Positions 1 to 64,000 are shown, numbered from the stretch's first letter. The stretch is DNA of 64,000 nt from Tagaea sp. (GCA_965279525.1 CBDIIB010000004.1:1-64000); one strand, 5' to 3'. A program made the numbers and translations. Notes: generated by a model from the sequence alone, not told the origin.

Positions 1-1905
1 GCGCAGTCGCCGGAATACACCCGCAAAGTCGCGAACCTCGTGACGCCGGCCGTCGGCGGCCTGCCGACGGGCGTCAACATCGCCTCGATCACGCGCACGG
101 TGAATTCGGCCCTGCAGAACGACCTGCTTGCCCGGACCTCGGATTCCGCGGCGCAGTCGGTCAAGTCGACCTATCTCGACCGCATCGGCACGCTGCTCGA
201 CGTCGACCAGGGCAAGCCCGCGATCACGCAGCAGTTGCAGGCGTTCCAGCAGGCCTGGACGGATTTCGAGGCGAGCCCGGAAAACTCCAACCTGTCGCGC
301 AACATCATCATCCAGGGCCAGCAGCTTGCCATCGCGCTGAACCAGCTCTCGGCCTCGCCCCCGCAGATCGATACCCAGATCCTGACGGACATCGGCGCGA
401 ACCTGACGACGCTCAACGGTCTCGTCACGCAGGCGTACTCGATCAACCAGCAGCTCATCAGCCAGTCCTCGACCGGCCAGCCGATCGGCGACCTGCAGGA
501 CCAGATGGACTCGATCGTCCGCCAGATGGCGAAGATCTCGAAGGTCCAGATCCTCGGTACCGGCACGGCCGCCATCCAGATCATCACGTCGGGCGGCCAG
601 ACGCTGGTCGCCGGCAACGTGCCGCCGTCGTTCTCCTTCAACGCCACCACCAACCAGGTGCAGATCACGATCAACGGCGTGTCGAGCCCGGTCCAGTCGA
701 CGGCATTCCAGTCCGGCCAGCTCGACGCGCTGCTGAAACTGCGCGCGGGCTACGGCGACAACTCGACCTTCTCCCAGACGGTCATGACGTCGGCGGACGC
801 CGCCGACGGCGGCCTGCGCAAATTCACCAACCAGATCGACGCGATCGCCAACCAGGTCGCGTCGGTGGTCAACAACGCCTACAACCGCAGCAATTCGTTC
901 GGCACCGAGCTGGCGGCGAACTTCTTCACCTACTCGACGCTTGCCCTTCCGCCGGCGACGACGGTCGCGACCGCGATCACGAGCGGCACGGCGACCGCAA
1001 GCGCCATCGGCGGCAGCCTGACGGATGGCGGTGCGGCCTTCGCCGCAATGGCGCCGACCGCGGCCCTTTACCATCGCATCACGATCACGGCCGGGCAGGG
1101 CGTCGGCTCGTCGGCGATCATCACCGCCAATACGGCGACGACGATCACGGCGCCGGGCCTGGCCGCGACCGACGCGACCAGCCAGTACTCGATCCAGTCC
1201 GTCACCGGCCCGTTGATGTCGAACGTGACCACGGCCGCGACGACGACGACGCTGGACGACACCACCAACACCTGGGGCGTCAACCAGTTCGCGCCGACCG
1301 CGGCGGGCGTGTCCTATCAGGTCCGTATCCTCTCCGGCGCCGGTGCAGGCCAGATCGGGCGGATCACCGGCAATACGGCAACCCAGCTCACGCTCAACCC
1401 CGCCTTCTCGACCGCACCGGGCGTGGGCAGCGTCTATATCATCGAGCCGGCACTCGGCAACCTGCCGACGGCGGCGTCGATGCTGCAGGTCAACCCGAGC
1501 CTCACCGGCGGCACGACGACGGTCAAGCGCGCTTCGGCGTCCGACGTCAACCAGTCGCTGAGCCTCACGGTCAACGGGTCGTTCGATCCGATCCCGCTGG
1601 CGGCCGCTTCCGCCGCGTCGCTCAACAACACGGGCATCATCGCCGGAACGCTGACGATCGCCAACACGATGGCGTCGGTCGTTTCCTACACGGCCCAGGG
1701 CCTCGCGACGGCGAACAAGAACACCGACGACAGCGAGCGGCTCCGCCACCAGACCGACCAGACCTTCCGCAATGCGGTCGGCGTGTCGGTCGATACGGAA
1801 ATGTCGCAGCTCATCATCATCCAGAACGCGTACCAGGCATCCGCACAGGTGCTGCAGACGGTGCGCGGCATGTTCGACACCCTGATCAACCTGGGAAGGA
1901 ACTAA
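1..1905 (+). CDS. flgK: Flagellar hook-associated protein FlgK (5'-truncated by window edge), with a Thr/Ala-rich insertion
   Basis: Frame is open from base 1 (AQSPEYTRK). It ends with the FlgK C-terminus GVSVDTEMSQLIIIQNAYQASAQVLQTVRGMFDTL and is followed by flgL. Confidence 0.9.
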   Translation, partial: AQSPEYTRKVANLVTPAVGGLPTGVNIASITRTVNSALQNDLLARTSDSAAQSVKSTYLDRIGTLLDVDQGKPAITQQLQAFQQAWTDFEASPENSNLSRNIIIQGQQLAIALNQLSASPPQIDTQILTDIGANLTTLNGLVTQAYSINQQLISQSSTGQPIGDLQDQMDSIVRQMAKISKVQILGTGTAAIQIITSGGQTLVAGNVPPSFSFNATTNQVQITINGVSSPVQSTAFQSGQLDALLKLRAGYGDNSTFSQTVMTSADAADGGLRKFTNQIDAIANQVASVVNNAYNRSNSFGTELAANFFTYSTLALPPATTVATAITSGTATASAIGGSLTDGGAAFAAMAPTAALYHRITITAGQGVGSSAIITANTATTITAPGLAATDATSQYSIQSVTGPLMSNVTTAATTTTLDDTTNTWGVNQFAPTAAGVSYQVRILSGAGAGQIGRITGNTATQLTLNPAFSTAPGVGSVYIIEPALGNLPTAASMLQVNPSLTGGTTTVKRASASDVNQSLSLTVNGSFDPIPLAAASAASLNNTGIIAGTLTIANTMASVVSYTAQGLATANKNTDDSERLRHQTDQTFRNAVGVSVDTEMSQLIIIQNAYQASAQVLQTVRGMFDTLINLGRN

Positions 1906-1908
1906 GCC

Positions 1909-3300
1909 ATGGCCGGTTCCATCACCGCCGTCGCCAACTACGCGCAGCTTCTCGACATCCAGCGCTCGCTGTTCGGCCAGCAGCGCGAGCTCGCCGGTCT
2001 CCAGCAGGAGCTTTCCACCGGCCGTCGCCGCGACGGCCTGGTCGGCATCGCCGCGGTCGGTCTGCAGCAGCAGGGCCTCGCGTCCGACGCGTTCCGCGTC
2101 CAGCAGTACAAGCAGACGTCCGTTCAGTCGTCGATCTACCTGCGGGCGATCGACAGCGCCACGTACCGCACGGACCTCTACTCCAAGGGGCTCGACGGTC
2201 TCAATTCGATCGCGAAGGACATGAAGTCCGAGCTGATCAAGACGAAGAGCCTCGGGCCGCAGGCCTATGCGGCACAGTACGGGCTGGTCAACGGCGCGCT
2301 GAACCGCATCGAATCGATCCTGAGCCAGACCGACGGCCAGCGGAATCTCTTTGCCGGCTCCGCATACGCGACCCGGCCGGTCGTCGGCATCACCAGCCTC
2401 GACGCTTCGCCGCCGAGCGTGCTGCCGGCCTTCTCGCCCTTCACCGGTGCGCCCGGGAACGGCCCGCCGCGCGGCCATTTCGCGGCCAACGCCGCCGGCA
2501 CGACGACGACGGTCGTGACGGCGACGACCTATCCGGCCACGGCCATCGGCCAGAGCATCCGCTTCACCAGCGGCGCCAACCAGGATTTCCTGGCGCAGAT
2601 CACCGGCGTCCTTCCGGCCGGCACGCTGACCTTCTCGCCGGCGGCTCCCGCCGCGACGGCTGCCGCCGACACCTTCGCGGTCCCGTTCATGGCCGTGCAG
2701 ACCAGCGGCGCCCTTCCGGTCACGCTGCAGTTCCGTTCCGACAGCGCCACGGTCGCCACCGACGTGGCGCCGGGCTACATCGCGGCCTCGATCCGCACGA
2801 CGCTGACCACGACGTCCGGCGAATCGATCAACGACAAGCCGGCCGTGTTCATCGACGACCAGTTCAAGCTCGAGTACGGCATCACGGCGGCCGATCCGGC
2901 CATCCAGAACCTGATCAATGGCCTGCGCAACTACAAGCTGGCGCTCGGCCAGGCGATCAATTTCAACGCCGCGATCGTGCCGCCGGCCGTGCAGCAGGAC
3001 ATCGGCCGCATCTCGGCGTCGATCCCGTATCTCGACCAGGCCGAGGCGCAGATCAACAAGGCGCTGCTCGACGTCGCGGCGCTGGAAGGCGTCAACGGCG
3101 GCCGGCAGAGCCAGCTCATCCAGATCCGCAACAAGCATCTCGACGTGATCAACATCTCGGATGTCGGCGCCACCAAGATCGAGTCCGTCGACATGGGCGA
3201 GGTGTCCACCCGCATCAAGGGCATCCAGACCTCGCTCGAAGCGAGCTACATCACCACGCGGCAGATCCTCGACCTGTCGTTCGTCAAATACATGCGCTGA
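1909..3300 (+). CDS. flgL: Flagellar hook-associated protein FlgL (flagellin-like)
   Basis: N-terminal LQQELSTGRR, the DGQRNLFAGS motif, and C-terminal IESVDMGEVSTRIKGIQTSLEASY..LSFVKYM; directly after flgK. Confidence 0.85.
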   Translation: MAGSITAVANYAQLLDIQRSLFGQQRELAGLQQELSTGRRRDGLVGIAAVGLQQQGLASDAFRVQQYKQTSVQSSIYLRAIDSATYRTDLYSKGLDGLNSIAKDMKSELIKTKSLGPQAYAAQYGLVNGALNRIESILSQTDGQRNLFAGSAYATRPVVGITSLDASPPSVLPAFSPFTGAPGNGPPRGHFAANAAGTTTTVVTATTYPATAIGQSIRFTSGANQDFLAQITGVLPAGTLTFSPAAPAATAAADTFAVPFMAVQTSGALPVTLQFRSDSATVATDVAPGYIAASIRTTLTTTSGESINDKPAVFIDDQFKLEYGITAADPAIQNLINGLRNYKLALGQAINFNAAIVPPAVQQDIGRISASIPYLDQAEAQINKALLDVAALEGVNGGRQSQLIQIRNKHLDVINISDVGATKIESVDMGEVSTRIKGIQTSLEASYITTRQILDLSFVKYMR

Positions 3301-3309
3301 TCAGGCAAG

Positions 3310-3345
3310 GGCGCCGAACCGCGATGGTTCGGCGCCTTTATTTTT
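3310..3345 (+). terminator. Rho-independent terminator after flgL
   Basis: ggcgccgaacc-gcgat-ggttcggcgcc followed by tttattttt. Confidence 0.8.
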
Positions 3346-3524
3346 GCTCTCGAATACAACTAAAAAGAGCATACTAACTACACACTGAACACATGAGGGC
3401 GCTGAGCAAGGACAAGGACGAGGCTCAAAACTGTACCCGAAAATACAACTGTAAGTATAAACTACACACACTGAACAAGAATGTTCAGACCCGGAAAACC
3501 TAGAAAACAAGGAGCACCGAAGCC

Positions 3525-4976
3525 ATGACGACCGTAGCAATGACCTCCGCTGTCAGCGGCCTGAATTCGTTCCAGACCGCGATCAACTACATCTCCGACA
3601 ACGTCGCCAATTCCCAGACCGCCGGGTTCAAGCGCACGGACTCGAACTTCTCGAGCTATGTCTCGACGTCCTCGTCGCGCTTCTTCAGCCCCGGCGGCGT
3701 GACTGCGCGTCCCACGTTCATCAACGACCTGCAAGGCCCGATCGTGCAGGACTCCTCGCCGACCTCGATCGCGATCACGGGTGCCGGCTGGTTCCCGGTC
3801 CAGGAAGGCTCGTCGACGGTCGGTGGCCTTACCGGCAACAGCGTGACGCAGTTCACGCGCCGCGGCGATTTCACGCTCGACAAGAACAGCTTCCTCGTCA
3901 ACGGTGCCGGCAAGTTCCTGTTCGCGCGCTCGGTGCCGCGTCCCACGATTGCGGTGCCCAACCCGACGCCCAACCAGGGGCCGCTCTCTGCCGTCCAGAT
4001 CAACCAGAGCCAGCTGCCGGCGCTGCCGACGTCGAGGACGATCTATGCGGCGAACATTCCGGCAAATGCCGCGCCCGCGACGGTCTACAACGGCGGCACG
4101 ATCACGATCACGGATGCCAACGGCGCTGCCCGTCCGGCCTCGGTGACCTGGTACAACCGCACGACGACCGGCGGCGTACTGCCGGGTGTGGCGGCCAGCG
4201 CCACGACCGGTACCGCGGCCGTCGCGGCCTCGGCCGCCGCCACGGTCCCGCAGTGGCGCGCCGTCATCACGATCCCGACCAGTTCGGCCAACGGCCCCGA
4301 AAGCATCGTCGTCGACTTCAGCTTCGGCACGACGGTCGGCGTCAATGCGGGCCTGCTGACGGGCATGACGGTCGCCGGTGCGACGAACGCGGCCACGTTC
4401 GACGCGGCCAATACCGCGCCCGTATCCGGCCGGCTGGTGATGAGCTACAGCGCCCCCGGCCTTGCCGCGGCCCCGCCGCAGACGATCAACGCGGAGTTCG
4501 GCACGCCCAACCCGTCGAACACGACGGTCGCCTCGACGCTGTCCACCGCCGGCGGCACGTCGCAGTTCGGCGGCACGTCGATCTCGATCTCGACGGTCTC
4601 TGCCGATGGCTATGCCGCGGGCATCTTCAACGGCACCGGCATCGACACGGCCGGCAACATCTTCACGACCTACTCGAACGGCCAGCGCCTGATCCAGTAC
4701 CAGATCGCGCTCGGCACGTTCAACAACCCCAGGGGCCTGGTGCGCCAGAACGGCGAGGCGTTCCTCGACGATCCGTCCGCCGGCTTCATCGGCCTCAACG
4801 TGTCCCAGCAGGGCGGAGCGGGCAGTATCAACCCGAACAGCATCGAGAACTCGAACGTCGACATCGGCGCCGAGTTCACGAAGATGATCGTGGCCCAGCG
4901 CTCCTACTCGGCCAACGCCCGCATGATCACGACGTCGGACGAGATGCTGCAGGAGATCGTCAACCTGAAGCGCTGA
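3525..4976 (+). CDS. flgE: Flagellar hook protein FlgE, copy 1
   Basis: ISDNVANSQTAGFKR, TRRGDF, and C-terminal ENSNVDIGAEFTKMIVAQRSYSANARMITTSDEMLQE; RBS aaggag. Confidence 0.93.
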   Translation: MTTVAMTSAVSGLNSFQTAINYISDNVANSQTAGFKRTDSNFSSYVSTSSSRFFSPGGVTARPTFINDLQGPIVQDSSPTSIAITGAGWFPVQEGSSTVGGLTGNSVTQFTRRGDFTLDKNSFLVNGAGKFLFARSVPRPTIAVPNPTPNQGPLSAVQINQSQLPALPTSRTIYAANIPANAAPATVYNGGTITITDANGAARPASVTWYNRTTTGGVLPGVAASATTGTAAVAASAAATVPQWRAVITIPTSSANGPESIVVDFSFGTTVGVNAGLLTGMTVAGATNAATFDAANTAPVSGRLVMSYSAPGLAAAPPQTINAEFGTPNPSNTTVASTLSTAGGTSQFGGTSISISTVSADGYAAGIFNGTGIDTAGNIFTTYSNGQRLIQYQIALGTFNNPRGLVRQNGEAFLDDPSAGFIGLNVSQQGGAGSINPNSIENSNVDIGAEFTKMIVAQRSYSANARMITTSDEMLQEIVNLKR

Positions 4977-5009
4977 CCGTCGACGAACCTTCGGCTCCGC
5001 AAACTAGGG

Positions 5010-5045
5010 GGGCCGGCGGCGCGAAAGCGCCGCCGGCCCTTTTTT
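5010..5045 (+). terminator. Rho-independent terminator after flgE1
   Basis: gggccggcggcgc-gaaa-gcgccgccggccc plus T-run. Confidence 0.85.
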
Positions 5046-5065
5046 CATTCCGCCGCCGGCCGGCA

Positions 5066-5209
5066 AAGCAGCTTCTGCCGGGGAGGGGCATTTGCTGCCG
5101 GTTTGACCGCGAACATTTTGCCTAGCGACATGGTTTATTTTTATTAACGATTTCTAGTCGATTGTATTCATGTGTATTTTTTGAACATTCGTCTGGCATC
5201 GACGTTGCT
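5066..5209 (+). promoter_or_regulatory. Sigma-54 promoter of flgE2 with upstream FlbD (ftr)-like sites
   Basis: TGGCATCGACGTTGCT at 5194-5209 fits TGGCAC-N5-TTGCW. ftr-like sequences lie on the minus strand at about 5066-5102 (CCCGGCAGAAGC, CCGGCAGCAAATGCC), with an AT-rich spacer between. Confidence 0.65.
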
Positions 5210-5290
5210 CTTCTATGAGCTATCCGCCGAAAGGCATCCATTTCCACGTGACGAATTTCAATCAACGAGAATAGAAGGAGTCGGACACAC

Positions 5291-6739
5291 ATGGCTACCG
5301 TAGCAATGAACTCCGCGATCAGCGGCCTGAACTCGTTCCAGACCGCGATCAACTATATTTCAGACAACGTCGCCAACTCGCAGACCGCCGGGTTCAAGCG
5401 CATCGACGCGAACTTCTCGAGCTTCGTCTCGACGTCGTCGCAGCGCTTCTTCAACCCGGGCGGCGTGACCGCGCGCCCGACGTTCGTCAACGACCTGCAG
5501 GGCACCATCATCCAGAACGCCTCGCCGACCGCCATCGCGATCGCGGGTGCGGGCTGGCTGCCCGTCCAGGACGGCACGACCACGGCCGGCGGCTTCACCG
5601 GCAACAACGTGACCCAGTATTCGCGCCGCGGCGACTTCTCGCTCGACCAGAACAGCTTCATGGTCAACGGGGCCGGCAAGTTCCTGTTCGCCCGCTCGGT
5701 GCCGCGTCCCACGACCGCGGTGCCCAACCCGACGCCCAACCAGGGCCCGCTGGTCGCCGTGCAGATCAACCAGAGCCAGCTGCCGGCACTCGCCACGACG
5801 ATCGCGCAATATGCCGCGAACCTGCCGGCGAACGCTTCGCCCGGCACCACCTACAACGGCGGCACGATCACGGTGACCGACGCCAACGGCGCATCGCGTC
5901 CGTTCTCGGTCACCTGGTACAACCGCACCACCGCCGGCGGCGTGCTGCCGGCAGTGGCGGCGAGCGCCACGGTCGGTACGGCCGGCGTCGCGGCTTCGGC
6001 CGCTGCCACGGTCCCGCAATGGCGCGCCGTGATCACGGCACCGACCAGCTCGGCGAACGGACCGGAGAGCCTCGTGGTCGACTACACGTTCGGCATCACG
6101 GTCGGCACCAACGCCGGCCTGCTCACCGGCATCACGGTCGCCGGCACGACCAACGCCGCGACCCTCTCGGCGGTGAACAGCGGCACCGACGGCCGGCTGG
6201 TGATGAGCTACAGCGCCCCCGGGCTTGCCGCGGCACCCGTGCAGACGGTCAATGCCGAGTTCGGCACGCCCAACACCACGAGCCCGACCACGGCTTCGAC
6301 CCTCGGCACGCCGGGCGGCACGTCGCAGTTCGGCGGCACGTCGATCTCGATCTCGACCATCTCGGCGAACGGCTACTCGGCCGGTACCTACAACGGCACG
6401 GGCATCGACACGTCGGGGAACATCTACACGACGTATACGAACGGCCAGCGCCTGATCCAGTACCAGATCGCGCTCGGCACGTTCAACAACCCGAAGGGCC
6501 TGGTGCGCCAGAACGGCGAGGCGTTCCTCGACGATCCGGCGGCCGGCTTCATCGGCCTCAACGCGTCCCAGCAGGGCGGTGCCGGCGGCATCAACCCGAA
6601 CAGCCTCGAGAACTCGAACGTCGACATCGGCTCCGAGTTCACGAAGATGATCGTGGCCCAGCGCTCCTACTCGGCCAACGCCCGCATGATCACGACTGCC
6701 GACGAGATGCTGCAAGAGGTCGTCAACCTCAAGCGCTGA
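5291..6739 (+). CDS. flgE: Flagellar hook protein FlgE, copy 2
   Basis: Close paralogue of 3525-4976 with the same terminal motifs; RBS gaaggag. Confidence 0.93.
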   Translation: MATVAMNSAISGLNSFQTAINYISDNVANSQTAGFKRIDANFSSFVSTSSQRFFNPGGVTARPTFVNDLQGTIIQNASPTAIAIAGAGWLPVQDGTTTAGGFTGNNVTQYSRRGDFSLDQNSFMVNGAGKFLFARSVPRPTTAVPNPTPNQGPLVAVQINQSQLPALATTIAQYAANLPANASPGTTYNGGTITVTDANGASRPFSVTWYNRTTAGGVLPAVAASATVGTAGVAASAAATVPQWRAVITAPTSSANGPESLVVDYTFGITVGTNAGLLTGITVAGTTNAATLSAVNSGTDGRLVMSYSAPGLAAAPVQTVNAEFGTPNTTSPTTASTLGTPGGTSQFGGTSISISTISANGYSAGTYNGTGIDTSGNIYTTYTNGQRLIQYQIALGTFNNPKGLVRQNGEAFLDDPAAGFIGLNASQQGGAGGINPNSLENSNVDIGSEFTKMIVAQRSYSANARMITTADEMLQEVVNLKR

Positions 6740-6772
6740 TCATCGACGACAGTCCGGCTCCGCAAACTCGTG

Positions 6773-6807
6773 GGCCGGCGGCGCGAAAGCGCCGCCGGCC
6801 TTTTTTT
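6773..6807 (+). terminator. Rho-independent terminator after flgE2 (near copy of the flgE1 terminator)
   Basis: ggccggcggcgc-gaaa-gcgccgccggcc plus T7. Confidence 0.85.
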
Positions 6808-6808
6808 G

Positions 6809-7561
6809 TCAGGCGTGGCGCCGGTAGTGGTAGGCGTAGACATCGGAAAATCCGAGCTTCGCATAGAGCGCGCGTGCCGGCACGTTGTCGGCCACGACCT
6901 GCAGATAGGCGCGCGCGGCACCTTGCGCACGCGCCCAGGCCGACAGCGCGCCGATGATCCGCGCCGCATGGCCAGCACGCCTCGCCGTCGCCACGGTCAG
7001 CATCTCGAATATCCCGAGATCGCCGGCCTCGAGGACGCCCATGCCGAAGGCGCAAGGAACGCCGTTCGCGCCGTCGATCCGGGCGAACGCCGCCGCCGGC
7101 ACGATCCGGCCAAGCATCTCGCCGAGTATCGCTGCATTTTCCGGCTGCGCGCCGGTTGCCTTCGTGAACGCGTCGAACCAGTGCGGCCGCGGGTCTTCCG
7201 CGATCGCCACGCCGGCCGCCGGTGCAGCCGGATCGCCCAGCGTCGCCTGCATCACGATCGTCGGATCGACGAACGCATAGCCGCGCGCGGCCAGCGCCGC
7301 GTCGAGCCCGGGTTCGGCCAGCGGCGTTACCCGGAATGTCGGCGGCAGGCCGTGGCGGCGGTACAGCGCTTCGGCATGCGCGATGCGCGCGTCGAGCGGC
7401 TCGCGGCACGGCCACACCGCGTTGACCGAGTTGGCACGCTTGGTATGGCCGCGCGCGAACCGCAGGATCCAGCCGTCATGCACGAGCGTCTGCAGGGCAG
7501 GCCAGGCATTGAAGGCGCGGCATTCCAGGGTGCGGATCGTGTCGGGCGACGTTTCTTCCAT
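6809..7561 (-). CDS. GNAT-family N-acetyltransferase
   Basis: GWILRFARGHTKRANSV at the N-terminus; acetyl-CoA motif ARRAGHA and AYLQVVADNVPARALYAKLGF. Confidence 0.85.
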   Translation of the reverse strand: MEETSPDTIRTLECRAFNAWPALQTLVHDGWILRFARGHTKRANSVNAVWPCREPLDARIAHAEALYRRHGLPPTFRVTPLAEPGLDAALAARGYAFVDPTIVMQATLGDPAAPAAGVAIAEDPRPHWFDAFTKATGAQPENAAILGEMLGRIVPAAAFARIDGANGVPCAFGMGVLEAGDLGIFEMLTVATARRAGHAARIIGALSAWARAQGAARAYLQVVADNVPARALYAKLGFSDVYAYHYRRHA

Positions 7562-7602
7562 TCCGAATTCCCCAAGGCGCGTTACACTCGGCGCTTCACG
7601 CC

Positions 7603-9258
7603 ATGTCTAGCGCCTCGACCGATTCAACCGCAATGCTTGCCGCCGCCAACCGTGCCGCCATCGCCGGGCAATCGGCCGAGGCGATCGGACTCTATCGCGC
7701 GCTGGTGGCGCAGGAAGGCGCACCGCTGGCGGCGCACGTCAATCTTGCGGCGACATTGCTTGCCGTGCGCGAACTCGACGCCGCCGCACAGGCGGCACAG
7801 GCCGCGATCGCGGCATTCCCGGCATCGGCGGACGCCCATTCCGTCCTGGGCGAGGTCGCACTCGCGGCCGGATTGCCGGTGCGTGCCGCGGCCGCGTTCG
7901 AACGGGCCTTGGGTGCCGCACCGCCGACGCCGGGCCGGCTCAACAATCTGGCGCTGGCGCTGCAAGGGCAGGGGCGCATCGCGGAGGCGCTCGCGGCCCT
8001 GGAAAAGGCCTGTGCGCTGGCACCGGCGGATACCGGGCTCGCCTCCAATGCGCTGATGTGCGCGCAGTACGATCCTCCCGACACGCGCGCCATGCGGTGG
8101 CCGGGAGCGCTGGGCGTCGCGCGCCCGCCCGTGCGCGATGCCGATCCGGGCCGGCGGCTGCGCGTGGGCTACGTGTCGCCGGATTTCTGCAGCCATTCGT
8201 GCAGCTATTTCCTTGTCCCGCCGATTGCCGCGCACGACCGCAATGCCGTCGACATCTTCGCTTACAGCGACGTGGCGGTTCCCGACGGCGTGACGGCGGC
8301 GTTCCGCGGCCTCGTCGCCAACTGGCGGGACACGGCGGGGCTGGACGATGCGGCTTTCGCCGCGCGCGTGAAGGCCGACGGGATCGACATCCTCGTCGAC
8401 TGCGCCGGCCACACGAAGGGCAACCGGCTCGCGGCGTTCGCGCACCGGCCAGCACCCGTCCAGGTGACGTGGCTGGGATATCCCGACACGACGGGGCTCG
8501 ACGCGTTCGACGCGCGCATCGTCGACGCGCTGAGCGATCCGCCGGGGCCGGCCGACGGGCGGGCAAGCGAGCCGCTCGCCCGCATCGCCGGCGGGTTTCT
8601 CGCCTACATGCCGCCGCCCTTCGCACCACCGGTGGCGCCGCTGCCCTTGGCTGCGCGCGGCACGCCCACGTTCGGATCGTTCAACAACTTGCCCAAGGTG
8701 ACGGCGCGCACGCTCGACCTGTGGGCGGCCGCCCTGCGCGCCGTGCCAGCGTCCCGGATGGTCGTGAAGGCGCGCGGTCTCGACGAGCCGGAACTGCGTG
8801 CGCGTCTGCTCGACGGGTTCGCGTCGCGCGGCGTTGCGGCCAGCCGGATCGAGCCAGTCGGTTTTGTCGGCGCGATCCAGGACCATATCGCGCGCTACGC
8901 CGAGATCGACGTGGCGCTCGACACCACGCCTTACAACGGCACCACGACGACCTGCGAGGCGCTATGGATGGGCGTTCCGGTCGTGACGCTGGAAGGCGAC
9001 CGGCATGCCGCGCGCGTCGGCGCGTCGCTGCTCGGACATCTTGGTGCCGGTGCCTGGGTTGTGCGCGATCCCGGGGCCTTCGCGGCGGTCGCGGCCGGGC
9101 TCGTCGCCGACGCGGCCCGGCTTGCCGCGATCCGCTCGGGCCTGCGCGCGCGCATGGCCGGCTCGGCGCTGTGCGACGGCATACGTCTGGCGCGCGGCCT
9201 GGAAGCGCTTTATCGCCGGCTGTGGCAGCGGGTTGTATCTCCGCCCGCGATGGTATAA
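7603..9258 (+). CDS. TPR + GT41 (OGT/SPINDLY-like) glycosyltransferase
   Basis: N-terminal TPRs, then LRVGYVSPDF, DILVDCAGHT, PAPVQVTWLGYPDTTG, FGSFNNLPK and DTTPYNGTTTTCEALWMGVPVV. Confidence 0.88.
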   Translation: MSSASTDSTAMLAAANRAAIAGQSAEAIGLYRALVAQEGAPLAAHVNLAATLLAVRELDAAAQAAQAAIAAFPASADAHSVLGEVALAAGLPVRAAAAFERALGAAPPTPGRLNNLALALQGQGRIAEALAALEKACALAPADTGLASNALMCAQYDPPDTRAMRWPGALGVARPPVRDADPGRRLRVGYVSPDFCSHSCSYFLVPPIAAHDRNAVDIFAYSDVAVPDGVTAAFRGLVANWRDTAGLDDAAFAARVKADGIDILVDCAGHTKGNRLAAFAHRPAPVQVTWLGYPDTTGLDAFDARIVDALSDPPGPADGRASEPLARIAGGFLAYMPPPFAPPVAPLPLAARGTPTFGSFNNLPKVTARTLDLWAAALRAVPASRMVVKARGLDEPELRARLLDGFASRGVAASRIEPVGFVGAIQDHIARYAEIDVALDTTPYNGTTTTCEALWMGVPVVTLEGDRHAARVGASLLGHLGAGAWVVRDPGAFAAVAAGLVADAARLAAIRSGLRARMAGSALCDGIRLARGLEALYRRLWQRVVSPPAMV

Positions 9259-9300
9259 TCGACCCACTCCGGCTTTCGTCCCGCTCTTCAAGGATCCTCG

Positions 9301-9780
9301 ATGCCTCTCGTCCTGCGACTGAATCCCGGCGAAAAGATCATCATCAACGGGGTGGTGATCGAGAACACGGGCGGGCTCGCCATGCTCGCCATCCGCAATC
9401 GCGGCAACATCTTGCGGCAGAAGGATATTCTCCAGCTCGACGAAGCCGCCACGCCGGCGATGCGCGTCTATTACACGCTGCAATGCGTCTATCTGTTCCC
9501 GGACGAGGCCAAGGTCTATTCGGACGCGTTGCGACAGTTCCTGACCGACTTCGAACTGGCCGCTCCCACGTCCAAAGCCCTGATTGACGCGCTGCGCGCC
9601 CGGCTCGACAAGGGCGAGCTCTATCCGGGCCTCAAGGATGCGAAGCGACTTATCAAGTTCGAGTGGGATCTCCTTGGAACGACAACAGAAAGAGCGCGCC
9701 AGCTTCTGCTGGGGAGCGACGGTCCCAAGAAGCGCTCCAAGGCCGGCGAGCAGATCCCGGAAGACAGCGAAGTCGATTGA
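9301..9780 (+). CDS. flbT: Flagellar biosynthesis regulator FlbT
   Basis: LVLRLNPGEKIIINGVVIEN...ILRQKDIL...ATPAMRVYYTLQ..YL. Confidence 0.88.
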   Translation: MPLVLRLNPGEKIIINGVVIENTGGLAMLAIRNRGNILRQKDILQLDEAATPAMRVYYTLQCVYLFPDEAKVYSDALRQFLTDFELAAPTSKALIDALRARLDKGELYPGLKDAKRLIKFEWDLLGTTTERARQLLLGSDGPKKRSKAGEQIPEDSEVD

Positions 9781-9916
9781 TTCGACGGCATTAATATAAT
9801 TTTAGATATTTTAAACGATAATTTTTCTAAGTTTACATAGATCACCTTGTCCGGCCGGCCGTTGCGTGCCATAGTGCAGGTCTTGCAATGCCGAGAACGG
9901 CATGAAGGAGAGTGTC

Positions 9917-10732
9917 ATGGCGGGATCAGTAAGTGGTCTGCCGGCCGTTGTTGCGTGGAAGCAGCTCCAGAAGACGGGCGATGCCGCGCAGGAAAAGTGG
10001 TCGAAGCAGGCGAGTGTCCAGCAGAAGATCGCATATGCGAAAGACGTCGTCGCCAAGGCGAAGACGGTCGACGATCTTCTAAACAATCGCAAATTCATGG
10101 AATTCGCGCTGTCGGCCTTCGGGCTCGAGAGCGAGATCGACAAGAAGGGTCTTCTCAAGAAGGTCCTGCTGTCGGATCTGACCAACATCGATTCGCTCGC
10201 GAACCGGATGAACGATGCGCGCTATCAGGACATCGCGAGCCGGCTGCAGCTCAAGACCCTCGGCGTCGAAGGGCCGCGCTCGCCCGGCGTGATGGACGGG
10301 CTTGTCGCCCGCTACATCAAGAACGAGTTCGAGAAGTCGCAGGGAAACGCCAGTCCCGGGCTGCGTGAGGCGCTCTACTTCAAGGAGAACGCCTCGAAGA
10401 TCAACAGCCCGTGGGCGATCCTCGGCGACAAGGTGCTGCGCGAGGTCGTCACGTCGACGCTCGGTATCCCCAAGGAAATGGCGCTCCAGGGCGTCGAAGC
10501 GCAGGCGACCTACCTCTCGAAGAAGGTCGATATCGAGAAGTTCAAGGACAAACGCTTCGTCGAGAACTTCATCCAGCGCTACCTGACCACGCGTGACCAG
10601 GAGACGGCCGCGTCGAATGGCGCCGGTGCCAGCATGTATAGCGGCCTTCTCCAGGTCGTCAGTTCGGAAAGCAGCTTCGACATGAGCGGCATCCTCGACC
10701 TGATGCAGGGCATGAACACGCGCCGCTACTAG
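9917..10732 (+). CDS. DUF1217-like flagellar-cluster protein
   Basis: FALSAFGLE..I.KKG...KVL.SD....SLAN, GLREALYF and ILGDKVLREVV...LGIP; RBS aaggag before ATG 9917. Confidence 0.75.
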   Translation: MAGSVSGLPAVVAWKQLQKTGDAAQEKWSKQASVQQKIAYAKDVVAKAKTVDDLLNNRKFMEFALSAFGLESEIDKKGLLKKVLLSDLTNIDSLANRMNDARYQDIASRLQLKTLGVEGPRSPGVMDGLVARYIKNEFEKSQGNASPGLREALYFKENASKINSPWAILGDKVLREVVTSTLGIPKEMALQGVEAQATYLSKKVDIEKFKDKRFVENFIQRYLTTRDQETAASNGAGASMYSGLLQVVSSESSFDMSGILDLMQGMNTRRY

Positions 10733-10819
10733 GATTCTGACGGAGGCTGGTAGAGTACGCCTGCGGGTTGCGCGATTCGCGCGCGGCCGGCAGGCGCGCG
10801 AAATCTGGAGATCTTGAAA

Positions 10820-11068
10820 ATGTCGGACGGAACATCGGACGAATCCAAATTCAACATTTCGAGCACGGACCAGGAGCGTCTGGCCGCCATGCGCGTCATC
10901 GCCGACGCGATGGAAGAGGGCATGCGCCAGGGCCTGCACCGCGATGCGCTGACCGTCGCGTGCTTCACCGTCGTGCTGCAGATGCTTGTCGATGTCTATG
11001 GCCGCGAGGCGGTCGAGCATCTCGTGGCCGACATGGCGCCGCGCGTCATCGCCGGCGATTTCGGCTGA
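10820..11068 (+). CDS. Small helical hypothetical protein (82 aa)
   Basis: RBS ggag and normal codon usage; fills the gap between neighbouring genes. Confidence 0.65.
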   Translation: MSDGTSDESKFNISSTDQERLAAMRVIADAMEEGMRQGLHRDALTVACFTVVLQMLVDVYGREAVEHLVADMAPRVIAGDFG

Positions 11069-11072
11069 AGCT

Positions 11073-12404
11073 TCAGCTCGCGGCCAGGACGATCAGCCCG
11101 GGAATGGGCTTCTGGCCTTCGGAGCGCGGGGATTCCACGCGCCACTGCAGCGGCTTCAGGCCGGCGCCGGCCACCGCTTTTTCGACATACCCGCGCGCGT
11201 GCGCGTAGCGGCCCGAGGGCCGCACCACCCAGTCGCCCGTTTCCTCGGGCAGCATCGTTTCAGTCGAGAACACGAGATGGCCGCCGCCGCGAAGTGCCGC
11301 GCGTGCCGCCTTGAGCGCGTCGTCGATCACGCCGAAATAGCAGAACACGTCGGCCGCCACGATCAGGTCGTAGGAAAAGCGGTGCGCCACGAGATCGGCG
11401 ACCAGTTCGCCGACGCGCAGCTCGTCGTAGATCCCGCGCGCCTGCGCATGCGACAGCATGCCTTGCGACAGGTCCACGCCTTCCAGTCGCCTGGACCACG
11501 GCCGCAGCACCAGCCCGGCTAGCCCGGTGCCGCAACCGGCGTCGAGCGTGGCGAAGCGGGGCTCGGGCGCGCCCCACTGTTCTTCGAGCATCGCGCGGAT
11601 CCCCTCGGGCGCGCTGTAGCCGACCGAAGCGAGCGTGCTGTCGAATGTCGCCGCGAACAGGTCGAAGGCGCTGCTGACATAGCCGTCCTCGGCGCGCGGC
11701 GGCGCCGGCTGGCCGGCAAGGGCGGCCGCCCAGTGGCGCGCGGTCGGACTGTCGGGATATGACGCCCGCCAGATGCGCGCGCGCTCGGCCGCTTCGGCGT
11801 GCCGGCCGGTGCCGTAGAGCGCATAGATGGCCGTTCCGTAGTTCGAATGGACATGCGGATGGTTCGGGGCGGCGGCGAGCGCCTTGGCGTAGAGATCGAT
11901 GGCCGCATCGAGATTGCCGCGCCGCTGTTCGAGATTGGCGAGGTTGTTGAACGCGTCGGCGCTGGCCGGATCGAGCTCGATCGCGCGGCGGTAGGATTGC
12001 GCCGCCTCCTCGATCCGCTCGAGGGCCGAAAGCGCGGCACCCCGGTTGGAATGGGCGCCGCCATGTGTGGGCAGCAGTGCGATCGAGCGGTCGGCAGCGG
12101 CGAGCGCTTCGTCGAAGCGGGCGAGCGAGATCAGGGCCGCGGCGCGGTTGGATTCGAAATGCGCGTTGGCGGGAACGAGCGCGCAGGCCTTGACGATCCG
12201 CGCCAGCGCCACGTCGTGCCGGCCTTCGGCGCGCGCGACGAGGCCGGAAAGATGCAGCGCGTCGGGATGGTCGGGCTTGAGCTTGAGGGCCCGCGCATAG
12301 AGCGGTGCCGCACCGGCGATGTCGCCGATCCGGTGGCGCTCGAAACCGGCCGCGACGAGCGCGTCCGGATTGTTGCGGGGGGAGGCAGGCGGGCGGGATT
12401 TCAT
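11073..12404 (-). CDS. TPR + class I SAM-dependent methyltransferase
   Basis: TPRs followed by YVSSAFDLFAATFD, LDAGCGTG, GVDLSQGML and DLIVAADVFCYFG. Confidence 0.85.
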   Translation of the reverse strand: MKSRPPASPRNNPDALVAAGFERHRIGDIAGAAPLYARALKLKPDHPDALHLSGLVARAEGRHDVALARIVKACALVPANAHFESNRAAALISLARFDEALAAADRSIALLPTHGGAHSNRGAALSALERIEEAAQSYRRAIELDPASADAFNNLANLEQRRGNLDAAIDLYAKALAAAPNHPHVHSNYGTAIYALYGTGRHAEAAERARIWRASYPDSPTARHWAAALAGQPAPPRAEDGYVSSAFDLFAATFDSTLASVGYSAPEGIRAMLEEQWGAPEPRFATLDAGCGTGLAGLVLRPWSRRLEGVDLSQGMLSHAQARGIYDELRVGELVADLVAHRFSYDLIVAADVFCYFGVIDDALKAARAALRGGGHLVFSTETMLPEETGDWVVRPSGRYAHARGYVEKAVAGAGLKPLQWRVESPRSEGQKPIPGLIVLAAS

Positions 12405-12489
12405 TCGACCAGGGCCCTGAAACGGAACCGGCGCGCAGGCCGGTTCGGGGAACCTGGCCGTGCGCGCCGGGTAGGGGAAGGGCTTGCGA

Positions 12490-12864
12490 TCAGGCTGCCG
12501 TCGCGCCGCGCAGACCGTCCATGACGTGGCGGTTGATCGCGATCAGCATTTCCAGATCGCCGTCCGGATGGCTGTTCACGATCATGTCGGAATTCTTGTT
12601 CACGTAGGCCGCGAGATTGATGAGCAGCACCTTGAGCTCCTTGGGGAGCTTGTTGTGCTCGTCGGCGACGTCGGTCACGAAGGCGTTCCAGACGTCGCGG
12701 TTGTGGAAGATCGCGTCGCAGACCTGCCCGACCGACTGCGGGTCGAGCTGGGTGACCACGGCCTTCGCGTCGGTCAGCTTCTTCGTGACCAGGGACAGGA
12801 GGCGATATTCCCGCTCGCGTTCAGACTCGGTGGCGCCGGGCGCCGATGGGTTCGGGTTCTGCAC
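12490..12864 (-). CDS. flaF: Flagellar biosynthesis regulator FlaF
   Basis: ERE..LL..VT..L...AIFHNRDVWNAFVTDVADEHNKLPKELK..LINL; GTG start after ggagga; downstream of flagellin. Confidence 0.8.
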   Translation of the reverse strand: MQNPNPSAPGATESEREREYRLLSLVTKKLTDAKAVVTQLDPQSVGQVCDAIFHNRDVWNAFVTDVADEHNKLPKELKVLLINLAAYVNKNSDMIVNSHPDGDLEMLIAINRHVMDGLRGATAA

Positions 12865-12990
12865 GATTCCTCCTGAGGCCGGCGACTCGGGCAAAAGCCC
12901 GTTTCTCGTCGGATAGTAATAACCGAGTCGGCCCAAGTGCGCAAAATGAAAGCGCGGCGAGGGGGTTGCAAAGCTTACCCTACAAACGAA

Positions 12991-13018
12991 ACGGGGGCGG
13001 CCCGTAGGCCGCCCCCGT
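12991..13018 (-). terminator. Terminator after flagellin
   Basis: acgggggcggcc-cgta-ggccgcccccgt hairpin with a short T-run on the minus strand. Confidence 0.7.
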
Positions 13019-13042
13019 CCGTCTTTGGTATTCCGCCGGAAG

Positions 13043-13861
13043 TTAGCGGAAGAGGCCGAGCAGCACGGAGGGCTGCTGGTTGGCGATGGACAGCGACTGG
13101 ATGCCGAGCTGCTGGCGGACCTGCAGCGCCTGCACCGAGGCCGACGCCTTGCCGATGTCGGCGTCGACGATGGCGCCGAGACCGGTCGTGGTCGCGTCGA
13201 CGATCGCGTTCACGAAGCTCGACTGGAGCTGCAGCGTGCGCGTTTCCGCCGCGTTGGCACCCAGCGAGCTGGCAACCGCCTGCGCGAAGGTGTTGAGCGA
13301 GGTGAGCGCCAGCGTTGCCGCCGAAGCCGACGTGACCGACGACGTGTTGAACGTCGTGAAGGCCGCGTTGACCGAGGACTGCGCCGTCATCGTCAGCGTC
13401 ACGGCGTTGGTGTCGGCAAGGAACGTCTTGGCGACCGAGGCGGCCGACAGCAGGTTCGTGCCGTTGTAGTTCGCCTGCGTGATGAAGTTGTTGATCTGCG
13501 AGGTCATCGCGTTGAAGTCGGCGGTGTAGATCGTGCGCTGGTTGGCGCTGATCGACCCGTCGGCGAGCTGCGTGATCTTGGCCTGCAGGTTGCCGACCAG
13601 GTTCGAGATGTTGGTCAGTGCCGCCTGCGTGACGGAGCCGAGGCCCACACCGTTGGCGAGCGAGCCCTGGACGGCCTGGAAGGCCTGCAGGTTGCCGCGG
13701 ATGCCTTGCGCGACCGAGAAGGTCGATGCGTCGTCGGCAGCGTCCGCGACCCGGTAACCGGTCTGGACCTGCTTGGAGGCGACGTTGAGAGCGGATTGCG
13801 TGGTGCGCAGGGAGGCCAGAGCCACCATCGCGCCGACGTTTGTGTTGATCGAGTTCGACAT
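13043..13861 (-). CDS. fliC: Flagellin (short, 272 aa, Caulobacter Flj-like size)
   Basis: SINTNVGAMVAL..L, TGYRVADAADDAS, and C-terminal VDADIGKASASVQALQVRQQLGIQSLSIANQQPSVLLGLFR. Confidence 0.93.
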   Translation of the reverse strand: MSNSINTNVGAMVALASLRTTQSALNVASKQVQTGYRVADAADDASTFSVAQGIRGNLQAFQAVQGSLANGVGLGSVTQAALTNISNLVGNLQAKITQLADGSISANQRTIYTADFNAMTSQINNFITQANYNGTNLLSAASVAKTFLADTNAVTLTMTAQSSVNAAFTTFNTSSVTSASAATLALTSLNTFAQAVASSLGANAAETRTLQLQSSFVNAIVDATTTGLGAIVDADIGKASASVQALQVRQQLGIQSLSIANQQPSVLLGLFR

Positions 13862-13989
13862 GAACAGGTCCTTCCTCTTCTAGGGTCAGGCCCAGCGTTC
13901 TGCTGAGCTTGCTGGCGAGCTACCGTCTTGTAGACCCCGCCCGCAAAAACACACTAATTCATCGCTTATATGTATGCTAGAAAAAAATG

Positions 13990-14005
13990 GTAAAATTTGA
14001 ATTAA
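13990..14005 (-). promoter_or_regulatory. Possible CtrA box upstream of flagellin
   Basis: Minus strand reads TTAA-ttcaaat-TTTAC, one mismatch to TTAA-N7-TTAAC, but the surrounding DNA is AT-rich so a chance match is possible. Confidence 0.4.
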
Positions 14006-14102
14006 TTTTCGACTAATTCCATGGGGTACGGCCGGATACCGGCTTGGCCGCGCGGCCGGGACAACTGATGCCAGCGCCGGATATCTCGGCTATGCTCTGG
14101 CA

Positions 14103-16226
14103 ATGGAAGGCATTTCGACGATTCTGGCGGCCGCCATCGGGCACCATCAGGCCGGCCGTTTCGACAATGCGGTATCCGAATACGAAAAATTGGTATCCGC
14201 TGGTATACGCGTTCCAGTCCTTTTTCAGTCCCTGGGGGCGGCGCGGCTGGCACTCGGACAGGCCGAACCGGCGATTCTGGCCCTGACCGAAGCCACCCGA
14301 CTCGATCCAGCTTCGGCGCCGAGCTTCGCCAATCTCGGGCATGCGCTGGCGCTTGCCGCGCGCTGGCGCGAGGCGGCCGATGCCTATGCGCAGGCCGTGA
14401 AACTCGACGCGAAATTTTCCGAAGCACTCGTCGAGCAGGGCGTATGTCTCGAGAATGCCGGCGACGCGGCGGCGGGTGAAGCCTGCTTCGTGCGGGCCGC
14501 ATCGCTCGATCCGAAGAACGTGCGGATCTGGGCGCTGCTCGGTCGCGCCTATCATCGCCGGCGTGCGCTCGATCTTGCGATCGACAGCTACCGGCGCGGT
14601 GTGGCCGTCAAGGACGATGCCGCCGACCTGTGGAACAACCTGGGTGCCGTGCTGCACGAGCGCGGCGCGCTCGACGAAGCGCAGAAGGCGCTGGAACGGG
14701 CCGTGGCCCTGGCCCCCGAACTTGCCCAGGCGCATGCCAATCTCGGCTCGCTGCTGGCCGACCGCGACGACCGTGCGGGCGCCAAGGCCGCCTATGCGCG
14801 CGCGACCGCCTGCGATCCCGGCAATGTCGGCGCAAGGCTGGGTGCGTGCTTCGCCGAACTGCCGATCCTTTACGAAACGCCCGAGGCGATCGCCGGGGCG
14901 CGTGCGCGCTATGTGGCAGCACTGCGCGCGACGATCGCGGCACTCGATCTCGAAGCGCCCGGCGTGGCGCCGGCCGTCGCCGCCGCGGTCGGCCAGCAGC
15001 AGCCGTTCTTCCTGCCCTATCAGGCGCAGAACGATGTCGAGCCGCAACGAATGTATGGCGCGTTCGTGTGCGCCGCGATGGCGAAGACCTATCCGCAATG
15101 GGCGCGGAAGCTGGTGCCGCCGCCGCGCGGTGCCGACGGGCGCCTGCGCGTGGGCTTCGTGACCGCGTATTTCCGCCGCCATTCGATCTGGAAGCTGTTC
15201 CGCGGCTGGATGGAAAATCTCGATCGCAATCGCTTTGCCGTGCACGGCTACTGGACCGGTGCCGCGGCCGATGCGGAAACGCCGGCCGCGCGCGCGGCGT
15301 GCGCGCGCTTTGTCGAGGGGCTCGGCTTCGAGGCGATGGCCGCCGCGATCCACGCCGACGCGCCGCACGTGCTGATCTATCCCGAGATCGGCATGGACCC
15401 GGTCTCGCACAAGCTTGCCACGCTGCGCCTGGCACCCGTGCAGTGCACCACCTGGGGCCATCCGGAAACGACCGGGCTTGCGACGATGGACTGGTTCCTG
15501 ACAAGCGACCTGATGGAGCCGCCGGGCGAGGCCGGGCGCTACAGCGAGCGCGTCCACCGCCTGCCGAACATCTCGATCGATTACGCGGCACCGGCCGTCG
15601 TGCCCGCGTCGCTCGATGCAGGCGCGCTCGGCCTGCGCGAGGGCGCGATGCGCTACCTGTGCTGCCAGTCGATCTTCAAGTACCTGCCGCAGGACGACGA
15701 CATCCTCGCGAGGATCGCGGCCGGCGTGCCGGACTCCCAGTTCATCTTCCTCGGCCATCCGACCGCGACGAACCTGACGGCCGCGTTCAAGGCGCGCGTG
15801 TCGGCCGCGTTTGCCGCGCGCGGGCTCGATCCGGCGCGCCATGTCGTGATGCTGCCCCAGCAGGACGGGCCGCGTTACGCCGCCCTCAACGCCATGTCGC
15901 ATCTGTTCCTCGACTCGCTGCGCTGGTCGGGCGGCAACACGACGCTCGAGGCGGTGGCGCAGGGGTTGCCCGCACTCACCTGGCCGGGCGACCTGATGCG
16001 CGGCCGGCACAGCTACGCGATCCTGAAACGCATGGATCTCGACGAGGGGATCGCCAGCGATCCCGACGACTATGTCGCGCGCGCGGTTCGTTTCGGCACC
16101 GACCGGGACGCTCTTGCCGCCTATCGTGCGCGCACGGCCGAGCGGCGCGCGCTTCTGTGGCGCGATGCCAGTTCGACGGCGGCACTGGGCGAATTCCTCG
16201 AGCGCGTCGGCGGGGGGCTTGCGTGA
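14103..16226 (+). CDS. TPR + GT41 glycosyltransferase (CCQSIFKYLP subtype)
   Basis: Multiple TPRs; LRVGFVTAYFRRHS, IYPEIGMDP, LAPVQCTTWGHPETTG and DSLRWSGGNTTLEA. Confidence 0.88.
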   Translation: MEGISTILAAAIGHHQAGRFDNAVSEYEKLVSAGIRVPVLFQSLGAARLALGQAEPAILALTEATRLDPASAPSFANLGHALALAARWREAADAYAQAVKLDAKFSEALVEQGVCLENAGDAAAGEACFVRAASLDPKNVRIWALLGRAYHRRRALDLAIDSYRRGVAVKDDAADLWNNLGAVLHERGALDEAQKALERAVALAPELAQAHANLGSLLADRDDRAGAKAAYARATACDPGNVGARLGACFAELPILYETPEAIAGARARYVAALRATIAALDLEAPGVAPAVAAAVGQQQPFFLPYQAQNDVEPQRMYGAFVCAAMAKTYPQWARKLVPPPRGADGRLRVGFVTAYFRRHSIWKLFRGWMENLDRNRFAVHGYWTGAAADAETPAARAACARFVEGLGFEAMAAAIHADAPHVLIYPEIGMDPVSHKLATLRLAPVQCTTWGHPETTGLATMDWFLTSDLMEPPGEAGRYSERVHRLPNISIDYAAPAVVPASLDAGALGLREGAMRYLCCQSIFKYLPQDDDILARIAAGVPDSQFIFLGHPTATNLTAAFKARVSAAFAARGLDPARHVVMLPQQDGPRYAALNAMSHLFLDSLRWSGGNTTLEAVAQGLPALTWPGDLMRGRHSYAILKRMDLDEGIASDPDDYVARAVRFGTDRDALAAYRARTAERRALLWRDASSTAALGEFLERVGGGLA

Positions 16227-17866
16227 GCGGGGGATACGAAGCCGGTGCGGCCGCCTTCGCCGCCGGCGATCTTGCCGGTGCCGGAAGGCACTTCGCCGCC
16301 CAGCTCGCGTTGGACCCGAACCATGTGCCGAGCCTCGTCGATTACGGCGTGACGCTGTTCATGTCCGATGCACCGGAGCAGGCGATCCCGCTGTTTGAGC
16401 GCGCTCTCGCGCACATGCCGGGCAATCCGGCGATCGAGGTCAACCTCGCGCGCGCGGTCGAAGCGGCGGGCCGGCCGCTTGCCGCCGAAGCGCTGTGGCG
16501 CACGCAGGTGGCGCGCGATCCGGCCGACGCGATCGCGCGCCACCATCTGGGCAAGGTCCTGCTGGCGCAAGGCCGCTACCACGAGGCGCTGACCTCGTTC
16601 GCGACCGCAGTCGAGCGCGCGCAGGGGGCGACCCGCGCGCTGTGCTGGCGGGCCTATCTCAACACGCAGAACTACATGGACGACGTGTCGCCCGCGCGCA
16701 TCCTCGCCGAGAACATGCGCTACGCAACCGAGCATTCGCCGCCGGGCATCGGCAGGCCGGCCCCGCGCGACCCGGACCCGAAGCGCAAGCTGCGCGTGGG
16801 CTATGTCACGTCGGACCTGCGCGCGCATTCGGTCGCGCGCAACATGCTGGGGATCTTCGCGCACCGCAACCGCGCGGACTTCGAGGCGCATGTCTATGCC
16901 GAGATCGAGCGGCCGGACACGTTCACCTCGATGTTCCGCGGCATGTCCGACCGGTGGGTGTCGACAGTCGGCATGGACGATGATGCGGCGGCCGCGCGCG
17001 TGCGCGCCGACGGGATCGACGTGCTCGTCCTCGTCGCGGGGCATTTCGACCGCAACCGGCTGGGCATCCTGCTGCGAAGGCCGGCCCCCGTGCAGCTCGC
17101 CGCCTACGACATCTGCACGCAAGGCACCGAGGCGGTCGACGCCATCTTCCTCGACCCCACGATGTGCGCCGGGCGCGCCGACCGCTTCGTCGAGCGCATG
17201 CTGCGCACGCGCCACGTCTATGTCCACCCGCCGCTCGAGGAAACGCCGCCGCTGGTGCCGGCGCCTTGCATCGCCAACGGCGTCGTGACGTTCGGTTCGG
17301 CGAACAATCCGTCGAAGATGTCGGGGCGCACCTACGACCTGTGGGCCGCCGCGCTGAAGGCCGTGCCGGGTGCGCGCCTGCGCCTTAAGTTCATGCGCGC
17401 CTATGCCGAGGCGGCGATGCGCGATCTCGTCACGAAGCGCTTTGCCCAGCGCGGCATCGAGCCGGCGCGCATCGAGTTCGAGACCGGGGCGATCGGGCGC
17501 GACGCGCACCTCGATTTCTATTCGCATGTCGACGTCGCACTGGACACGTTCCCGTTCACCGGCTCGACGACGACGTTCGAAGCACTGTGGATGGGGGTTC
17601 CAGTCGTCAGCCTGCGGGGCACGACCGTGCCCTCGCGCTGGACCGCGGCGATCCTCGCGCGCGCACACCGCGAGGAATGGTGCGCCGACGACATCGACGG
17701 CTTCGCCGCGACCGCCGCAAGGCTCGCGCGCGAGGCCCCGTCGCAGGACCGCGCCGCCCAGCGCGCGGCCATCGCCGCCTCGTCGATCTGCGATCTTCGC
17801 GGACAGGCGCGCGCCTACGAGCGGCTCTACCGCGCGATGTGGACGCGCGCATGCCGGGCGGCATGA
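16223..17866 (+). CDS. TPR + divergent GT41 glycosyltransferase
   Basis: GTG start overlaps the upstream TGA; LRVGYVTSDLRAHSV, FGSANNPSK and DTFPFTGSTTTFEALWMGVPVV. Confidence 0.85.
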   Translation: MSGGYEAGAAAFAAGDLAGAGRHFAAQLALDPNHVPSLVDYGVTLFMSDAPEQAIPLFERALAHMPGNPAIEVNLARAVEAAGRPLAAEALWRTQVARDPADAIARHHLGKVLLAQGRYHEALTSFATAVERAQGATRALCWRAYLNTQNYMDDVSPARILAENMRYATEHSPPGIGRPAPRDPDPKRKLRVGYVTSDLRAHSVARNMLGIFAHRNRADFEAHVYAEIERPDTFTSMFRGMSDRWVSTVGMDDDAAAARVRADGIDVLVLVAGHFDRNRLGILLRRPAPVQLAAYDICTQGTEAVDAIFLDPTMCAGRADRFVERMLRTRHVYVHPPLEETPPLVPAPCIANGVVTFGSANNPSKMSGRTYDLWAAALKAVPGARLRLKFMRAYAEAAMRDLVTKRFAQRGIEPARIEFETGAIGRDAHLDFYSHVDVALDTFPFTGSTTTFEALWMGVPVVSLRGTTVPSRWTAAILARAHREEWCADDIDGFAATAARLAREAPSQDRAAQRAAIAASSICDLRGQARAYERLYRAMWTRACRAA

Positions 17867-20055
17867 ATCCCGACGCGGTCGAACTGCTGCGCCAGGGCCT
17901 GCGCCGGCACGCGGCCGGCGCACTGGCCGAGGCGGCATCCCTGTTCGAGAAGGCGGCGCGCGTCGCCCCCGCACTTGCCGACGCGCACTACCTGCGCGGG
18001 GCCGTGCTGTCGCAGATGGGGAACGACACGGCCGCATTGCCGTCGCTCGAGCGCGCAGTGGCGCTCGTGCCGTCGACGGCGGCGTATCACGGCGCATTGG
18101 CGCTGGCGCTGAAGGGGCTCGGCCGCCTCGAAGAATCCATCGCGTCGTTCGAGCGGCAGACGGCCCTCTCGCCTGGCGATGCCGACGCTCATTTCAATCT
18201 CGGCAACGCGCTGCATGATCGCGTACCGGCAGAGGCCGAAGCGGCATGGCGCAAGGCGCTGGCCTTGCGCGCCGACCATCCGGGGGCCGCCCTAAATCTC
18301 GGCAACCTGCTGGCACGCCGCAAGGACTGGACGCAAGCGCTCGCCATGTACGCGCGCGCACCGGGCACGGCCGCGGCACTCGTCGGTGCGGCCGCATGCC
18401 TGATGGAACTCCATCGGCCCGACGAGGCGCAGGAACGCGCGCGCGCCGCCGTCGCACTCGAGCCGAAGAACGCGGCCGCGTGGCGCAATCTGGGCATCGC
18501 ACTCGCCGCGCGCGGACGCATCGACGAAGCGCTCGCGGCCTATGGCCATGCGGGCGACGACATCGAGACGCGCATCGCCGCCGGTGCCGCCCTTTCCTCG
18601 GCACACCGCTACGCGCAGGCGGCAGCGATGCTGGCCGAAGCGGCGGCACAGGCCCCCGACCGGTTCGACGCGTGGCTCAATCTGGGCGTTGCCGAGGCGG
18701 GCAGGGGCCGCTATGCCGCCGCGCGCGACGCGTTCGCCCGCGCGCGCGCCCTCGATCCCGCATCGGGCAAGGCGCTTTCCAATCTTGCCAATGCCGAGCT
18801 CTATTGCGGCAATGCCGCCGCCGCCCGCCCGCTCTACGAAGCCGCACGCGCCGCCGATCCGGCCGACCTGACGGTGGCATCGACCGCACTCTACGCGCTG
18901 AACTACGACGACGCGCTCGATGCCGCGTCGGTCGTGGCGGCACACCGCGCGTGGGGCGAAAGCCGGCCGCCAGCCGCCCGGCCCACGAAACGTGCGGGTG
19001 CGGCGCGCATCCGCGTGGGCTACGTCTCGGGCGACTTCAACCACCATTCATGCGCGTTCGTGCTGGCGGCGATGCTGGCGCACCACGACCGCAGCAACTT
19101 CGAGATCTTCGCCTACTCGAACACGATGCGCGAGGACGCGGTCACGCAGCGCCTGCGCGCGTCGATCGACACATGGCGGCACATCGTCGGCGTCGGCGAT
19201 GCGACGGTGGCTTCGCAGATCGAAGCCGACGGCATCGACGTGCTTGTCGATCTTTCCGGCCATACGAGCGGCAACCGCATGGGCGTGTTCACGCTTCGCC
19301 CGGCACCCGTGCAGGCGACGTGGCTGGGCTATCCCGCCACGACCGGGTTGCCGGCGATGGACGCGCGCATCGTCGACGCCGTCAGCGATCCCGACGACGA
19401 GGGCTGCGTGGAACGCGTCGTGCGCCTTTCCGGCGGCTTCCTCGCGTTCACCCCTCCTTCGGGGCCGGAACCGTCGCGTGAATCCGGCCCGCCGACCTTC
19501 GGCTCGTTCAACAATGTCGCGAAGCTGGGGCCGCGCACCGTCGCGTGCTGGGCGAAGATCCTGCACGCCGTGCCGGAATCGCGTCTGCTGCTGAAGGGGC
19601 TGAGCTTCGAGGACCCGGGCATCGCCAAGCACTATCGCGCGCTGTTTGCAGCACACGGCATCTCGCCCGAACGGCTCGACCTGATCGGCTGGGTCGCGGG
19701 CTCGGGCGGGCATCTGCCGCTCTATGCGCGCATCGACGTGGCGCTCGATCCGTTCCCGTACAACGGCACGCTGACGACGCTCGAAGCGCTGTGGATGGGC
19801 GTGCCCGTCGTCACGTTGCGCGGCGACCGCCATGCGTCCCGCGTGGGTGCGTCGATCCTGACGCATCTCGGCCGGCCCGACCTGATCGCGGAGAGCGAAG
19901 ACGCCTATGTCGAGCGGGCTGCCGGCCAGGTTTCGGCACGCGCCGACCGCGCGGCCTTGCGCGCCGCGCTCGAAGCTTCGCCGTTGATGGACGGCGCGCG
20001 TCTGGCGCGTGAACTCGAAACGGCTTACCGCGCGCTGCTTACGGACGCGCTTTGA
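17863..20055 (+). CDS. TPR + GT41 (SPINDLY-like) glycosyltransferase
   Basis: ATGA overlap; long TPR array; IRVGYVSGDFNHHS, VDLSGHTSGNR, PAPVQATWLGYPATTG and DPFPYNGTLTTLEALWMG. Confidence 0.88.
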   Translation: MNPDAVELLRQGLRRHAAGALAEAASLFEKAARVAPALADAHYLRGAVLSQMGNDTAALPSLERAVALVPSTAAYHGALALALKGLGRLEESIASFERQTALSPGDADAHFNLGNALHDRVPAEAEAAWRKALALRADHPGAALNLGNLLARRKDWTQALAMYARAPGTAAALVGAAACLMELHRPDEAQERARAAVALEPKNAAAWRNLGIALAARGRIDEALAAYGHAGDDIETRIAAGAALSSAHRYAQAAAMLAEAAAQAPDRFDAWLNLGVAEAGRGRYAAARDAFARARALDPASGKALSNLANAELYCGNAAAARPLYEAARAADPADLTVASTALYALNYDDALDAASVVAAHRAWGESRPPAARPTKRAGAARIRVGYVSGDFNHHSCAFVLAAMLAHHDRSNFEIFAYSNTMREDAVTQRLRASIDTWRHIVGVGDATVASQIEADGIDVLVDLSGHTSGNRMGVFTLRPAPVQATWLGYPATTGLPAMDARIVDAVSDPDDEGCVERVVRLSGGFLAFTPPSGPEPSRESGPPTFGSFNNVAKLGPRTVACWAKILHAVPESRLLLKGLSFEDPGIAKHYRALFAAHGISPERLDLIGWVAGSGGHLPLYARIDVALDPFPYNGTLTTLEALWMGVPVVTLRGDRHASRVGASILTHLGRPDLIAESEDAYVERAAGQVSARADRAALRAALEASPLMDGARLARELETAYRALLTDAL

Positions 20056-20539
20056 TCTTGCGTGCCGGAACGCCGCCCCAGATCTCGTAGGGCGGCACCT
20101 CGCCATCGACCACGGCACCGGCGGCGATGACCGCGCCCTTGCCGATGCGCGCCCCGTCAAGGATCGTCGCGTTGGCGCCGATCCACACGTCGTCGCCGAT
20201 CACCACGCCGCCCTTCGAGGGTGCAAATCCCTGATGGCGGATGACCGTGTCGCGCCGGTCGAAGGCGTGGTTGGCCGGCACGATGGCAACATGCGGGCCG
20301 ACCAGCACGTAGTCGCCCAGCGTGATGCCGCTGCCGGAATAGAGCGTGCAGTGCGGATTGATGTAGCAGTGCGCGCCGATCTCGACATTGCCTTCGCCGC
20401 CCACGGCGCGGATCACGACGAAGTCGTAGACCTGCGAATGCGCGCCGATGCGGATCGTCGTGCCGCGCGTGGAAGGATGGATGCGCGCATCGGGCGAAAT
20501 GCTCGCCGTCGGATCGATCTCGAGCGCGCCGCCCGCCAT
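20039..20539 (-). CDS. Hexapeptide-repeat (LbH) acyltransferase
   Basis: VVIGDDVWIGANATILDGARIGKGAVIAAGAVV...IWGGVPARKI. Confidence 0.88.
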   Translation of the reverse strand: MAGGALEIDPTASISPDARIHPSTRGTTIRIGAHSQVYDFVVIRAVGGEGNVEIGAHCYINPHCTLYSGSGITLGDYVLVGPHVAIVPANHAFDRRDTVIRHQGFAPSKGGVVIGDDVWIGANATILDGARIGKGAVIAAGAVVDGEVPPYEIWGGVPARKIKARP

Positions 20540-21036
20540 CAGAAGGCCCGTTCGACCTTGGCGCCCATGCGCGCGTAGAGGAAGAACATCAGCTCCTCGA
20601 TCTGGCGGGCGTTGGGCTGGTCGAGCCAGGCATAGCCGTCGTAGCCGCGCTTGGGGCCGGTATCGAGATGGACGATGCGGTCGTAGCGCTTGACGATCTT
20701 CGTGGCCTTGACCAGTGCCGCGTCCCACGCGCGCGTGGAAACCGCGGCCCAGTGCCAGCGCATCCAGTCGGCCATCCATTCGACCGCGCAATGGTCGAAC
20801 ACGATGTCGCCCCCGGCCTTGGCGCTTCCGGCCTTCATCGTCTTGGCATGCTGGTCGAGCAGGTGCAGGCGAAGCTCGGTCTGCAGCTCGCGCGGCACTT
20901 CGTAGAGCGTCTGGAAGCCGCGCGCACGGACGAGTGCCTGCGAGGGATCGGCGATGACCTTGCCCCGGGCGCCGGCGAGTTTCTTCGCGCGCGCGGTGCG
21001 GTCGATCAGCGGGGAGGCGGCGATCGCGACGATCAT
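20539..21036 (-). CDS. Hypothetical protein, possibly a degenerate P-loop (NadR/AAA_28-like) fold
   Basis: Translationally coupled within the operon; MIVAIAASPLIDRTARAKKLA resembles a Walker A region without GKT. Confidence 0.55.
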   Translation of the reverse strand: MIVAIAASPLIDRTARAKKLAGARGKVIADPSQALVRARGFQTLYEVPRELQTELRLHLLDQHAKTMKAGSAKAGGDIVFDHCAVEWMADWMRWHWAAVSTRAWDAALVKATKIVKRYDRIVHLDTGPKRGYDGYAWLDQPNARQIEELMFFLYARMGAKVERAF

Positions 21037-21902
21037 GCCTTGCCTCCCTTGCGGCGCAGGAACCCGTCGGGCGACAGCGACATCAGGTATTTCTCCGGCA
21101 GGCGGCGGTCGATCTCGAACTCATCGTTCTCGGCCATGAACTGGCGCGCGGCGGCGAGCGGTCCTTCGTTGGGAACGGGATGGAAGCCCATCAGGTCGTT
21201 GAGCGTGTCCTCGACCACGTAGTAGCCGCCGGGCTTCACGAAGCGCGAATAGAGGCGCAGCTCCTTCAGCACGTGCTCCTTCTCGTGGTCGCTGTCGGCG
21301 ATGACCAGCACGCTCTTGCCCTTGCAGCGGCGCGCCACCTCGTCGAGCACTTCCTTGCTGCCGCTGTCGCCTTCGAGATACGTGATGCGGCCACCCTTCT
21401 TGGGCTTGTGCTTGAGGTTCTTTAGCGAGATGTCGACGCCCAGCACCTCGCCGTGGCCGATCAGGTCGAGCACGTGGGCGAAGAAGACCGAAGCGCCGCC
21501 GAACATCACGCCCAGTTCGAGCACGATGTCGGGCTTCTGGCGCCAGATCAGCTCCTGATAGGCCCAGCAATCGGCCGGCGACTTGATGATGTGATGGCCA
21601 AGCCAGGTCTGCTGCATCTCGGGGATGCCGTACTTGTAGGCCTGGTGGATGTAGTAATAATGATACTTCAGATATTCGCGCACCGTCATGTTCGCCACGC
21701 GCTCGACATTCGTCTGGCTGGCGAACAGCGAGGCGATGCCCGCGATGTGCGGATTGGAATAGAGCAGCTTGGGCGCCACGTTTTCCTTGGCGCAGAAAGC
21801 GGCGCGGGCCTCGTGGCCGTCGTCCATCTTCTTCGCGACGAGGAACGCGACATAGGCCTTCGCGATCGCATGGTCGCTGGCGTGGTCGAGATCGTACTTC
21901 AT
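21033..21902 (-). CDS. CmcI / cephalosporin-hydroxylase-family (sugar O-)methyltransferase
   Basis: WLGHHIIKSPADCWAYQELIWRQKPDIVLELGVMFGG, VIADSDH.KEHV.KEL and YYVVEDT. Confidence 0.82.
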   Translation of the reverse strand: MKYDLDHASDHAIAKAYVAFLVAKKMDDGHEARAAFCAKENVAPKLLYSNPHIAGIASLFASQTNVERVANMTVREYLKYHYYYIHQAYKYGIPEMQQTWLGHHIIKSPADCWAYQELIWRQKPDIVLELGVMFGGASVFFAHVLDLIGHGEVLGVDISLKNLKHKPKKGGRITYLEGDSGSKEVLDEVARRCKGKSVLVIADSDHEKEHVLKELRLYSRFVKPGGYYVVEDTLNDLMGFHPVPNEGPLAAARQFMAENDEFEIDRRLPEKYLMSLSPDGFLRRKGGKA

Positions 21903-22774
21903 GCAGTCCCCTTCATCCGCTGGCAGGCGCGAACCATGCCGGCAAGAAACTTGTCGAGATCGCCGTCCTGCGGGCCGTCGGCGCTGGCATAGTCGAGCGC
22001 CGGCGGGGCAGGGGAATCGCCGGCCGGAACCGCCACCTCGGGCGTGAAACCCAGGATCGGGGCGGCGACGGCGGCGACTCGCGCGGCGAAATCGCGCACC
22101 GACAGGGTATCGCGCCCGGCGACATTTCGCACACGTCGTGCGTCCGGCGGCTCGGCAAGGCGTGCGGCGACCGCCCGGCCCACGCCGGTCGCGGCGACGA
22201 AATTGCGGGTCTGGCGGCCGGGCGTTTTCAGTTCGATCCGGCCATCGTCCACGGCGGCTTTGGGAAAGCCGAACGGGATCAGTGCCCAGCGCGTGAAATG
22301 CGCGAGGTCCTTCGGCATCCCGTAGACATTGCACGGCCGCAGGATGTCGCAGGCCATGCCGGCACCTGCCGCGATGCGCTCGCTTTCCAGATGCAGGCGC
22401 GCATAGTCGCCGCGCGGATCAGGCGGGCTCGTCTCGCCAATGCGCCCTTCGAGCGGGCCATAGACATGGGCGCTGGAGATGTAGACGAACCGGGCCACAC
22501 CTTGCGCCACCGCGCGCGCGGCGAGCGCCTGCAGCCCTTCACCGGCGATCGTGGCGGCGTGCCGGTCGCGGGCACTTTCCTCGGTGATGCCGGCGGCATG
22601 GACGAGCGCATCCACGCCTTCCAGCTCCAGCCATTCGGCCCCCTTGGGCCGCGTCAGGTCGTATTCGCCGCGCCCGATGGGGCGCACGCCGTGGCCGGCC
22701 GCCACCAGCGCTTCGAGAATGCCGCGCCCGACCACGCCGGTCGCACCGGTCAGCGCCACCAGAAGCTTCTTCAC
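21899..22774 (-). CDS. NAD-dependent epimerase/reductase (extended SDR, nucleotide-sugar)
   Basis: LTGATGVVG, YISSAHVYG and LRPCNVYG; the YxxxK motif appears as YARLH. Confidence 0.8.
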   Translation of the reverse strand: MKKLLVALTGATGVVGRGILEALVAAGHGVRPIGRGEYDLTRPKGAEWLELEGVDALVHAAGITEESARDRHAATIAGEGLQALAARAVAQGVARFVYISSAHVYGPLEGRIGETSPPDPRGDYARLHLESERIAAGAGMACDILRPCNVYGMPKDLAHFTRWALIPFGFPKAAVDDGRIELKTPGRQTRNFVAATGVGRAVAARLAEPPDARRVRNVAGRDTLSVRDFAARVAAVAAPILGFTPEVAVPAGDSPAPPALDYASADGPQDGDLDKFLAGMVRACQRMKGTA

Positions 22775-23334
22775 CAGTCGATCCCGGCGACAAACGGCGT
22801 TTCGAACGTGGCGAAGGCGGGATGGCGCGCGTCGCGCTCGCTCAAGATCGGTTCGCGCGTGGGCCAGGGTATGGCCAGCGTGGGATCGTTCCACGCAAGG
22901 CCGCCTTCGGCCGCCGGTTCGTAGGCCGCGTCGACCTTGTAGACGAACAGCGTGTCGTCGGTGAGCGTGCAGTAGCCGTGCGCGAAGCCCTTGGGGATGA
23001 CGATCCAGCGCGGCGCATCGGCGTTGAGCACGTGGGAATCCCACTGGCCGTAGGTGGGCGAGCCGTTGCGCAGGTCGACGAACACGTCGAGCACGGCACC
23101 GGCCGCACAGCGCACGATCTTGGTCTCGGCATGCGGCGGGCGCTGGAAATGCAGGCCGCGCACGGTGTTCTTGGCGCGGGTGAAGGCCTCGTTCTCCTGC
23201 TCGAAGGCGACGGGCAGGCCGTGGGCGGCCCAGATGTCGGCATCGAACAGGCGGCCGAAATGGCCGCGCGCGTCGCGCCGGACCGACAGTTCGATCTCGT
23301 AGGTTCCCTCGAGCTTCAGCGGGCGGACGATCAT
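22771..23334 (-). CDS. rfbC: dTDP-4-dehydrorhamnose 3,5-epimerase
   Basis: DARGHF, TVRGLHFQ.PPHAETKIVRC..G.VLDVFVDLR.GSPTYGQW and IPKGFAHGY. Confidence 0.9.
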   Translation of the reverse strand: MIVRPLKLEGTYEIELSVRRDARGHFGRLFDADIWAAHGLPVAFEQENEAFTRAKNTVRGLHFQRPPHAETKIVRCAAGAVLDVFVDLRNGSPTYGQWDSHVLNADAPRWIVIPKGFAHGYCTLTDDTLFVYKVDAAYEPAAEGGLAWNDPTLAIPWPTREPILSERDARHPAFATFETPFVAGIDW

Positions 23335-24050
23335 GGCGGCTTGACGATGATCCCCTGTCCGGTCGGCAGGCCCATCACGCGCAGGCCGCGCTCGGCCGCG
23401 AAGGCGTCGAAGGCGCGCTTCTGGTGGATGTGGCCCATCCAGTTGTAATCGTCGAGCAGCACGATGCCGCCGGGCGAGATCTTGGGCCAGAAGTGCGTCG
23501 CGGCCGCGATCTCGGGCAGCGCCATGTTCATGTCGATCGACAGATACGCGACGCGTTCGGCCGTGACTTGCGCGAGCGTGTCGGGAACGGGACCCGGCAC
23601 GATGCGCACGTTGGGCCAGTCGCGGAACTTCGCCTTGATCTCGGAAAGCGTGTCCTGGTTGCGGTACTGCTGGTTGTAGGCCTGCAGGCCGAGGGCCCGC
23701 TCGCCTTCCGAAAGCTGGTCTTCGGGCAGCCCGTCGAACGTGTCGAGCAGCCACATCGTGCGGTCGGCGCGCTTGGCGAAACCGGTCCAGTGCCCGATCG
23801 TGCCGGAGAGTATCCCGGTATGCACGCCGCATTCGACGAAGTCGCCCGGCACTAGCAGCGCCTGCTCTGCCGCCCAGATCGCGATCCACGCGCGCCATTC
23901 GACATGCAGCTCGAGCCGGCGCAACGCGCCGACCTGCATGCCGAAACGGTAGGCATTCTGGAAACGCGGATCGGCGAGGAATTCGCAATTGTGGAAGGTC
24001 GCAAGCCCGTCGGCGTTATATTGCGGTAGGTTCGAATCGGTCACCGACAT
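23331..24050 (-). CDS. TylF/MycF/NovP-family sugar O-methyltransferase
   Basis: VPGDFVECGVHTG, LLDTFDGLP, YLSIDMN and GGIVLLDDY. Confidence 0.85.
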   Translation of the reverse strand: MSVTDSNLPQYNADGLATFHNCEFLADPRFQNAYRFGMQVGALRRLELHVEWRAWIAIWAAEQALLVPGDFVECGVHTGILSGTIGHWTGFAKRADRTMWLLDTFDGLPEDQLSEGERALGLQAYNQQYRNQDTLSEIKAKFRDWPNVRIVPGPVPDTLAQVTAERVAYLSIDMNMALPEIAAATHFWPKISPGGIVLLDDYNWMGHIHQKRAFDAFAAERGLRVMGLPTGQGIIVKPP

Positions 24051-24143
24051 TGCTCCCCAGCGCAGAATCGCAATGGGGCGAGGGTGCGCTGGCATCGGAT
24101 CGAAATCAAGCCGCTCGCGGGCGGCGTCATACTTCGAGGTGCG

Positions 24144-24851
24144 ATGCCCGGCGAAATCATCCTGCTGACCGGCGAACGCGAGGGCCCGTATCTGGCCGAG
24201 CATCTGAAGATCCATGCGCCGGACCTGCGCGTGATCCATGTCGCGACGCGCGAAGCGCTCGACGCGGCGTTTATCGAGAAGGTCCGCCGCCGGCGGCTGA
24301 TCGCGTTCACGACCAATGTGGTCGTGCCGGGCCGCCACATCGCGGCGTGCGAATGCGGTGCCTACAATTTCCATCCCGGCCCGCCGAGCTATCCGGGCGT
24401 CTATCCGGAAAGCTTCGCCGTGTGGGAAGGGGCGACACGCTTCGGCGCCACCGCGCACGCGATGGTCAAGCAGGTGGATGCGGGCGGCATCGTCGCGACC
24501 GAATGGTTCGACATCGACGTCGCGTGGGGCCGCATGAAGGTGGCGACGCTCGCCTTCCAGGCGCTCGTGCGCGTGTTCACGGGGCTGGCGGCGCACCTGG
24601 CGAAGGATGACGCGCCGCTCCCCGCGACGGGCGAGGCTTGGACCGGGCCGACGCGCCTGCGTGCCGAATTCGAGAAGTTCTGCGCGATCCCGCCCGACAT
24701 CTCGGCGGAAGAATACCGCCGCCGCTTCCGCGCCTTCGGCGAAGGTCCGTTCAAGGATCTCAACACGACGATCCACGGGCACCGCTACGTGCTGGAGACG
24801 CCGTGGACGGAAGCGGATCTGGCGAAGGAGATGGGGAACCCCTCACCCTAA
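24144..24851 (+). CDS. Formyltransferase-family protein
   Basis: YNFHPGPPSYPG, FGATAH.M...VDAG.I (N10-formyl-THF binding motifs). Confidence 0.8.
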   Translation: MPGEIILLTGEREGPYLAEHLKIHAPDLRVIHVATREALDAAFIEKVRRRRLIAFTTNVVVPGRHIAACECGAYNFHPGPPSYPGVYPESFAVWEGATRFGATAHAMVKQVDAGGIVATEWFDIDVAWGRMKVATLAFQALVRVFTGLAAHLAKDDAPLPATGEAWTGPTRLRAEFEKFCAIPPDISAEEYRRRFRAFGEGPFKDLNTTIHGHRYVLETPWTEADLAKEMGNPSP

Positions 24852-24929
24852 CCCTCTCCCGCAAGCGGGAGAGGGGACAAGACTGGTGCGATCCCCTCTC
24901 CCCTCCGGGGAGAGGGCTAGGGTGAGGGG
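24839..24929. repeat. Alphaproteobacterial REP/RIME-like palindromic element
   Basis: cccctcaccctaaccctctccc-gcaagc-gggagagggga ... tcccctctccc-ctccg-gggagagggctagggtgagggg: two hairpins inside terminal inverted repeats. Confidence 0.8.
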
Positions 24930-25301
24930 TACTCAGTGGTTGAAATTTTTATTTCCTATGATAGGATCATTCGCATCTGCCGGACTATCGGCGGTGCGCT
25001 CTTTGAAAAGTAAATGTATGCGTGTAACGCGAAGTGCAGGACAGATTACAATCCTGCAACTTCAAAGGGATAAACAGGTTACGGTAACCTGTCGTCGCCT
25101 ATTGTTTTTGCTGCCGGCGCCTGTCGGGATTTTTCGCGGCCGGCCGCTTGGGATCGCGCAGCGGGCCGAAACCGTAGCCGGCAGCGACAAGGGCGAATGC
25201 CGGCGGGACCGGGGCAGGGGTGGCGTCGGGTGCTTCGGCCGCGCGCGTGAATGCCGGCGGCGGGGCCGCCAGCAGGGCACGCAGCAGGAGCGGGGATGCG
25301 G

Positions 25302-25793
25302 TCAGCATTTCTCGTCGAGCACGACCGCGGCATAGGTGAAGCCGGGCTTCTTCGTGTTGGGCTGCGGCTTGGCACCGGCGCGGTTGTAGCCGGCGGCGGC
25401 CGAGCGTTCGGAGTTCCACACGTCGGCGATCGCCTTCATGACGCCTTCGTTGACCTTGCGGGCCGACACGATGGCGCGTTCGTTGCGCACTGCCACTTCG
25501 TGGACGCGGTTGAGGGCGGCCTCGATCTCGGCCTGCACGACGGGCAGCGCCGCCTTGAGGGCCGCTGCGTTCTCGCGCAGCTGGCGCACGGCCAGCGCGT
25601 AGAGGCGCACGAGTTCCTTCTTCTCTTCGGCGAGCGCGCCGACTTCCTGCGTCTTCATGTCGATGAGCAGGGCGGTCTCGCGTTCGAGCAGGCCGACGAG
25701 TGCGATCGAAACCGTGACCAGCGCGTCGATCTGCGCGCGGCAGGTCGACGAGGGGACCACGTTGGCCTTCGACGCGTCAGAGAGCAGTGCCAT
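25302..25793 (-). CDS. FlgN-like flagellar chaperone
   Basis: Helical protein with LLERETALL and K..L...Y...NE motifs, directly after the flgI-flgJ pair. Confidence 0.6.
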   Translation of the reverse strand: MALLSDASKANVVPSSTCRAQIDALVTVSIALVGLLERETALLIDMKTQEVGALAEEKKELVRLYALAVRQLRENAAALKAALPVVQAEIEAALNRVHEVAVRNERAIVSARKVNEGVMKAIADVWNSERSAAAGYNRAGAKPQPNTKKPGFTYAAVVLDEKC

Positions 25794-26139
25794 TTGCCTT
25801 CTCCTGGATCTTGATGATTTCGCTGGCGATCGACGGGGCGAGCCCGATGCCGCCGGCCTTCGTGATGTTCTTGGCGTAGGCGTTGACGAGCATCGAGCGT
25901 GCGCTCTCCTCGCCCATGCCGCCGCCGGTGACGCCGTCGACGCCGACGGTGTTGAACATGTGGTTGAACATCTGCTCGAGGAACACGGTCTCGAATTCCT
26001 CGGCCGTCTTCTTCACCTTCGCCGGGTCGAGCTGCGTCGGGCTGCCCTGGCGCTTCAGCGCCTTCAGGCGGTTCTCCGACGCACCCTCGAGAGCCGAAGC
26101 GCGGGCGAGGTCGACGTTCATGGAGGAGGTGGCGTCCAT
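25777..26139 (-). CDS. flgJ: Rod-binding (FlgJ N-terminal-like) protein
   Basis: AEEFETVFLEQMFNHM...GGGMGEE...SML..AYA..I.KAGGIGLA. Confidence 0.75.
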   Translation of the reverse strand: MDATSSMNVDLARASALEGASENRLKALKRQGSPTQLDPAKVKKTAEEFETVFLEQMFNHMFNTVGVDGVTGGGMGEESARSMLVNAYAKNITKAGGIGLAPSIASEIIKIQEKANGTAL

Positions 26140-27284
26140 CAGAGCACCGAGATCTCGGCCTGGAGGGCGCCTGCCGCCTTGATCGCCTGCAGGATCGTGA
26201 TCATGTCGCGCGGCGTGATGCCCAGCGCGTTGAGGCCGTTGACCAGCTCCTGCAGCGTGACGCTGCCGGGGAGCACGGCCAGGCGCCGGCCGGTACCCTC
26301 GTCGACCTGGATGTCGGTGCGGTTGACCGTCGTGGTCGTGCCGGTGGTCGAGAAGGGGTTGGGCTGGCTCACCTGCGGCGTCTCGGTGATGCGGATCGTC
26401 AGGTTGCCCTGGGCGATCGCGACCGTGGAGATGCGCACGTTCTCGCCCATCACGATGGTGCCGGACTTCTCGTCGATGACGACGCGGGCCATCTGGTCGG
26501 GCGTGATCTGGAGCTGCTCGATGTCGGTGAGGAAGCCGACCATGTCGTTGCGGCGGTTCGGCGGCGGGATGACGATGAGGGTGCCCGGATCGCGCGGACG
26601 GGCCGAGGGGCCGCCGGCGAACGCGTTGATCGCCTGCGCCATGCGCCGGGCGGTCGTGAAGTCGGGATTGCGCAGCGTGATGTTGATCATCTCGAGCGAG
26701 GAGAGTTCGAACGACACCTCGCGTTCGACGATGGCGCCGTTGGCCACGCGACCGCCGGTCGGCGTGCCGCGGGTGACCGAAGCGCCCGCACCTGCGGCGG
26801 CGAAACCGGAGATCGCCACGGGGCCCTGGCCGACCGCGTAGACCTCGCCGTCGGCGCCGAGCAGCGGCGTGACCAGCAGCGTGCCGCCCATCAGGTTGGT
26901 GGCGTCGCCCATCGCGCCGATGTTGATGTCCATCCGCGTGCCCGTCCGCGCGAAGGCGGGGAGCGTGGCGGTGACCATCACGGCGGCGACGTTCTTGGTG
27001 CGAAGGGTGTTCGAGATGTCGCGGGTGTTGACGCCCATCCGCTCGAGCATGCCGATGACCGACTGCTGGGTGAACGGCGAGTTGTTGATCGTGTCGCCCG
27101 TTCCGTTCAGCCCGACCACCAGGCCGTAGCCGACCAGCATGTTCTGGCGGACGCCTTCGAAGTCGGCGATGTCCTTGATGCGGACCCGGCCTTGCGCGTG
27201 CGCATCGCCGGTCGCGAAGAGGGCGCCTGTCGCCAGCATTGCGGCAACGAGTGCGGTAAGGAGGGTTTTGGTTCGGCTCGCCAT
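26139..27284 (-). CDS. flgI: Flagellar P-ring protein FlgI
   Basis: RIKDIADFEGVRQNMLVGYGLVVGLNGTGD and C-terminal ILQAIKAAGALQAEI. Confidence 0.95.
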   Translation of the reverse strand: MASRTKTLLTALVAAMLATGALFATGDAHAQGRVRIKDIADFEGVRQNMLVGYGLVVGLNGTGDTINNSPFTQQSVIGMLERMGVNTRDISNTLRTKNVAAVMVTATLPAFARTGTRMDINIGAMGDATNLMGGTLLVTPLLGADGEVYAVGQGPVAISGFAAAGAGASVTRGTPTGGRVANGAIVEREVSFELSSLEMINITLRNPDFTTARRMAQAINAFAGGPSARPRDPGTLIVIPPPNRRNDMVGFLTDIEQLQITPDQMARVVIDEKSGTIVMGENVRISTVAIAQGNLTIRITETPQVSQPNPFSTTGTTTTVNRTDIQVDEGTGRRLAVLPGSVTLQELVNGLNALGITPRDMITILQAIKAAGALQAEISVL

Positions 27285-27326
27285 GATCTTTCTTTCCGCC
27301 CGTGGTTCGGGTTCCGGGACAGGCTT

Positions 27327-27433
27327 TGCGAGTCCCGTGCCATGACCCACAACGTTGATTTAACTGGATTTATGCCCGGTAAAAGGGGCCTAGCCCGGCA
27401 TGTTCGACCGGTCTTGCCCGGCAGAAATTGCCG
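27327..27433 (-). promoter_or_regulatory. Sigma-54 promoter of flgI plus ftr site
   Basis: Minus strand TGGCACGGGACTCGCA at 27342-27327; ftr-type CCCGGCAGAAATTGCCG at 27417-27433. Confidence 0.65.
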
Positions 27434-27508
27434 ATTGCGCAAATATCCGGTCGACCGCATCTTGAAGCTGTACCCGGCACATCGCGCGCCGGGATGGGAG
27501 CGATTGCC

Positions 27509-27937
27509 ATGAAGATCGGCGAGACGGGCGGTCCGCGATCGGTCGGCGGGACACGCGGTACCGGACGGACAGGCGGCACCAAGGGCAGCGATTTCGCCAA
27601 GCTCCTGGACGAGGCCGGCAAGGGTGCCGACGCGGTCGGCGCGGCTGCGCCCGCACATGCCGTGGGCGCCATTTTCGGTGCCCAGGAGGTCGAGGATTCG
27701 ACCCAGAGCCCCTCCAACGGCCGCGCCAGGCAGCGCGCCAACGACATGCTCGACAAGCTCGATGCCCTGCGCGCGGGGCTGCTTTCCGGCACGATGTCGC
27801 GCGGCGCCCTGATGGATCTCGCCCAGATGGTCCGGGCCAAGCCCGAAGCCGGCGCCGATCCGAGGCTCAAGGAAATCCTCGGCGAAATCGAGCTCCGGGC
27901 GGCGGTCGAGCTCGCCAAGCTCGACATGACGCGCTGA
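27509..27937 (+). CDS. fliX: Flagellar trans-acting factor FliX
   Basis: LDKLDALRAGLL.G...DPRLKEILGEIELRAAVELAKL; divergent from flgI as in Caulobacter. Confidence 0.88.
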   Translation: MKIGETGGPRSVGGTRGTGRTGGTKGSDFAKLLDEAGKGADAVGAAAPAHAVGAIFGAQEVEDSTQSPSNGRARQRANDMLDKLDALRAGLLSGTMSRGALMDLAQMVRAKPEAGADPRLKEILGEIELRAAVELAKLDMTR

Positions 27938-28112
27938 CCTTCAAATTTGATGTGAAATTTTCCGCGCGGCGCGCTATTTGCTCCCGCGAACGGACGGGTG
28001 GGTCGGCCTGCCCCGAGTCGTCCTTGCATAACCCTTGGCTATTCCGGTAAAAGCCGTGCCGAAACAAAAGAATAAACCGTCCAGTCCTTCCGGCCCCTCG
28101 AACGAGGAAGCG

Positions 28113-28532
28113 ATGTCGATCCCGTTGTTGCCGCCGGATTACCGGCCTACCGAAAACGAAGAGTTCATGAATCCGCTGATGCGGGAGTATTTCCGCCAGA
28201 AGCTGCTTGGCTGGCGGGCGGACCTGCTTAAGGATTCCTCGGAAACCCTCCAGCATCTCCAGGAAGAAACGGTCCCCGAGGCCGACGTCACCGACCGGGC
28301 CTCGACCGAAACGGACCGGTTCACCGAGCTGCGCACCCGCGATCGCGAGCGCAAGCTGATCGGCAAGATCGATTCGGCCCTGCGCCGGATCGACGACGGG
28401 ACCTACGGCTATTGCGAAGAGACGGGCGAACCGATCGGCATCAAGCGCCTCGATGCGCGTCCGATCGCCACGCTGTCGATCGAGGCGCAGGAGCGCCACG
28501 AGCGCATGGAGCGCATGCAGCGCGAAGACTGA
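28113..28532 (+). CDS. dksA: RNA polymerase-binding protein DksA
   Basis: YRP.E.EEFMN...EYFRQKL, DRASTETD..ELRTRDRERKLI.KID and YGYCEETGEPI. Confidence 0.93.
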   Translation: MSIPLLPPDYRPTENEEFMNPLMREYFRQKLLGWRADLLKDSSETLQHLQEETVPEADVTDRASTETDRFTELRTRDRERKLIGKIDSALRRIDDGTYGYCEETGEPIGIKRLDARPIATLSIEAQERHERMERMQRED

Positions 28533-28566
28533 GATTGACGGGGGCGGGGCGCCGCCCGCCCGGGCT

Positions 28567-29049
28567 TCAGGCCCGGGCGAGAGCGGCGGGTTCGCCGGTC
28601 GGCAGGCACGGGATATAGGCCCCGTCCTTGGGCGACCTGACGACGATCGTCGTCTGCGTGCCGGTCACGCCCGGGATCGGGCGGATCTGCGACGAAACGA
28701 ATTCCTCGAGATGGCGCTGGTCGCGCGCCCGGACCTTCAGCATGAAGCTCCAGGTTCCCTCGACCTGATGGCATTCCTGTACCTCGGGGATTTCCCCGAT
28801 GGCTGCCGCAAACCCGCCGGCGCTGTCCGGCCGGTCGATCGCGACGGCCACCATCGCCATCACGGGATAGCCCAGGCGGTCGGGATCGAGGCGGACATGC
28901 CAGCCGCGGACGATGCCGGCGGCGACAAGCTTCTTGACCCGTTCGTTGGTTGCGGAAATCGAAAGGCCGATTTTGCGGCCGAGTTCGGCAAGGGATGCGC
29001 GGGCATCTTCCTGCAGCGCCTCGAGGAGGGCGTAATCTGTTCTGTCCAT
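28567..29049 (-). CDS. Lrp/AsnC transcriptional regulator
   Basis: MDRTDYALLEALQEDARAS.AELG.KIGLS....ERVKKL and PEVQECHQVEG. Confidence 0.9.
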   Translation of the reverse strand: MDRTDYALLEALQEDARASLAELGRKIGLSISATNERVKKLVAAGIVRGWHVRLDPDRLGYPVMAMVAVAIDRPDSAGGFAAAIGEIPEVQECHQVEGTWSFMLKVRARDQRHLEEFVSSQIRPIPGVTGTQTTIVVRSPKDGAYIPCLPTGEPAALARA

Positions 29050-29207
29050 AACGCAATATTTTGCGAAGCAAATTGCAAATGTCAAACGATTATAATATGT
29101 AGTACCCAGCAGCTAAATATTTACCATAACTTGTGTGTTTCCTCTCAGAAGTGAAAACCCCCCGCCGTTGCCGGCGAGGGGTTCTCTGGTACCGCATTCC
29201 GATGCGG

Positions 29208-29993
29208 TCAGAACGGGGAAACGATGTCGAAGAGCTGTTGTCCCCAGCGCGGCTGCTGGAAGTCGGTGATCTGGCCCTTGCCGCCGTAGGCGATGCGCGC
29301 CTCAGCCAACTGGTCCTGCTTGATTGTATTGGCCGAAGTGATGTCCTGCGGGCGAATCACGCCGGCCAGCTGCAGGATGCGGGCTTCGTAGTTGACCCGG
29401 ACCTCCTGCGTGGCCGAGACGACGTAGTTCCCGTTCGGCAGCACCTGCGTGATGATCGCCGCGACGCGCAGCGAAACGGTTTCCGCCCGCTGGATCCGGC
29501 CGGTGCCGTTGTTCGAGGTGGCCGAGCTCAGACCGCCCAGCGAGATCGGGTTCGTGGCGCTGGTTCCCGTCATCGGCGTCCGGTTGGCGCCCGGCAGGCG
29601 CTCGATCAGGCTCTGCGTGCCGAAGCCGAGGATCTGCGAGCTGACGTCGGCCGATTCCGAGTTGGTGCGCGCGCGGGTCGTCGTGTTGCTGAAATCGGCG
29701 CTCTCGTTCGTGATATCGACGATGACCGTGACGATGTCGCCGATCTGGCTGGCGCGATTGTCCTTGAAGAACTGACGCGCACCGGTGCGCCAGAGCGAGG
29801 CGCCGCCGCGGCCGTCGTCTTCGAGACGCGCGGGCGTGGGCATCGTGATCTTCGCGTTGGTTTCCGCCGGGTTCTTGATCTGCGAGAGGGCCGGACCCTG
29901 GCCCAGCTCGGAGAGCCGGTCGAACGTGTTGCCGCAGGCCGCGAGGCTGGAAGCGGCAAGTGCCACGATGGCGAGGCGGGGGAGGGACTTCAT
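29208..29993 (-). CDS. flgH: Flagellar L-ring protein FlgH
   Basis: Lipobox LAAC; FFKDNRASQIGDIVTV, VLPNGN, GVIRPQDI and AEARIAYGGKGQITD.QQP. Confidence 0.93.
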   Translation of the reverse strand: MKSLPRLAIVALAASSLAACGNTFDRLSELGQGPALSQIKNPAETNAKITMPTPARLEDDGRGGASLWRTGARQFFKDNRASQIGDIVTVIVDITNESADFSNTTTRARTNSESADVSSQILGFGTQSLIERLPGANRTPMTGTSATNPISLGGLSSATSNNGTGRIQRAETVSLRVAAIITQVLPNGNYVVSATQEVRVNYEARILQLAGVIRPQDITSANTIKQDQLAEARIAYGGKGQITDFQQPRWGQQLFDIVSPF

Positions 29994-30022
29994 GACGTGC
30001 TCCATTCTTCCTGGAAGTCTTT

Positions 30023-30979
30023 TCACTGGGGCATCAGGGCGGCGACGCGCGGACCGATCGACACGGCAACCGTGTCGGGACCGATGACGACACCCTCGAG
30101 CTGGCGGTTCGAGGTCGTGTTGAGGATGCGGATCGTGTCGCCGCGGGCACCTTCCTCGATCGCACGGCCCTGTGCGCTGAGGCTGAGATTGCCGAACTGC
30201 AGCACGATGGTGACGCTGGCGTTGCGTGCCACAAGCGTGGCCGGGCGGACGTCGGTCTCGCGCACCGGTTCGCGTTCGCGAAGGCGCTGGCGGGCGGTCT
30301 GGCCGATCAGCTTGTCCGGGCTCGCGACCAGGTTGCTCTTGCCGGCGTCCTCGCGGACCCGGGCCATCTCGATGTCCTGGGCACGGATCGTCTCGCCGGC
30401 GGCGATGGCGCGGCGAAGGACGGGCAGGTTGGCCGTCGCGAAAACGCGGCCCTGGACGGTGGCGCGCTGGGCGCCGGCATGGTTGCCGCCGGCATGCAGC
30501 GTGGCGGTGAAGCGGCCGGTCGTGCGGTCGAGCTGGACCTGGCGCACGTCGATGTCGGCGGGCGCATCGAGCGGCAGCGAGATCGTGAAGTTGCGGCTGC
30601 CGAGGTCGATCTCGTCGCTGGCGCGCATGCCTTCGAGGACGAGCGCACGGCGCAGGGCCGGGACGATTTCGGCCTGATCGAGGGTCTTGCCCATGCGCTC
30701 GACCAGCACGCGGTCGAAGCGGGTCTGCGGGCGCCAGGCAAGCCCGTTGGCGCGTGCGATCGCCATGAGCTGCTGGATCTCGATCGACGCGCGGCGGCCG
30801 GGGGAAGGGGCGCGCAGGACGGCGCGATCGCTCGCCACACCGTCGAACAGGTCGGAAAGCATGACCAGATCGCCTTCGACGACGACCACGTCGGTGCGCA
30901 GGCTCTGCGCCGGGGCCGGCGAGGCGGCCGCGACGATCGCGGTGACGATGAAGACGAGGAGGAGGGCGAAGGACTTCAT
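30023..30979 (-). CDS. flgA: P-ring formation chaperone FlgA
   Basis: Signal peptide, SAF domain, and LSAQGRAIEEGARGDTIRILNTTSNR. Confidence 0.9.
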   Translation of the reverse strand: MKSFALLLVFIVTAIVAAASPAPAQSLRTDVVVVEGDLVMLSDLFDGVASDRAVLRAPSPGRRASIEIQQLMAIARANGLAWRPQTRFDRVLVERMGKTLDQAEIVPALRRALVLEGMRASDEIDLGSRNFTISLPLDAPADIDVRQVQLDRTTGRFTATLHAGGNHAGAQRATVQGRVFATANLPVLRRAIAAGETIRAQDIEMARVREDAGKSNLVASPDKLIGQTARQRLREREPVRETDVRPATLVARNASVTIVLQFGNLSLSAQGRAIEEGARGDTIRILNTTSNRQLEGVVIGPDTVAVSIGPRVAALMPQ

Positions 30980-31004
30980 GGACGTTCTCCAGAACGGGGG
31001 ACGA

Positions 31005-31790
31005 TCAGCGGAGCTGGTTGACCACGTTCAGCATCTGGTCGGAGGCCTGGATGACCTTCGAGTTCATCTCGTAGGCGCGCTGGGCCGTGATCAGCGAGGT
31101 GACCTCGTTGACCGCGTTGACGTTCGAGGCTTCGACGAAGCCCTGCTGGAGCGTGCCAACGCCGGCGGTACCGGCCGTGCCCGTGACGGCGTCGCCCGAG
31201 GCGGCCGTCGGCATGAAGCTCGTGTTGCCGATCGGCAGGAGGCCCGCTTCGTTGACGAACGTCGCCATCGTGAACTGGCCGACCTGCTGGGCCGTGTTCT
31301 GGCCCGGCAGCTGGACGAACACCTGGCCCGACTGGTTGACCGAGATGCTTGTCGCCGTCTGCGGGATCTGGCCGGGGCCGATGACCGGGAAGCCGTCTGC
31401 CGTGACGACCGTGCCCTGGTTGTTGAGCTGCAGTGAGCCGGCGCGGGTATAGGCCGTTTCGCCGGTCGGCAGCGTCACCTGGAAGAAGCCGCGGCCCTGG
31501 ATCGCGAGATCGAGGGAGTTGTCGGTCTTCAGCAGCGAGCCCTGCTCGTGGATGCGGTAGACGGCCGTCGGCTTGACGCCGAGGCCGATCTGGATGCCGG
31601 CCGGGACCGTGCCGCCGGCGTCCGACGCCGCCGTGCCCGCGCGGCGCTGGCCCTGGTAGAGGAGGTCCTGGAACTCCGCGCGCTGGCGCTTGAAGCCGGT
31701 GGTGTTGAGGTTGGCGATGTTGTTCGAAATGACTTCCACGTTCAGCTGCTGAGCGAGCATCCCGGTGGCGGCGGTGTTGAGAGAGCGCAT
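31005..31790 (-). CDS. flgG: Distal rod protein FlgG
   Basis: ATGMLAQQLNVEVISNNIANLNTTGFKRQRAEFQDLLYQ and AQRAYEMNSK. Confidence 0.95.
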   Translation of the reverse strand: MRSLNTAATGMLAQQLNVEVISNNIANLNTTGFKRQRAEFQDLLYQGQRRAGTAASDAGGTVPAGIQIGLGVKPTAVYRIHEQGSLLKTDNSLDLAIQGRGFFQVTLPTGETAYTRAGSLQLNNQGTVVTADGFPVIGPGQIPQTATSISVNQSGQVFVQLPGQNTAQQVGQFTMATFVNEAGLLPIGNTSFMPTAASGDAVTGTAGTAGVGTLQQGFVEASNVNAVNEVTSLITAQRAYEMNSKVIQASDQMLNVVNQLR

Positions 31791-31814
31791 GGGTCTATCT
31801 CCTGATCAATGGGT

Positions 31815-32561
31815 TCAAGCGACGCGGGCGAGCGTACCGATCGCCTTCAGCGCGCGCTGGTGTTCGCTGTCGAGGATCTTCTGCGCGGATTCGTACCGGC
31901 GCACGATGTCGAGCATCTGGGTGAGTTCGTTGACCGAGACGACGTTCGAGCCCTCGAGCATGCCCTGGTGGATCTCGGCCTTCGGGTCGGCGGGAACGGG
32001 GTCGACGGTGCTGGAATAGAGACCGCCGCCAAGACGCGTCAGCGCCTGTTCGTCGGGGAACGAGACGAGGCGGATGCGGCCCACGCGGTTGTTGCCGCCG
32101 TAGATCTCGCCCTGCTTGGTGACCTCGATGTCGGTCTCGTTGGGGTTGAGGCGCAGCGGCTGGTTGTTCTGGTCGAGGAGGGCGAAGCCCTCGGCGTTGA
32201 CGAGCGTGCCGTTGGCGTCGAGGCGGAAGTTGCCGTCGCGGGTGAAGCGCTGGCCGACCGGCGTGTCGACGACGAAATAGGCGTTGCCGTTGACCATCAT
32301 GTCGAGCGGGGCTTCGGTCTTGACCGCCTGGCCCGGCCGCGTGTCGCGGTAGGTGCCGATGCCCTCGACGAAGGCAAGCTTGCTGGCGCCGTCGCCGCCG
32401 ATGCCGGGGTTGCCCGCCTTGTTCGTCAGGTACGACGCAAAGAGCAGGCGCTCGGAACGGAAGCCCGTCGTGTTCTGGTTCGCCAGGTTGTTGGCGACCG
32501 TTTCCATCTGGCGGCGCAGCGCGTGCTGGTGCGAGATCGCAAGGTATGAAGGGTTTTCCAT
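31815..32561 (-). CDS. flgF: Proximal rod protein FlgF
   Basis: VANNLANQNTTGFR, FTRDGNF and QGMLEGSNV; upstream of flgG. Confidence 0.9.
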   Translation of the reverse strand: MENPSYLAISHQHALRRQMETVANNLANQNTTGFRSERLLFASYLTNKAGNPGIGGDGASKLAFVEGIGTYRDTRPGQAVKTEAPLDMMVNGNAYFVVDTPVGQRFTRDGNFRLDANGTLVNAEGFALLDQNNQPLRLNPNETDIEVTKQGEIYGGNNRVGRIRLVSFPDEQALTRLGGGLYSSTVDPVPADPKAEIHQGMLEGSNVVSVNELTQMLDIVRRYESAQKILDSEHQRALKAIGTLARVA

Positions 32562-32619
32562 CGTCTTGGTTCCGCTTGGTCCGTTGTCGATCGCCCTCTG
32601 ATGGGGCACGCCTTCCCTA

Positions 32620-32714
32620 AGCAGCCGATGTGCCACTTGGAAAACTTATGAAAATCAACATCTTGAGCGTGGGCGGCCACCCCGGAAAATGTCCGCCCGG
32701 CAATTCCTGCCGGG
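32620..32714 (-). promoter_or_regulatory. Sigma-54 promoter of the flgFGAH operon plus ftr site
   Basis: Minus strand TGGCACATCGGCTGCT at 32635-32620; palindromic CCCGGCAATTCCTGCCGGG at 32696-32714. Confidence 0.65.
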
Positions 32715-32781
32715 GCGAAGCTGCCGTTTCAGCCCGGTGCGGAAGACGTTAAAGTCGGGCCAGATATTGGGGGTAAGACCG

Positions 32782-33288
32782 ATGGATCGGGACGTTCTGG
32801 TACGACAGCTCGACGACGCCTTCGCCAACCGCGCACTCTTATACTGGGAGATCTACAACGCCTTCGCCGCCGAGGTCGGTCCGGACCGGGCCGCCGACAT
32901 CCTTGGCAAGGCGATCGAGCGCCGCGGCGAAGCGGCCGGCAAGGCGCTCTTCGGGCGTATCGAAAACCCCACCCCGACGAAGGTCGCGGACGCTTTCCTC
33001 GCCGTCAGCCCCGACAATGGCCGCCTCTTTCCCCACACCCGGACGAATGCGCCGGACGGCAGCGTCCATGTCGCGGTGTCGCGCTGTCCGCTCCAGGACG
33101 CCTGGCGCAAGGCCGGCCTCGACGACGGCCAGCAGGCGCTGATGTGCCGGATCGCCGGACGCTTCGACAATGGCTGTTTCGGGGCCGCCGGGATCGGTTT
33201 CAGCGCCGAAACATGGGTTCCGGGCAAGGACGGCTGCTGCCGGTTGCACCTTCTGCCGGCCGAAACGGACGCCAAATCCGGCCGTTGA
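32782..33288 (+). CDS. ATC-hydrolase-like (L-2-amino-thiazoline-4-carboxylic acid hydrolase family) protein
   Basis: NRALLYWEIY, CPLQDAW, MCRIA..D and GCC pattern. Confidence 0.6.
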   Translation: MDRDVLVRQLDDAFANRALLYWEIYNAFAAEVGPDRAADILGKAIERRGEAAGKALFGRIENPTPTKVADAFLAVSPDNGRLFPHTRTNAPDGSVHVAVSRCPLQDAWRKAGLDDGQQALMCRIAGRFDNGCFGAAGIGFSAETWVPGKDGCCRLHLLPAETDAKSGR

Positions 33289-33372
33289 ATCGCGCCGGGC
33301 GCTCGGGCATAGTCCGCGCCCGTCCGGACCGGCCCCTTCCCCGGGGGCCAAATCCAAGGCCCGGCGACCTGA

Positions 33373-33449
33373 CGGAGCGTAGCGCAGCCCGGTAGCGCAT
33401 CAGTCTGGGGGACTGGGGGTCGCAGGTTCGAATCCTGTCGCTCCGACCA
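33373..33449 (+). tRNA. tRNA-Pro (anticodon GGG)
   Basis: 77-nt cloverleaf from CGGAGCG to CGCTCCG-ACCA; anticodon loop CTGGGGG, T-arm GGTTCGAATCC, encoded CCA. Confidence 0.95.
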
Positions 33450-33468
33450 AATCGACTAAATAAAACAG

Positions 33469-33497
33469 GGCCCTGGCGAGAGATCGCCAGGGCCTTT
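33469..33497 (+). terminator. Terminator after tRNA-Pro (near-identical copy after the repeat at 44063)
   Basis: ggccctggcga-gaga-tcgccagggcc-ttt. Confidence 0.75.
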
Positions 33498-33619
33498 CTC
33501 ATGCGAGACTATGTGCGGCAGGCGGGAGCGGGATGGGGTGCGTCGATTTGAATTGAACCCGCTTTCACCACGTTGCACGACCAAGCGTTTCAGGAAAGTC
33601 GTACGAGTCATTTGAGGCG

Positions 33620-33895
33620 GCTTTGTCGGACGGCGTGGCGAGAACGAGTTTGAGGTGGCGGGCTGCTCGCTTGATGCCGGTTTCGATGGCGATGCGCGCG
33701 GCCGCTCCATCGCGCGCCTATACGTGTCACAGAGGTGCCTCGCGGACAGGCGTGACGCTTACTCCGAGTTCGTCGGCAAGTTGGCGAAGGCGCAGTGTCT
33801 GTCGAGGCGGAAACCGTCAGGCCATCAGGGCTTTGCGGATGATCCGATAAATCTGCGCGCAGAGAATCTCCTTTCGGTAGGGATCAAGTTCGTTC
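33620..33895 (-). pseudogene. GntR-family regulator pseudogene
   Basis: Reads QIYRIIRKALMA*RFPPRQTLRLRQLADELGVSVTPVREAPL*HV*ARDGAAARIAI: a GntR wHTH with in-frame stops joined to an FCD-like tail. Confidence 0.7.
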
Positions 33896-34018
33896 AAGAC
33901 TGCCGATGAGTTCGGGACGTGGCATGCGTCCGAGCGCAACATTTGCACCCGGAGCGAAAACTTTATGCCATCGGATGTGACCATGAGGATCCGGCTCTCC
34001 AGGCACCCGATTGCCTGA

Positions 34019-34687
34019 TCAGGCGCCAGAGCGTGAATTGAAGATGCCGATCGCGCGACGCGAACGCTCGGCGATGTCTTTCCAGTTTGCCGCTTCGATG
34101 ACGTCGCGCGGTGCGAGCCACGCGCCCCCGGCCGCGAAGCAGTTTTCGAGTGCAAGATAGGTGAGGAAGTTGGCGTCACCGATCCCCCCTGTCGGGCAGA
34201 AGCGGATGTCGGGATAGAGCGGCAGCACGTGCTTCAGCGCCGCGATACCGCCGAACAGATCGGCCGGGAAAAACTTGAGCTCATGAAAGCCATGCTCGCG
34301 CGCGATCAGCATCTCCGACGGCGTGACGGCGCCGGGTATGTACGGCAACCGGATCCCGGCAGCCGCAGCGGCGAGGCGGTCGGTCAGCGCGGGACTTACC
34401 GCGAACTGTGCGCCGGCGTCGCGCGCCTGTGCCAACTGTTCGGGCTTCGTGACGGTGCCCACGCCGACGACAGCTTCGGGGAACGCCTTGCGCATCCGCT
34501 GGATCACCGCCAGCGCGCTGGCACTGCGCAGCGTCACTTCCAAGGCGACCAGTCCACCGCCGACCAGTGCTTCGGCCAACGGTTCGGCATGGTCGGCATT
34601 CTCGACATGCAGGACCGGAATGAGCGGCGGGCGCTTTCCGATCAGGGTGGCGAGCGACGGGCGATCGGTGGTCGAAGCTTCAGTCAT
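34019..34687 (-). CDS. eda: KDPG/KHG aldolase
   Basis: LEVTLRS, VGVGTV, FAVSP, PGAVTPSE, LKFFPA and FCPTGGI. Confidence 0.88.
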   Translation of the reverse strand: MTEASTTDRPSLATLIGKRPPLIPVLHVENADHAEPLAEALVGGGLVALEVTLRSASALAVIQRMRKAFPEAVVGVGTVTKPEQLAQARDAGAQFAVSPALTDRLAAAAAGIRLPYIPGAVTPSEMLIAREHGFHELKFFPADLFGGIAALKHVLPLYPDIRFCPTGGIGDANFLTYLALENCFAAGGAWLAPRDVIEAANWKDIAERSRRAIGIFNSRSGA

Positions 34688-35041
34688 GGAAGTCTCTCTT
34701 TCGGGGAAACTCTGCGGTTTGGCGGGTCGGCCGAGGCGACTGATAGGCCTGTGCCGGAGGGCTACGCATCTTGTCAACCGTCTCCGGTCGCGCCGCAAGG
34801 GCGTAGGCCCGCACAGAATCAGACCAGGGTCGTCGAGGATAAGGTCGCCGATCGCCTGCATAGCGGCAGGCATGCCGCCGGCGAGGCTGGGGGGGGCAAT
34901 ACCTGAGCCGTCGCAGTCCCCGAAGCGCCGTTTGGCGGCACCAAGCATAGCGGCTATGGTCGCGAGGGCGGGGCTTCGGTAATCTACGAATATCTAACAC
35001 CAAGTTCGTCCACACGCGCCTGACGGCCTGACGGCGGGAAC

Positions 35042-36775
35042 ATGAGCAAGAAAATCGAACTGTCGGACCTGCGCAGCCAGCGCTGGTTCGGGGCCGCGGG
35101 CCAGCCCGGCAACCACAAGTCCTATCGCACGAAGCAGATGGGCTTCACGAGCGAGGATTTCCAGAAGAAGCCGGTGATCGGTATCCTCAGCACGTGGTCC
35201 GATCTCAACAGCTGCCATACCCATTTCCCGCAGCGTATCGAGGAAATCAAGCGAGGCGTCTGGCAAGCCGGCGGCTTCCCGGTCGTGATGCCCACACTCA
35301 GCGTCGGCGAGACGTTCGTGCGTCCCAGTACGCTGATCTACCGCAACCTGCTGGCGATCGACGCCGAAGAGATCCTGCGCTCTCACCCGATCGATGGTGT
35401 CGTGCTTCTCGGCGGCTGCGACAAGACGACGCCGGGGCTGGTCATGGGAGCCGCGTCGATGAACATCCCGGCGATCTTCGTGCCGGCCGGCGCCATGCTG
35501 CGCGGCAACTGGCGTGGCCAGACTCTTGGCAGCGGTTCGAGCACCTGGAAAGCGCTTGCCGATTTCCGTGCCGGCAAGATCGACGAGCAGACCTGGCGCA
35601 GCTTCGGCGAGGGGACGTCACGCTCGCCGGGTACCTGCAATGTGATGGGAACCGCCTCGACGATGACGAGCCTCGTCGATGTGTTGGGTTTGACTCTTCC
35701 GGGCGCAAGCTCGATCCCGGCGGTCGATTCCCGGCATTCGCAGATGGCCTCCCTGTCGGGCCGGCGTATCGTCGACATGGTGTGGGAGGACTTGCGCCCA
35801 AAGGCTTTCATCACGGCGAATAGCTTCCGAAACGCCGTCATTGCCGACATGGCGCTGTCGGGGTCGACGAATTCCCTGATCCATCTCGTCGCGATGGCCC
35901 GCCGGCTCGGGCTGGAACTGTCGCTCGATGATTTTGCATCAGCCAGCGAGACTGTTCCGGTCATCTGCAATCTGCAACCCAGCGGCAAGTATCTGATGGA
36001 AGATTTCTATTACGCGGGCGGGCTGCCTGTGCTGCTGTCGCGCCTAAAGGACCATCTCGACCTCTCGTGCATGACCGCGAATGGCCATTCATTGGGCAGC
36101 AATATTGCCGACGCGCAGGTCTACGACGACGATGTCATCCGGCCGGTCGCGGATCCCGTCTATGCCAGCGGGGGGCTTGTCGTGCTGCGCGGGAACCTTG
36201 CGCCTCGTGGTGCGGTTCTGAAGCGCGCGGCGGCCGATCCCAAGCTGCTGCAGCACACCGGCCCGGCGGTCGTGTTCAAGAATTTCAAGGACATGCTTGC
36301 CCGCGTCGATGATCCGGACCTGCAGGTGACAGCCGACAGCGTGCTCGTTTTGCAGGATGGCGGCCCGGTCGGCGGTCCCGGCATGCCGGAATGGGGAATG
36401 CTGCCGATCCCGAAAAAACTGCTGGAGCAAGGCGTGCGCGACATGGTGCGCATCTCCGACGCGCGCATGAGCGGCACGAGCTACGGCACTTGCGTGTTGC
36501 ATGTTTGCCCCGAAAGCCGCGTGGGCGGGCTGCTCGGGTTGGTGCGCGATGGAGATCCGATCCGGCTGGATACGAAGGCGCGCACGCTCGACCTGCTGGT
36601 CGACGTGGCGGAGATCGAGGCCCGTCGCAAGGTCTGGGTCGCTCCGCCGCCGCACTACGAGCGTGGGTACGGTGCACTATTCTCCGAGCACGTGCTGCAG
36701 GCCGATGAAGGCTGCGACCTCGATTTCCTCGCGCGGCCCGGCGACATCCCGGATCCCGAGGCACGCTTCTCCTGA
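35042..36775 (+). CDS. IlvD/Edd-family sugar-acid dehydratase (arabinonate/xylonate-type)
   Basis: LNSCH, LLGGCDKTTP, PGTCNVMGTASTM and SDARMSGTSYG. Confidence 0.88.
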   Translation: MSKKIELSDLRSQRWFGAAGQPGNHKSYRTKQMGFTSEDFQKKPVIGILSTWSDLNSCHTHFPQRIEEIKRGVWQAGGFPVVMPTLSVGETFVRPSTLIYRNLLAIDAEEILRSHPIDGVVLLGGCDKTTPGLVMGAASMNIPAIFVPAGAMLRGNWRGQTLGSGSSTWKALADFRAGKIDEQTWRSFGEGTSRSPGTCNVMGTASTMTSLVDVLGLTLPGASSIPAVDSRHSQMASLSGRRIVDMVWEDLRPKAFITANSFRNAVIADMALSGSTNSLIHLVAMARRLGLELSLDDFASASETVPVICNLQPSGKYLMEDFYYAGGLPVLLSRLKDHLDLSCMTANGHSLGSNIADAQVYDDDVIRPVADPVYASGGLVVLRGNLAPRGAVLKRAAADPKLLQHTGPAVVFKNFKDMLARVDDPDLQVTADSVLVLQDGGPVGGPGMPEWGMLPIPKKLLEQGVRDMVRISDARMSGTSYGTCVLHVCPESRVGGLLGLVRDGDPIRLDTKARTLDLLVDVAEIEARRKVWVAPPPHYERGYGALFSEHVLQADEGCDLDFLARPGDIPDPEARFS

Positions 36776-36791
36776 CCACGCGGCCGAAACG

Positions 36792-37970
36792 TCATACGCG
36801 ATGGACGTCGACCCACTTGCCGAGCTTTGTCGAGGCCAGGCACGCTTCGACGAATGCGAGGCCGTCGGCGCCCTCTTCGGCCATCGGTACGCTCGAAAAA
36901 AGCGGATCGGGCGCCATGTTGAGCCGGCGCGCGGCAACGAGTTCGGCGAAGTCCCGATAGAGATTCGCGAACGCCTCGAAGAATGCTTCCGGATGGCCGG
37001 CGGGAATGCGCGCGGCGGCGCGGGCGAGGGGATGCAGCGTGGGAAGGCCGCGCGTGCGGATCTCGGCCGGGCAGGCATTTCGCATGAAGCGCAATTCATT
37101 TGCCGTGGCCTGCTTCCAGGAAATGCCTCCGGCCTCGCCGTAAGCCTCGATCGACAGCGCGTTCTCGGCACCCGTTGCCGCTTTTGTGACGAACAGGGCA
37201 CCTCGCGCCCCGCCTTCGAGGCGGACGATCACCGATGCCGTGTCGTGTGCGGTACGGCCCGGAATGACCGCCCCGACGTCGGCAAGTACCGCCTCGATCC
37301 GCCGGCCAGTGACATAGCCGACAAGCTGATGCACGTGCGTGCCGATATCGCCGAGTACATGGCTGAGGCCGCCGCGCAGGGGATCGAGCCGCCATCGCAG
37401 CCGGTCGGGGATCTGTTCCGGATGGTCCTCGACGCGCGTGCCGAGCGAGCCCTGCAAATAGGACGCATGGACCACACGCAACTGGCCGATTTCGCCGGCA
37501 GCAATGGCGGCGCGCGCCTCGCGGACCATCGGATAGCCCGAATAGTTGTGCGTGACGCAGAGCAGGCGCTTGCGTGCCTTGGCGCGCGCGACGAGGTCGA
37601 GCGACGAGGCGAGATCGTTGGTCAGCGGCTTGTCACAGATCACGTCGAGTCCGGCATCGAGTGCGAGTGCGGCGTAGCCGTGATGGCTGTCATTCGGTGT
37701 CATGATGGCGACCGCGTCGATCCCGTCGGATCGTGCGGCTTCGCCGGCAACCATCGCCGCCACGCTTTCGTAGCCGCGCGGCAGGCCGAGGCGGGCGGCC
37801 TCCGAGAGCGCCTTATCTTTGTTCGATGACAGCGCGCCGGCGACGATGTCGAAGCATTCGTCGAGGCGTGCCGCGACGCGATGGACGGGACCGATCAACG
37901 CGCCGCTGCCGCCGCCGATGAGGCCGAGGCGCACGCGGCGGCCGAGTTTCGCAAGTGCGGGAGTCGACAT
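36792..37970 (-). CDS. Gfo/Idh/MocA oxidoreductase
   Basis: LGLIGGG.G..IG.VHR, ICDKPL, GDIGTH and PAGHPEAFFEAFANLY. Confidence 0.88.
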   Translation of the reverse strand: MSTPALAKLGRRVRLGLIGGGSGALIGPVHRVAARLDECFDIVAGALSSNKDKALSEAARLGLPRGYESVAAMVAGEAARSDGIDAVAIMTPNDSHHGYAALALDAGLDVICDKPLTNDLASSLDLVARAKARKRLLCVTHNYSGYPMVREARAAIAAGEIGQLRVVHASYLQGSLGTRVEDHPEQIPDRLRWRLDPLRGGLSHVLGDIGTHVHQLVGYVTGRRIEAVLADVGAVIPGRTAHDTASVIVRLEGGARGALFVTKAATGAENALSIEAYGEAGGISWKQATANELRFMRNACPAEIRTRGLPTLHPLARAAARIPAGHPEAFFEAFANLYRDFAELVAARRLNMAPDPLFSSVPMAEEGADGLAFVEACLASTKLGKWVDVHRV

Positions 37971-37981
37971 GTTCGGTTCTC

Positions 37982-38779
37982 TCAGCGCAGGCCGGCGTTC
38001 ACGAGAAGCATCTGTTTGGTGATCATCCGGCTGTCGTCGGCTGCAAGGAACAGTGCGGCATCGGCAACGTCCTGCTCGCGGACCATTTCAGGAATGCATT
38101 GCTGCGCGAGGATGCGGGCTGTCGATTCTGGCGTGTGCCAAAGCCGCATCTGCCGTTCGGTCATCACGGCACCCGGAGCAAGCGCGTTTACGCGGATGCG
38201 GTCGGGACCGAGCTGCCGGGCAAGAGAATTCGTCAACCCGACAATGCCGGCTTTCGCGGCGCTATAGGCTTGGAGGTCGGCGATGCCGCCGACCCATGCG
38301 CCGGAACTGACATTCACGATCGAGCCACCGCCGGCGGCGCGCATCTGCGGGGCGACGGACTGGGCGGCGAAGAAGTGGGGCCGCAGGTTGATGTCGATCG
38401 ACCGATCGAAGCTCTCGGGAGTCACCTCGGCAAAAGGCTGGCGTGAATCGTTTGCCGCGTTGTTGATCAGGATCGTCGCATTGCCGAGCCGCTTTCCGAT
38501 CGCGCCGATGGCCGCCTGGAACGCGGCGATGTCTGTCAGATCGCAATGCGTATAGGTCGGTGCCGTGTGTCCGGCGGCTGCAATTTCGTGCAGGAGCCTC
38601 TCAGCCGGCTCGTCCTGGATGTCCAAAAATGCGACGTGCGCGCCGTTCGCCGCGAACGCTCGTACGATCGCCTCGCCGATCCCCGATGCGCCGCCCGTGA
38701 CGATCGCGACACGACCTGCCAAGCTTGGATAGCGCGCGCCGCCGCCGCGCTTGTCATTTTGCTGATTCATCGGGTACAC
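37982..38779 (-). CDS. SDR, D-xylose/pentose dehydrogenase-like
   Basis: YPSLAGR..IVTGGASGIG, NNAAND.R, YSAAK and PGAVMTERQ..LW, resembling Caulobacter XylB-type enzymes. Confidence 0.78.
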   Translation of the reverse strand: MYPMNQQNDKRGGGARYPSLAGRVAIVTGGASGIGEAIVRAFAANGAHVAFLDIQDEPAERLLHEIAAAGHTAPTYTHCDLTDIAAFQAAIGAIGKRLGNATILINNAANDSRQPFAEVTPESFDRSIDINLRPHFFAAQSVAPQMRAAGGGSIVNVSSGAWVGGIADLQAYSAAKAGIVGLTNSLARQLGPDRIRVNALAPGAVMTERQMRLWHTPESTARILAQQCIPEMVREQDVADAALFLAADDSRMITKQMLLVNAGLR

Positions 38780-38971
38780 GGCTTAGTTTCCGCCAGCACT
38801 ATTGTCAACGGTCCGGCGATGCGGACGATATGCTGGCCGTCTTCCCGCCCTCGAATCATCCGAAGACCGGTCCGGAGACGAACGAGCTCATCCGGACTTC
38901 CCAGGCTCAGTCCGTGTAGGCAGCTTGGCAGCGTATTGACGGAATCCGGGAGAGGCAGCGGTAGGCGGGGT

Positions 38972-40075
38972 TCATGCGATCAAGACGCCCGTGGCCGGAT
39001 CGAAGAGGCAAACACGGCGCATATCGAGGGCAAACCGGCCACGGTCGCCGGGCTGCAGCCGTACGTCGGGCGACACGCGTGCGAGCGCACGCTCGCCGCC
39101 GAGGCGCGCGAGAACGATGGTCTCGGCGCCGGTCGGCTCAGTCATCTCGACGGGCAGTTCGAGGGTGACACGTTCTCCGCCGTGTCCGAACCGGCGATCT
39201 TCCTCCGCGATGCACTCGGGCCGCAGGCCGAGGACGACTTCGCGGCCGGCCTGTGCTGCAAATGCGGCGGGTAACGGCAGTGCAACGGCCGCCTCGCCTT
39301 GGCCGACCACTGCGCGCACTCCGTCCGAGGCGGTTTCGATGCGCGCCGGCAGCGTGTTCATCGGCGGCGCGCCCATGAAGCGCGCCACGAACAGGTTGGC
39401 CGGGCGGTTGTAGACCGTATCGGGGTCGGCGAATTGCTGGATCTCGCCCTGGTGCATCACTGCGATGCGCGTCGCCATCGTCATCGCCTCGATCTGGTCG
39501 TGGGTGACGTAGACATTGGTGGAGCGGATGCGCTGGTGGAGCTGCTTGATCTCCATGCGCATCTCGACGCGAAGCTTGGCGTCGAGGTTCGAGAGCGGCT
39601 CATCGAACAGGAACAGAAGCGGGTCGCGCACCAGCGCGCGACCCATCGCGACGCGCTGGCGCTGGCCGCCGGAGAGTTGCGAGGGCTTGCGGTCGAGCAG
39701 TTTCTCGATCTGGAGGAGGGCGGCGACCCGCGTCACGGCGGCTTCGCGCTCGCCCTTCGGCACGTTCCTGCACTCGAGGCCGAACGTGATGTTCTGGCGC
39801 ACAGTCATCGACGGATAGAGGGCGTAGGTCTGGAACACCATCGCGATGTTCCGGTCCTTGGGCGCAATGTCATTGACGATCCGGCCGCCGATCTCGACCG
39901 TACCGCCCGTCGCGGGTTCCAGACCGGCGATGATGTTCAGCAATGTCGACTTGCCGCAGCCCGATGGCCCGACCAGTACGGTGAACTCGCCGTTCTCGAT
40001 TTCCATGTCGATACCCTTGAGCACGGACATCGCCCCGAAGGACTTGGTTACACCGCTGAGACTGAGGGCCGACAT
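38972..40075 (-). CDS. Sugar ABC transporter ATPase (MalK/UgpC family)
   Basis: GPSGCGKST, LSGGQRQR, DEPLSNLDAKLR and a C-terminal TOBE domain. Confidence 0.92.
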   Translation of the reverse strand: MSALSLSGVTKSFGAMSVLKGIDMEIENGEFTVLVGPSGCGKSTLLNIIAGLEPATGGTVEIGGRIVNDIAPKDRNIAMVFQTYALYPSMTVRQNITFGLECRNVPKGEREAAVTRVAALLQIEKLLDRKPSQLSGGQRQRVAMGRALVRDPLLFLFDEPLSNLDAKLRVEMRMEIKQLHQRIRSTNVYVTHDQIEAMTMATRIAVMHQGEIQQFADPDTVYNRPANLFVARFMGAPPMNTLPARIETASDGVRAVVGQGEAAVALPLPAAFAAQAGREVVLGLRPECIAEEDRRFGHGGERVTLELPVEMTEPTGAETIVLARLGGERALARVSPDVRLQPGDRGRFALDMRRVCLFDPATGVLIA

Positions 40076-40085
40076 TGAGATACTC

Positions 40086-40958
40086 CTACTTCACCGCGCC
40101 GGCCGTCAGCCCGCGCAGGAAGTATTTTCCGCCGAAAAGATAGACGAGCAACGTCGGCAATGCCGCGAGGACGACGGCCGCACTCTGCACGCCGTATTGG
40201 GGAACGTCGGCGATGGCCGCGTTGAGCCCGATTAGCGCCGCCGTCACCGGCTGCTGGCTGCCGTTCGTGAAGGTCACGCCGTAGAGAAACTCGTTCCAGA
40301 TATGGGTGAACTGCCAGATCACCGTCACGATCAGGATCGGCGGCGACAGCGGCAGCACAATCCTGAAGAAGGTACGGAAGAAGCCTGCGCCGTCGATGCG
40401 GGCGGCCTTCATCAGGTCCTGCGGAATGGAGACGTAGTAGTTGCGGCAGAACAGCGTGGTGAAGCTCATACCCTGAATTGTGTGGATCAGGACGAGTCCC
40501 GTTAGCGTGTTGATGAGGCCGATGTCGCGCAGGACGAAGGTCCAGGGAATCAGTCGTACCTGCTGCGGCAGGAAAATCCCGAGCGTGACCAATCCGAAGA
40601 TCCATGTGTCGCCGCGGAAGCGCCACAGCGAAATCGCATAGCCGGCGACCGCTCCCAGCAGAGTCGAGACGATGGTGGCGGGTATCGTCACCGCGGCCGA
40701 GTTCCACATGAAGGGCTGCAGCCCGGTGCAGGTCTGCGCGACGCAGAATTCCGACCACGCTTCGGCGTAGTTGGGGAAGGCCCAGCTTTCAGGCCATCCG
40801 ATCATCGAGCCTTGGGCGATCTCCTGCGCCGTGCGTAGCGAGTTGAGTACAACGACGAGGAAAGGCACGAGGAAGGCCAGGCCAAGGGCCCAGACCACCA
40901 CATGCGCCAGCAGCCGCCCCCAGGCGGGCATCGTGTCGGGCGTGGTCCGCTCAAGCAT
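40086..40958 (-). CDS. Sugar ABC transporter permease
   Basis: Hydrophobic segments; KAARIDGAG EAA-like loop; WNEFLYG. Confidence 0.9.
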   Translation of the reverse strand: MLERTTPDTMPAWGRLLAHVVVWALGLAFLVPFLVVVLNSLRTAQEIAQGSMIGWPESWAFPNYAEAWSEFCVAQTCTGLQPFMWNSAAVTIPATIVSTLLGAVAGYAISLWRFRGDTWIFGLVTLGIFLPQQVRLIPWTFVLRDIGLINTLTGLVLIHTIQGMSFTTLFCRNYYVSIPQDLMKAARIDGAGFFRTFFRIVLPLSPPILIVTVIWQFTHIWNEFLYGVTFTNGSQQPVTAALIGLNAAIADVPQYGVQSAAVVLAALPTLLVYLFGGKYFLRGLTAGAVK

Positions 40959-41886
40959 CGGCCGCGCGCCTCCGCCGTGCATACTTGAACAGCGCGTGCG
41001 GCACGAGCACGCCGAGCAGGGTCAGGAGCATCAGGACGGCGGCGGCCGCACCGCGCCCGATCTGGCCGCGCTGGAACATGAAGTCGTAGACGACGAGCGC
41101 GGGCAACTGGGTCGCGATGCCGGGGCCTCCGCCGGTCAGCGCGCGCACGAGGTCGAATGTCGTGATCGCCATCTGCAGCAGGATCACCAGCACGGCGACC
41201 ATGATCGGCCACAGCGTCGGCAGTATCACCCGCGTGTACATGCGCACCGGACCCGCGCCGTCGATCTGCGCCGCCTTGATCAGGTCGGGCTCCACCGAGC
41301 GCAGGCCCGCCAGCAGCAGTGCCATCGCGAAGCCGGCGGCCTGCCAGACGCCCGCGAGCACGATCGTCCAGATCGCCATCTCGCGATCCACGATCCAGTC
41401 GAACCGGAACCCGGCCCAACCGAGGTCGACGACCAGCTTCTGGATGCCCATGCCCGGATTGAGCAACCAGGACCACACGACGCCGGTGACCACGAACGAG
41501 ACCGCCATCGGATAGAGGAAGATCGAGCGCAGGACGTTCTCGCCGCGGATCCGCTGGTCGATCAGGATCGCGAGCAGCAATCCGGTCAGCATCGTGAACG
41601 CCACGAAGCCGCCGCCGAAGATGAACAGGTTGTCGAAGGCGATCTTCCAGTTCCGGGTCGCGAGAACGCTGGTGTAGTTGCGAAAGCCCACGAACTCGCT
41701 CACCGGCATCAGCGTCGAGGCTGTGAACGATATCCACACGGTCCATGCCGTGAAGACGACGATATGAGCGGCCGCGAGCAGCAGCGGTACCCATATCACC
41801 AGCAGTTCGGGCGCCCGCCGCAATGCCGCCGAAAGGGCGGATCGCGACGGGGGCCCGGCTGCAGAGGCGTGAACGTCGGCGGTCAA
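40951..41886 (-). CDS. Sugar ABC transporter permease
   Basis: Probable TTG start overlapping the SBP stop; KAAQIDGAG loop; FDLVRALTGGGPG. Confidence 0.85.
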   Translation of the reverse strand: MTADVHASAAGPPSRSALSAALRRAPELLVIWVPLLLAAAHIVVFTAWTVWISFTASTLMPVSEFVGFRNYTSVLATRNWKIAFDNLFIFGGGFVAFTMLTGLLLAILIDQRIRGENVLRSIFLYPMAVSFVVTGVVWSWLLNPGMGIQKLVVDLGWAGFRFDWIVDREMAIWTIVLAGVWQAAGFAMALLLAGLRSVEPDLIKAAQIDGAGPVRMYTRVILPTLWPIMVAVLVILLQMAITTFDLVRALTGGGPGIATQLPALVVYDFMFQRGQIGRGAAAAVLMLLTLLGVLVPHALFKYARRRRAADA

Positions 41887-43178
41887 CGTGCGCTTGCCAC
41901 TGCCTCGCCGAGACGCTTCACCGCCTGATCCGGCGTGATGGCCTTGTTCTTCACGAACTCGGTCAGCACGTCGATCATAGCCGCGGTGATTCCGTTCTCC
42001 TGCGCCATGTTGTGCGCGAGACTGAGAACGGACTGGTTGATGGCGACCGACTCCTTGAGCGTGCGTGCCGCCTCGACCTGACCGGCGGACCAGCCGGCGC
42101 CCGAGAGATCGACGTCGGTGCGCACCGGGATCGAGCCGGTGATCTGCGAATACATCGTCTGGATCTCGGGCATCATGACCAGCTCGGCCATGAGCTTCTG
42201 GCCCGCCTGGAGATCGGCTTCCTTGCGCTGCCAGAAGATGAAGGCGTCCGCATTGAGCACGAAGACCGGCTTGCCGTTGTCCGTCGGCCCCGGCGCGATG
42301 ATGAAGTCGTCGAGCTTGAAGCCGCCGTTGAGCAGCACGCCCTGCGCCCAGCCGCCTTGGATCAGCATGCCCATCTCGCCGGCCACGAAGCGCGGTAGGA
42401 AAACCGAGAAGTGCTGTGCCGCAGTATTGGGATCCATCCAGTCGGCGATCTTGCGCAGTTGCGCGAACGCCGCGCGCACCTCCGGGCTGCCAAGCGCCTT
42501 GTCGTCGAGTTCCATGATCGCCTTGCGGTAGACGCCGGGGCTGATGCCCGCGAGAACGGCCTCGAACTTCTGGCCGTCGTCGGCGCGCGCGCCTCCGTTG
42601 GCGACCGGGTAAGGGACGCCGGCCGCCTTCATCTTCTCGCCGAGTTCGTTGAACTGGGCCCAGGTGGTCGGGATCTTGTCCGCCTTGGCCTTGTCCATCG
42701 CGCGTTTGGACAGGAACAGCGTGTTTGTACGGTAGACCTGCAGCGGCAGGGCCGACCATTTCCCGCCCGGCTTGTGCAGTCTCGCGAGATCGGGCGCCAC
42801 GACCTTCTCGTAGCCGGCGGCGGCTACCGTCGCGTCGAGATTCACCGTCGGCGCGATCTTGGACCACGCCGCAATCTCGGGCCCCTTGAGCTGCGAGCAG
42901 GCCGGCGGGTCGCCGGAAATGATCTGCGCGCGAAGCTTGTTCATCATGTCGGTCGTGAAGCCGGGGACAGGCGAGTGCTGCCACACGCCGCCGCGCTCCT
43001 CGAACTTCTTGCCGAGCGCGGTGATCGCGGCGCCATCGCTGCCGGCGGACCACTGGGAAATTGCCGTCAGTCGGGGCTTCACCGCCTGGGCGCGGGTGGC
43101 GAACGGCGTGGCCACCAGCGGCGCGGCCATGAGGCCGGCGGCACCGGCGAGGACGGAACGACGATGCATGGACGTCAT
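41883..43178 (-). CDS. Sugar ABC transporter substrate-binding protein (Tat-type signal)
   Basis: HRRSVL twin-arginine signal; first gene of the ABC operon. Confidence 0.85.
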   Translation of the reverse strand: MTSMHRRSVLAGAAGLMAAPLVATPFATRAQAVKPRLTAISQWSAGSDGAAITALGKKFEERGGVWQHSPVPGFTTDMMNKLRAQIISGDPPACSQLKGPEIAAWSKIAPTVNLDATVAAAGYEKVVAPDLARLHKPGGKWSALPLQVYRTNTLFLSKRAMDKAKADKIPTTWAQFNELGEKMKAAGVPYPVANGGARADDGQKFEAVLAGISPGVYRKAIMELDDKALGSPEVRAAFAQLRKIADWMDPNTAAQHFSVFLPRFVAGEMGMLIQGGWAQGVLLNGGFKLDDFIIAPGPTDNGKPVFVLNADAFIFWQRKEADLQAGQKLMAELVMMPEIQTMYSQITGSIPVRTDVDLSGAGWSAGQVEAARTLKESVAINQSVLSLAHNMAQENGITAAMIDVLTEFVKNKAITPDQAVKRLGEAVASAR

Positions 43179-43580
43179 GGGGTTTCCTCTTCAGTTTTTC
43201 GCCAATTATTGTGACTGCTGTTGGCAAGACGAGGGTAGCGCGTAATTTGGCGGTAGCAATCGTTTTTTGGCGCAGACGACAGATTAGCCGATGTTCCCCA
43301 GATGCCCCTCTGGAGCGAGACGACATCCATCAGTCTGTCGGGTTCGCGAGGAGCCACAGTTTTCAGGCACGGTTTCCGCAGCCGTTAGCGGTGTTTGCGT
43401 CGTCGACTTTTCTCTTGTCTCCTCACTTTAACGCACTCCTTCCTTGGTGACGTCTCATTCGTGCCGTTCTGGTCCTAAGTTGGAGGCTGTCGTGGTCGCA
43501 GCCTGTCGATCAGCCGCAGGATGCGCTCGAGCGGCTCCTTCGGGACTGCGAACTCGGTCATCTGAAAGATGGCGTAGCGT

Positions 43581-43770
43581 GCGTGGCGCTCGTCGATCAC
43601 GATGGAAGCGGAACTCTTCGTCGAGGCTCTGGAAGAAGCGCCAATCCGCTACGGCAAGCGGTAGACCTTCAACTCGGATCAGGGCCGCCAGTTAACCTGT
43701 TCCTCGTTCTTCGGCGTGCTTGCCGGCAAGCGCATTGCGATCTGCACTGACTGTAAGGGGGCGTGGCGCA
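43581..43770 (+). pseudogene. IS3-family transposase remnant
   Basis: AWRSSITMEAELFVEALEEAPIRYGKR*TFNSDQGRQLT...IAICTDCKGAWR is a degenerate IS3 rve core with an internal stop. Confidence 0.7.
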
Positions 43771-43944
43771 GGCTTTAGAAGCGTCCCGACGCGATAGCCT
43801 TTAGGGCGGATTTTTCGGTACGCTGTTGAGGAAGCGAGCCGTGAACCACGTGGATCCTATTCAATTGGCAGGTGCCTCTCAAACGTCGCCGAAGTTACGC
43901 ATTGACGGGTAGGGGGCTTGGCGTTCGACGCGCCTTCATTACCC

Positions 43945-44063
43945 TTGGTTTCCATTCATTTCCCTTAAATGCCGGAAATTATGGAAACGGCCATTGAAAT
44001 CATTGAATAACCGAAAGTCTGGGGGACTGGGGGTCGCAGGTTCGAATCCTGTCGCTCCGACCA
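43945..44063 (+). repeat. attR-like site 1: conserved arm plus tRNA-Pro 3' half (44016-44063)
   Basis: agtctgggggactgggggtcgcaggttcgaatcctgtcgctccgacca is identical to the tRNA; the upstream arm is shared with 56476 and 62807. Confidence 0.92.
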
Positions 44064-44156
44064 AATCGACTAGATAAAACAAGGCCTTGGCGAGTGATCG
44101 CCAGGGCCTTTCCTTTGGAAACTACTTGCCAGTTCTATTCCGCTCTGGAGCGGTAC

Positions 44157-44582
44157 TCAACCTGGCGCCTTAAATGCAACTTCCATGCGGCGATGAGCGA
44201 AGCGCCAGCCTTCCTTGCTGCGCACGTAGTCATCGAAATACTGCCCGACCATCATCGGCCCCTGCATCGGCGTCGGGCCATCTTTGGCTGGTTCGACCGA
44301 GCGGTAGAGCGTGAAATACGATGTTCCTCTGGCGTGATCGGCATCGACGACTTCGACCTGGATGTTGGTCGAGATGTGTCGCGTCAGCGACATCGCCTTG
44401 CCGTCGAGATAGCGCCTTATATCGGCGTGCCCCTTGAGCGGACCGATCATCGAGGCCCACGTGCCATCCGCTGCCCAGAGCTTCGTCAGCGCCTCGTGCG
44501 AACGGGCATCGACCAATAGACAGTAGGCGGTGACGAGGCGCGCACATGCGTGCTCGATGGCGATGCGGTCGCTCTCGGTCAT
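44157..44582 (-). CDS. SnoaL/NTF2-like protein
   Basis: CARLV..YC..VD, LWAADG.W, TRHISTN and GQYFDDYVR...GWRFAHR. Confidence 0.8.
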   Translation of the reverse strand: MTESDRIAIEHACARLVTAYCLLVDARSHEALTKLWAADGTWASMIGPLKGHADIRRYLDGKAMSLTRHISTNIQVEVVDADHARGTSYFTLYRSVEPAKDGPTPMQGPMMVGQYFDDYVRSKEGWRFAHRRMEVAFKAPG

Positions 44583-45574
44583 GTTCGATCCTTTCGGGGT
44601 GCGACGACGCACTGGGCGATTGCGCCGAAGACGCTGCAGCCCGCACGATCCAGCATCTCGATATGAAGCGTGTCGCCGGCGTCGAGATAGGCGGTGCGCG
44701 GCGCGCCGAATTCCATCGTCTCGAGCATTCGCGTTTCCGCGATGCAGGCCGTGCCGGCGCCGGCATCGCGGTTCGAGACGGTGCCCGATGCGATTAGCGT
44801 GCCGGCGCCCAAGGAGCGCGACAGGCTCGCGTGCGAGACGAGGTCTCGGAAATCGAACGACATGTCGAGACCGGCGTCGGGCCGCCCAAGCGGCTTGTTG
44901 CCGATGCGACAATGCAGCTTCAGCGATACCTTGCCGCCGTCCCAGGCGTCGCCCAATTCGTCGGGTGTGGCGACGACAGGTGCAAGCACGCCCGCCGTCT
45001 TGCCGTGGTACGAGGTCTTGCCCTCGGCCGCCTCGCGCGCGAAGACGGTGCGCAGGCTGACGTCGTTCATCAACGTGACGAGCTTGATATGGACGCCGGC
45101 CGCGTCGCGCGACGTGCCCTGCTTGACGTCGTCGACAATGACGGCGATCTCGCCCTCGATGTCGAGGCCAACGTCACCCGGCGGAAGTTCGATGGGGTCG
45201 TGCGCGGCGAGAAACGGACCTGGCATGCGCACGCTCATCAGCGGCTCGCGCCGGTAAATCTCGGGGAAGGGAGCATTGCGCAGCTTGCGCGCGCGCTCCA
45301 TGTGGGTGAGGTAGACGCTGCTGTCAATCCAGCCGAAGGCACGCGGCAGTGGTGGACCAAGCGCGCCGGGATCAAGGCGGATCGCGTCGGGCGCGCGACC
45401 GCCCTCGAGTCGATCGAATAGCGCAGCGAGCTTCGGCGCCGCCGCGTCCCAGCAATCGAGTGCGGCCTGCAGCGTCGGCGCGATCCCAGTCGCCAAGACA
45501 GCGCGCGCGAGATCGCGGCTGACGACAACCAGCCGGCCGTCACGAGATCCGTCGCGTATGGCGCCGAGCTTCAT
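44579..45574 (-). CDS. Fumarylacetoacetate hydrolase family protein
   Basis: MKL....DGSRDG.LVVVSRDL, DIEGEIAVI, MNDVSLR and SGTVSN. Confidence 0.85.
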   Translation of the reverse strand: MKLGAIRDGSRDGRLVVVSRDLARAVLATGIAPTLQAALDCWDAAAPKLAALFDRLEGGRAPDAIRLDPGALGPPLPRAFGWIDSSVYLTHMERARKLRNAPFPEIYRREPLMSVRMPGPFLAAHDPIELPPGDVGLDIEGEIAVIVDDVKQGTSRDAAGVHIKLVTLMNDVSLRTVFAREAAEGKTSYHGKTAGVLAPVVATPDELGDAWDGGKVSLKLHCRIGNKPLGRPDAGLDMSFDFRDLVSHASLSRSLGAGTLIASGTVSNRDAGAGTACIAETRMLETMEFGAPRTAYLDAGDTLHIEMLDRAGCSVFGAIAQCVVAPRKDRT

Positions 45575-46747
45575 TCAGGCGGACTTTCCGCCGTGGCCCT
45601 TCGCGTCGGGCGCGCTCTTGATCGATCCAAGCCAGGTTTCGGCGTAGCCGAAGAACTCGCCGCCGGCGGGTTGGTCGGCGATCCCGAGCCCATCGAGCGC
45701 GTCGATCATCACCGAGTAGTTCTCGAAGCTCTTGGCTGGATGCGTATGCATGAAAGGCAGCACTTCAGGGTGGGGCCCGTGCGTGATGCCGCGCGGATGC
45801 AGCGTCAGCATGCCGGCGCCGATCGTGTTGCCGCGGCTGCTGAGATTGCCGCTGTGGTAGAAGATCAGTTCGTCATAGTCCTCGTTGTTGTGGAAGAACG
45901 GCAGCTTGATCGCACCAGGATCGGTCTCGATCGGGCGCGGGACGAGCGAGCAGACAACAAAGCGGTCGGCGATGAAGGTTGTGCGGGCCGACGGCGGCAG
46001 ATGAAGGCGCGGGCTGACCACCGCGCGGATATCGCGCAGGTTGAGCCGCACCGGATGGAGGTCACCCTTCCAGCCGACAGCGTCGAGCGGATTGAACGGA
46101 TAGACGATGCGGCCGATCTGGCCGGCACGCCTGACGTCGACGCGCCATTCGCCGTCACGGCGCTGGGCACGGAAGTGCTCGTCGAGTGCTGGCACGTCGA
46201 GCACGCCAGTGTCGAACATCGCGTGCCGCCCGAGCAGGCCCCGGTCTGGCAGGCGGTAGGAGCTGCCTGTTGCCTCGACCATCAAGAGTTCGACAGGCTC
46301 GACCATTTCGAGGCGCCACATCGTGCCGCGCGGCAGCAAGATGTAGTCGCCAGGCTCAAAGGCAAGGTGGCCGTAGTCGCAGAACAGGTGGCCGGTGCCC
46401 TTGTGTACGAACAGCAGTTCGTCGCCGTCGCTGTTCCGCACGAGGTGGTCCATCGAAACGACTCCGCGCCAGATACGGACTTGGACGTGCGCGTTGCCGA
46501 CGAGCGGATGTGCGGCAAGGGGGGATGCCGTCGGCTCGATCACTGACAGCGGGCTGAACGCGCGCGGCCGGATTGGCCCTTCGACGGCCAGCCATGCGGT
46601 TGGTGGATTGCGGTGGTACATGTGCGCGGCCGCGCCGAAGAACCCGTCGCGACCGATCTCGCGCTCGAACGAGTTCGCCGGGATGTCAGCATGTGCCTGC
46701 CGGGCGGCCATCCCCTCGACATGCGGCGTTGCGAGATTGGTAGGCAT
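45575..46747 (-). CDS. hmgA: Homogentisate 1,2-dioxygenase-like ring-cleavage enzyme (short type)
   Basis: RNSDGDELLFVH.G, PLDAVGWKG, and Fe-ligand motifs PFFHNNEDYDE..FYH and HGPHP. Confidence 0.78.
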   Translation of the reverse strand: MPTNLATPHVEGMAARQAHADIPANSFEREIGRDGFFGAAAHMYHRNPPTAWLAVEGPIRPRAFSPLSVIEPTASPLAAHPLVGNAHVQVRIWRGVVSMDHLVRNSDGDELLFVHKGTGHLFCDYGHLAFEPGDYILLPRGTMWRLEMVEPVELLMVEATGSSYRLPDRGLLGRHAMFDTGVLDVPALDEHFRAQRRDGEWRVDVRRAGQIGRIVYPFNPLDAVGWKGDLHPVRLNLRDIRAVVSPRLHLPPSARTTFIADRFVVCSLVPRPIETDPGAIKLPFFHNNEDYDELIFYHSGNLSSRGNTIGAGMLTLHPRGITHGPHPEVLPFMHTHPAKSFENYSVMIDALDGLGIADQPAGGEFFGYAETWLGSIKSAPDAKGHGGKSA

Positions 46748-46795
46748 CGGGCTGTCTCCTCGACTTGGTCAGCTCGTCCGTTTGTGGCGGGTGAT

Positions 46796-46818
46796 GACCG
46801 CAATACGGACAAATGTCC
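46796..46818. promoter_or_regulatory. Putative IclR operator, copy 1 (upstream of the hmgA-like gene)
   Basis: gACCG-caata-CGGACAAATGTCC; the same motif occurs at 47832 and 53773. Confidence 0.6.
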
Positions 46819-46881
46819 ATAATTGAAAATAGCCGATGGAAGGCACAGCGACAAGCCCTTCGCGGGCGCCGTATGAGTTGC

Positions 46882-47679
46882 TCAGCTGCGCCAGCCGATC
46901 GGATTATCGGAGCGGACGATGATTTCCTCGATCTCGGCCGCCGCCTTCTTGAGCAGCGGCAGGACATTCTTGCCCATGTCGGCCTTCGACAGGCGCCCAG
47001 TATGGGCGCCGACGCTGAGGCCGGCTGCCACGCGCCCGCTGCGCGCACGCACCGGCACGGCGATCGCCCGCAAGCCTTCCTCGACCTCCTGATCGATCAG
47101 CGCGTAGCCGTTGGTCCGCGTCTCGTCGAGCACGCGCCGTAAATCGGCCTCGCCGATCACCGTGAAGCGTGTGTTGGGCGTGCGCTTGTGGCGGCGCAAG
47201 AATGCGTCGAGATCTTTGGGCGCAAGGTCGGCCAGCATCACCCGGCCGATCGAATTGCAGAACGCCGGCAGGCGCGAGCCGAGATTCACCTGCAGGCCCA
47301 TCAGGTGCTTGGGCGGCACGCGTGCGACGTAGACGACATCGGCGCCGTCGAGAACACCCATCGTGCAGGACTCATTCAGCGTCTCGACGACTTGTTGCAT
47401 GATCGGCAGCGGTGCTTCCCAGATGCGCAGTGACGAAAGGTAGGCAAAGCCTAGATCGAGAGTACGCGGTGCGAGCCAGAACTTCTTGCCATCCGTGCGG
47501 ACATAGCCGAGCGCTTCGAGCGTCAGCAGGAAGCGCCGCGCGGTTGGCCGCGACAGGCCGGTTCGCTCGGCTACCTCGGCGAGCGTCTGGCTCGCCGAGT
47601 TTTCACCGAAACTCTTGATGACGGTGAGGCCGCGCGCCAGCGACGTGACAAAATCCTGCGAGTCTTCGTCAATCGCCAT
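46882..47679 (-). CDS. IclR-family regulator (PcaR/PobR-like)
   Basis: DFVTSLARGL.VI..F, TGLSRPTARRFLLTL..LGY and DQEVEEGLRAIAVP. Confidence 0.9.
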   Translation of the reverse strand: MAIDEDSQDFVTSLARGLTVIKSFGENSASQTLAEVAERTGLSRPTARRFLLTLEALGYVRTDGKKFWLAPRTLDLGFAYLSSLRIWEAPLPIMQQVVETLNESCTMGVLDGADVVYVARVPPKHLMGLQVNLGSRLPAFCNSIGRVMLADLAPKDLDAFLRRHKRTPNTRFTVIGEADLRRVLDETRTNGYALIDQEVEEGLRAIAVPVRARSGRVAAGLSVGAHTGRLSKADMGKNVLPLLKKAAAEIEEIIVRSDNPIGWRS

Positions 47680-47831
47680 CGGAAGATCCAGATGTTGGAA
47701 AGGGAGTTGCGATTTTGTCCAAGTCACGCGCGATAATCTACTGAATTGCGTTTCCGAATGCGCCGTTTGTGGGCGAGACTCTTGACTCGCCTGCAGGCCG
47801 TCCATACGCTTGTACGCTTAGTGGTCAAAAT

Positions 47832-47854
47832 ATCCGTATCGCGGACAAATGGCC
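47832..47854. promoter_or_regulatory. Putative IclR operator, copy 2 (IclR/SDR divergent region)
   Basis: aTCCG-tatcg-CGGACAAATGGCC. Confidence 0.6.
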
Positions 47855-47894
47855 AAAACTGGCCGGCGACTGAAGCGGGGGAAACCGGGCGACG

Positions 47895-48641
47895 ATGGGA
47901 CGTCTTGCAGGCAAAGTCGCGATCGTCACAGGTTCGGCCCGTGGCATGGGAGCGGTCGAGGCGCGGCTGTTCGCGCGTGAGGGTGCCGCCGTCGTCGTTT
48001 GCGATGTGCTCGACGAGCGGGGCCGCAAGACCGCCGCCGACATCTGCGCCGGTGGAGCCGCTGCCATCTATCTCCATCTCGACGTCACATCCCAACCGGA
48101 CTGGCAGGCACTGGCAGAACAGGCGAAGGCCTGGCGCGGCCGCATCGACATCCTCGTCAATAACGCGGGCATCAACATTCGGGGCGGTATCGACAGGCTC
48201 GTGCTCGATGACTGGCACAAGGTCCTTGCGGTCAATCTGACGGGTCCGTTACTCGGCATGAAGACGATCGCGCCTGTCATGCGCGAGACTGGTGGAGGTT
48301 CGATCGTGAACATCGCCTCGAACGCTGCCCTATTGCCGGCGGCATCGGCTGCCTATACGTCCGGCAAGTGGGGCCTGCGCGGCCTCGGCAAGGTCGCCGC
48401 GGCCGAATTCGCGCCTTGGCAGGTACGGGTCAACACGGTCTGCCCCGGCGTGGTGCCGACGGAGCTCAACGAAGGCCAGCCTTATCTCAAAACCGTCGTC
48501 GGCAAGACGCCGCTCGGCCGGATCGGGGCGGCGGAGGACGTCGCCAACGCGGTTCTCTTCCTTGCCTCCGACGAGTCGAACTTCATTACTGGCGCCGACC
48601 TGCCGGTCGATGGCGGTTTTATCGTTGGTGCGGCGCGATGA
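47895..48641 (+). CDS. SDR oxidoreductase
   Basis: TGSARGMG, NNAGI, YTSGK and VDGG. Confidence 0.9.
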   Translation: MGRLAGKVAIVTGSARGMGAVEARLFAREGAAVVVCDVLDERGRKTAADICAGGAAAIYLHLDVTSQPDWQALAEQAKAWRGRIDILVNNAGINIRGGIDRLVLDDWHKVLAVNLTGPLLGMKTIAPVMRETGGGSIVNIASNAALLPAASAAYTSGKWGLRGLGKVAAAEFAPWQVRVNTVCPGVVPTELNEGQPYLKTVVGKTPLGRIGAAEDVANAVLFLASDESNFITGADLPVDGGFIVGAAR

Positions 48642-48669
48642 GGGCATATCGACAGCGAGGAGCGCAGCC

Positions 48670-49503
48670 ATGAGCGAGAAGAGCAAGAACCGCGCACCGG
48701 TCGCAGTCGTTACGGGCGGGCGCCGCGGGATCGGGCGCGCCATATCCGTGGCGCTCGTCGAAGCGAAGTTCGACGTCGTCATCGTCGATCTCGAGGAGGA
48801 TGCCGACGCACGCGCCACGCTGGCCGAGATCGCCGAGCGCAAGGGCCGCGCGAAGTTCGTTGCCGGCGACATCGGGGCGCTGGACAGGCGTGTTGAACTC
48901 GTTGACGGCATCTTCGCGGCGTTCGGGACAGTGGATTGCCTCGTCAACAACGCCGGCGTTCTGTCGGGCGTGCGTGGGCAGGACCTGCTGACGGTGACGC
49001 CCGACGTCTTCGATCGGGTGATGAATGTCAACCTGCGCGGCACGTTCTTCCTGACGCAGGAAATCGCAAAGCGCATGGTCGCCGAGGACGAGGCTGGAAC
49101 CGGTCGCCCGGTCGGCCGCAGCATCGTTACGATCACTTCGGGGGCCGTCGGCCGCGCACGGACGGATTCCCCGGAATACTCCTTCTCGAAGACGAGCCTG
49201 GCGCTCATGTCGCAGATCTTTGCGGTCCGGCTCGGTCGACATAATATTGCAACTTACGATTTGCGACCCGGCGTCACGCGTACCGAGATGAGCCGCAGTG
49301 CCTGGGGCATGTATGAGGAACTCGTCGAGGAAGGTCGTTTCCCGATCCGCCGACTCGGCCTGCCCGACGACATCGCTCGTGCCGTTGTGACGCTCGCGTC
49401 AGGCGGTCTCTCCTACGTCACCGGTGGATTCATCACAATCGACGGCGGGTTCGGCATCCCAGCATCTGTCATGCCGCGTCGCCCGCCCGCTGACAAGAAA
49501 TAG
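48670..49503 (+). CDS. SDR oxidoreductase (3-ketoacyl-reductase-like)
   Basis: TGGRRGIG, NNAG, YSFSK and IDGG. Confidence 0.88.
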   Translation: MSEKSKNRAPVAVVTGGRRGIGRAISVALVEAKFDVVIVDLEEDADARATLAEIAERKGRAKFVAGDIGALDRRVELVDGIFAAFGTVDCLVNNAGVLSGVRGQDLLTVTPDVFDRVMNVNLRGTFFLTQEIAKRMVAEDEAGTGRPVGRSIVTITSGAVGRARTDSPEYSFSKTSLALMSQIFAVRLGRHNIATYDLRPGVTRTEMSRSAWGMYEELVEEGRFPIRRLGLPDDIARAVVTLASGGLSYVTGGFITIDGGFGIPASVMPRRPPADKK

Positions 49504-49518
49504 CGGCGGCCGGCGCGC

Positions 49519-50118
49519 ATGTATTATGACCCACGCAAGAAAGACCATGGCCTGCCGCATGACCCGTTCACCGCGCTGGTCGTGCCACGCCCGATCGGCT
49601 GGATCTCAACCCTCGACCGGGAAGGGCGGGTCAATCTGGCGCCGTACAGCTACTTCAACGCGCTGTCGGGACGGCCACCCTTCGTGATGTTCTCGAGCAC
49701 GCCAGCCAAGCATTCGCAGACCAACGCCGAGGCGACAGGCGAGTTCGTCGCAAATCTCGCTACCTACGACCTGCGCAAGGAGGTCAACGCGACATCAGAG
49801 GCCGTGCCGGCCGGCGTCGACGAAGCAGCCCTCGTCGGTCTCGAGATGGTGGCGTCTGTTGCCGTCCGGCCACCGCGCGTCAAGCGCTCGCCGGTCGCGC
49901 TGGAGTGCCTCTACAACAGCAGCGTGGTACTGCGCCCGCGCGACGGGTCGACGATGTCGACCACCATTGTCCTCGGCGAAGTCGTCGGAATCCATATAGA
50001 TGACTCACTGCTCGTCGACGGACGCGTTGACTTCCTGAAGATGCGCCCGCTTGCGCGGCTCGGCTACATGGATTACGGCACACTCGATACGGTGTTCGAA
50101 ATGAAGCGTCCCGGCTGA
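49519..50118 (+). CDS. Flavin reductase-like protein
   Basis: VVPRPIGWIST....G.VNLAPYSYFN and PLARLGYMDY. Confidence 0.88.
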   Translation: MYYDPRKKDHGLPHDPFTALVVPRPIGWISTLDREGRVNLAPYSYFNALSGRPPFVMFSSTPAKHSQTNAEATGEFVANLATYDLRKEVNATSEAVPAGVDEAALVGLEMVASVAVRPPRVKRSPVALECLYNSSVVLRPRDGSTMSTTIVLGEVVGIHIDDSLLVDGRVDFLKMRPLARLGYMDYGTLDTVFEMKRPG

Positions 50119-50137
50119 CCGCGAAGGAGATGCCGCG

Positions 50138-51121
50138 TTGACAGTCTGGCTTCTCCGCCGTCTGCTTCAGGCCGTTTTCGTCATCTGGGTGATGACGCTG
50201 ATCGTCTTCGTGGCGCTGCACGTGATCGGCGATCCCGTGGATATTCTCAGCAATCCGGCTTCCGGCGAAGCCGAGCGGCTGCGCATGACGCAGTCACTGG
50301 GCCTCGACAAGCCGCTGTGGCAGCAGTACCTCGCCTTCGTCGGCGGCGCGCTGCAGGGCGACCTTGGCCGCAGCTTCATCTTCAACGACCCGGCGCTGCA
50401 ATTGATCGTCCGTCGCATGCCGGCCACCCTAGAGCTGGCGCTGACGGCTATGTTTCTCGCGGTGCTGATCGGCATTCCGCTCGGTCTCGTCGCCGGCCTT
50501 TTTCCCAAAGCGACCGCGTCGAAGGCAATCATGGCCGGCAGCATTCTCGGCTTCAGCCTGCCGACGTTCTGGGTCGGCCTGATGCTGATCATGGTGTTCA
50601 GCGTCAATCTTGGTTGGCTGCCGACGACCGGGCGCGGCAAGACGGCCGAGCTGTTCGGCATTCAGTGGTCGTTCCTGACCACCGACGGACTGAGACATCT
50701 GTTCATGCCGGCGCTCAATCTGGCGCTGTTCCAGCTTTCGCTGGTGCTGCGCCTGACGCGCGCAGGTGTGCGCGAGACGCTGCCGCTGGATTTCGTCAAG
50801 TTTGCGCACGCCAAGGGCCTCACGAAGAGACGCGTCGTGTTGGTGCACGTCCTCAAGAACATCCTGATCCCGGTCGTGACGGTCGTCGGGCTCGAGTTCG
50901 GATCGACCGTCGCCTATGCGGTCGTGACCGAGACCATCTTCGCGTGGCCCGGAATGGGAAAGCTCATCATCGACAGCATCTACACGCTAGATAGGCCGGT
51001 AATCGTCGCCTACCTGATGCTGGTCGTCGTATTTTTCACGTTCATCAATCTCGCGGTCGATCTCGTCTACACGTTCCTCGACCCGCGTGTGCGGCTTGAA
51101 ACACGAGGTAACACCGGATGA
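50138..51121 (+). CDS. Peptide/nickel-type ABC permease (DppB-like)
   Basis: LGLDKPLWQQY, GDLGRS, FAHAKGL and ETIFAWPGMG. Confidence 0.9.
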   Translation: MTVWLLRRLLQAVFVIWVMTLIVFVALHVIGDPVDILSNPASGEAERLRMTQSLGLDKPLWQQYLAFVGGALQGDLGRSFIFNDPALQLIVRRMPATLELALTAMFLAVLIGIPLGLVAGLFPKATASKAIMAGSILGFSLPTFWVGLMLIMVFSVNLGWLPTTGRGKTAELFGIQWSFLTTDGLRHLFMPALNLALFQLSLVLRLTRAGVRETLPLDFVKFAHAKGLTKRRVVLVHVLKNILIPVVTVVGLEFGSTVAYAVVTETIFAWPGMGKLIIDSIYTLDRPVIVAYLMLVVVFFTFINLAVDLVYTFLDPRVRLETRGNTG

Positions 51122-52029
51122 GCGCCGGCACGTCGACCGCAGAACTCGGCGAGGGAGTCGAGACGCCGTTCATGCGCTTCGCGCGCGACTTCACCGAATC
51201 GCGCGTCGCAACTGTGGGCTTGGCCGCATTGGCGGCCATTGCATTCCTGGCGGTTTTTGCGACCTGGGTGGCGCCGCAGAACCCCTACGATCTTGTGCAA
51301 CTCGACATCATGGACAGTCGGCTGCCGCCGGGCAGCCCCGCGTCGGCAGGGTTCACCTATTGGCTTGGCGTGGACGGACAGGGACGCGACATGTTGTCGG
51401 CGATTCTCTACGGCCTGCGCATCTCGCTTGGCGTCGGCGCCGGTTCGGCGCTCATCGCTGGCGCGATCGGCGCCAGTCTCGGCCTGCTGGCCGGCTATGT
51501 CGGCGGCTGGGTCGACGCGCTGATCATGCGGTTCGTCGATCTGCAGCTCTCCTTTCCGACAATTCTCGTGGCGCTGATGATCGTCGCGTTTCTCGGCAAG
51601 GGTGTGATGAATGTGGTGCTGGCCCTGGTGATCGTCGAGTGGGCCTATTACGCACGAACGGCGCGCGCGGCTGCCTTGGTCGAGCGCCGCCGGGAGTACA
51701 TCGAGGCCGCTGAATGCCTCGCGCTGCCGCGCTGGCGCGTGCTGTTCGTCCACATGCTGCCAAACTGTCTGCCGCCACTGATCGTGATCACGGCGATCCA
51801 GGTTGCGCGCGCGATCGCATTGGAGGCAACGCTGTCTTTTCTCGGGCTCGGCGTGCCGCCAACCGAACCCTCGCTCGGAATGCTGATTGCCAACGGGTTC
51901 GACTTCATGCTGTCGGGGCGCTACTGGGTCAGCTTCTATCCCGGTGTGGCATTGCTTGTCACGATCGTCTCGATCAACGTCGTCACCGACCAGTTGCGCG
52001 ACGTGCTTAACCCGCGCATCACCCAGTGA
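51118..52029 (+). CDS. Peptide/nickel-type ABC permease (DppC-like)
   Basis: LGVDGQGRD, EYIEAA and EATLSFLGLGVPP..PSLG. Confidence 0.9.
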   Translation: MSAGTSTAELGEGVETPFMRFARDFTESRVATVGLAALAAIAFLAVFATWVAPQNPYDLVQLDIMDSRLPPGSPASAGFTYWLGVDGQGRDMLSAILYGLRISLGVGAGSALIAGAIGASLGLLAGYVGGWVDALIMRFVDLQLSFPTILVALMIVAFLGKGVMNVVLALVIVEWAYYARTARAAALVERRREYIEAAECLALPRWRVLFVHMLPNCLPPLIVITAIQVARAIALEATLSFLGLGVPPTEPSLGMLIANGFDFMLSGRYWVSFYPGVALLVTIVSINVVTDQLRDVLNPRITQ

Positions 52030-52849
52030 ATTTTGCCGCTTCGAACCAGTCCCATTCCCACGGCACGATGGCGCGCAGCGGGCTATCGAACGACACCTGT
52101 TCGATGTCCGAGACGTCGCGCAGGCGACCGGCACGACGCAAAGCCACGTCGCGCGCTTCGCGGTCGGCGACAAATTCAAGCGGATCCTCGTCGAGATAGA
52201 GAATCGTCAAGCGGTTAGGTGCCGCGGCTGGATCGCGCGTGTTGCTGTCGGGGAAATTCCAGCTCGGTCCGCTGTCCTCGCCCCACTCGTGACGGAACAG
52301 GTCATCGGCCGCCAGTGTCCACGCTCCGGCCACGCCCCGGCACTGCAGCAGATCGGGAATACGGACTTCGTCGTACCAGCGAAACAGTGCGTGCGCACCC
52401 GGCGCCTTCGGATCGACGGTCGACAGCGTGATATGCACGCCCTTGGTCGGGCAAAACGGCAGGATGTCGGCCGTGACGGGAAGGCGCGGGCCCGCGTAGC
52501 CCTTGATCGGCGAGAACAGGCCGCGCATCGGGCGCTTCGTCCAGCGCACCTGCGGCGATCGGCCCCACTGGAACGAACGCTCCGAAAGCATGAAAAAGTC
52601 GTCGAGCGTCTCGCGGATCGGCTCGCGGAACCAGTACATGACCCCGTAGTGCGTACTTGCCAGTGACGGTGCCACGGTGCGGCTCGCCGACATGCAATCG
52701 GGCGAGCGGACCCAGCGGTCGTTCCACACGATGCCAGGCAGGATCAGGTTCTCCGGAATGTGGTCGAGCTGGTGCCATTCATTGTGCGCCCGATGTTTGG
52801 TCGGGTCGGTAATCTCGGCAAGCGAGAAATAGGCTTTGGCGGCGAACAT
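52019..52849 (-). CDS. Hypothetical protein (possible EthD/dimeric alpha-beta barrel tandem)
   Basis: HNEWHQLDHIPEN...PG and WYDEVRIPDLL...GVAG repeats; paralogue of 52855-53643. Confidence 0.65.
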   Translation of the reverse strand: MFAAKAYFSLAEITDPTKHRAHNEWHQLDHIPENLILPGIVWNDRWVRSPDCMSASRTVAPSLASTHYGVMYWFREPIRETLDDFFMLSERSFQWGRSPQVRWTKRPMRGLFSPIKGYAGPRLPVTADILPFCPTKGVHITLSTVDPKAPGAHALFRWYDEVRIPDLLQCRGVAGAWTLAADDLFRHEWGEDSGPSWNFPDSNTRDPAAAPNRLTILYLDEDPLEFVADREARDVALRRAGRLRDVSDIEQVSFDSPLRAIVPWEWDWFEAAKFTG

Positions 52850-52854
52850 GGGCG

Positions 52855-53643
52855 TCAGGCTCCGATCCGCTGCACGTCGACGTCGAACCAATTCCAGCGC
52901 CAGGGCACGATCGTCCGCAGCGGGGCGGCGAACAGGGGTACTTCGGCCGGCGTCGTGTTTGGCAACCGGCCGGCGGCGCGCCAAGCGGATTCCCGCGTGC
53001 GCATGTCGGCCATGAAGTCGAGCGGATCACCGTCGAGATAGACAAGGAGAAGGCGCAGCACAGTGGCAGCGGGATCGCGGTTCGGCCGGAAGAGACTACG
53101 ACCGGCGAAGGTCCATGCGCCTGCCGCACCGCGGCACTCCAGTAAGTCGGGGATTCGCACCTGATCGTACCAGTGCGACACCGCTTCTGAGGCCGCGTCT
53201 CGGCCAGTCAGTCGCGACATCGACAGGTAAGCACCGCGCGCCGGCCGGAAAGCGAGGGCTTCGGGCGACACGAGGGCGCGCTGCGTGACGTAGCCTTTCA
53301 GCGGAACCAGAAGTTCGTGCAGCGTCCGTCGGCGCCATTGCGCATCGGGTTGCCGGCCGGTGTGCAGGTCGCGACATGACTGCTGATGGAACTCGCGCAG
53401 GCTGCGCTCGGCCGGCGGGCGGAACCAATGCAATCCCGCGTACTGCGTGCCTGCATGCGCGCCCGCGCTGGTGCCGCCGGCCCTCACGCAGTCGGGCGAG
53501 CGAACCCAGCGGTCGCTCCATGCGACACCGGGTTGCGCGAGCGCCTCGGGTCGACGCTGGAGATGTTCAAGTTCGTTGTAAAGCGTGTGCTTTGACGGAT
53601 CGTCGAGCTCGTCGAGGGAAAGCATCACGAGTGGCGCGAACAT
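52855..53643 (-). CDS. Hypothetical protein, paralogue of 52019-52849
   Basis: Shares DRWVRSPDC, WYD.VRIPDLL.CRG.AGAWT and PLR.IVPW.W.WF. Confidence 0.7.
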   Translation of the reverse strand: MFAPLVMLSLDELDDPSKHTLYNELEHLQRRPEALAQPGVAWSDRWVRSPDCVRAGGTSAGAHAGTQYAGLHWFRPPAERSLREFHQQSCRDLHTGRQPDAQWRRRTLHELLVPLKGYVTQRALVSPEALAFRPARGAYLSMSRLTGRDAASEAVSHWYDQVRIPDLLECRGAAGAWTFAGRSLFRPNRDPAATVLRLLLVYLDGDPLDFMADMRTRESAWRAAGRLPNTTPAEVPLFAAPLRTIVPWRWNWFDVDVQRIGA

Positions 53644-53772
53644 GACGGCTTCCTGTCGTGGACGATGGCCTCGACGCTATCGGCGCGGTGTGCGGAGATC
53701 AAGCGGCATGGCAGTTCACGGTCGCCATGTTGACACGTACCGGTGCAGCGCCTATCCTAAAAATGGACAATC

Positions 53773-53795
53773 ATCCGCTATGCGGACAAATGGCG
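53773..53795. promoter_or_regulatory. Putative IclR operator, copy 3 (upstream of the SBP gene)
   Basis: aTCCG-ctatg-CGGACAAATGGCG. Confidence 0.6.
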
Positions 53796-53822
53796 AAAAG
53801 CCAGGAAATTGGGAGGAACGGC

Positions 53823-55421
53823 ATGAACGCTGTCTCGCGCGCAGTTGCGCTCTCAAGCCTTCGTCGCATCGTGCACGGTACTTGCGCCGCTTTCCTGCTG
53901 GCGCTGCCGGCCCTGGCAGCGGACCTGACGATCGGCGTGCCGATCACGCCGACGAGCATGGATCCGCACTATCACAACGTCTCGCAGAACATCAGCCCGC
54001 TGTCGCACGTGCTTGAGCCGCTGGTGTTCGTCGAGGGCACGAAGGACCTGTCGCCAGCGCTCGCTGTGTCGTGGCGCGCGATCGACGACAAGACGTGGGA
54101 ATTCAAGCTGCGGCCGGGCGTCAAGTTCCACGACGGCTCGGATTTCACCGCCGAAGACGTCGCCTTCACGCTCCGCCGCGTTCCGAAGGTCCCGAATCCG
54201 CTGGCGTCGTCGACGATCTTCACGCGCAGCATCGCGGAGATCATCGTCGTCGATCCGATGACCGTTCACCTGAAGACGATCTACCCTGACGCCGAATTGC
54301 CGGTGAACATGTCGCAGCTGCTGGTTTTGTCGCACAAGGCGGCGGCCGGTCCTGCGGCCGAAGGCAAGACGACCCAGCAGCTCAATGCAGGCGAAGGCCT
54401 GATTGGTACTGGCCCTTATAAGTTCGTCGGCTTTACGCCCGGCGAGCGCGTCACCGTCACGGCGAACCGGAATTACTGGGGCAAGGCGCCGATGTGGGAC
54501 AACGTGACGCTCAAGGTCATCACGTCGGACGCGACGCGTACGGCGGCGGTGCTGTCGGGTGAGATCGATGCAGCAATGGTACCAGGGGAGAGCCTCGACC
54601 GACTGAAAGCGAGCCCGAACGTCAAGGTAACCACCGGAGACACGTGCTTCTTCGTCTATCTGGCGATGGACCAGTTCGAGAAGACCGCGACCGTCACCGG
54701 CACGGACGGCAGGAACCCGCTACGCGATCCGCGCGTACGGCGCGCGCTGTCGCTGGCGATCGATCGAAATGCGATCTCGCAACGCGTGTTGCTGGGCCTG
54801 GCGAAGCCGACGGCCGAGCTCGGGCCGGCTTCCATCTTCGGGACCACGCCCGGCGTCACGCCCGATCCTTTTGATCTCGACCAGGCGCGGAAACTGCTCG
54901 CGGAAGCGGGCTATCCGCAGGGTTTCGGCATCACGCTGCATACCCCGTCCGGCGTATTCGTCGGCGACACCCAGATCGGCCAGGCGGTTGCCGCAATGTG
55001 GACGCGCGCTGGCGTCAAGACGACAGTCGAGAGCGTCGTCAGTTCGCAGTTCTATTCCCGTCGCAACAACCGAGACTACAGCGCTTACGCGACGAACTTC
55101 TGCCCCTACACGGGCCAGATGTCGTACTCGGTCCGCCTGCTCGGCATGACGCGCGACCTGCCAAAGGCGAACGGGACGATCAACGTGTCGGGCTATTCGA
55201 ATCCGCAAGTCGATAGGCTGATCACCGAGGCGCTCGCGACCGTCGACGACGCAAAGCGGGCGGCCCTCGTTCAGCAGGCCAGCAAGATTGTCGTCAAGGA
55301 CGAGCATGCGGTGCTTTCGCTCGTTCAACTTGGCTACGTCTACGCCACCAAGAAGAACCTGACGCTGCGCACCCGGATGGATACATATCTAACGGCTATG
55401 CAGATCACGCCGGACGGCTGA
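53823..55421 (+). CDS. ABC transporter substrate-binding protein, family 5 (DppA-like)
   Basis: Signal peptide; PALA.SW....WEFKLRPGVKFHDGSDFTAEDV and IGTGPYK. Confidence 0.9.
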   Translation: MNAVSRAVALSSLRRIVHGTCAAFLLALPALAADLTIGVPITPTSMDPHYHNVSQNISPLSHVLEPLVFVEGTKDLSPALAVSWRAIDDKTWEFKLRPGVKFHDGSDFTAEDVAFTLRRVPKVPNPLASSTIFTRSIAEIIVVDPMTVHLKTIYPDAELPVNMSQLLVLSHKAAAGPAAEGKTTQQLNAGEGLIGTGPYKFVGFTPGERVTVTANRNYWGKAPMWDNVTLKVITSDATRTAAVLSGEIDAAMVPGESLDRLKASPNVKVTTGDTCFFVYLAMDQFEKTATVTGTDGRNPLRDPRVRRALSLAIDRNAISQRVLLGLAKPTAELGPASIFGTTPGVTPDPFDLDQARKLLAEAGYPQGFGITLHTPSGVFVGDTQIGQAVAAMWTRAGVKTTVESVVSSQFYSRRNNRDYSAYATNFCPYTGQMSYSVRLLGMTRDLPKANGTINVSGYSNPQVDRLITEALATVDDAKRAALVQQASKIVVKDEHAVLSLVQLGYVYATKKNLTLRTRMDTYLTAMQITPDG

Positions 55422-55425
55422 AGCG

Positions 55426-56316
55426 ATGTCGAACAAGGTCATCCTAACCTGCGCCGTTACGGGAGCAGGCGATACGGGGCTCAAGTATCCGGCCGTACCG
55501 GTGACGCCGGCGCAGATCGCGGATGCATCGATTGAAGCGTGCCGGGCGGGGGCTGCGATCGCGCATATCCATGTGCGCGATCCCAAGACCGGCAAGCCGA
55601 GCATGGACGTTGCGCTCTATCGCGAGGTTGTCGAGCGCATCCGCGACAGCGGCTGCGACGTGGTGATCAACCTTACGACCGGGCCGGGAGCCCGCTTCGT
55701 GCCTTCGGACACGATGCGCAATACGGCGGCGGACGGTTCGAACCTTCGCCCGCCGCTCGAGCGTGTGACGCACATAATCGAGCTCAAGCCAGATATCTGC
55801 AGTCTTGACATGGGGAGCCTAAATTTCGGATCCGGCACCCTGATCAACGTCCCTCGGCACGTCGAGGTCATGGCCGAAGCGATCCGCAAAGCAGGTGTGA
55901 TGCCTGAGCTTGAGGTTTTCGATACCGGCCACATCGCGCTCGCACTGGACATGATGAAGCGCGGCCTGCTGGATAAGTCCTCGCTGTTCCAGGCCGTGCT
56001 CGGTGCTCCGTGGAGTGCTCCGGCCACTCCGGAAACTATGATGCTGATAAAGCAACTGATGCCGCCGGGTACACCCTGGGCGGCATTCGGTGTCGGGCGC
56101 TGGCAGTTTCCGATGCTCGCCCAGGCATTGCTGCTCGGCGGCCATGTGCGGGTCGGTCTTGAAGACAATCTCTACCTGGAGAAGGGCGTGCTGGCGCCGA
56201 GCAACGCCGCCCTTGTCGAGTGCGGTGTCAAGATCATGCGTTCACTCGGCTTCGAGCCGGCCACGCCGACGGAAGCTCGGCGCATTCTGCGAATTGGGAC
56301 GCCGGCGACGATCTGA
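55426..56316 (+). CDS. Beta-keto acid cleavage enzyme (BKACE/DUF849, Kce family)
   Basis: ILTCAVTG, AGAAIAHIHVRDP and GGHVRVGLEDN. Confidence 0.9.
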   Translation: MSNKVILTCAVTGAGDTGLKYPAVPVTPAQIADASIEACRAGAAIAHIHVRDPKTGKPSMDVALYREVVERIRDSGCDVVINLTTGPGARFVPSDTMRNTAADGSNLRPPLERVTHIIELKPDICSLDMGSLNFGSGTLINVPRHVEVMAEAIRKAGVMPELEVFDTGHIALALDMMKRGLLDKSSLFQAVLGAPWSAPATPETMMLIKQLMPPGTPWAAFGVGRWQFPMLAQALLLGGHVRVGLEDNLYLEKGVLAPSNAALVECGVKIMRSLGFEPATPTEARRILRIGTPATI

Positions 56317-56475
56317 TCTGTGATTGGGTCGGTCTGGTTGCGAGTCCCGGTTCCTTTGTGATGCCTACCTCGATATCCGCGGAGTCCTGAGGCGGCCCAG
56401 CGTCGCTCGACCGCAGTTGATTTTACGAACTGAATTGCCAGCACCTTCATGGCTTTCGACTAATTTTCATTGCTG

Positions 56476-56594
56476 TTAGTTTCCACTCGTTTCCCTTAAA
56501 TGCAGATAATTTTGGAAACTGCCATTGAAATCATTGAATAAACAGAAGTCTGGGGGACTGGGGGTCGCAGGTTCGAATCCTGTCGCTCCGACCA
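56476..56594 (+). repeat. attR-like site 2: conserved arm plus tRNA-Pro 3' half (56547-56594)
   Basis: Identical tRNA 3' half; arm gtttccactcgtttcccttaaatgc...cattgaaatcattgaata. Confidence 0.92.
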
Positions 56595-56702
56595 TCAAAG
56601 AAGCCCGCCGCCGGGAGACCGGTCGGCGGGCTTTACCGTTTTGGGCAACCATGGGAATGTGGAAATCAATAGTTTGCCTTAGCACAATCTTGGGGAGGGG
56701 AT

Positions 56703-57245
56703 ATGTTCGAGCGGGTTTGGAAAGGATTGGCTAGTGCTATGCTGGTCGGCTTGCTGTTCGTGGCACCGATACGACCGGTGCTTGCAGACGGCACCGTCTG
56801 CGTCTGGCATGGGGATAGTCCGGCTTTCCGCGCCGACGTTGAGGGGGCCGCTAACCAGTTCCGTAACAATCCGGGCGTTCGCCGCAGCGTAGTCGGCGGC
56901 ACCGTAGATGTGGCCCACGCAGCTTTTATTGAAATGACGCGTGTTACTGAATTGCTAGCCACAATCATCGTGAACAACATCCGGGTGATCGAAGATTCCA
57001 TGACGTATGTGGCACGGGCCTCTATCCGAGCGGAGTCCGAGAAGGGCCATTTCAACGAGATAAACCTCTATAAGGGCTATTGCCGGGCCTTCCCGCCAGA
57101 TACCGAAGTGCAATACTGGGTGCAGAAGTGGACGACCGGGTGGGACGGCTTCTGCCATGGCTGGATCAAGGTCGTCGACGGATCGTGGACAAACGTCTAT
57201 CTCTCCGGCACCGTGTTCAATTCCAGTTGCTACATAGTGATTTGA
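56703..57245 (+). CDS. Secreted 4-Cys protein, paralogue A
   Basis: RBS ggaggg and signal peptide ending VLA-D; motifs shared with 57966 and 58522. Confidence 0.78.
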   Translation: MFERVWKGLASAMLVGLLFVAPIRPVLADGTVCVWHGDSPAFRADVEGAANQFRNNPGVRRSVVGGTVDVAHAAFIEMTRVTELLATIIVNNIRVIEDSMTYVARASIRAESEKGHFNEINLYKGYCRAFPPDTEVQYWVQKWTTGWDGFCHGWIKVVDGSWTNVYLSGTVFNSSCYIVI

Positions 57246-57389
57246 ACGACATCTGGAAATTGTGCTCCGTCAGCGACATCGTTAGCTAACGGGATATTAC
57301 GGGCGCTGCCCATTGGCTCACTGCCCATGCGACGGCCTCCGCGCGACGAGTTGTACCTCCGCGGAGGCCGGTCCCTTAAAGATCAGTTG

Positions 57390-57711
57390 GCGCTGCGCAA
57401 ATGGATTGCTGCCGTCGGTGCGAAGACTGCCTACATCGAACCTGGCAGCCCCTGGGAGAACGGCTACTGTGAGAGCTTCAACGGCAAGCTGAGAGACGAG
57501 CTGCTCAACGCGGAGATCTTCTACAGCCTGAAGGAGGCCAAGACCGTCATCGAGGCCTGGCGGCGGCACTACAACACGATCCGTCCGCACTCATCGCTTG
57601 GCTATCGACCACCGGCGCCGGAAGCGCTGGTCATGCCGGTAGCCACGGCAATGGCGCAAACGGCACGACTAAACCAACATCCGTAACGGGCCACTCGGTG
57701 GGGGCCGGTCA
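57390..57711 (+). mobile_element. IS3-family remnant (transposase C-terminus plus right end)
   Basis: LRKWIAAVGAKTAYIEPGSPWENGYCESFNGKLRDELLN...YNTIRPHSSLGYRPP; terminal ...ggccggtCA at 57711. Confidence 0.8.
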
Positions 57712-57930
57712 CCGGTGCGATCCAGGGCTGGCCAGTGCCCGAGGCGCGCCTGTTCCTGAAAGACCTCACCGAACACGCCACCCAGCTCGAATCTGTCTAT
57801 GCCCACCGCTGGCGGCTGCACGACCTGGTGATCCGGGACAGCCGGGCGGTCATGCACCGGCCCCGGCGCTACGACCACAACAAGCCCCGCGACATGCGCC
57901 GCACGACTGTCGCCGACAGCGCACCGCTGC
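57712..57930 (+). pseudogene. TauD/TfdA dioxygenase C-terminal fragment
   Basis: GWPVPEARLFLKDLTEHATQ...YAHRW..HDLVIRDSR.VMHR...PRDMRRTTV begins immediately after the IS end. Confidence 0.7.
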
Positions 57931-57965
57931 TGGCGCGGCCGCTCAGAGCGGCTGGGATCGCCGCC

Positions 57966-58493
57966 TCAGTTCACCTTCGCATTAGGCGAGAATTCGCAGC
58001 TGGTCTTGATCCACGGCCCGGTCATCATCATCGTGACGTCGCCCGTCATCGTCACGCCGTGGGCGCAGATTTCGTGCCAGCCGGAGCGTTCGATCTGTGC
58101 GTAGACGTTGACGGCCGTTCCAGCCGGGAACGACCGGCAGAAATACTCGGAATAGAGCAGCGTCTCCCAGTGGCTGCCCTCGCCGGGCCCTCTGATATAG
58201 GCACGCCCGGTATAGGCGTTCATGACATCGGCCATCCACACGACGCCGACGAGACCCAGATAGCCGCGCACCTCGTCGATTGCCAGCTGGTTGGCGTACA
58301 TGTCAGAGATGCCGCGGACATTTGAATTGGCGCCCGTGTTTAGGATGCACAGCCGGTAAGTGCCGGGTAGCGGTTGTGTCACACGGTTCTTCGGCCAGTC
58401 AAACGGCGTCGGAACCGTCTGCGCGTACGCACCGGCCGCGATGCCAAGAACGAGAGCGAGCGCGGCGAGCCGCGTCGTGAAAATCCGATGCAT
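57966..58493 (-). CDS. Secreted 4-Cys protein, paralogue B (175 aa)
   Basis: RBS aaggag; signal peptide AYA-Q; closely similar to 58522-59049. Confidence 0.82.
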   Translation of the reverse strand: MHRIFTTRLAALALVLGIAAGAYAQTVPTPFDWPKNRVTQPLPGTYRLCILNTGANSNVRGISDMYANQLAIDEVRGYLGLVGVVWMADVMNAYTGRAYIRGPGEGSHWETLLYSEYFCRSFPAGTAVNVYAQIERSGWHEICAHGVTMTGDVTMMMTGPWIKTSCEFSPNAKVN

Positions 58494-58521
58494 CTTTGCG
58501 GCGTCTCCTTGCGTCGGAATT

Positions 58522-59049
58522 TCAGCGCGTCAGCGTCGCCCCGGCCGAGTAGGCGCATTTGGGCGAGGCCACGTTTCCGGTCAGCATCACCGTGGTGTCC
58601 TTGTTCATCTGGAAGTCGTGGAAACAGATCTCGCGCCAACCGCCCCGATCGATCTGGGTATAGACGCTGACCAGCGTTCCGGCCCGAAAGGAACGGCAGG
58701 CATACTCGCTGTAGAGAAGCTCCACCCAGTGGCCGGTTTCGCCCGGCTGCTTCATGAAGATGCGGCCGATATACAACAACAGGGGATCCAACGCGTAGCC
58801 GGCGGCCCATGCCTCGAGATTGTTGCGCACACCGCCGATCGAGAGCTGGTTGGCGCCGAGGCCGTCGATGCCGTTCGTGGTGGTGTTCGGCCCCACGTTG
58901 AACACGCACATGCGGAAGGCTCCGTTGGCCGGTGCCGTCAGCGTGTTCTTGGGCCAGTCCTGCGGCGTGGGAATCTGCGCGTGCACGCCGGCCGCCATGC
59001 AGAAGACAAGGGAGAGGGCGAGAGTAAGTGTCGCGATCGTCCGGCGCAT
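58522..59049 (-). CDS. Secreted 4-Cys protein, paralogue C (175 aa)
   Basis: Start MRRTIATL at 59049; signal peptide VHA-Q; shares PTP.DWPKN and LLYSEY.CRSF.AGT.V.VY.QI.R.GW.EIC with paralogue B. Confidence 0.82.
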   Translation of the reverse strand: MRRTIATLTLALSLVFCMAAGVHAQIPTPQDWPKNTLTAPANGAFRMCVFNVGPNTTTNGIDGLGANQLSIGGVRNNLEAWAAGYALDPLLLYIGRIFMKQPGETGHWVELLYSEYACRSFRAGTLVSVYTQIDRGGWREICFHDFQMNKDTTVMLTGNVASPKCAYSAGATLTR

Positions 59050-59089
59050 TGCGGGATTCCTATTTTGAAGTTGGCATTTCTTGCAGCGT

Positions 59090-61042
59090 TCAGCGCACCA
59101 GCAGGCGTGCCGCGTCCTCGAACATGCGGCGCAGACGCGTGGGCTCGGCCCATTCCTCCAGATCGATGTCCCCGGTACGCACGCCGCGGAACAGCATGTT
59201 GCGGTCCATGTGGCGTAGCGCCAGTAACTGGTTGGGCCAAAGGCCACCTAGGTCCATGACGGCCTTAGCACGCACCTGGCGCAACGCCTCGGGTTCGTCG
59301 CGCCCGCTCTGGGCAAGGCTTCGGTCCAGCTCGCCCAGATTGGCGTCGAATCCTGTTACGCGGCGCGGCGTCAGAAGGATGATGACCGACTTGGTGTAGT
59401 CGCGCCCGGTGCGGCGCTGGAAGAAGTACTGCAGCCCGGGAATGTCGCGCAGCACCGGTACGCCGCTCGACGTCGAGGTGATCTCGCGCTCGCTGAGGCC
59501 GGACAGGATCAGCGTCTCGTCGAAGCGCAGTCGGACATTGGCCGCGACCATGTTGCGCGATGTCTGGACGGACTGCGTGAAGGTCGCCGACGCGGCCGTC
59601 GTCTCGAAGAAGGAGCGCGCCGCCTTGACGCTGACCAGCATCGAATCATCATCGATGAAGGTGGGCGTCACCGAGAGGCTGACGCCCACCGGTTTGTCGT
59701 TGATCGTGCCGCCGCCCTGCGTGCTTACCAGCGCCACCGACACAGTCGACCCTGAGAAGAACTGAGCCGCCTGCCGGTCGAGCGCGAGAAGGCTCGGCCG
59801 CGCGATGATGTCGGCACTCTGGTCCGACGCATTGGCGATGTTGAGCGAGTAGCTGATACCGCCGCCGCTGGTCGTGCCGAGCGACAGAACGTCGGCGACT
59901 GAACCGGTGCGTGTCGTCGAGCTATTCGTTCCACGCGTTTGGTTGAGCGTACGTGAGACAAAGACGTTGAGGTTGTCGAGGAGGTTTACACCGTAGCCGT
60001 ACGACGTGACGTCGTCTGAACGCAGCAGCACGGCGTCGATCACCGCCATGCGCGGCATCGCGGAGCCGCGGCATGGGGCGGGAAGGGCGGGAAGGGCGAC
60101 GGTTTCGTCGCCGGTGGGCGATGAACTGTAGCCGGATGAACTTGCACCGCCATAGCTCGGGTTCGCCTGCTGCTGGTTGATTGCCTGCTGGCAGTCGAAC
60201 CAGGCCGGCGCGACTGGACCGCCAGCCGACGCCGTCGTCGGGGCGCCTGCGGCCGCAGCGGGTGTCATGGGCGCAGACGGGGACGTCACAGGCGCTGCCG
60301 GAGCCTGGGCCAGCAACGTTTCGCGGACGCTCTGCCATTGGCCGATCCGCCTCTCCATAATCTGACGCGTCGGCTCGTCGACTCCGGCCTCGGAGAGGAT
60401 GGTGTTGCTGCGCTCTTGCAGGCCAGCGGCGGCATAGATGAGCGAAGCGCTTGCCGCGACGCGCGCATTGTCCGGCTTTGCGAGCGACCGCGCGCGTTCG
60501 GTCGCCCACAGCGCCAGGTCGAAATCGCCGGCACCGTACGAAGCGGCAGCGAGAAGTCGGAGCGCTTCGACACTGTCCCCTTCAATGTCCAGGACGTATG
60601 CAGCGACACGCTGTGCCGCGGCATGGCGACCGATCTCCAGATAGAGGCGGGTAAGCTGAATGCCTGCAGCGACAAAATCGCGGCGCTGGTCGAGGGCAGC
60701 GAGGTAGCCAGTCTCGGCGAGTTCGGCGTAACCTCGATCACCGGCACGCACGCGTAGGTGATAGGAGAGCGCGTTCATGTGGTTGAGCGCGGCATTGCGC
60801 GGGTCGTTCTGGAGCGCTAGGGAGAACGCCCGATTGGCTTCCGCCGCGTCGCCTCGGGCGATGGAGTCGAGCCCACGTTGGGCGGCCTGAGCGGCCGCTC
60901 CTCGGGCTCGCTCGATGCGGATCGGCTCAAAGTTGGGGCCGAGCGCAACCTGATCGTGCGCGCACCCGGCGAGCACCGCTACGACTGCGGTAGCCAGACC
61001 CCAACTACTGAAGATGCTTGACTTGATCGCGATTCGCACCAT
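59090..61042 (-). CDS. Lipoprotein TPR-secretin fusion
   Basis: Lipobox VLAGC, TPR-like repeats, a Pro/Ala/Ser linker, then a secretin domain (IIARPSLLALD.Q.AQFFSG, VGVSLSVTP, ETLILSGL, SGVPVLRDIPGLQYFF...SVIILLTPR). Confidence 0.82.
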   Translation of the reverse strand: MVRIAIKSSIFSSWGLATAVVAVLAGCAHDQVALGPNFEPIRIERARGAAAQAAQRGLDSIARGDAAEANRAFSLALQNDPRNAALNHMNALSYHLRVRAGDRGYAELAETGYLAALDQRRDFVAAGIQLTRLYLEIGRHAAAQRVAAYVLDIEGDSVEALRLLAAASYGAGDFDLALWATERARSLAKPDNARVAASASLIYAAAGLQERSNTILSEAGVDEPTRQIMERRIGQWQSVRETLLAQAPAAPVTSPSAPMTPAAAAGAPTTASAGGPVAPAWFDCQQAINQQQANPSYGGASSSGYSSSPTGDETVALPALPAPCRGSAMPRMAVIDAVLLRSDDVTSYGYGVNLLDNLNVFVSRTLNQTRGTNSSTTRTGSVADVLSLGTTSGGGISYSLNIANASDQSADIIARPSLLALDRQAAQFFSGSTVSVALVSTQGGGTINDKPVGVSLSVTPTFIDDDSMLVSVKAARSFFETTAASATFTQSVQTSRNMVAANVRLRFDETLILSGLSEREITSTSSGVPVLRDIPGLQYFFQRRTGRDYTKSVIILLTPRRVTGFDANLGELDRSLAQSGRDEPEALRQVRAKAVMDLGGLWPNQLLALRHMDRNMLFRGVRTGDIDLEEWAEPTRLRRMFEDAARLLVR

Positions 61043-61072
61043 GGCTTATTTTCATATCAAGGAGCGAGCGTC

Positions 61073-61252
61073 ATGAACACCACCTTCGTGCTGCTGTTAA
61101 CTTTTTTCACTGCAAACAACCCACCGACGGCCGCCCTTGCGCACGAGTTTGACGGGAAGGCCGCCTGCGAGCAAGCCGGTCGAGCGGCGTCGGACGGCTT
61201 CCGACACGCGGCACACATTCAGGTCCGCTATGTCTGCGTACCGAAGGCCTGA
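61073..61252 (+). CDS. Small 59-aa protein with hydrophobic N-terminus and 2 Cys (absent from the ORF track)
   Basis: RBS aaggag; MNTTFVLLLTFFTANNPPTAALAHEFDGKAACEQAGRAASDGFRHAAHIQVRYVCVPKA. Confidence 0.6.
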   Translation: MNTTFVLLLTFFTANNPPTAALAHEFDGKAACEQAGRAASDGFRHAAHIQVRYVCVPKA

Positions 61253-61428
61253 ATGCATCGAACATGGCTGCGCCGGTATGCCGATTGCCGGTGGCCGAGG
61301 TGGTGATCGCTCTTTGCTGAAGGATGGGTTCTTAGCTAATTTGAGTATTCGTTCTGTTCTCGGAATCGGTTGCATTGACGCCAATCGACGAACGCGACGT
61401 CGGAGATTTTGTACATTGGAGGCGACTG

Positions 61429-61878
61429 GTGCTGGCAAAATTGAGCTGCCTTGTGATCGCGGTACTTGCGTCGTATTCGCTACCGGTTTTGGCGCAAGGC
61501 GCAGCCCAATGCCTTCGGCCGGACGTACTAAGCCGCAATCAGCGCTGCATGATGAATGTCTGCTCCCAGACCGTGACGTTGTGGCACTGCTTTCCGGACT
61601 CTGATGGGCCGCTCGGATGCGCGGCGACAGACGGTGGCGCCTTCACAGTGATTGCACCGGGCTATTGCGCGGATATGCATGTCGGCTACGAGAACGCGCT
61701 CGTCTCGAAGCCCATCCGATACTCAGCGTGTCTCGGCGCCAATACTGTCCGCCATGTGGTGCGTGGCACCAGCGTCACCTGCTCCGATCCCCAGGAGAAC
61801 GCAGGAACACGCGGTTTGCCCGCACTTCCCGGACGCCTGCCCCTGCCGGTCTACACGCATTACCATCCGCTGAACTGA
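61429..61878 (+). CDS. Secreted Cys-rich protein (8 Cys in the mature part)
   Basis: ggagg RBS before GTG at 61429; signal peptide ending VLA-Q. Confidence 0.62.
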   Translation: MLAKLSCLVIAVLASYSLPVLAQGAAQCLRPDVLSRNQRCMMNVCSQTVTLWHCFPDSDGPLGCAATDGGAFTVIAPGYCADMHVGYENALVSKPIRYSACLGANTVRHVVRGTSVTCSDPQENAGTRGLPALPGRLPLPVYTHYHPLN

Positions 61879-61888
61879 CGACGACTAA

Positions 61889-62767
61889 ATGCGTCTTCGG
61901 TCCGTCTTTGTTGCCGTAGTGTTGGCATTTTCTGCCGGCGGAGTTCTGGCGCAGTCGCCGGACCGCCCGCCTGCGGAACTTGTACAAGGGCGTACCGAGT
62001 TCGCGCGCAAGAACTTCAACGGTGCATACTTATTGCTGCTGCCCTTCGCCCATCGCGGAAATGCCGAGGCTCAGTTTCTGCTTGGCCGGATGTCGGACGA
62101 GGGAGGGGGCGGGATCGCGCTAGATCCGCGCGAGGCCGCGCGCTGGTACCGGCAGGCGGCATCGCTCGACTATGCGCCCGCGCACTATATGCTCGCGATG
62201 GCGTATGCGACGGGACGCGGCGTGACACAGACGCCGACGCTGGCGCTCGATCATCTCGAGAAAGCGGCAAGTCTTGACTACACGCCAGCGATCCTCGATC
62301 TCGCATCACTTTACGACGATGGCCGCGGCGTCGAGCCGGATCGTCCACGCGGCTATGCCCTGTTCCGGCGCGCGGCCGATCTCGGCAATACCGAGGCGCG
62401 CTTTGTCGTCGGCGAACGGCTGACGAGCGGCGACGGGACGGATCCCAATCGGGACGAGGCGCGCCGCTGGTACCAGCTCGCCGCCGGCCGTGGCCATCCG
62501 GGCGCCATGTTCCGGTTGGCGCAGATCGGCTATGGGCTCGACAAGGGCAACGATTCACGTGTCGTCGCCTATGCGTTCCTCACTCTCGCGATGCAGCGAG
62601 GTGCTTCCTATATTCGCGGCGAGGCGCAGAAGCTGCGAGACCAGCTCGCGCGCACGATGATCCAGACAGATATCGATCAGGCAATGCAGCGCGTGCGCAG
62701 TTGGAAACCGTCTCCCCCTATGCCGGGCGACGCATTCGATCCGGACGACCCCTATAACAGTCCTTAG
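61889..62767 (+). CDS. Sel1-repeat exported protein
   Basis: Signal peptide; repeats such as GNAEAQFLLG, EAARWYRQAA and Y..GRGV. Confidence 0.88.
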   Translation: MRLRSVFVAVVLAFSAGGVLAQSPDRPPAELVQGRTEFARKNFNGAYLLLLPFAHRGNAEAQFLLGRMSDEGGGGIALDPREAARWYRQAASLDYAPAHYMLAMAYATGRGVTQTPTLALDHLEKAASLDYTPAILDLASLYDDGRGVEPDRPRGYALFRRAADLGNTEARFVVGERLTSGDGTDPNRDEARRWYQLAAGRGHPGAMFRLAQIGYGLDKGNDSRVVAYAFLTLAMQRGASYIRGEAQKLRDQLARTMIQTDIDQAMQRVRSWKPSPPMPGDAFDPDDPYNSP

Positions 62768-62806
62768 GACGCATGATGCGCGAGGCGTGATCCGATCTGG
62801 CTGCGC

Positions 62807-62925
62807 TTGGTTTCCACTCGTTTCCCTTAAATGCCGGAAAATACGGAAAATGACATTGAAATCATTGAGATTTAGGAAAGCTGGGGGACTGGGGGTCGCA
62901 GGTTCGAATCCTGTCGCTCCGACCA
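62807..62925 (+). repeat. attR-like site 3: conserved arm plus tRNA-Pro 3' half (62881-62925)
   Basis: Identity to the tRNA starts exactly at the anticodon loop CTGGGGG; same arm upstream. Confidence 0.92.
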
Positions 62926-62985
62926 TCAAAGAAGCCCGCCGCCGGGAAGCCGGTCGGCGGGCTTTGAAGTCTTCGACGAAAACCT

Positions 62986-64000
62986 TCAAACGATGTTCGA
63001 GTCTATTTCGACGAGCTTCCGGGCGACATCCTCAGGCGAATTGCCAAGAAGCGTAGGGTTGGCACGTATCAGAACACGATCTCCATCGACGTCCCCTAGC
63101 ACTATGCCGGACTCCCGGGCTTTCACCTTGAAGGTCGCGACGCCGGAATTCGGCTTTAGCCAGACGCAGTTTGTTGGGGCATCTCCTACAGGGATCAATG
63201 TCGGGCCATCGGTCATAGAGAGCGAGTGCGCGAACGCATTACGCCATTCAAGGCTGCGTTTCCAGTCCGGTTCGAGCCGGTCGATTTCCGCCAGCACGAC
63301 GGCGGCGATCGGCCAGAGTTGGGGCAGCGCGCCCCCGTGGCGGCGGCGATCATGTTCGACGCCGTCGAGCAGTTCGACCGGTCCTGCGAGGACAGCGCCG
63401 AAGGGCAGGCCGAACATCTTCCAGAGCGACAGGTAGATCGTGTCGTAGTCGGCGGAGAATTCCGCCATCGACCTGCCGGCTGCCGCTGCGGCGATCGGAA
63501 GGCGTGCGCCGTCCAGATGCAGGCCGATCCCGAGCTGGCGCGCCGTCGCGATCGTGTCGGCGAGGAGGTCGGCCGGGTATGCTTCGTTCCGGCGGCGACG
63601 GACAGGCGTTTCAATGCATATAGCGCCCAGCGACTGGGCGACCTTGCCGGTCCGGGCGCTCGCGGCGGCATCGCGCACCGCCTGGCCCGGGAAGCCGGCA
63701 CCGGCGGGCGTGGCCGCGACGACGGTCAGGCCCATGATGGCGGCAAGCGAATCGCCCGTGTCGTTCATCACGTGGCTGTCTGGATGCACGAGCACGCGGC
63801 GTGCGCGCGGTCCGCAGAGCCGGTCGAGTGCGATCATGTTCGCGAGCGTTCCGGTCGGAAAGAGGACGGCGCGCGCCTTACCGAGAAGTTTTGCAAGTGC
63901 GGCTTCGCATTCGCGCACGAGCGGCCCCTCGCCATAGCTGTCCGGCGCGGCGACGCGGCCGAGAGCCGCCGACAGGCGCGGCACGAAGCTCGTGTCGGCG
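62986..64000 (-). CDS. PLP-dependent threonine aldolase family enzyme (5' end probably outside the window)
   Basis: FPTGTLANMIAL, LHLDGARL and YLSLWKMFG..FGAVLAG. Confidence 0.82.
   Translation of the reverse strand, partial: ADTSFVPRLSAALGRVAAPDSYGEGPLVRECEAALAKLLGKARAVLFPTGTLANMIALDRLCGPRARRVLVHPDSHVMNDTGDSLAAIMGLTVVAATPAGAGFPGQAVRDAAASARTGKVAQSLGAICIETPVRRRRNEAYPADLLADTIATARQLGIGLHLDGARLPIAAAAAGRSMAEFSADYDTIYLSLWKMFGLPFGAVLAGPVELLDGVEHDRRRHGGALPQLWPIAAVVLAEIDRLEPDWKRSLEWRNAFAHSLSMTDGPTLIPVGDAPTNCVWLKPNSGVATFKVKARESGIVLGDVDGDRVLIRANPTLLGNSPEDVARKLVEIDSNIV

Follow-up and report, generated by a model that had tools for sequence, protein, structure and literature searches.

Tandem arrays of integrase-less units at tRNA and tmRNA genes have already been described (PMC3146451; 10.1101/2020.12.28.424599), and the Tagaea array reported here is a further example. 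Among the islands at ssrA in Dehalococcoides, 16 have an integration module and 15 do not, and the latter were suggested to be cis-mobilizable and moved by accretion (PMC3146451). As in Tagaea, these islands are described as lying in tandem within about 100 kb downstream of one small-RNA gene, with direct repeats of the 3' end of that gene, each immediately preceded by additional conserved sequence; as in the relatives of the Tagaea strain, the integration module is at the left edge (the attL side) of elements described as having no transfer genes of their own (PMC3146451). The Dehalococcoides islands differ in using a CcrB-like large serine recombinase, a tmRNA target and a 20-bp repeat, and many of them keep the integration module (PMC3146451), whereas the Tagaea arrays have a tyrosine integrase, a 48-nt tRNA core with an arm of ~97 nt, and at most one integrase per array.

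The CIMEs of Streptococcus are described as flanked by functional att sites, free of recombination and transfer genes, and moving when joined to an integrase-bearing neighbour (PMC3146451). The Tagaea units are likewise flanked by att sites, here those of an integrase-bearing family, and encode no recombination or transfer functions. CIMEs are, however, described as ICE deletion derivatives mobilised by conjugative elements, whereas no conjugation genes are seen in the Tagaea integrase element and the left ends of the integrase-less units are unlike that of the integrase element. The tycheposons of Prochlorococcus resemble the Tagaea arrays in their tyrosine recombinases, their integration at tRNA genes and the partial tRNAs left behind, and also in that successive integrations push older elements distally and non-conjugative cargo elements build hypervariable islands (10.1101/2020.12.28.424599). 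By the same account they have replication modules, and fragmented integrases in their remnants, neither of which was found in the Tagaea arrays, where the head unit of relative G019 has only an AAA ATPase and a DUF3223 protein beside the integrase.

The window, by which we mean the whole 64-kb stretch analysed (on contig C4 of the Tagaea genome G000), contains a single tRNA gene, a tRNA-Pro(GGG) called by ARAGORN and corroborated by Rfam (60.5 bits). The segment running from its anticodon stem/loop to its 3' end recurs downstream at the ends of three successive units (Table 1), as a sequence-only reading of this DNA had reported; the 48-nt core has 4 matches in the window against 0 expected (100 shuffles), the repeats are all directly oriented and far beyond chance, and the spacing between successive cores (10614, 12531 and 6331 bp) holds as claimed. 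Because its last 48 nt form the repeated core, the intact tRNA-Pro is attL of the array. An intact tRNA with repeats of its 3' part, and variable content after a conserved flank, are as in genomic islands that use a tyrosine integrase to target tRNA genes; an integrase beside the att site is absent here and is found in 8 of 20 relatives, in the head unit only.

Table 1. Positions of the tRNA-Pro(GGG) array features in the window
Feature	Coordinates	Strand	Remarks
Intact tRNA-Pro(GGG)	33373-33449	+	ARAGORN, Rfam; last 48 nt (33402-33449) are the repeated core
T1 terminator hairpin, left end of unit 1	33450-33498	+	directly 3' of tRNA; recurs 96% identical at 44064-44112
Unit 1 cargo, 10.5 kb	33450-43918		KDPG aldolase, ILVD/EDD dehydratase, GFO/IDH/MocA oxidoreductase, SDR, sugar ABC transporter (ATPase, permease, SBP)
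P-type arm, unit 1	43919-44015	+	AT-rich, GC 0.43; TTTCC / GGAAA motifs; conserved TTGAAATCATTGAA block
Displaced core, unit 1 end	44016-44063	+	48/48 identical to tRNA
Unit 2 cargo, 12.4 kb	44064-56449		FAA-hydrolase family, HgmA/cupin dioxygenase-like, IclR regulator, two SDRs, flavin reductase, Dpp/Opp-type permeases and SBP, BKACE
Two paralogous ORFs without known family	52019-53643	-	unit 2
P-type arm, unit 2	56450-56546	+	GC 0.34
Displaced core, unit 2 end	56547-56594	+	48/48 identical to tRNA
Unit 3 cargo, 6.2 kb	56595-62780		secretin with TPR, Sel1-repeat protein, IS3-family transposase fragment, several ORFs without family
IS3-family transposase fragment	57327-57683	+	unit 3; 119 aa, rve_3
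Secretin with TPR	59093-61042	-	unit 3
Sel1-repeat protein	61889-62764	+	unit 3
P-type arm, unit 3	62781-62877	+	GC 0.45
Displaced core, unit 3 end	62878-62925	+	46/48 identical, 2 mismatches; exact from 62881
Unit 4 start	62926-64000		T2 terminator, then cargo; extends outside the window to C4:84956

All three displaced cores are preceded by a shared arm of ~97 nt, and the similarity extends over 145 nt at 78-86% identity. Of the 131 occurrences of TTTCC/GGAAA in the window 12 fall inside the 294 nt of the three arms, an enrichment that fits predicted arm-type integrase binding sites. An Rfam scan of positions 30000-64000 (E<=0.1) returned the tRNA only, and the arm matches no known RNA family. 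A profile of arm plus core finds 31 copies besides the tRNAs in the five arrays that were compared in detail, all of them on the tRNA strand. Compared with each other the arms share ~75-85% identity, and the values within genomes (0.79) and between them (0.77) give no clear sign of concerted evolution; given these values, the arms could be mere decaying relics.

Each unit consists of the 3' part of the tRNA, its own terminator, cargo operons and the ~97-nt P arm. Pfam analysis agrees with the proposed cargo of sugar catabolism, aromatic-type catabolism and a secretin module for units 1 to 3 respectively. Unit 1 has a GC content of 0.644 (0.670 for the upstream flank), and its two halves are present in relatives at 85-92% identity, either contiguous or at separate loci. 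Unit 2 begins with a T1-type terminator and matches nothing in 20 same-genus genomes at more than about 73% identity; unit 3 begins with a T2 (native-type) hairpin. In unit 4 two units are fused that G019 keeps apart and in reverse order; one junction in G000, at 76709-76715, has lost its arm through a 7-nt microhomology deletion. The units, 6-22 kb in size, have their own terminators and include regulators such as IclR, KdpD and RpiR. No recombination or transfer genes were identified by Pfam in units 1-3 or in 20 larger ORFs of units 4-7, among which there are also no conjugation or phage genes. The earlier statement that no ORF in the units resembles a tyrosine or serine recombinase holds throughout the array; to it must be added the IS3 fragment in unit 3, the sole mobility-related item. 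The rve family (PF00665) has no match in the array, and an NCBIfam scan of six unassigned ORFs in the window gave nothing useful.

The array does not end at position 62965, as the sequence-only reading had it. Further copies of arm plus core lie at C4:84837-84956 and 121010-121134, with weak relics at 99670-99719 and 125338-125371. On C4 the array starts at 33.4 kb and extends at least as far as 121 kb, its weaker copies reaching about 121-125 kb. One isolated copy is found elsewhere (C5:689479-689616, minus strand). Conserved chromosomal sequence downstream resumes only at about C4:140.4 kb, and because this flank maps far from the tRNA in relatives synteny cannot show where the array stops.

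The site does have a dedicated integrase, as was surmised, in relatives. It is a 410-aa ORF (PF00589, E 1.8e-12) located directly after tRNA-Pro in 8 of 20 same-genus genomes, with one copy per array and always at the head; the homologues share 57-100% identity, lie about 40-145 nt from the tRNA-Pro 3' half, and are preceded by a terminator of their own and three GTTTCC repeats (the P' arm). Head units that carry the integrase (in G019, G007 and G005) end in the same arm and core as units that lack it. The G019 head unit contains the integrase, small unknown ORFs, the DUF3223 and AAA ATPase genes and metabolic or metal cargo, and none of its 20 scanned ORFs is a conjugation or phage gene; no excisionase was identified by NCBIfam among the three small ORFs beside the integrase, which was itself included in the scan. 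The integrase matches generic PF00589 only, scoring 19.8 bits against the archaeal XerA/integron-integrase model with its cut-off of 220. Plasmid and phage collections hold no named close relative and distant relatives only, with at most 36% local identity; proteins of EBPR podovirus 2 and Brucella phage BiPBO1 have about 27% identity over 90% of the length. Searching five arrays with the integrase by tblastn gives three full-length hits, all head copies, and no relics in other units; of the other hits three are short and fall on the P'-arm repeats of the 'ghost' units described below, and the rest are scattered (E 0.059-8.1). A candidate relic just after a displaced core in G005 (E 0.059; 39% over 38 aa) was rejected as noise, showing no extension when the segment was searched alone.

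Arrays without an integrase are found in G000, G011, G012, G013, G016 and G017. In G000, searched genome-wide, there is no match to PF00589 (tyrosine recombinase) on C4 before 286 kb and none to PF00239 (serine recombinase) anywhere on C4. The whole assembly (97% complete, 5 contigs) has no homologue of the cognate integrase at tblastn E<=10, the best hit being 25% identical and beside tRNA-Phe, and the left-end sequence of the integrase element (the P' end) is absent as well. An integrase may be encoded on unassembled DNA of this genome; the position directly after the tRNA is assembled and integrase-free both here and in the single-contig relative G011.

These observations bear on the earlier proposal of an integron-like platform, in which free integrase-less circles with one arm and core each would be inserted singly at the att sites of the tRNA or the array by an integrase supplied from elsewhere. 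It would accommodate the occurrence of at most one integrase per array beside many integrase-less units that share a terminal site, the presence of arrays in the six integrase-free genomes, and the swapped unit order between G000 and G019. Integrons proper, and CALINs, which are clusters of attC sites lacking the integron integrase, have a similar formal layout: a single recombinase may or may not stand at the head, the integrase-less units behind it all close with one kind of recombination site, and the newest unit is presumed proximal. However, insertion of a circle at the tRNA would part the integrase from the tRNA, yet the two abut in 8 of 8 integrase-positive genomes; the supposed trans copy is not found in G000, and in relatives the gene is in cis at the array head. 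Integration by lambda Int normally needs a P' arm, which is missing from the units and would, by analogy, be required here. Nor are the hallmarks of integrons found, namely IntI with attI and a Pc promoter, and single promoterless ORFs ending in attC hairpins; the Tagaea units are multi-operon blocks with a site made of part of a tRNA and a lambda-type arm. The array is not an integron, and we regard insertion of single circles in trans as distinctly unlikely.

The left ends of the units are informative. The integrase element begins with a T_int hairpin followed by the three GTTTCC repeats, whereas integrase-less units have, from the first base after the core, either a T1 hairpin or a T2 hairpin, the latter being the type found after the tRNA in integrase-free G011, and they have no three-repeat P' arm. 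Because left ends differ by unit type, the integrase-less units are not integrase elements from which the gene has simply been deleted. In G019 there are three 'ghost' units of ~185 nt, each composed of core, T_int, a fused P'/P arm and a degenerate core, and G007 has one partial ghost. From their composition the ghosts show what appear to be repeated visits by the integrase element.

Deletion can also reduce an integrase element at this site to its arms, as the ghosts show, and this lends something to the view that these are ordinary decayed islands, each of which came complete with an integrase that every older copy lost by deletion. For tycheposons, integration in series that displaces older elements distally is documented, as are degenerate remnants (10.1101/2020.12.28.424599), and two direct integrase copies would be unstable, selecting for arrays with one integrase. 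Deletion of the ghost type, however, also removes the cargo, and the integrase-less units, with other hairpins at the first post-core base and no P' repeats, cannot be produced by deletion of the gene alone. No degraded integrase, which the sequence-only reading had named as pointing to such islands, was found by tblastn: there is no relic in the five arrays beyond the three full-length head copies and none in G000 (E<=10). We therefore consider ordinary decay unlikely.

Comparison across 20 Tagaea genomes shows arrays with the same arm and core in other members of the genus, with different cargo and order, which supports the sequence-only reading and is opposite to the fixed arrangement it had named as contrary evidence. 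In G005, G007, G011 and G019 synteny of the upstream flank extends as far as the tRNA, and the content beyond it differs. Unit 4 of G000 corresponds to units B and A of G019 in swapped order (92.3% and 90.7% identity, versus 89-90% for the flank), and G000 positions 99863-111462 correspond to the last unit of G007 from just after its core and terminator. By these alignments the units act as modules. In G000 and G019 alike, lineage-specific units lie between the tRNA and the shared units A and B, and beyond A and B the two arrays have nothing in common. The repeats nearest the tRNA are the best preserved, although arm profile scores are not monotonic with distance (99 bits at 121 kb versus 86 bits at 84.8 kb); the order predicted, with the newest unit nearest the tRNA, or strict proximal growth, thus seems borne out only in part.

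Might such rearrangements proceed with no site-specific activity on the units at all, arm and core being old scars and gain, loss and reordering being due to RecA-dependent exchange, either among the 130-145-bp repeats or with homologous DNA from outside? Repeats of this length suffice for homologous recombination, the microhomology deletion within unit 4 needs no integrase, and integrase-free G000 still keeps three near-perfect sites. This does not account for the terminator directly after the core and the P arm at the end of every unit, nor for the position of the integrase, when present, always at the head, and exact 48/48 cores beside ~80% identical arms suggest that the core itself is the focus of exchange or selection. 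Homologous recombination as the sole process is very unlikely.

We propose instead, as the probable interpretation, that this is an orphaned tandem array of non-autonomous, CIME-type passenger islands at tRNA-Pro(GGG), and that it was assembled by tyrosine-integrase islands of a family specific to the genus. The integrase element would dock at the anticodon-loop side of the tRNA, and the predicted partners of its attL are the attR of the element itself and every attR further downstream; it could therefore leave alone or together with neighbouring integrase-less units, by accretion and mobilization. An element arriving with passengers and later excising alone would leave the passengers flush with the tRNA, and repeated rounds would stack units so that the most recent lies closest to the tRNA. 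The driver element would have departed from this genome or was never kept, and the array is probably immobile now, except for homologous recombination between its repeats. We infer all mobility of the units from comparison of species-level genomes, and the accretion model gives no account of how a passenger first gained a P arm on its right side. It would also require that the integrase recombine the sites of integrase-less units, in which the three-repeat P' arm is missing.

A more specific form of delivery by two components is possible though doubtful: a small family of integrase 'driver' islands would shuttle a distinct class of integrase-less 'passenger' units, drop them at tRNA-Pro and leave, the passengers being a purpose-built class of cassettes and not decayed islands. 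If so, a passenger would need only the tRNA 3' part, a native-type terminator, operons and a P arm, and the process would amount to integron-like growth in which the units are multi-operon, the enzyme is a lambda-type tyrosine integrase and a tRNA serves for docking.

The locus alone reveals no new principle, and among the paper titles listed by a literature search for Tagaea none is about genomic islands. What the locus offers is an unusually clean natural series for the movement of integrase-less islands, with the driver present, reduced to a 185-nt ghost, or absent. For the organism, one hotspot gathers more than 85 kb of adaptive cargo, including sugar and aromatic-type catabolism, Kdp potassium uptake, PNAG biofilm genes, transporters and a secretin, and every species of the genus that was compared has a remodelled version of this tRNA-Pro hotspot.

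The only tRNA gene in the window is tRNA-Pro(GGG) (Rfam 60.5 bits), and the repeated 48 nt correspond to its 3' end, beginning 2 bases ahead of the anticodon loop. The sequence-only reading had described direct repeats of this tRNA part, and three displaced copies of the core are confirmed (4 matches in the window against 0 expected in 100 shuffles), as are the spacings of 10614, 12531 and 6331 bp between successive cores. Upstream of each displaced core lies a conserved AT-rich arm (the P arm) of ~97 nt, with a GC content of 0.34–0.45 compared with 0.63–0.67 in the region; the window copies of the arm have no resemblance to the tRNA 5' half. The repeats were correctly placed inside the window, but the array does not end there, and BLAST and an nhmmer arm+core profile reveal further copies on the strand of the tRNA reaching C4:121010-121134. 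Within ~15 kb of an isolated copy on contig C5 there is homology to tRNA-Pro array units of relatives G005 (74.8% over 7.9 kb) and G011, which suggests that this region is a translocated piece of an array.

Features of the tRNA-Pro(GGG) array and related loci (window positions are those of contig C4)
Feature	Location	Strand	Remarks
tRNA-Pro(GGG)	33373-33449
Core copy	44016-44063		exact
Core copy	56547-56594		exact
Core copy	62878-62925		2 mismatches
Arm+core copy beyond window	C4:84837-84956	as tRNA	86 bits
Arm+core copy beyond window	C4:121010-121134	as tRNA	99 bits
Weak arm+core relic	C4:99670-99719	as tRNA
Weak arm+core relic	C4:125338-125371	as tRNA
Isolated, degenerate arm+core copy	C5:689479-689616	minus	not adjoining a tRNA-Pro
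Unit 1 cargo			KDPG aldolase, ILVD/EDD dehydratase, GFO/MocA and SDR oxidoreductases, sugar ABC transporter
Unit 2 cargo			FAA-hydrolase-family protein, HgmA/cupin protein, IclR regulator, two SDRs, flavin reductase, Dpp-type ABC transporter, BKACE enzyme
Unit 2 paralogous adjacent ORFs	52019-52984 and 52855-53643	minus	321 and 262 aa, inside transporter cluster
Unit 3 cargo			secretin, Sel1-repeat protein, several ORFs without family, IS3-type transposase fragment
IS3-family transposase, truncated (unit 3)	57327-57683	+	119 aa; rve_3, E 3.6e-31
G019 C1 ghost units L031, L032, L037	39569-39755, 54301-54487, 62414-62598		positions in rebuilt array region

A 145-nt arm+core query recovers full copies in many same-genus genomes among 60 relatives searched, and matches restricted to the tRNA part occur class-wide, as expected because the tRNA is conserved. 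The locus was rebuilt for four relatives, and the profile finds 10 non-tRNA arm+core copies in G019, 7 in the source genome (G000), 6 in G007, 5 in G005 and 3 in G011, all oriented as the tRNA. In each of the four, upstream synteny extends as far as the tRNA, past which the sequence differs; the comparison of relatives that the earlier reading had proposed gives copy numbers and reveals different content and order. Beyond the last strong copy (C4:121135-140423), synteny resumes only at ~140.4 kb, where the conserved stretch has its G019 counterpart >2 Mb away from the tRNA-Pro locus, so the far side of the hotspot is rearranged between species.

That the units lack a tyrosine or serine recombinase is upheld by six-frame family searches past 64 kb and across the whole source genome: there are ten PF00589 matches, the closest to the array at C4:286 kb, two PF00239 matches, both on contig C2, and no PF00665 match within the array. 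The sequence-only reading overlooked the IS3-type transposase fragment (rve_3) of unit 3, which recurs as four copies in G018 and, in G012, ~130 nt away from an arm copy. The two paralogous ORFs of unit 2 have conserved motifs in common and match no Pfam or NCBIfam family. In the units beyond the window, 20 of the larger ORFs are cargo as well, including an FAD oxidoreductase, a Dpp transporter, KdpD, a P-type ATPase, a CheB/CheR hybrid kinase, PgaA/PgaB-like proteins, an RpiR regulator, ABC transporters and an arabinofuranosidase.

A cognate integrase is present in relatives. Among five relatives searched, G019, G007 and G005 have a weak PF00589 match immediately 3' of the tRNA, which in G019 is a 410-aa ORF starting ~40 nt past it (E 1.8e-12), with a box I Arg, a His-x-x-Arg motif and a C-terminal Tyr visible by eye. 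A search of 21 genus genomes (the source and 20 relatives) identifies homologues with 57–100% identity in eight of the relatives (G019, G007, G006, G005, G014, G008, G020 and G001), each adjoining the tRNA-Pro 3' half and one per genome at that site; remoter homologues (37–42%) adjoin another tRNA-Pro gene in four genomes. It was not found in G011 (a single-contig assembly), nor at E<=1e-20 in the fragmented assemblies of G012, G013, G016 and G017 despite their strong arm copies. It is likewise absent from the source genome, where the best tblastn match (25% identity) lies beside tRNA-Phe on contig C3. Its nearest proteins in plasmid and phage collections are phage-type integrases, all distant, and the 29.7 kb integrase-bearing head unit of G019 has no conjugation, phage or replication gene among 20 ORFs scanned. 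The source genome also contains a second island system at tRNA-Pro(CGG) (C3:89801-89877), with a tRNA 3'-end repeat ~100 kb downstream (C3:189361-189410) and a tyrosine recombinase (PF00589, E 2e-18) directly after the tRNA (C3:90005-90550, minus strand) that by tblastn shows no relationship to the integrase of tRNA-Pro(GGG).

The 90 nt following each core separate integrase-bearing elements (drivers) from integrase-less units (passengers). In the three integrase-positive arrays the tRNA is followed by a terminator hairpin, T_int, three direct GTTTCC repeats, which form a P'-type arm, and the integrase gene. All integrase-less units start with a different hairpin, and none has the three-repeat arm within these 90 nt; P' has no match in the whole source genome at E<=1. 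The hairpin is T2 in most, and T1 in units 1 and 2 and one G007 unit; T2, which resembles the native terminator of the tRNA, also follows the tRNA directly in G011, where the integrase is absent. Ordinary decay of islands is one alternative on which integrase relics bear, and tblastn of the integrase against all five arrays returns the three head genes, three short matches and scattered ones at E 0.059–8.1, and nothing else. A G005 match just past a core, considered as a relic, failed to extend. The three short matches are the P' repeats of ghost units: G019 has three of these, ~185 nt each, in which core and T_int are followed by a fused P'/P arm and a degenerate core; every one of the three comes immediately after a well-preserved arm+core, and G007 has one partial ghost. 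The integrase element must therefore have arrived more than once, and it can be deleted between its own arm repeats.

Units behave as modules. Unit 4 (62926-84956) is represented in G019 by two separate units (92.3% and 90.7% identity) in reversed order, a similarity on a par with the conserved flank (89–90%); its internal junction (76709-76715) has lost its arm and most of its core through a deletion between two 7-nt microhomology copies. Positions 99863-111462 match the last G007 unit (79.6%) from just past the core and terminator to just short of the arm, with a weak arm relic at the predicted boundary, and 111512-113973 match G011. Unit 1 is present in relatives as two halves (85–92% identity), which adjoin each other in G008 and G012 and occupy two separate loci in G019. 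At one G019 locus (L068, C1:2426500-2433500) a first-half homologue (86%) begins ~100–200 nt past a displaced CGG-type tRNA-Pro 3' end whose upstream sequence resembles the arm; thus the same cargo occupies unit left ends in arrays at two tRNA-Pro genes. Unit 2 has no counterpart above ~73% over <=2 kb in 20 relatives, and only the secretin gene (79%) and IS fragments of unit 3 recur, the secretin homologue of G015 lying ~1.3 kb past the tRNA-Pro half of that genome. The proposal that the newest unit is nearest the tRNA is partly borne out: shared old units are distal to lineage-specific ones in both the source genome and G019, and the three proximal sites are the best preserved in the source genome, but there is nothing in common beyond the shared units and arm scores are not monotonic. 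Growth at the tRNA end would fit the position of shared units and the proximal preservation.

We propose the anticodon-loop edge of the core as the crossover point, since that is where identity begins, and that the driver attL may pair with its own attR or any downstream attR, so that integrase-less neighbours could travel along; a driver later excising alone would leave passengers flush with the tRNA. This driver–passenger model would account for arrays having no more than one integrase, invariably at the head, for the lack of relics, for passengers starting with native-type terminators, and for arrays in integrase-free genomes. It leaves the initial gain of the P arm by a passenger unexplained. 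Its rivals are the ordinary decay of islands, an integron-like insertion of single integrase-less circles, and homologous recombination alone. The sequence-only reading had favoured an integron-like platform; the integron label fails every defining feature that was tested.

Dehalococcoides ssrA islands are built in the same way but use a serine recombinase, and 15 of them have no integration module; for these, accretion of cis-mobilizable elements has been suggested as the means of movement (PMC3146451). In Prochlorococcus tycheposon arrays, serial tRNA-site integration displaces older elements distally (10.1101/2020.12.28.424599). Given these likenesses and the failure of the integron label, we place the Tagaea locus within a known kind of island array, to which it adds a new integrase and att family from a genus that has been little studied. 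The series of driver, ghost and orphan is informative, and would open the passenger question to testing.

Follow-up and report, generated by a model that had tools for sequence, protein, structure and literature searches.

The 650-aa protein encoded by an intact ORF at 59090-61042 on the minus strand of the window (the whole 64,000-nucleotide stretch of DNA that was analysed) is, judged from its sequence, a member of a conserved, unnamed and undescribed family of lipoprotein TPR-secretins. The best reading of its function, to which we give about an even chance, is that it is a self-piloted secretin that exports folded proteins, delivered by Sec and encoded by neighbouring genes, with no pilus motor; export through the TPR-secretin we infer from gene order. 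Within the literature outside subscription-only papers, searches on TPR-secretin fusions, orphan or stand-alone secretins and liposecretins returned no description of the family, and in the available parts of a 2026 review, T2SS, T3SS, type IV pili and Tad are the only systems credited with secretins.

Architecture and predicted self-piloting of the TPR-secretin

From the N terminus to the C terminus, the protein contains a lipobox, a TPR domain, a disordered linker, a secretin barrel and a C-terminal helical domain of ~85 aa, and the original prediction of a lipobox/TPR/linker/secretin architecture was thus borne out in every part; all ORFs that it named were also recovered at the positions given. 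The lipoprotein signal peptide (residues 1-27; 60962..61042, minus strand) ends in the lipobox LAGC at residues 24-27, and C27 is kept in at least 90% of 99 family members. A lipobox with a conserved cysteine is a trait of liposecretins; it is present here, lipidation itself being predicted, and the protein also passes our crude signal-peptide rule. Residues 49-246 (60305..60898, minus strand) form a TPR superhelix of 12 helices in the AlphaFold2 model (pLDDT ~95). Pfam matches to TPRs were weak from the single sequence, and the family profile matched consensus TPR proteins at E 6e-37. A TPR superhelix behind a lipoprotein signal is the trait of the PilF/PilW/Tgl/TadD pilotins, and we regard this domain as a pilotin-like module. 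It matched the type IV pilus TPR lipoproteins PilW (26.9 bits versus a cut-off of 154) and Tgl (22.4 versus 225) weakly, short of the equivalog level. The low-complexity linker (residues 252-325; 60068..60289, minus strand; pLDDT <50 in the model) ends in a conserved motif, W281-x2-C284 ... DET..LPALPxPC324, in which W281 and C284 never vary among the 99 sequences and C324 is kept in at least 90% of them.

The beta-barrel core (residues 332-561; 59360..60049, minus strand) was delimited by Pfam, AlphaFold2 strands and Foldseek. Pfam Secretin (PF00263) matched residues 405-560 with an E value of 3.4e-30 (105.3 bits versus a cut-off of 27.5), and Foldseek matched the barrel model to GspD, PilQ, InvG, RcpA, BfpB and pIV at E 1e-13 to 1e-9. 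Only Secretin, TPR_19 and HemY_N were recovered in the Pfam scan; Secretin_N and other N-domain families were absent at E<=0.1, and no folded domain separates linker from barrel in the AlphaFold2 model, indicating that N0-N3 domains are missing, as had been predicted. The barrel is followed by a conserved domain of five modelled helices (residues 565-649; 59096..59350, minus strand), which we consider an S-domain analogue. Residues Y169, in the TPR domain, and D625, in this helical domain, are also conserved across the family.

A complex model of the TPR residues 28-250 with the C-terminal residues 562-650 gave an ipSAE of 0.90 in all three runs, versus 0.00 for the best of three control pairs. 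Contacts agreed by at least 87% between runs, both partners had a pLDDT of at least 75, and the conserved pair Y169-D625 sits in the predicted interface. Of 157 solved complexes, 116 attain this docking mark, as do 2 of 215 mismatched pairs; these counts are approximate, since our own alignment was used. The two docked domains belong to one polypeptide and were aligned row by row, and contacts in cis and in trans look the same in such a model. The model shows a likeness to pilotin binding at the level of predicted contact and not of function. Together with the conserved lipobox, this predicted docking lends support to the self-piloting that had been proposed for the protein.

The secretin operon and its repeat-bounded islet

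The secretin gene lies upstream of two co-oriented genes, separated by gaps of 40 nt and 28 nt, for 4-Cys signal-peptide proteins of 175 aa each: paralogue 2 (58522..59049, minus strand), starting 40 nt past the secretin stop codon, and paralogue 1 (57966..58493, minus strand), the last gene of the operon. They are 47% identical (E 4.5e-48), in agreement with the prediction of two paralogous secreted proteins downstream of the secretin, and both are candidate cargo. A third paralogue of 180 aa, also with a signal peptide (56703..57245, plus strand), is similar to paralogue 1 only in its C-terminal 80 residues (87-166; 28%, E 6.6e-6). Each of the three has four cysteines in the mature part, and the whole genome contains no further copies. 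Paralogue 1 belongs to no Pfam or NCBIfam family. Its AlphaFold2 model (pLDDT 75) has a helix at the N terminus and a beta-sandwich at the C terminus; Foldseek found nothing similar at E<=0.001, and ESM Atlas scores (<=0.81) were uninformative. VIA-align placed it closest to the membrane-binding domain 4 of cholesterol-dependent cytolysins (best Z 8.3-8.5; 5cr8: rmsd 2.2, 90 residues), which is a lead only, because this Z lies in the tool's 'common' range.

Divergent from the secretin gene, at a gap of 30 nt, is a gene for a 59-aa protein with two cysteines (61073..61252, plus strand), whose counterpart at the same place in the Tagaea locus is 85% identical. It is followed on the plus strand by a Cys-rich protein with eight cysteines past the predicted cleavage site (61375..61878), which has no Pfam or NCBIfam family, and by a Sel1-repeat protein with a signal peptide (61889..62767; PF08238, E 3.7e-31). 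The claim that every other intact ORF of the cassette begins with a signal-like N terminus stood in part: the three 4-Cys paralogues and the Sel1 protein pass the crude rule, whereas the signal peptide of the 8-Cys protein was recognised by eye only, from an internal GTG start, and the hydrophobic N terminus of the 59-aa protein lacks a charged n-region before the hydrophobic stretch. Membership of the Sel1 and 8-Cys proteins in the module, also claimed at the outset, is unsupported, because neither has a counterpart in any of 39 related loci. The sole remaining ORF (119 aa; 57327..57686, plus strand) is a fragment of an IS3-family transposase with the C-terminal rve_3 domain only (PF13683, E 3.6e-31), and the cassette holds no ATPase, pilin or platform gene, as predicted. 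Promoter and terminator sites were no commoner than in shuffled sequence.

The cassette is a 6.2-kb islet between 165-nt repeats that bear the 3' half of tRNA-Pro. The left repeat (56471..56634, plus strand) consists of an AT-rich segment, the 3' half of tRNA-Pro(GGG) and a terminator-like hairpin, and the right one (62802..62965, plus strand) is a direct repeat of the same unit; the direct repeats D1 and D2 are 84-96% identical to 62802-62965. Repeat positions 80-124 are identical to the 3' terminus of the genuine tRNA-Pro (33373-33449). An intact tRNA or tmRNA within the boundary repeats was ruled out by Rfam, the sole match being a sub-threshold one to ar14 (27 bits versus 58.8). The same repeat-bounded unit also adjoins tRNA-Pro in Tagaea. 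The islet contains no integrase, the nearest PF00589 match being at C4:286341. In our reading, the module arrived in the genome on this small islet at tRNA-Pro.

Neighbourhoods of the family and the machinery of its carriers

The family comprises 189 proteins at E<=1e-3 that are conserved along their full length and come from Alpha-, Beta- and Gammaproteobacteria, Desulfobulbia and Campylobacterales. Across 39 related loci, a signal-peptide-like N terminus was found in 23 of 26 co-oriented genes at position +1 and 13 of 15 at position +2, versus 61 of 290 genes more than three positions away; these counts come from a crude home-made rule and greedy ORF calls, on loci that are phylogenetically non-independent. 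The neighbours fall into at least 10 BLAST-unrelated families of 80 to ~970 aa, often in paralogous runs and often Cys-rich, and in Polynucleobacter loci a DsbA-like gene adjoins three neighbours with 12-14 cysteines. Two of the families accompany the secretin across classes or phyla: F2 (L026, L028, L029, L032, L034 and L038) and F6 (L031, L035, L039 and L044). The 4-Cys family is rare (5 representatives in 1.84 billion proteins) and occurred among the 39 loci in the Tagaea locus only, as the C-terminal domain of a 390-aa protein. This rules it out as the general partner of TPR-secretins, a role that a survey for its co-occurrence might have revealed; homology to a 4-Cys family of Rheinheimera and Methylophilaceae was rejected as well (hhalign probability 3%). 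On the sequence evidence, the general partner is instead a neighbouring signal-peptide protein, a role filled by many unrelated families.

No PilMNOP, Gsp, Tad or other pilus/T2SS part was present among the 71 scanned neighbours of these 39 loci, and an ATPase occurred within ~10 kb in only two, L026 and L039, related Rhodocyclales loci with an MshE-like ATPase gene 1-2 kb upstream. Homologues thus did not sit in Tad or T2SS loci; a consistent setting in complete loci of these kinds had been named with the original prediction as grounds for refuting it. The predicted orphan status of the secretin also held, as it is the sole secretin of the cassette and of the whole genome (97% complete, 5 contigs). 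The genome search covered T2SSE, T2SSF, prepilin peptidase and Zot. No T2SSE ATPase (PF00437) exceeded the cut-off, and T2SSF platform (PF00482), prepilin peptidase (PF01478) and Zot/pI phage assembly ATPase (PF05707) proteins were all missing from the genome. Hence, GspE/GspF for a T2SS, prepilin peptidase and pilus ATPase for type IV pili, and a TadA-type ATPase with TadB/C for Tad are all lacking. The option that the secretin plugs into host machinery of the kinds covered is excluded for the present genome, because the genome has none of it. T2SSE is also missing in two other carriers, a Tagaea MAG and a Ferrovibrio MAG, and was found in 1 of 21 genomes of the genus.

Proposed secretion route, alternatives and known systems

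Secretins are parts of large ATP-driven, envelope-spanning machines, and in the known cases it is a filament or needle that opens the secretin gate; to our knowledge, a motor-less secretin has no precedent. We propose that the TPR-secretin is exported by Sec and, as the lipobox suggests, lipidated at Cys27. The lipid anchor and the fused TPR domain would then do in cis the job of a separate pilotin of the PilF, Tgl or TadD type, bringing the secretin to the outer membrane and holding its C-terminal helical domain, in line with the predicted docking. By homology, the core would form the usual multimeric gated pore. A pseudopilus, pilus, needle or phage could not power this pore, because N0-N3 rings are absent and the genome lacks the ATPase, platform, prepilin peptidase and phage assembly protein. 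The most likely job of the pore would be the outer-membrane passage of adjacent-encoded, Sec-delivered, periplasmically folded, disulfide-bonded proteins, here the pair of 4-Cys beta-sandwich proteins in the operon, perhaps joined by the third paralogue. More tentatively, and at somewhat less than even odds, the family as a whole may be the core of an unrecognised secretion route that is self-piloted, works without ATPase, pseudopilus or platform, releases adjacent-encoded, Sec-delivered, folded and often disulfide-rich proteins, and spreads, with exchangeable cargo, as a mobile unit of two to four genes.

A rather unlikely alternative is that the TPR-secretin is an outer-membrane pore for something else (polymer, DNA, small molecules or uptake), with the adjacent signal-peptide proteins acting as periplasmic or surface accessories or being co-regulated envelope genes. 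A link between secretins and the export of slime polymer is on record for cyanobacteria and myxobacteria (PMC12475490). Loci without an obvious cargo gene do exist, in which UbiX/UbiD genes (L025) or a TonB-dependent receptor gene (L040) come next; MlaA/MlaC are further neighbours unlike cargo, and the two-component system found divergently upstream in 11 loci would fit any regulated envelope function. Accessories, however, are expected to be conserved, and the unrelated families and broad size range of the neighbours are not what this predicts; polysaccharide synthase, glycosyltransferase and DNA-uptake genes numbered 0 among the 71 neighbours.

We consider it improbable that the secretin serves, in trans, as a second outer-membrane exit for a T2SS, type IV pilus or Tad machine whose genes lie elsewhere. 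Of 40 carrier genomes, 37 encode one or more T2SSE ATPases at some place, so that co-operation in trans could apply to most of the family, and both the MshE-like ATPase near the gene in two loci and the best partial NCBIfam matches, to PilQ and GspD, point the same way. However, the gene is under purifying selection although the present genome and the two MAGs lack T2SSE, and the present genome lacks the platform protein and prepilin peptidase as well; the N0-N3 domains, by which secretins are coupled to inner-membrane components, are missing; and the L039 ATPase gene stands alone, with a Crp-like regulator and a GGDEF gene on its two sides and neither platform nor pilin genes nearby. Very improbable is a third explanation, in which the cassette is decaying mobile DNA and the secretin a functionless orphan that has lost its former partners. 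The IS3 fragment in an islet without integrase and the presence of the islet in 2 of 50 genomes of the taxonomic family would suit decay, but all ORFs are intact, the same architecture and motor-less neighbourhoods are kept by the family in many lineages, and comparison with the Tagaea copies, at a dS of 0.8-1.2, gave a dN/dS of 0.13 for the secretin (0.04 in its core) and 0.05 for the 59-aa gene. By these rates, the secretin gene is under purifying selection and not a relic.

If its own pilotin, the lack of platform-coupling domains and purifying selection in machine-free genomes all hold, the TPR-secretin would call into question the idea that a piston is indispensable to secretin gates, and would contribute a small, transferable unit made up of a single channel gene and its cargo. 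It would also offer a minimal system of two or three genes for studying secretin targeting, assembly and gating, and it draws attention to 10 or more protein families, probably secreted, that are uncharacterised.

The TPR-secretin shares the core fold and motifs of GspD, PilQ, InvG/SctC and phage pIV, and differs from these classical secretins in having neither N0-N3 nor partner machinery; in place of the periplasmic N0-N3 domains of GspD, the model shows TPR, disordered linker and barrel. Every NCBIfam secretin equivalog scored far under its cut-off: PilQ 78.1 bits versus 284, GspD (TIGR02517) 70.5 versus 351 with the match confined to residues 375-562, MshL 49 versus 250 and SctC (TIGR02516) 41.3 versus 238. 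HxcQ, the 'liposecretin' of the Pseudomonas aeruginosa Hxc T2SS, is part of a complete T2SS with ATPase and pseudopilins and has periplasmic N-domains. In contrast, the TPR-secretin has a fused TPR domain, no N0-N3 and no T2SS in its genome. Both are lipoprotein secretins, and HxcQ is believed to be carried to the outer membrane along the Lol pathway, with no pilotin of its own as a second protein (PMC3230066, citing Viarre et al. 2009). In RcpA/TadD (PDB 8odn), assembly of the secretin requires a TPR lipoprotein that clasps its C-terminal end (PMC10499894); the same two parts, which also meet in PilQ with PilF/PilW/Tgl, are predicted to bind in the TPR-secretin. Here, however, a single polypeptide comprises both pilotin and secretin, with a disordered linker of ~75 residues between them, what is bound is a folded helical domain of 85 aa rather than a 4-residue tail, and no Tad or pilus machine is present in the genome. 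The Slam channel, from what is accessible of PMC8406197 and PMC5449769, is a monomeric DUF560 barrel, whereas the TPR-secretin is of the multimeric secretin type and had no DUF560 match in the Pfam scan. According to the same excerpts, Slam (type XI secretion) likewise fuses a periplasmic TPR domain to an outer-membrane channel, and its gene adjoins variable Sec-dependent cargo genes with no dedicated ATPase. As a secretin-plus-cargo module, the TPR-secretin would follow a logic comparable to that of two-partner secretion or of the TPR-barrel Slam/T11SS.

Architecture and family of the TPR-secretin

All ORFs listed in the original prediction of a minimal secretion module at 56703..62767 were present in the window. 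The central gene (59090-61042, minus strand) encodes a 650-aa protein, in which a Pfam scan detected a secretin domain (PF00263) at residues 405-560 (E 3.4e-30; 105 bits versus a cut-off of 27.5); TPR matches were weak, and neither Secretin_N nor any further N-domain was matched. NCBIfam returned partial matches to every secretin class, each far under its cut-off (PilQ, 78 versus 284 bits; GspD, 70 versus 351; MshL, 49 versus 250; SctC, 41 versus 238), and weak matches of the N-terminal part to PilW and Tgl, both of them TPR lipoproteins that act as pilotins for type IV pili. The lipobox LAGC at residues 24-27 suggests that the secretin is lipidated. The AlphaFold2 model, built with 99 relatives as input (mean pLDDT 78.6), consisted of a signal helix, 12 TPR helices at 49-246 (pLDDT about 95), a disordered stretch at 252-325, a beta domain at 332-561 and five C-terminal helices at 565-649. 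The noted lack of recognizable N0-N3 domains was borne out, as Pfam found no N-domain and the model placed no folded domain there. Foldseek matched the beta domain to GspD, PilQ, InvG, RcpA, BfpB and phage pIV, all at E 1e-13 to 1e-9, a significance that was similar across secretin classes and favored none of them. Comparison of the family profile with solved structures confirmed both halves (consensus TPR, E 6e-37; GspD, E 7e-20). The protein presumably forms a multimeric pore.

A protein search of 5.8 billion sequences yielded 189 matches to the secretin at E<=1e-3. The best 120 of the 189 were nearly all 600-720 aa in length, with query coverage of 88-100%; many of these 120 carried precomputed TPR and secretin domains, and almost none was meaningfully named. 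Family alignments of 17 and 99 members retained the lipobox cysteine, the TPR motif LAETGY, the secretin motifs and the C-terminal domain with D625; W281 and C284 were invariant and conserved together with C324. Scanning one genome per prokaryotic species located 39 TPR-secretin loci, hosted by Alpha-, Beta- and Gammaproteobacteria, Desulfobulbia and one Campylobacterales MAG.

In RcpA/TadD, a TPR lipoprotein grips the C-terminal residues of the secretin and is required for assembly (PMC10499894), and HxcQ, a secretin that carries a lipid, is believed to get to the outer membrane unaided (PMC3230066). We docked the TPR domain (residues 28-250) to the C-terminal domain (residues 562-650), with a family alignment for each, and obtained a score of 0.90 in three of three runs, the top of three controls being 0.00. 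Among solved complexes, 116 of 157 attained a score of 0.90, as did 2 of 215 mismatched pairs, a calibration that is only rough because our own alignment was used. The runs had at least 87% of contacts in common, partner pLDDT was at least 75, and the conserved residues Y169 and D625 were in contact. The models support binding of the TPR domain to the C-terminal domain, with within-subunit and between-subunit contact indistinguishable, and part of the docking confidence may reflect likeness to the solved TPR-pilotin/secretin complex.

Secretion motors in the source genome and around homologues

The source genome (4.35 Mb, 5 contigs, 97% complete) contained one PF00263 secretin, the 650-aa protein. 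Genome-wide, PF00437, which covers the T2SS, type IV pilus and Tad ATPases, gave no match over cut-off (top, 18.7 bits within an 899-aa frame), and neither the platform protein (PF00482) nor the prepilin peptidase (PF01478) was found; the expected control genomes were all matched in these searches. Phage Zot/pI (PF05707) was likewise not found in the source genome, in a search whose control matched only 4 of 14 genomes. One of 21 genomes in the genus had a T2SSE match over cut-off. Relative to the Tagaea copy, dN/dS of the secretin was 0.13 overall (barrel, 0.04; TPR domain, 0.15; C-terminal domain, 0.18) and that of the 59-aa gene was 0.05. The secretin gene is under purifying selection despite the missing motors.

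Among 71 neighboring proteins of homologues that were scanned, there were no PilMNOP, Gsp or Tad parts and one T2SSE ATPase. A tblastn search with this ATPase across the 39 loci (565,887 bases) gave matches in two Rhodocyclales MAGs alone, each an MshE-like ATPase gene (T2SSE plus MshEN domain) 1-2 kb upstream of the TPR-secretin (L039:2336-4129 and L026:110-2020, both minus strand). The L039 gene is solitary, flanked by genes for a Crp-like regulator, a GGDEF cyclase and a UDG-family protein. The neighbor scan and the tblastn search thus place the homologues outside complete Tad or T2SS loci, the opposite of what would have refuted the original prediction. Pointing the other way, T2SSE ATPases were encoded somewhere in 37 of the carrier genomes, of which 40 were examined, the exceptions being the source genome, a Tagaea MAG and a Ferrovibrio MAG, the latter two perhaps incomplete. 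Motor independence is therefore shown only in genomes without a motor, and we infer it for the rest of the family.

Candidate cargo genes and the tRNA-Pro islet

The secretin gene is followed on its own strand by paralogue 2 (58522..59049) and paralogue 1 (57966..58493), with intergenic gaps of 40 nt and 28 nt. Both products are 175 aa long and share 47% identity (E 4.5e-48); the similarity of a third copy (56703-57245) to them is confined to its C-terminal 80 residues (E 6.6e-6). The source genome has no copies beyond these three, all of which carry a signal peptide and have four cysteines in the mature protein. The family is very small, with just 5 representatives at E<=0.001 in a set of 1.84 billion proteins. 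Paralogue 1 was modeled (pLDDT 75) as a helix followed by a beta-sandwich, the closest structures being the membrane-binding domain 4 of cholesterol-dependent cytolysins and other Ig-/transthyretin-like sandwiches (Z 8.3-8.5, a level rated common by the tool). The 59-aa gene is divergent from the secretin, 30 nt apart, and beyond it are genes for a Cys-rich protein and a Sel1-repeat protein.

For the 39 loci, neighboring ORFs were called greedily, longest first, and signal peptides by a crude rule; L023, whose plus-strand secretin ORF was uncalled, was left out of the counts. The co-oriented gene directly downstream passed the rule in 23 of 26 cases, the following one in 13 of 15 and the one directly upstream in 7 of 16; the figure for genes beyond the third position was 61 of 290. 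In 28 of 37 loci, the secretin was flanked by a co-oriented signal-peptide gene. Several of the nine misses were technical: an antisense ORF masked such a gene in the Tagaea (L014) and Ferrovibrio (L015) MAGs, contig ends cut L041 and L051, and in L033 the signal-peptide genes were one position farther. L025, followed by UbiX/UbiD genes, and L040, followed by a TonB-dependent receptor gene, look like true exceptions. The association is strong and varied. The neighbors form at least 10 families unrelated by BLAST, 80 to about 970 aa in length, many of them arranged as 2-4 consecutive paralogues and many rich in cysteine (4, 6, 8 or 12-14 Cys), and two families stay with the secretin in distant hosts. 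For most neighbors Pfam gives no family, the exceptions being an amidohydrolase, a DUF676 esterase-like protein and a chagasin-type inhibitor. In the Ferrovibrio MAG, the gene after the secretin (L015:6430-8655, plus strand) codes for a signal-peptide protein of 741 aa that gives a marginal MACPF match (21.4 bits versus a cut-off of 21.5); upstream in this locus, a gene for an ECF sigma factor adjoins an ORF that belongs to no family. In Polynucleobacter, a DsbA-like thioredoxin gene (L042:658-1482 and L049:8866-9702, both minus strand) is divergent from the TPR-secretin, and downstream come one to three paralogous genes (L049 has three), whose products are 258-280 aa long and each contain 12-13 cysteines.

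Eleven loci carried a LuxR-type response regulator gene divergently upstream of the TPR-secretin, adjoined by a histidine kinase gene in the Pfam-scanned loci. The LuxR-type regulator and HisKA_3-type kinase of Rheinheimera and Methylophilaceae (L017:6262-9531 and equivalents in L018-L022, L024, L033 and L045) may be a dedicated regulator. The Rheinheimera loci have an extra CheW-receiver (CheV-like) gene.

Direct repeats at 56471-56634 and 62802-62965 (84-96% identity) bound the cassette, each containing the 3' 45 nt of tRNA-Pro(GGG), the intact gene of which is at 33373-33449. Repeats with the 3' half of this tRNA were found at 43944-44063, 56476-56634 and 62802-62965 and, past the window, at C4:84848, 121019 and 125339; since all copies are on the same strand, the series from the intact tRNA suggests a tandem array of small islets. 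The secretin islet contains an IS3-family remnant (119-aa ORF, 57327-57686, plus strand; C-terminal rve_3 part alone) and no integrase, the closest PF00589 match being at C4:286341. In the Tagaea MAG, an equivalent unit abuts an intact tRNA-Pro and ends in a partial copy; it comprises the secretin, at 82% identity, together with the 59-aa gene and, downstream, a single gene for a signal-peptide protein of 390 aa, which has only a C-terminal sandwich domain (about 80 aa) in common with the window's paralogues. Within the taxonomic family, 2 of 50 genomes carry the secretin, the source genome and one congener. A sub-threshold match to the alphaproteobacterial sRNA ar14 (56596-56719, minus strand; 27.3 bits versus a gathering threshold of 58.8, E 0.057) overlaps the boundary-repeat hairpin and is probably due to chance. 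Outside the islet, adjacent ORFs of 321 and 262 aa (52019-52984 and 52855-53643, both minus strand) resemble paralogues of one another by eye.

Possible roles and relation to known systems

The architecture, the family, the islet, the motor-less source genome, the purifying selection and the association with signal-peptide genes are observed. We give about an even chance to a self-piloted secretin that would export periplasmic proteins encoded by neighboring genes. We consider another pore function unlikely. Use in trans by a machine encoded elsewhere is improbable; most carriers do encode a T2SSE ATPase, and for the source genome this reading is excluded. That the cassette secretin is a relic is highly improbable given the selection on its gene.

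In the openly accessible literature, including one recent review, we found neither a fusion of TPR and secretin domains nor a secretin system that stands alone described. If export of the neighboring proteins is confirmed, the TPR-secretin would be a new secretion route. What sets it apart from known secretins is the fused putative pilotin, the lack of N-domains and the motor-less context linked to candidate cargo.
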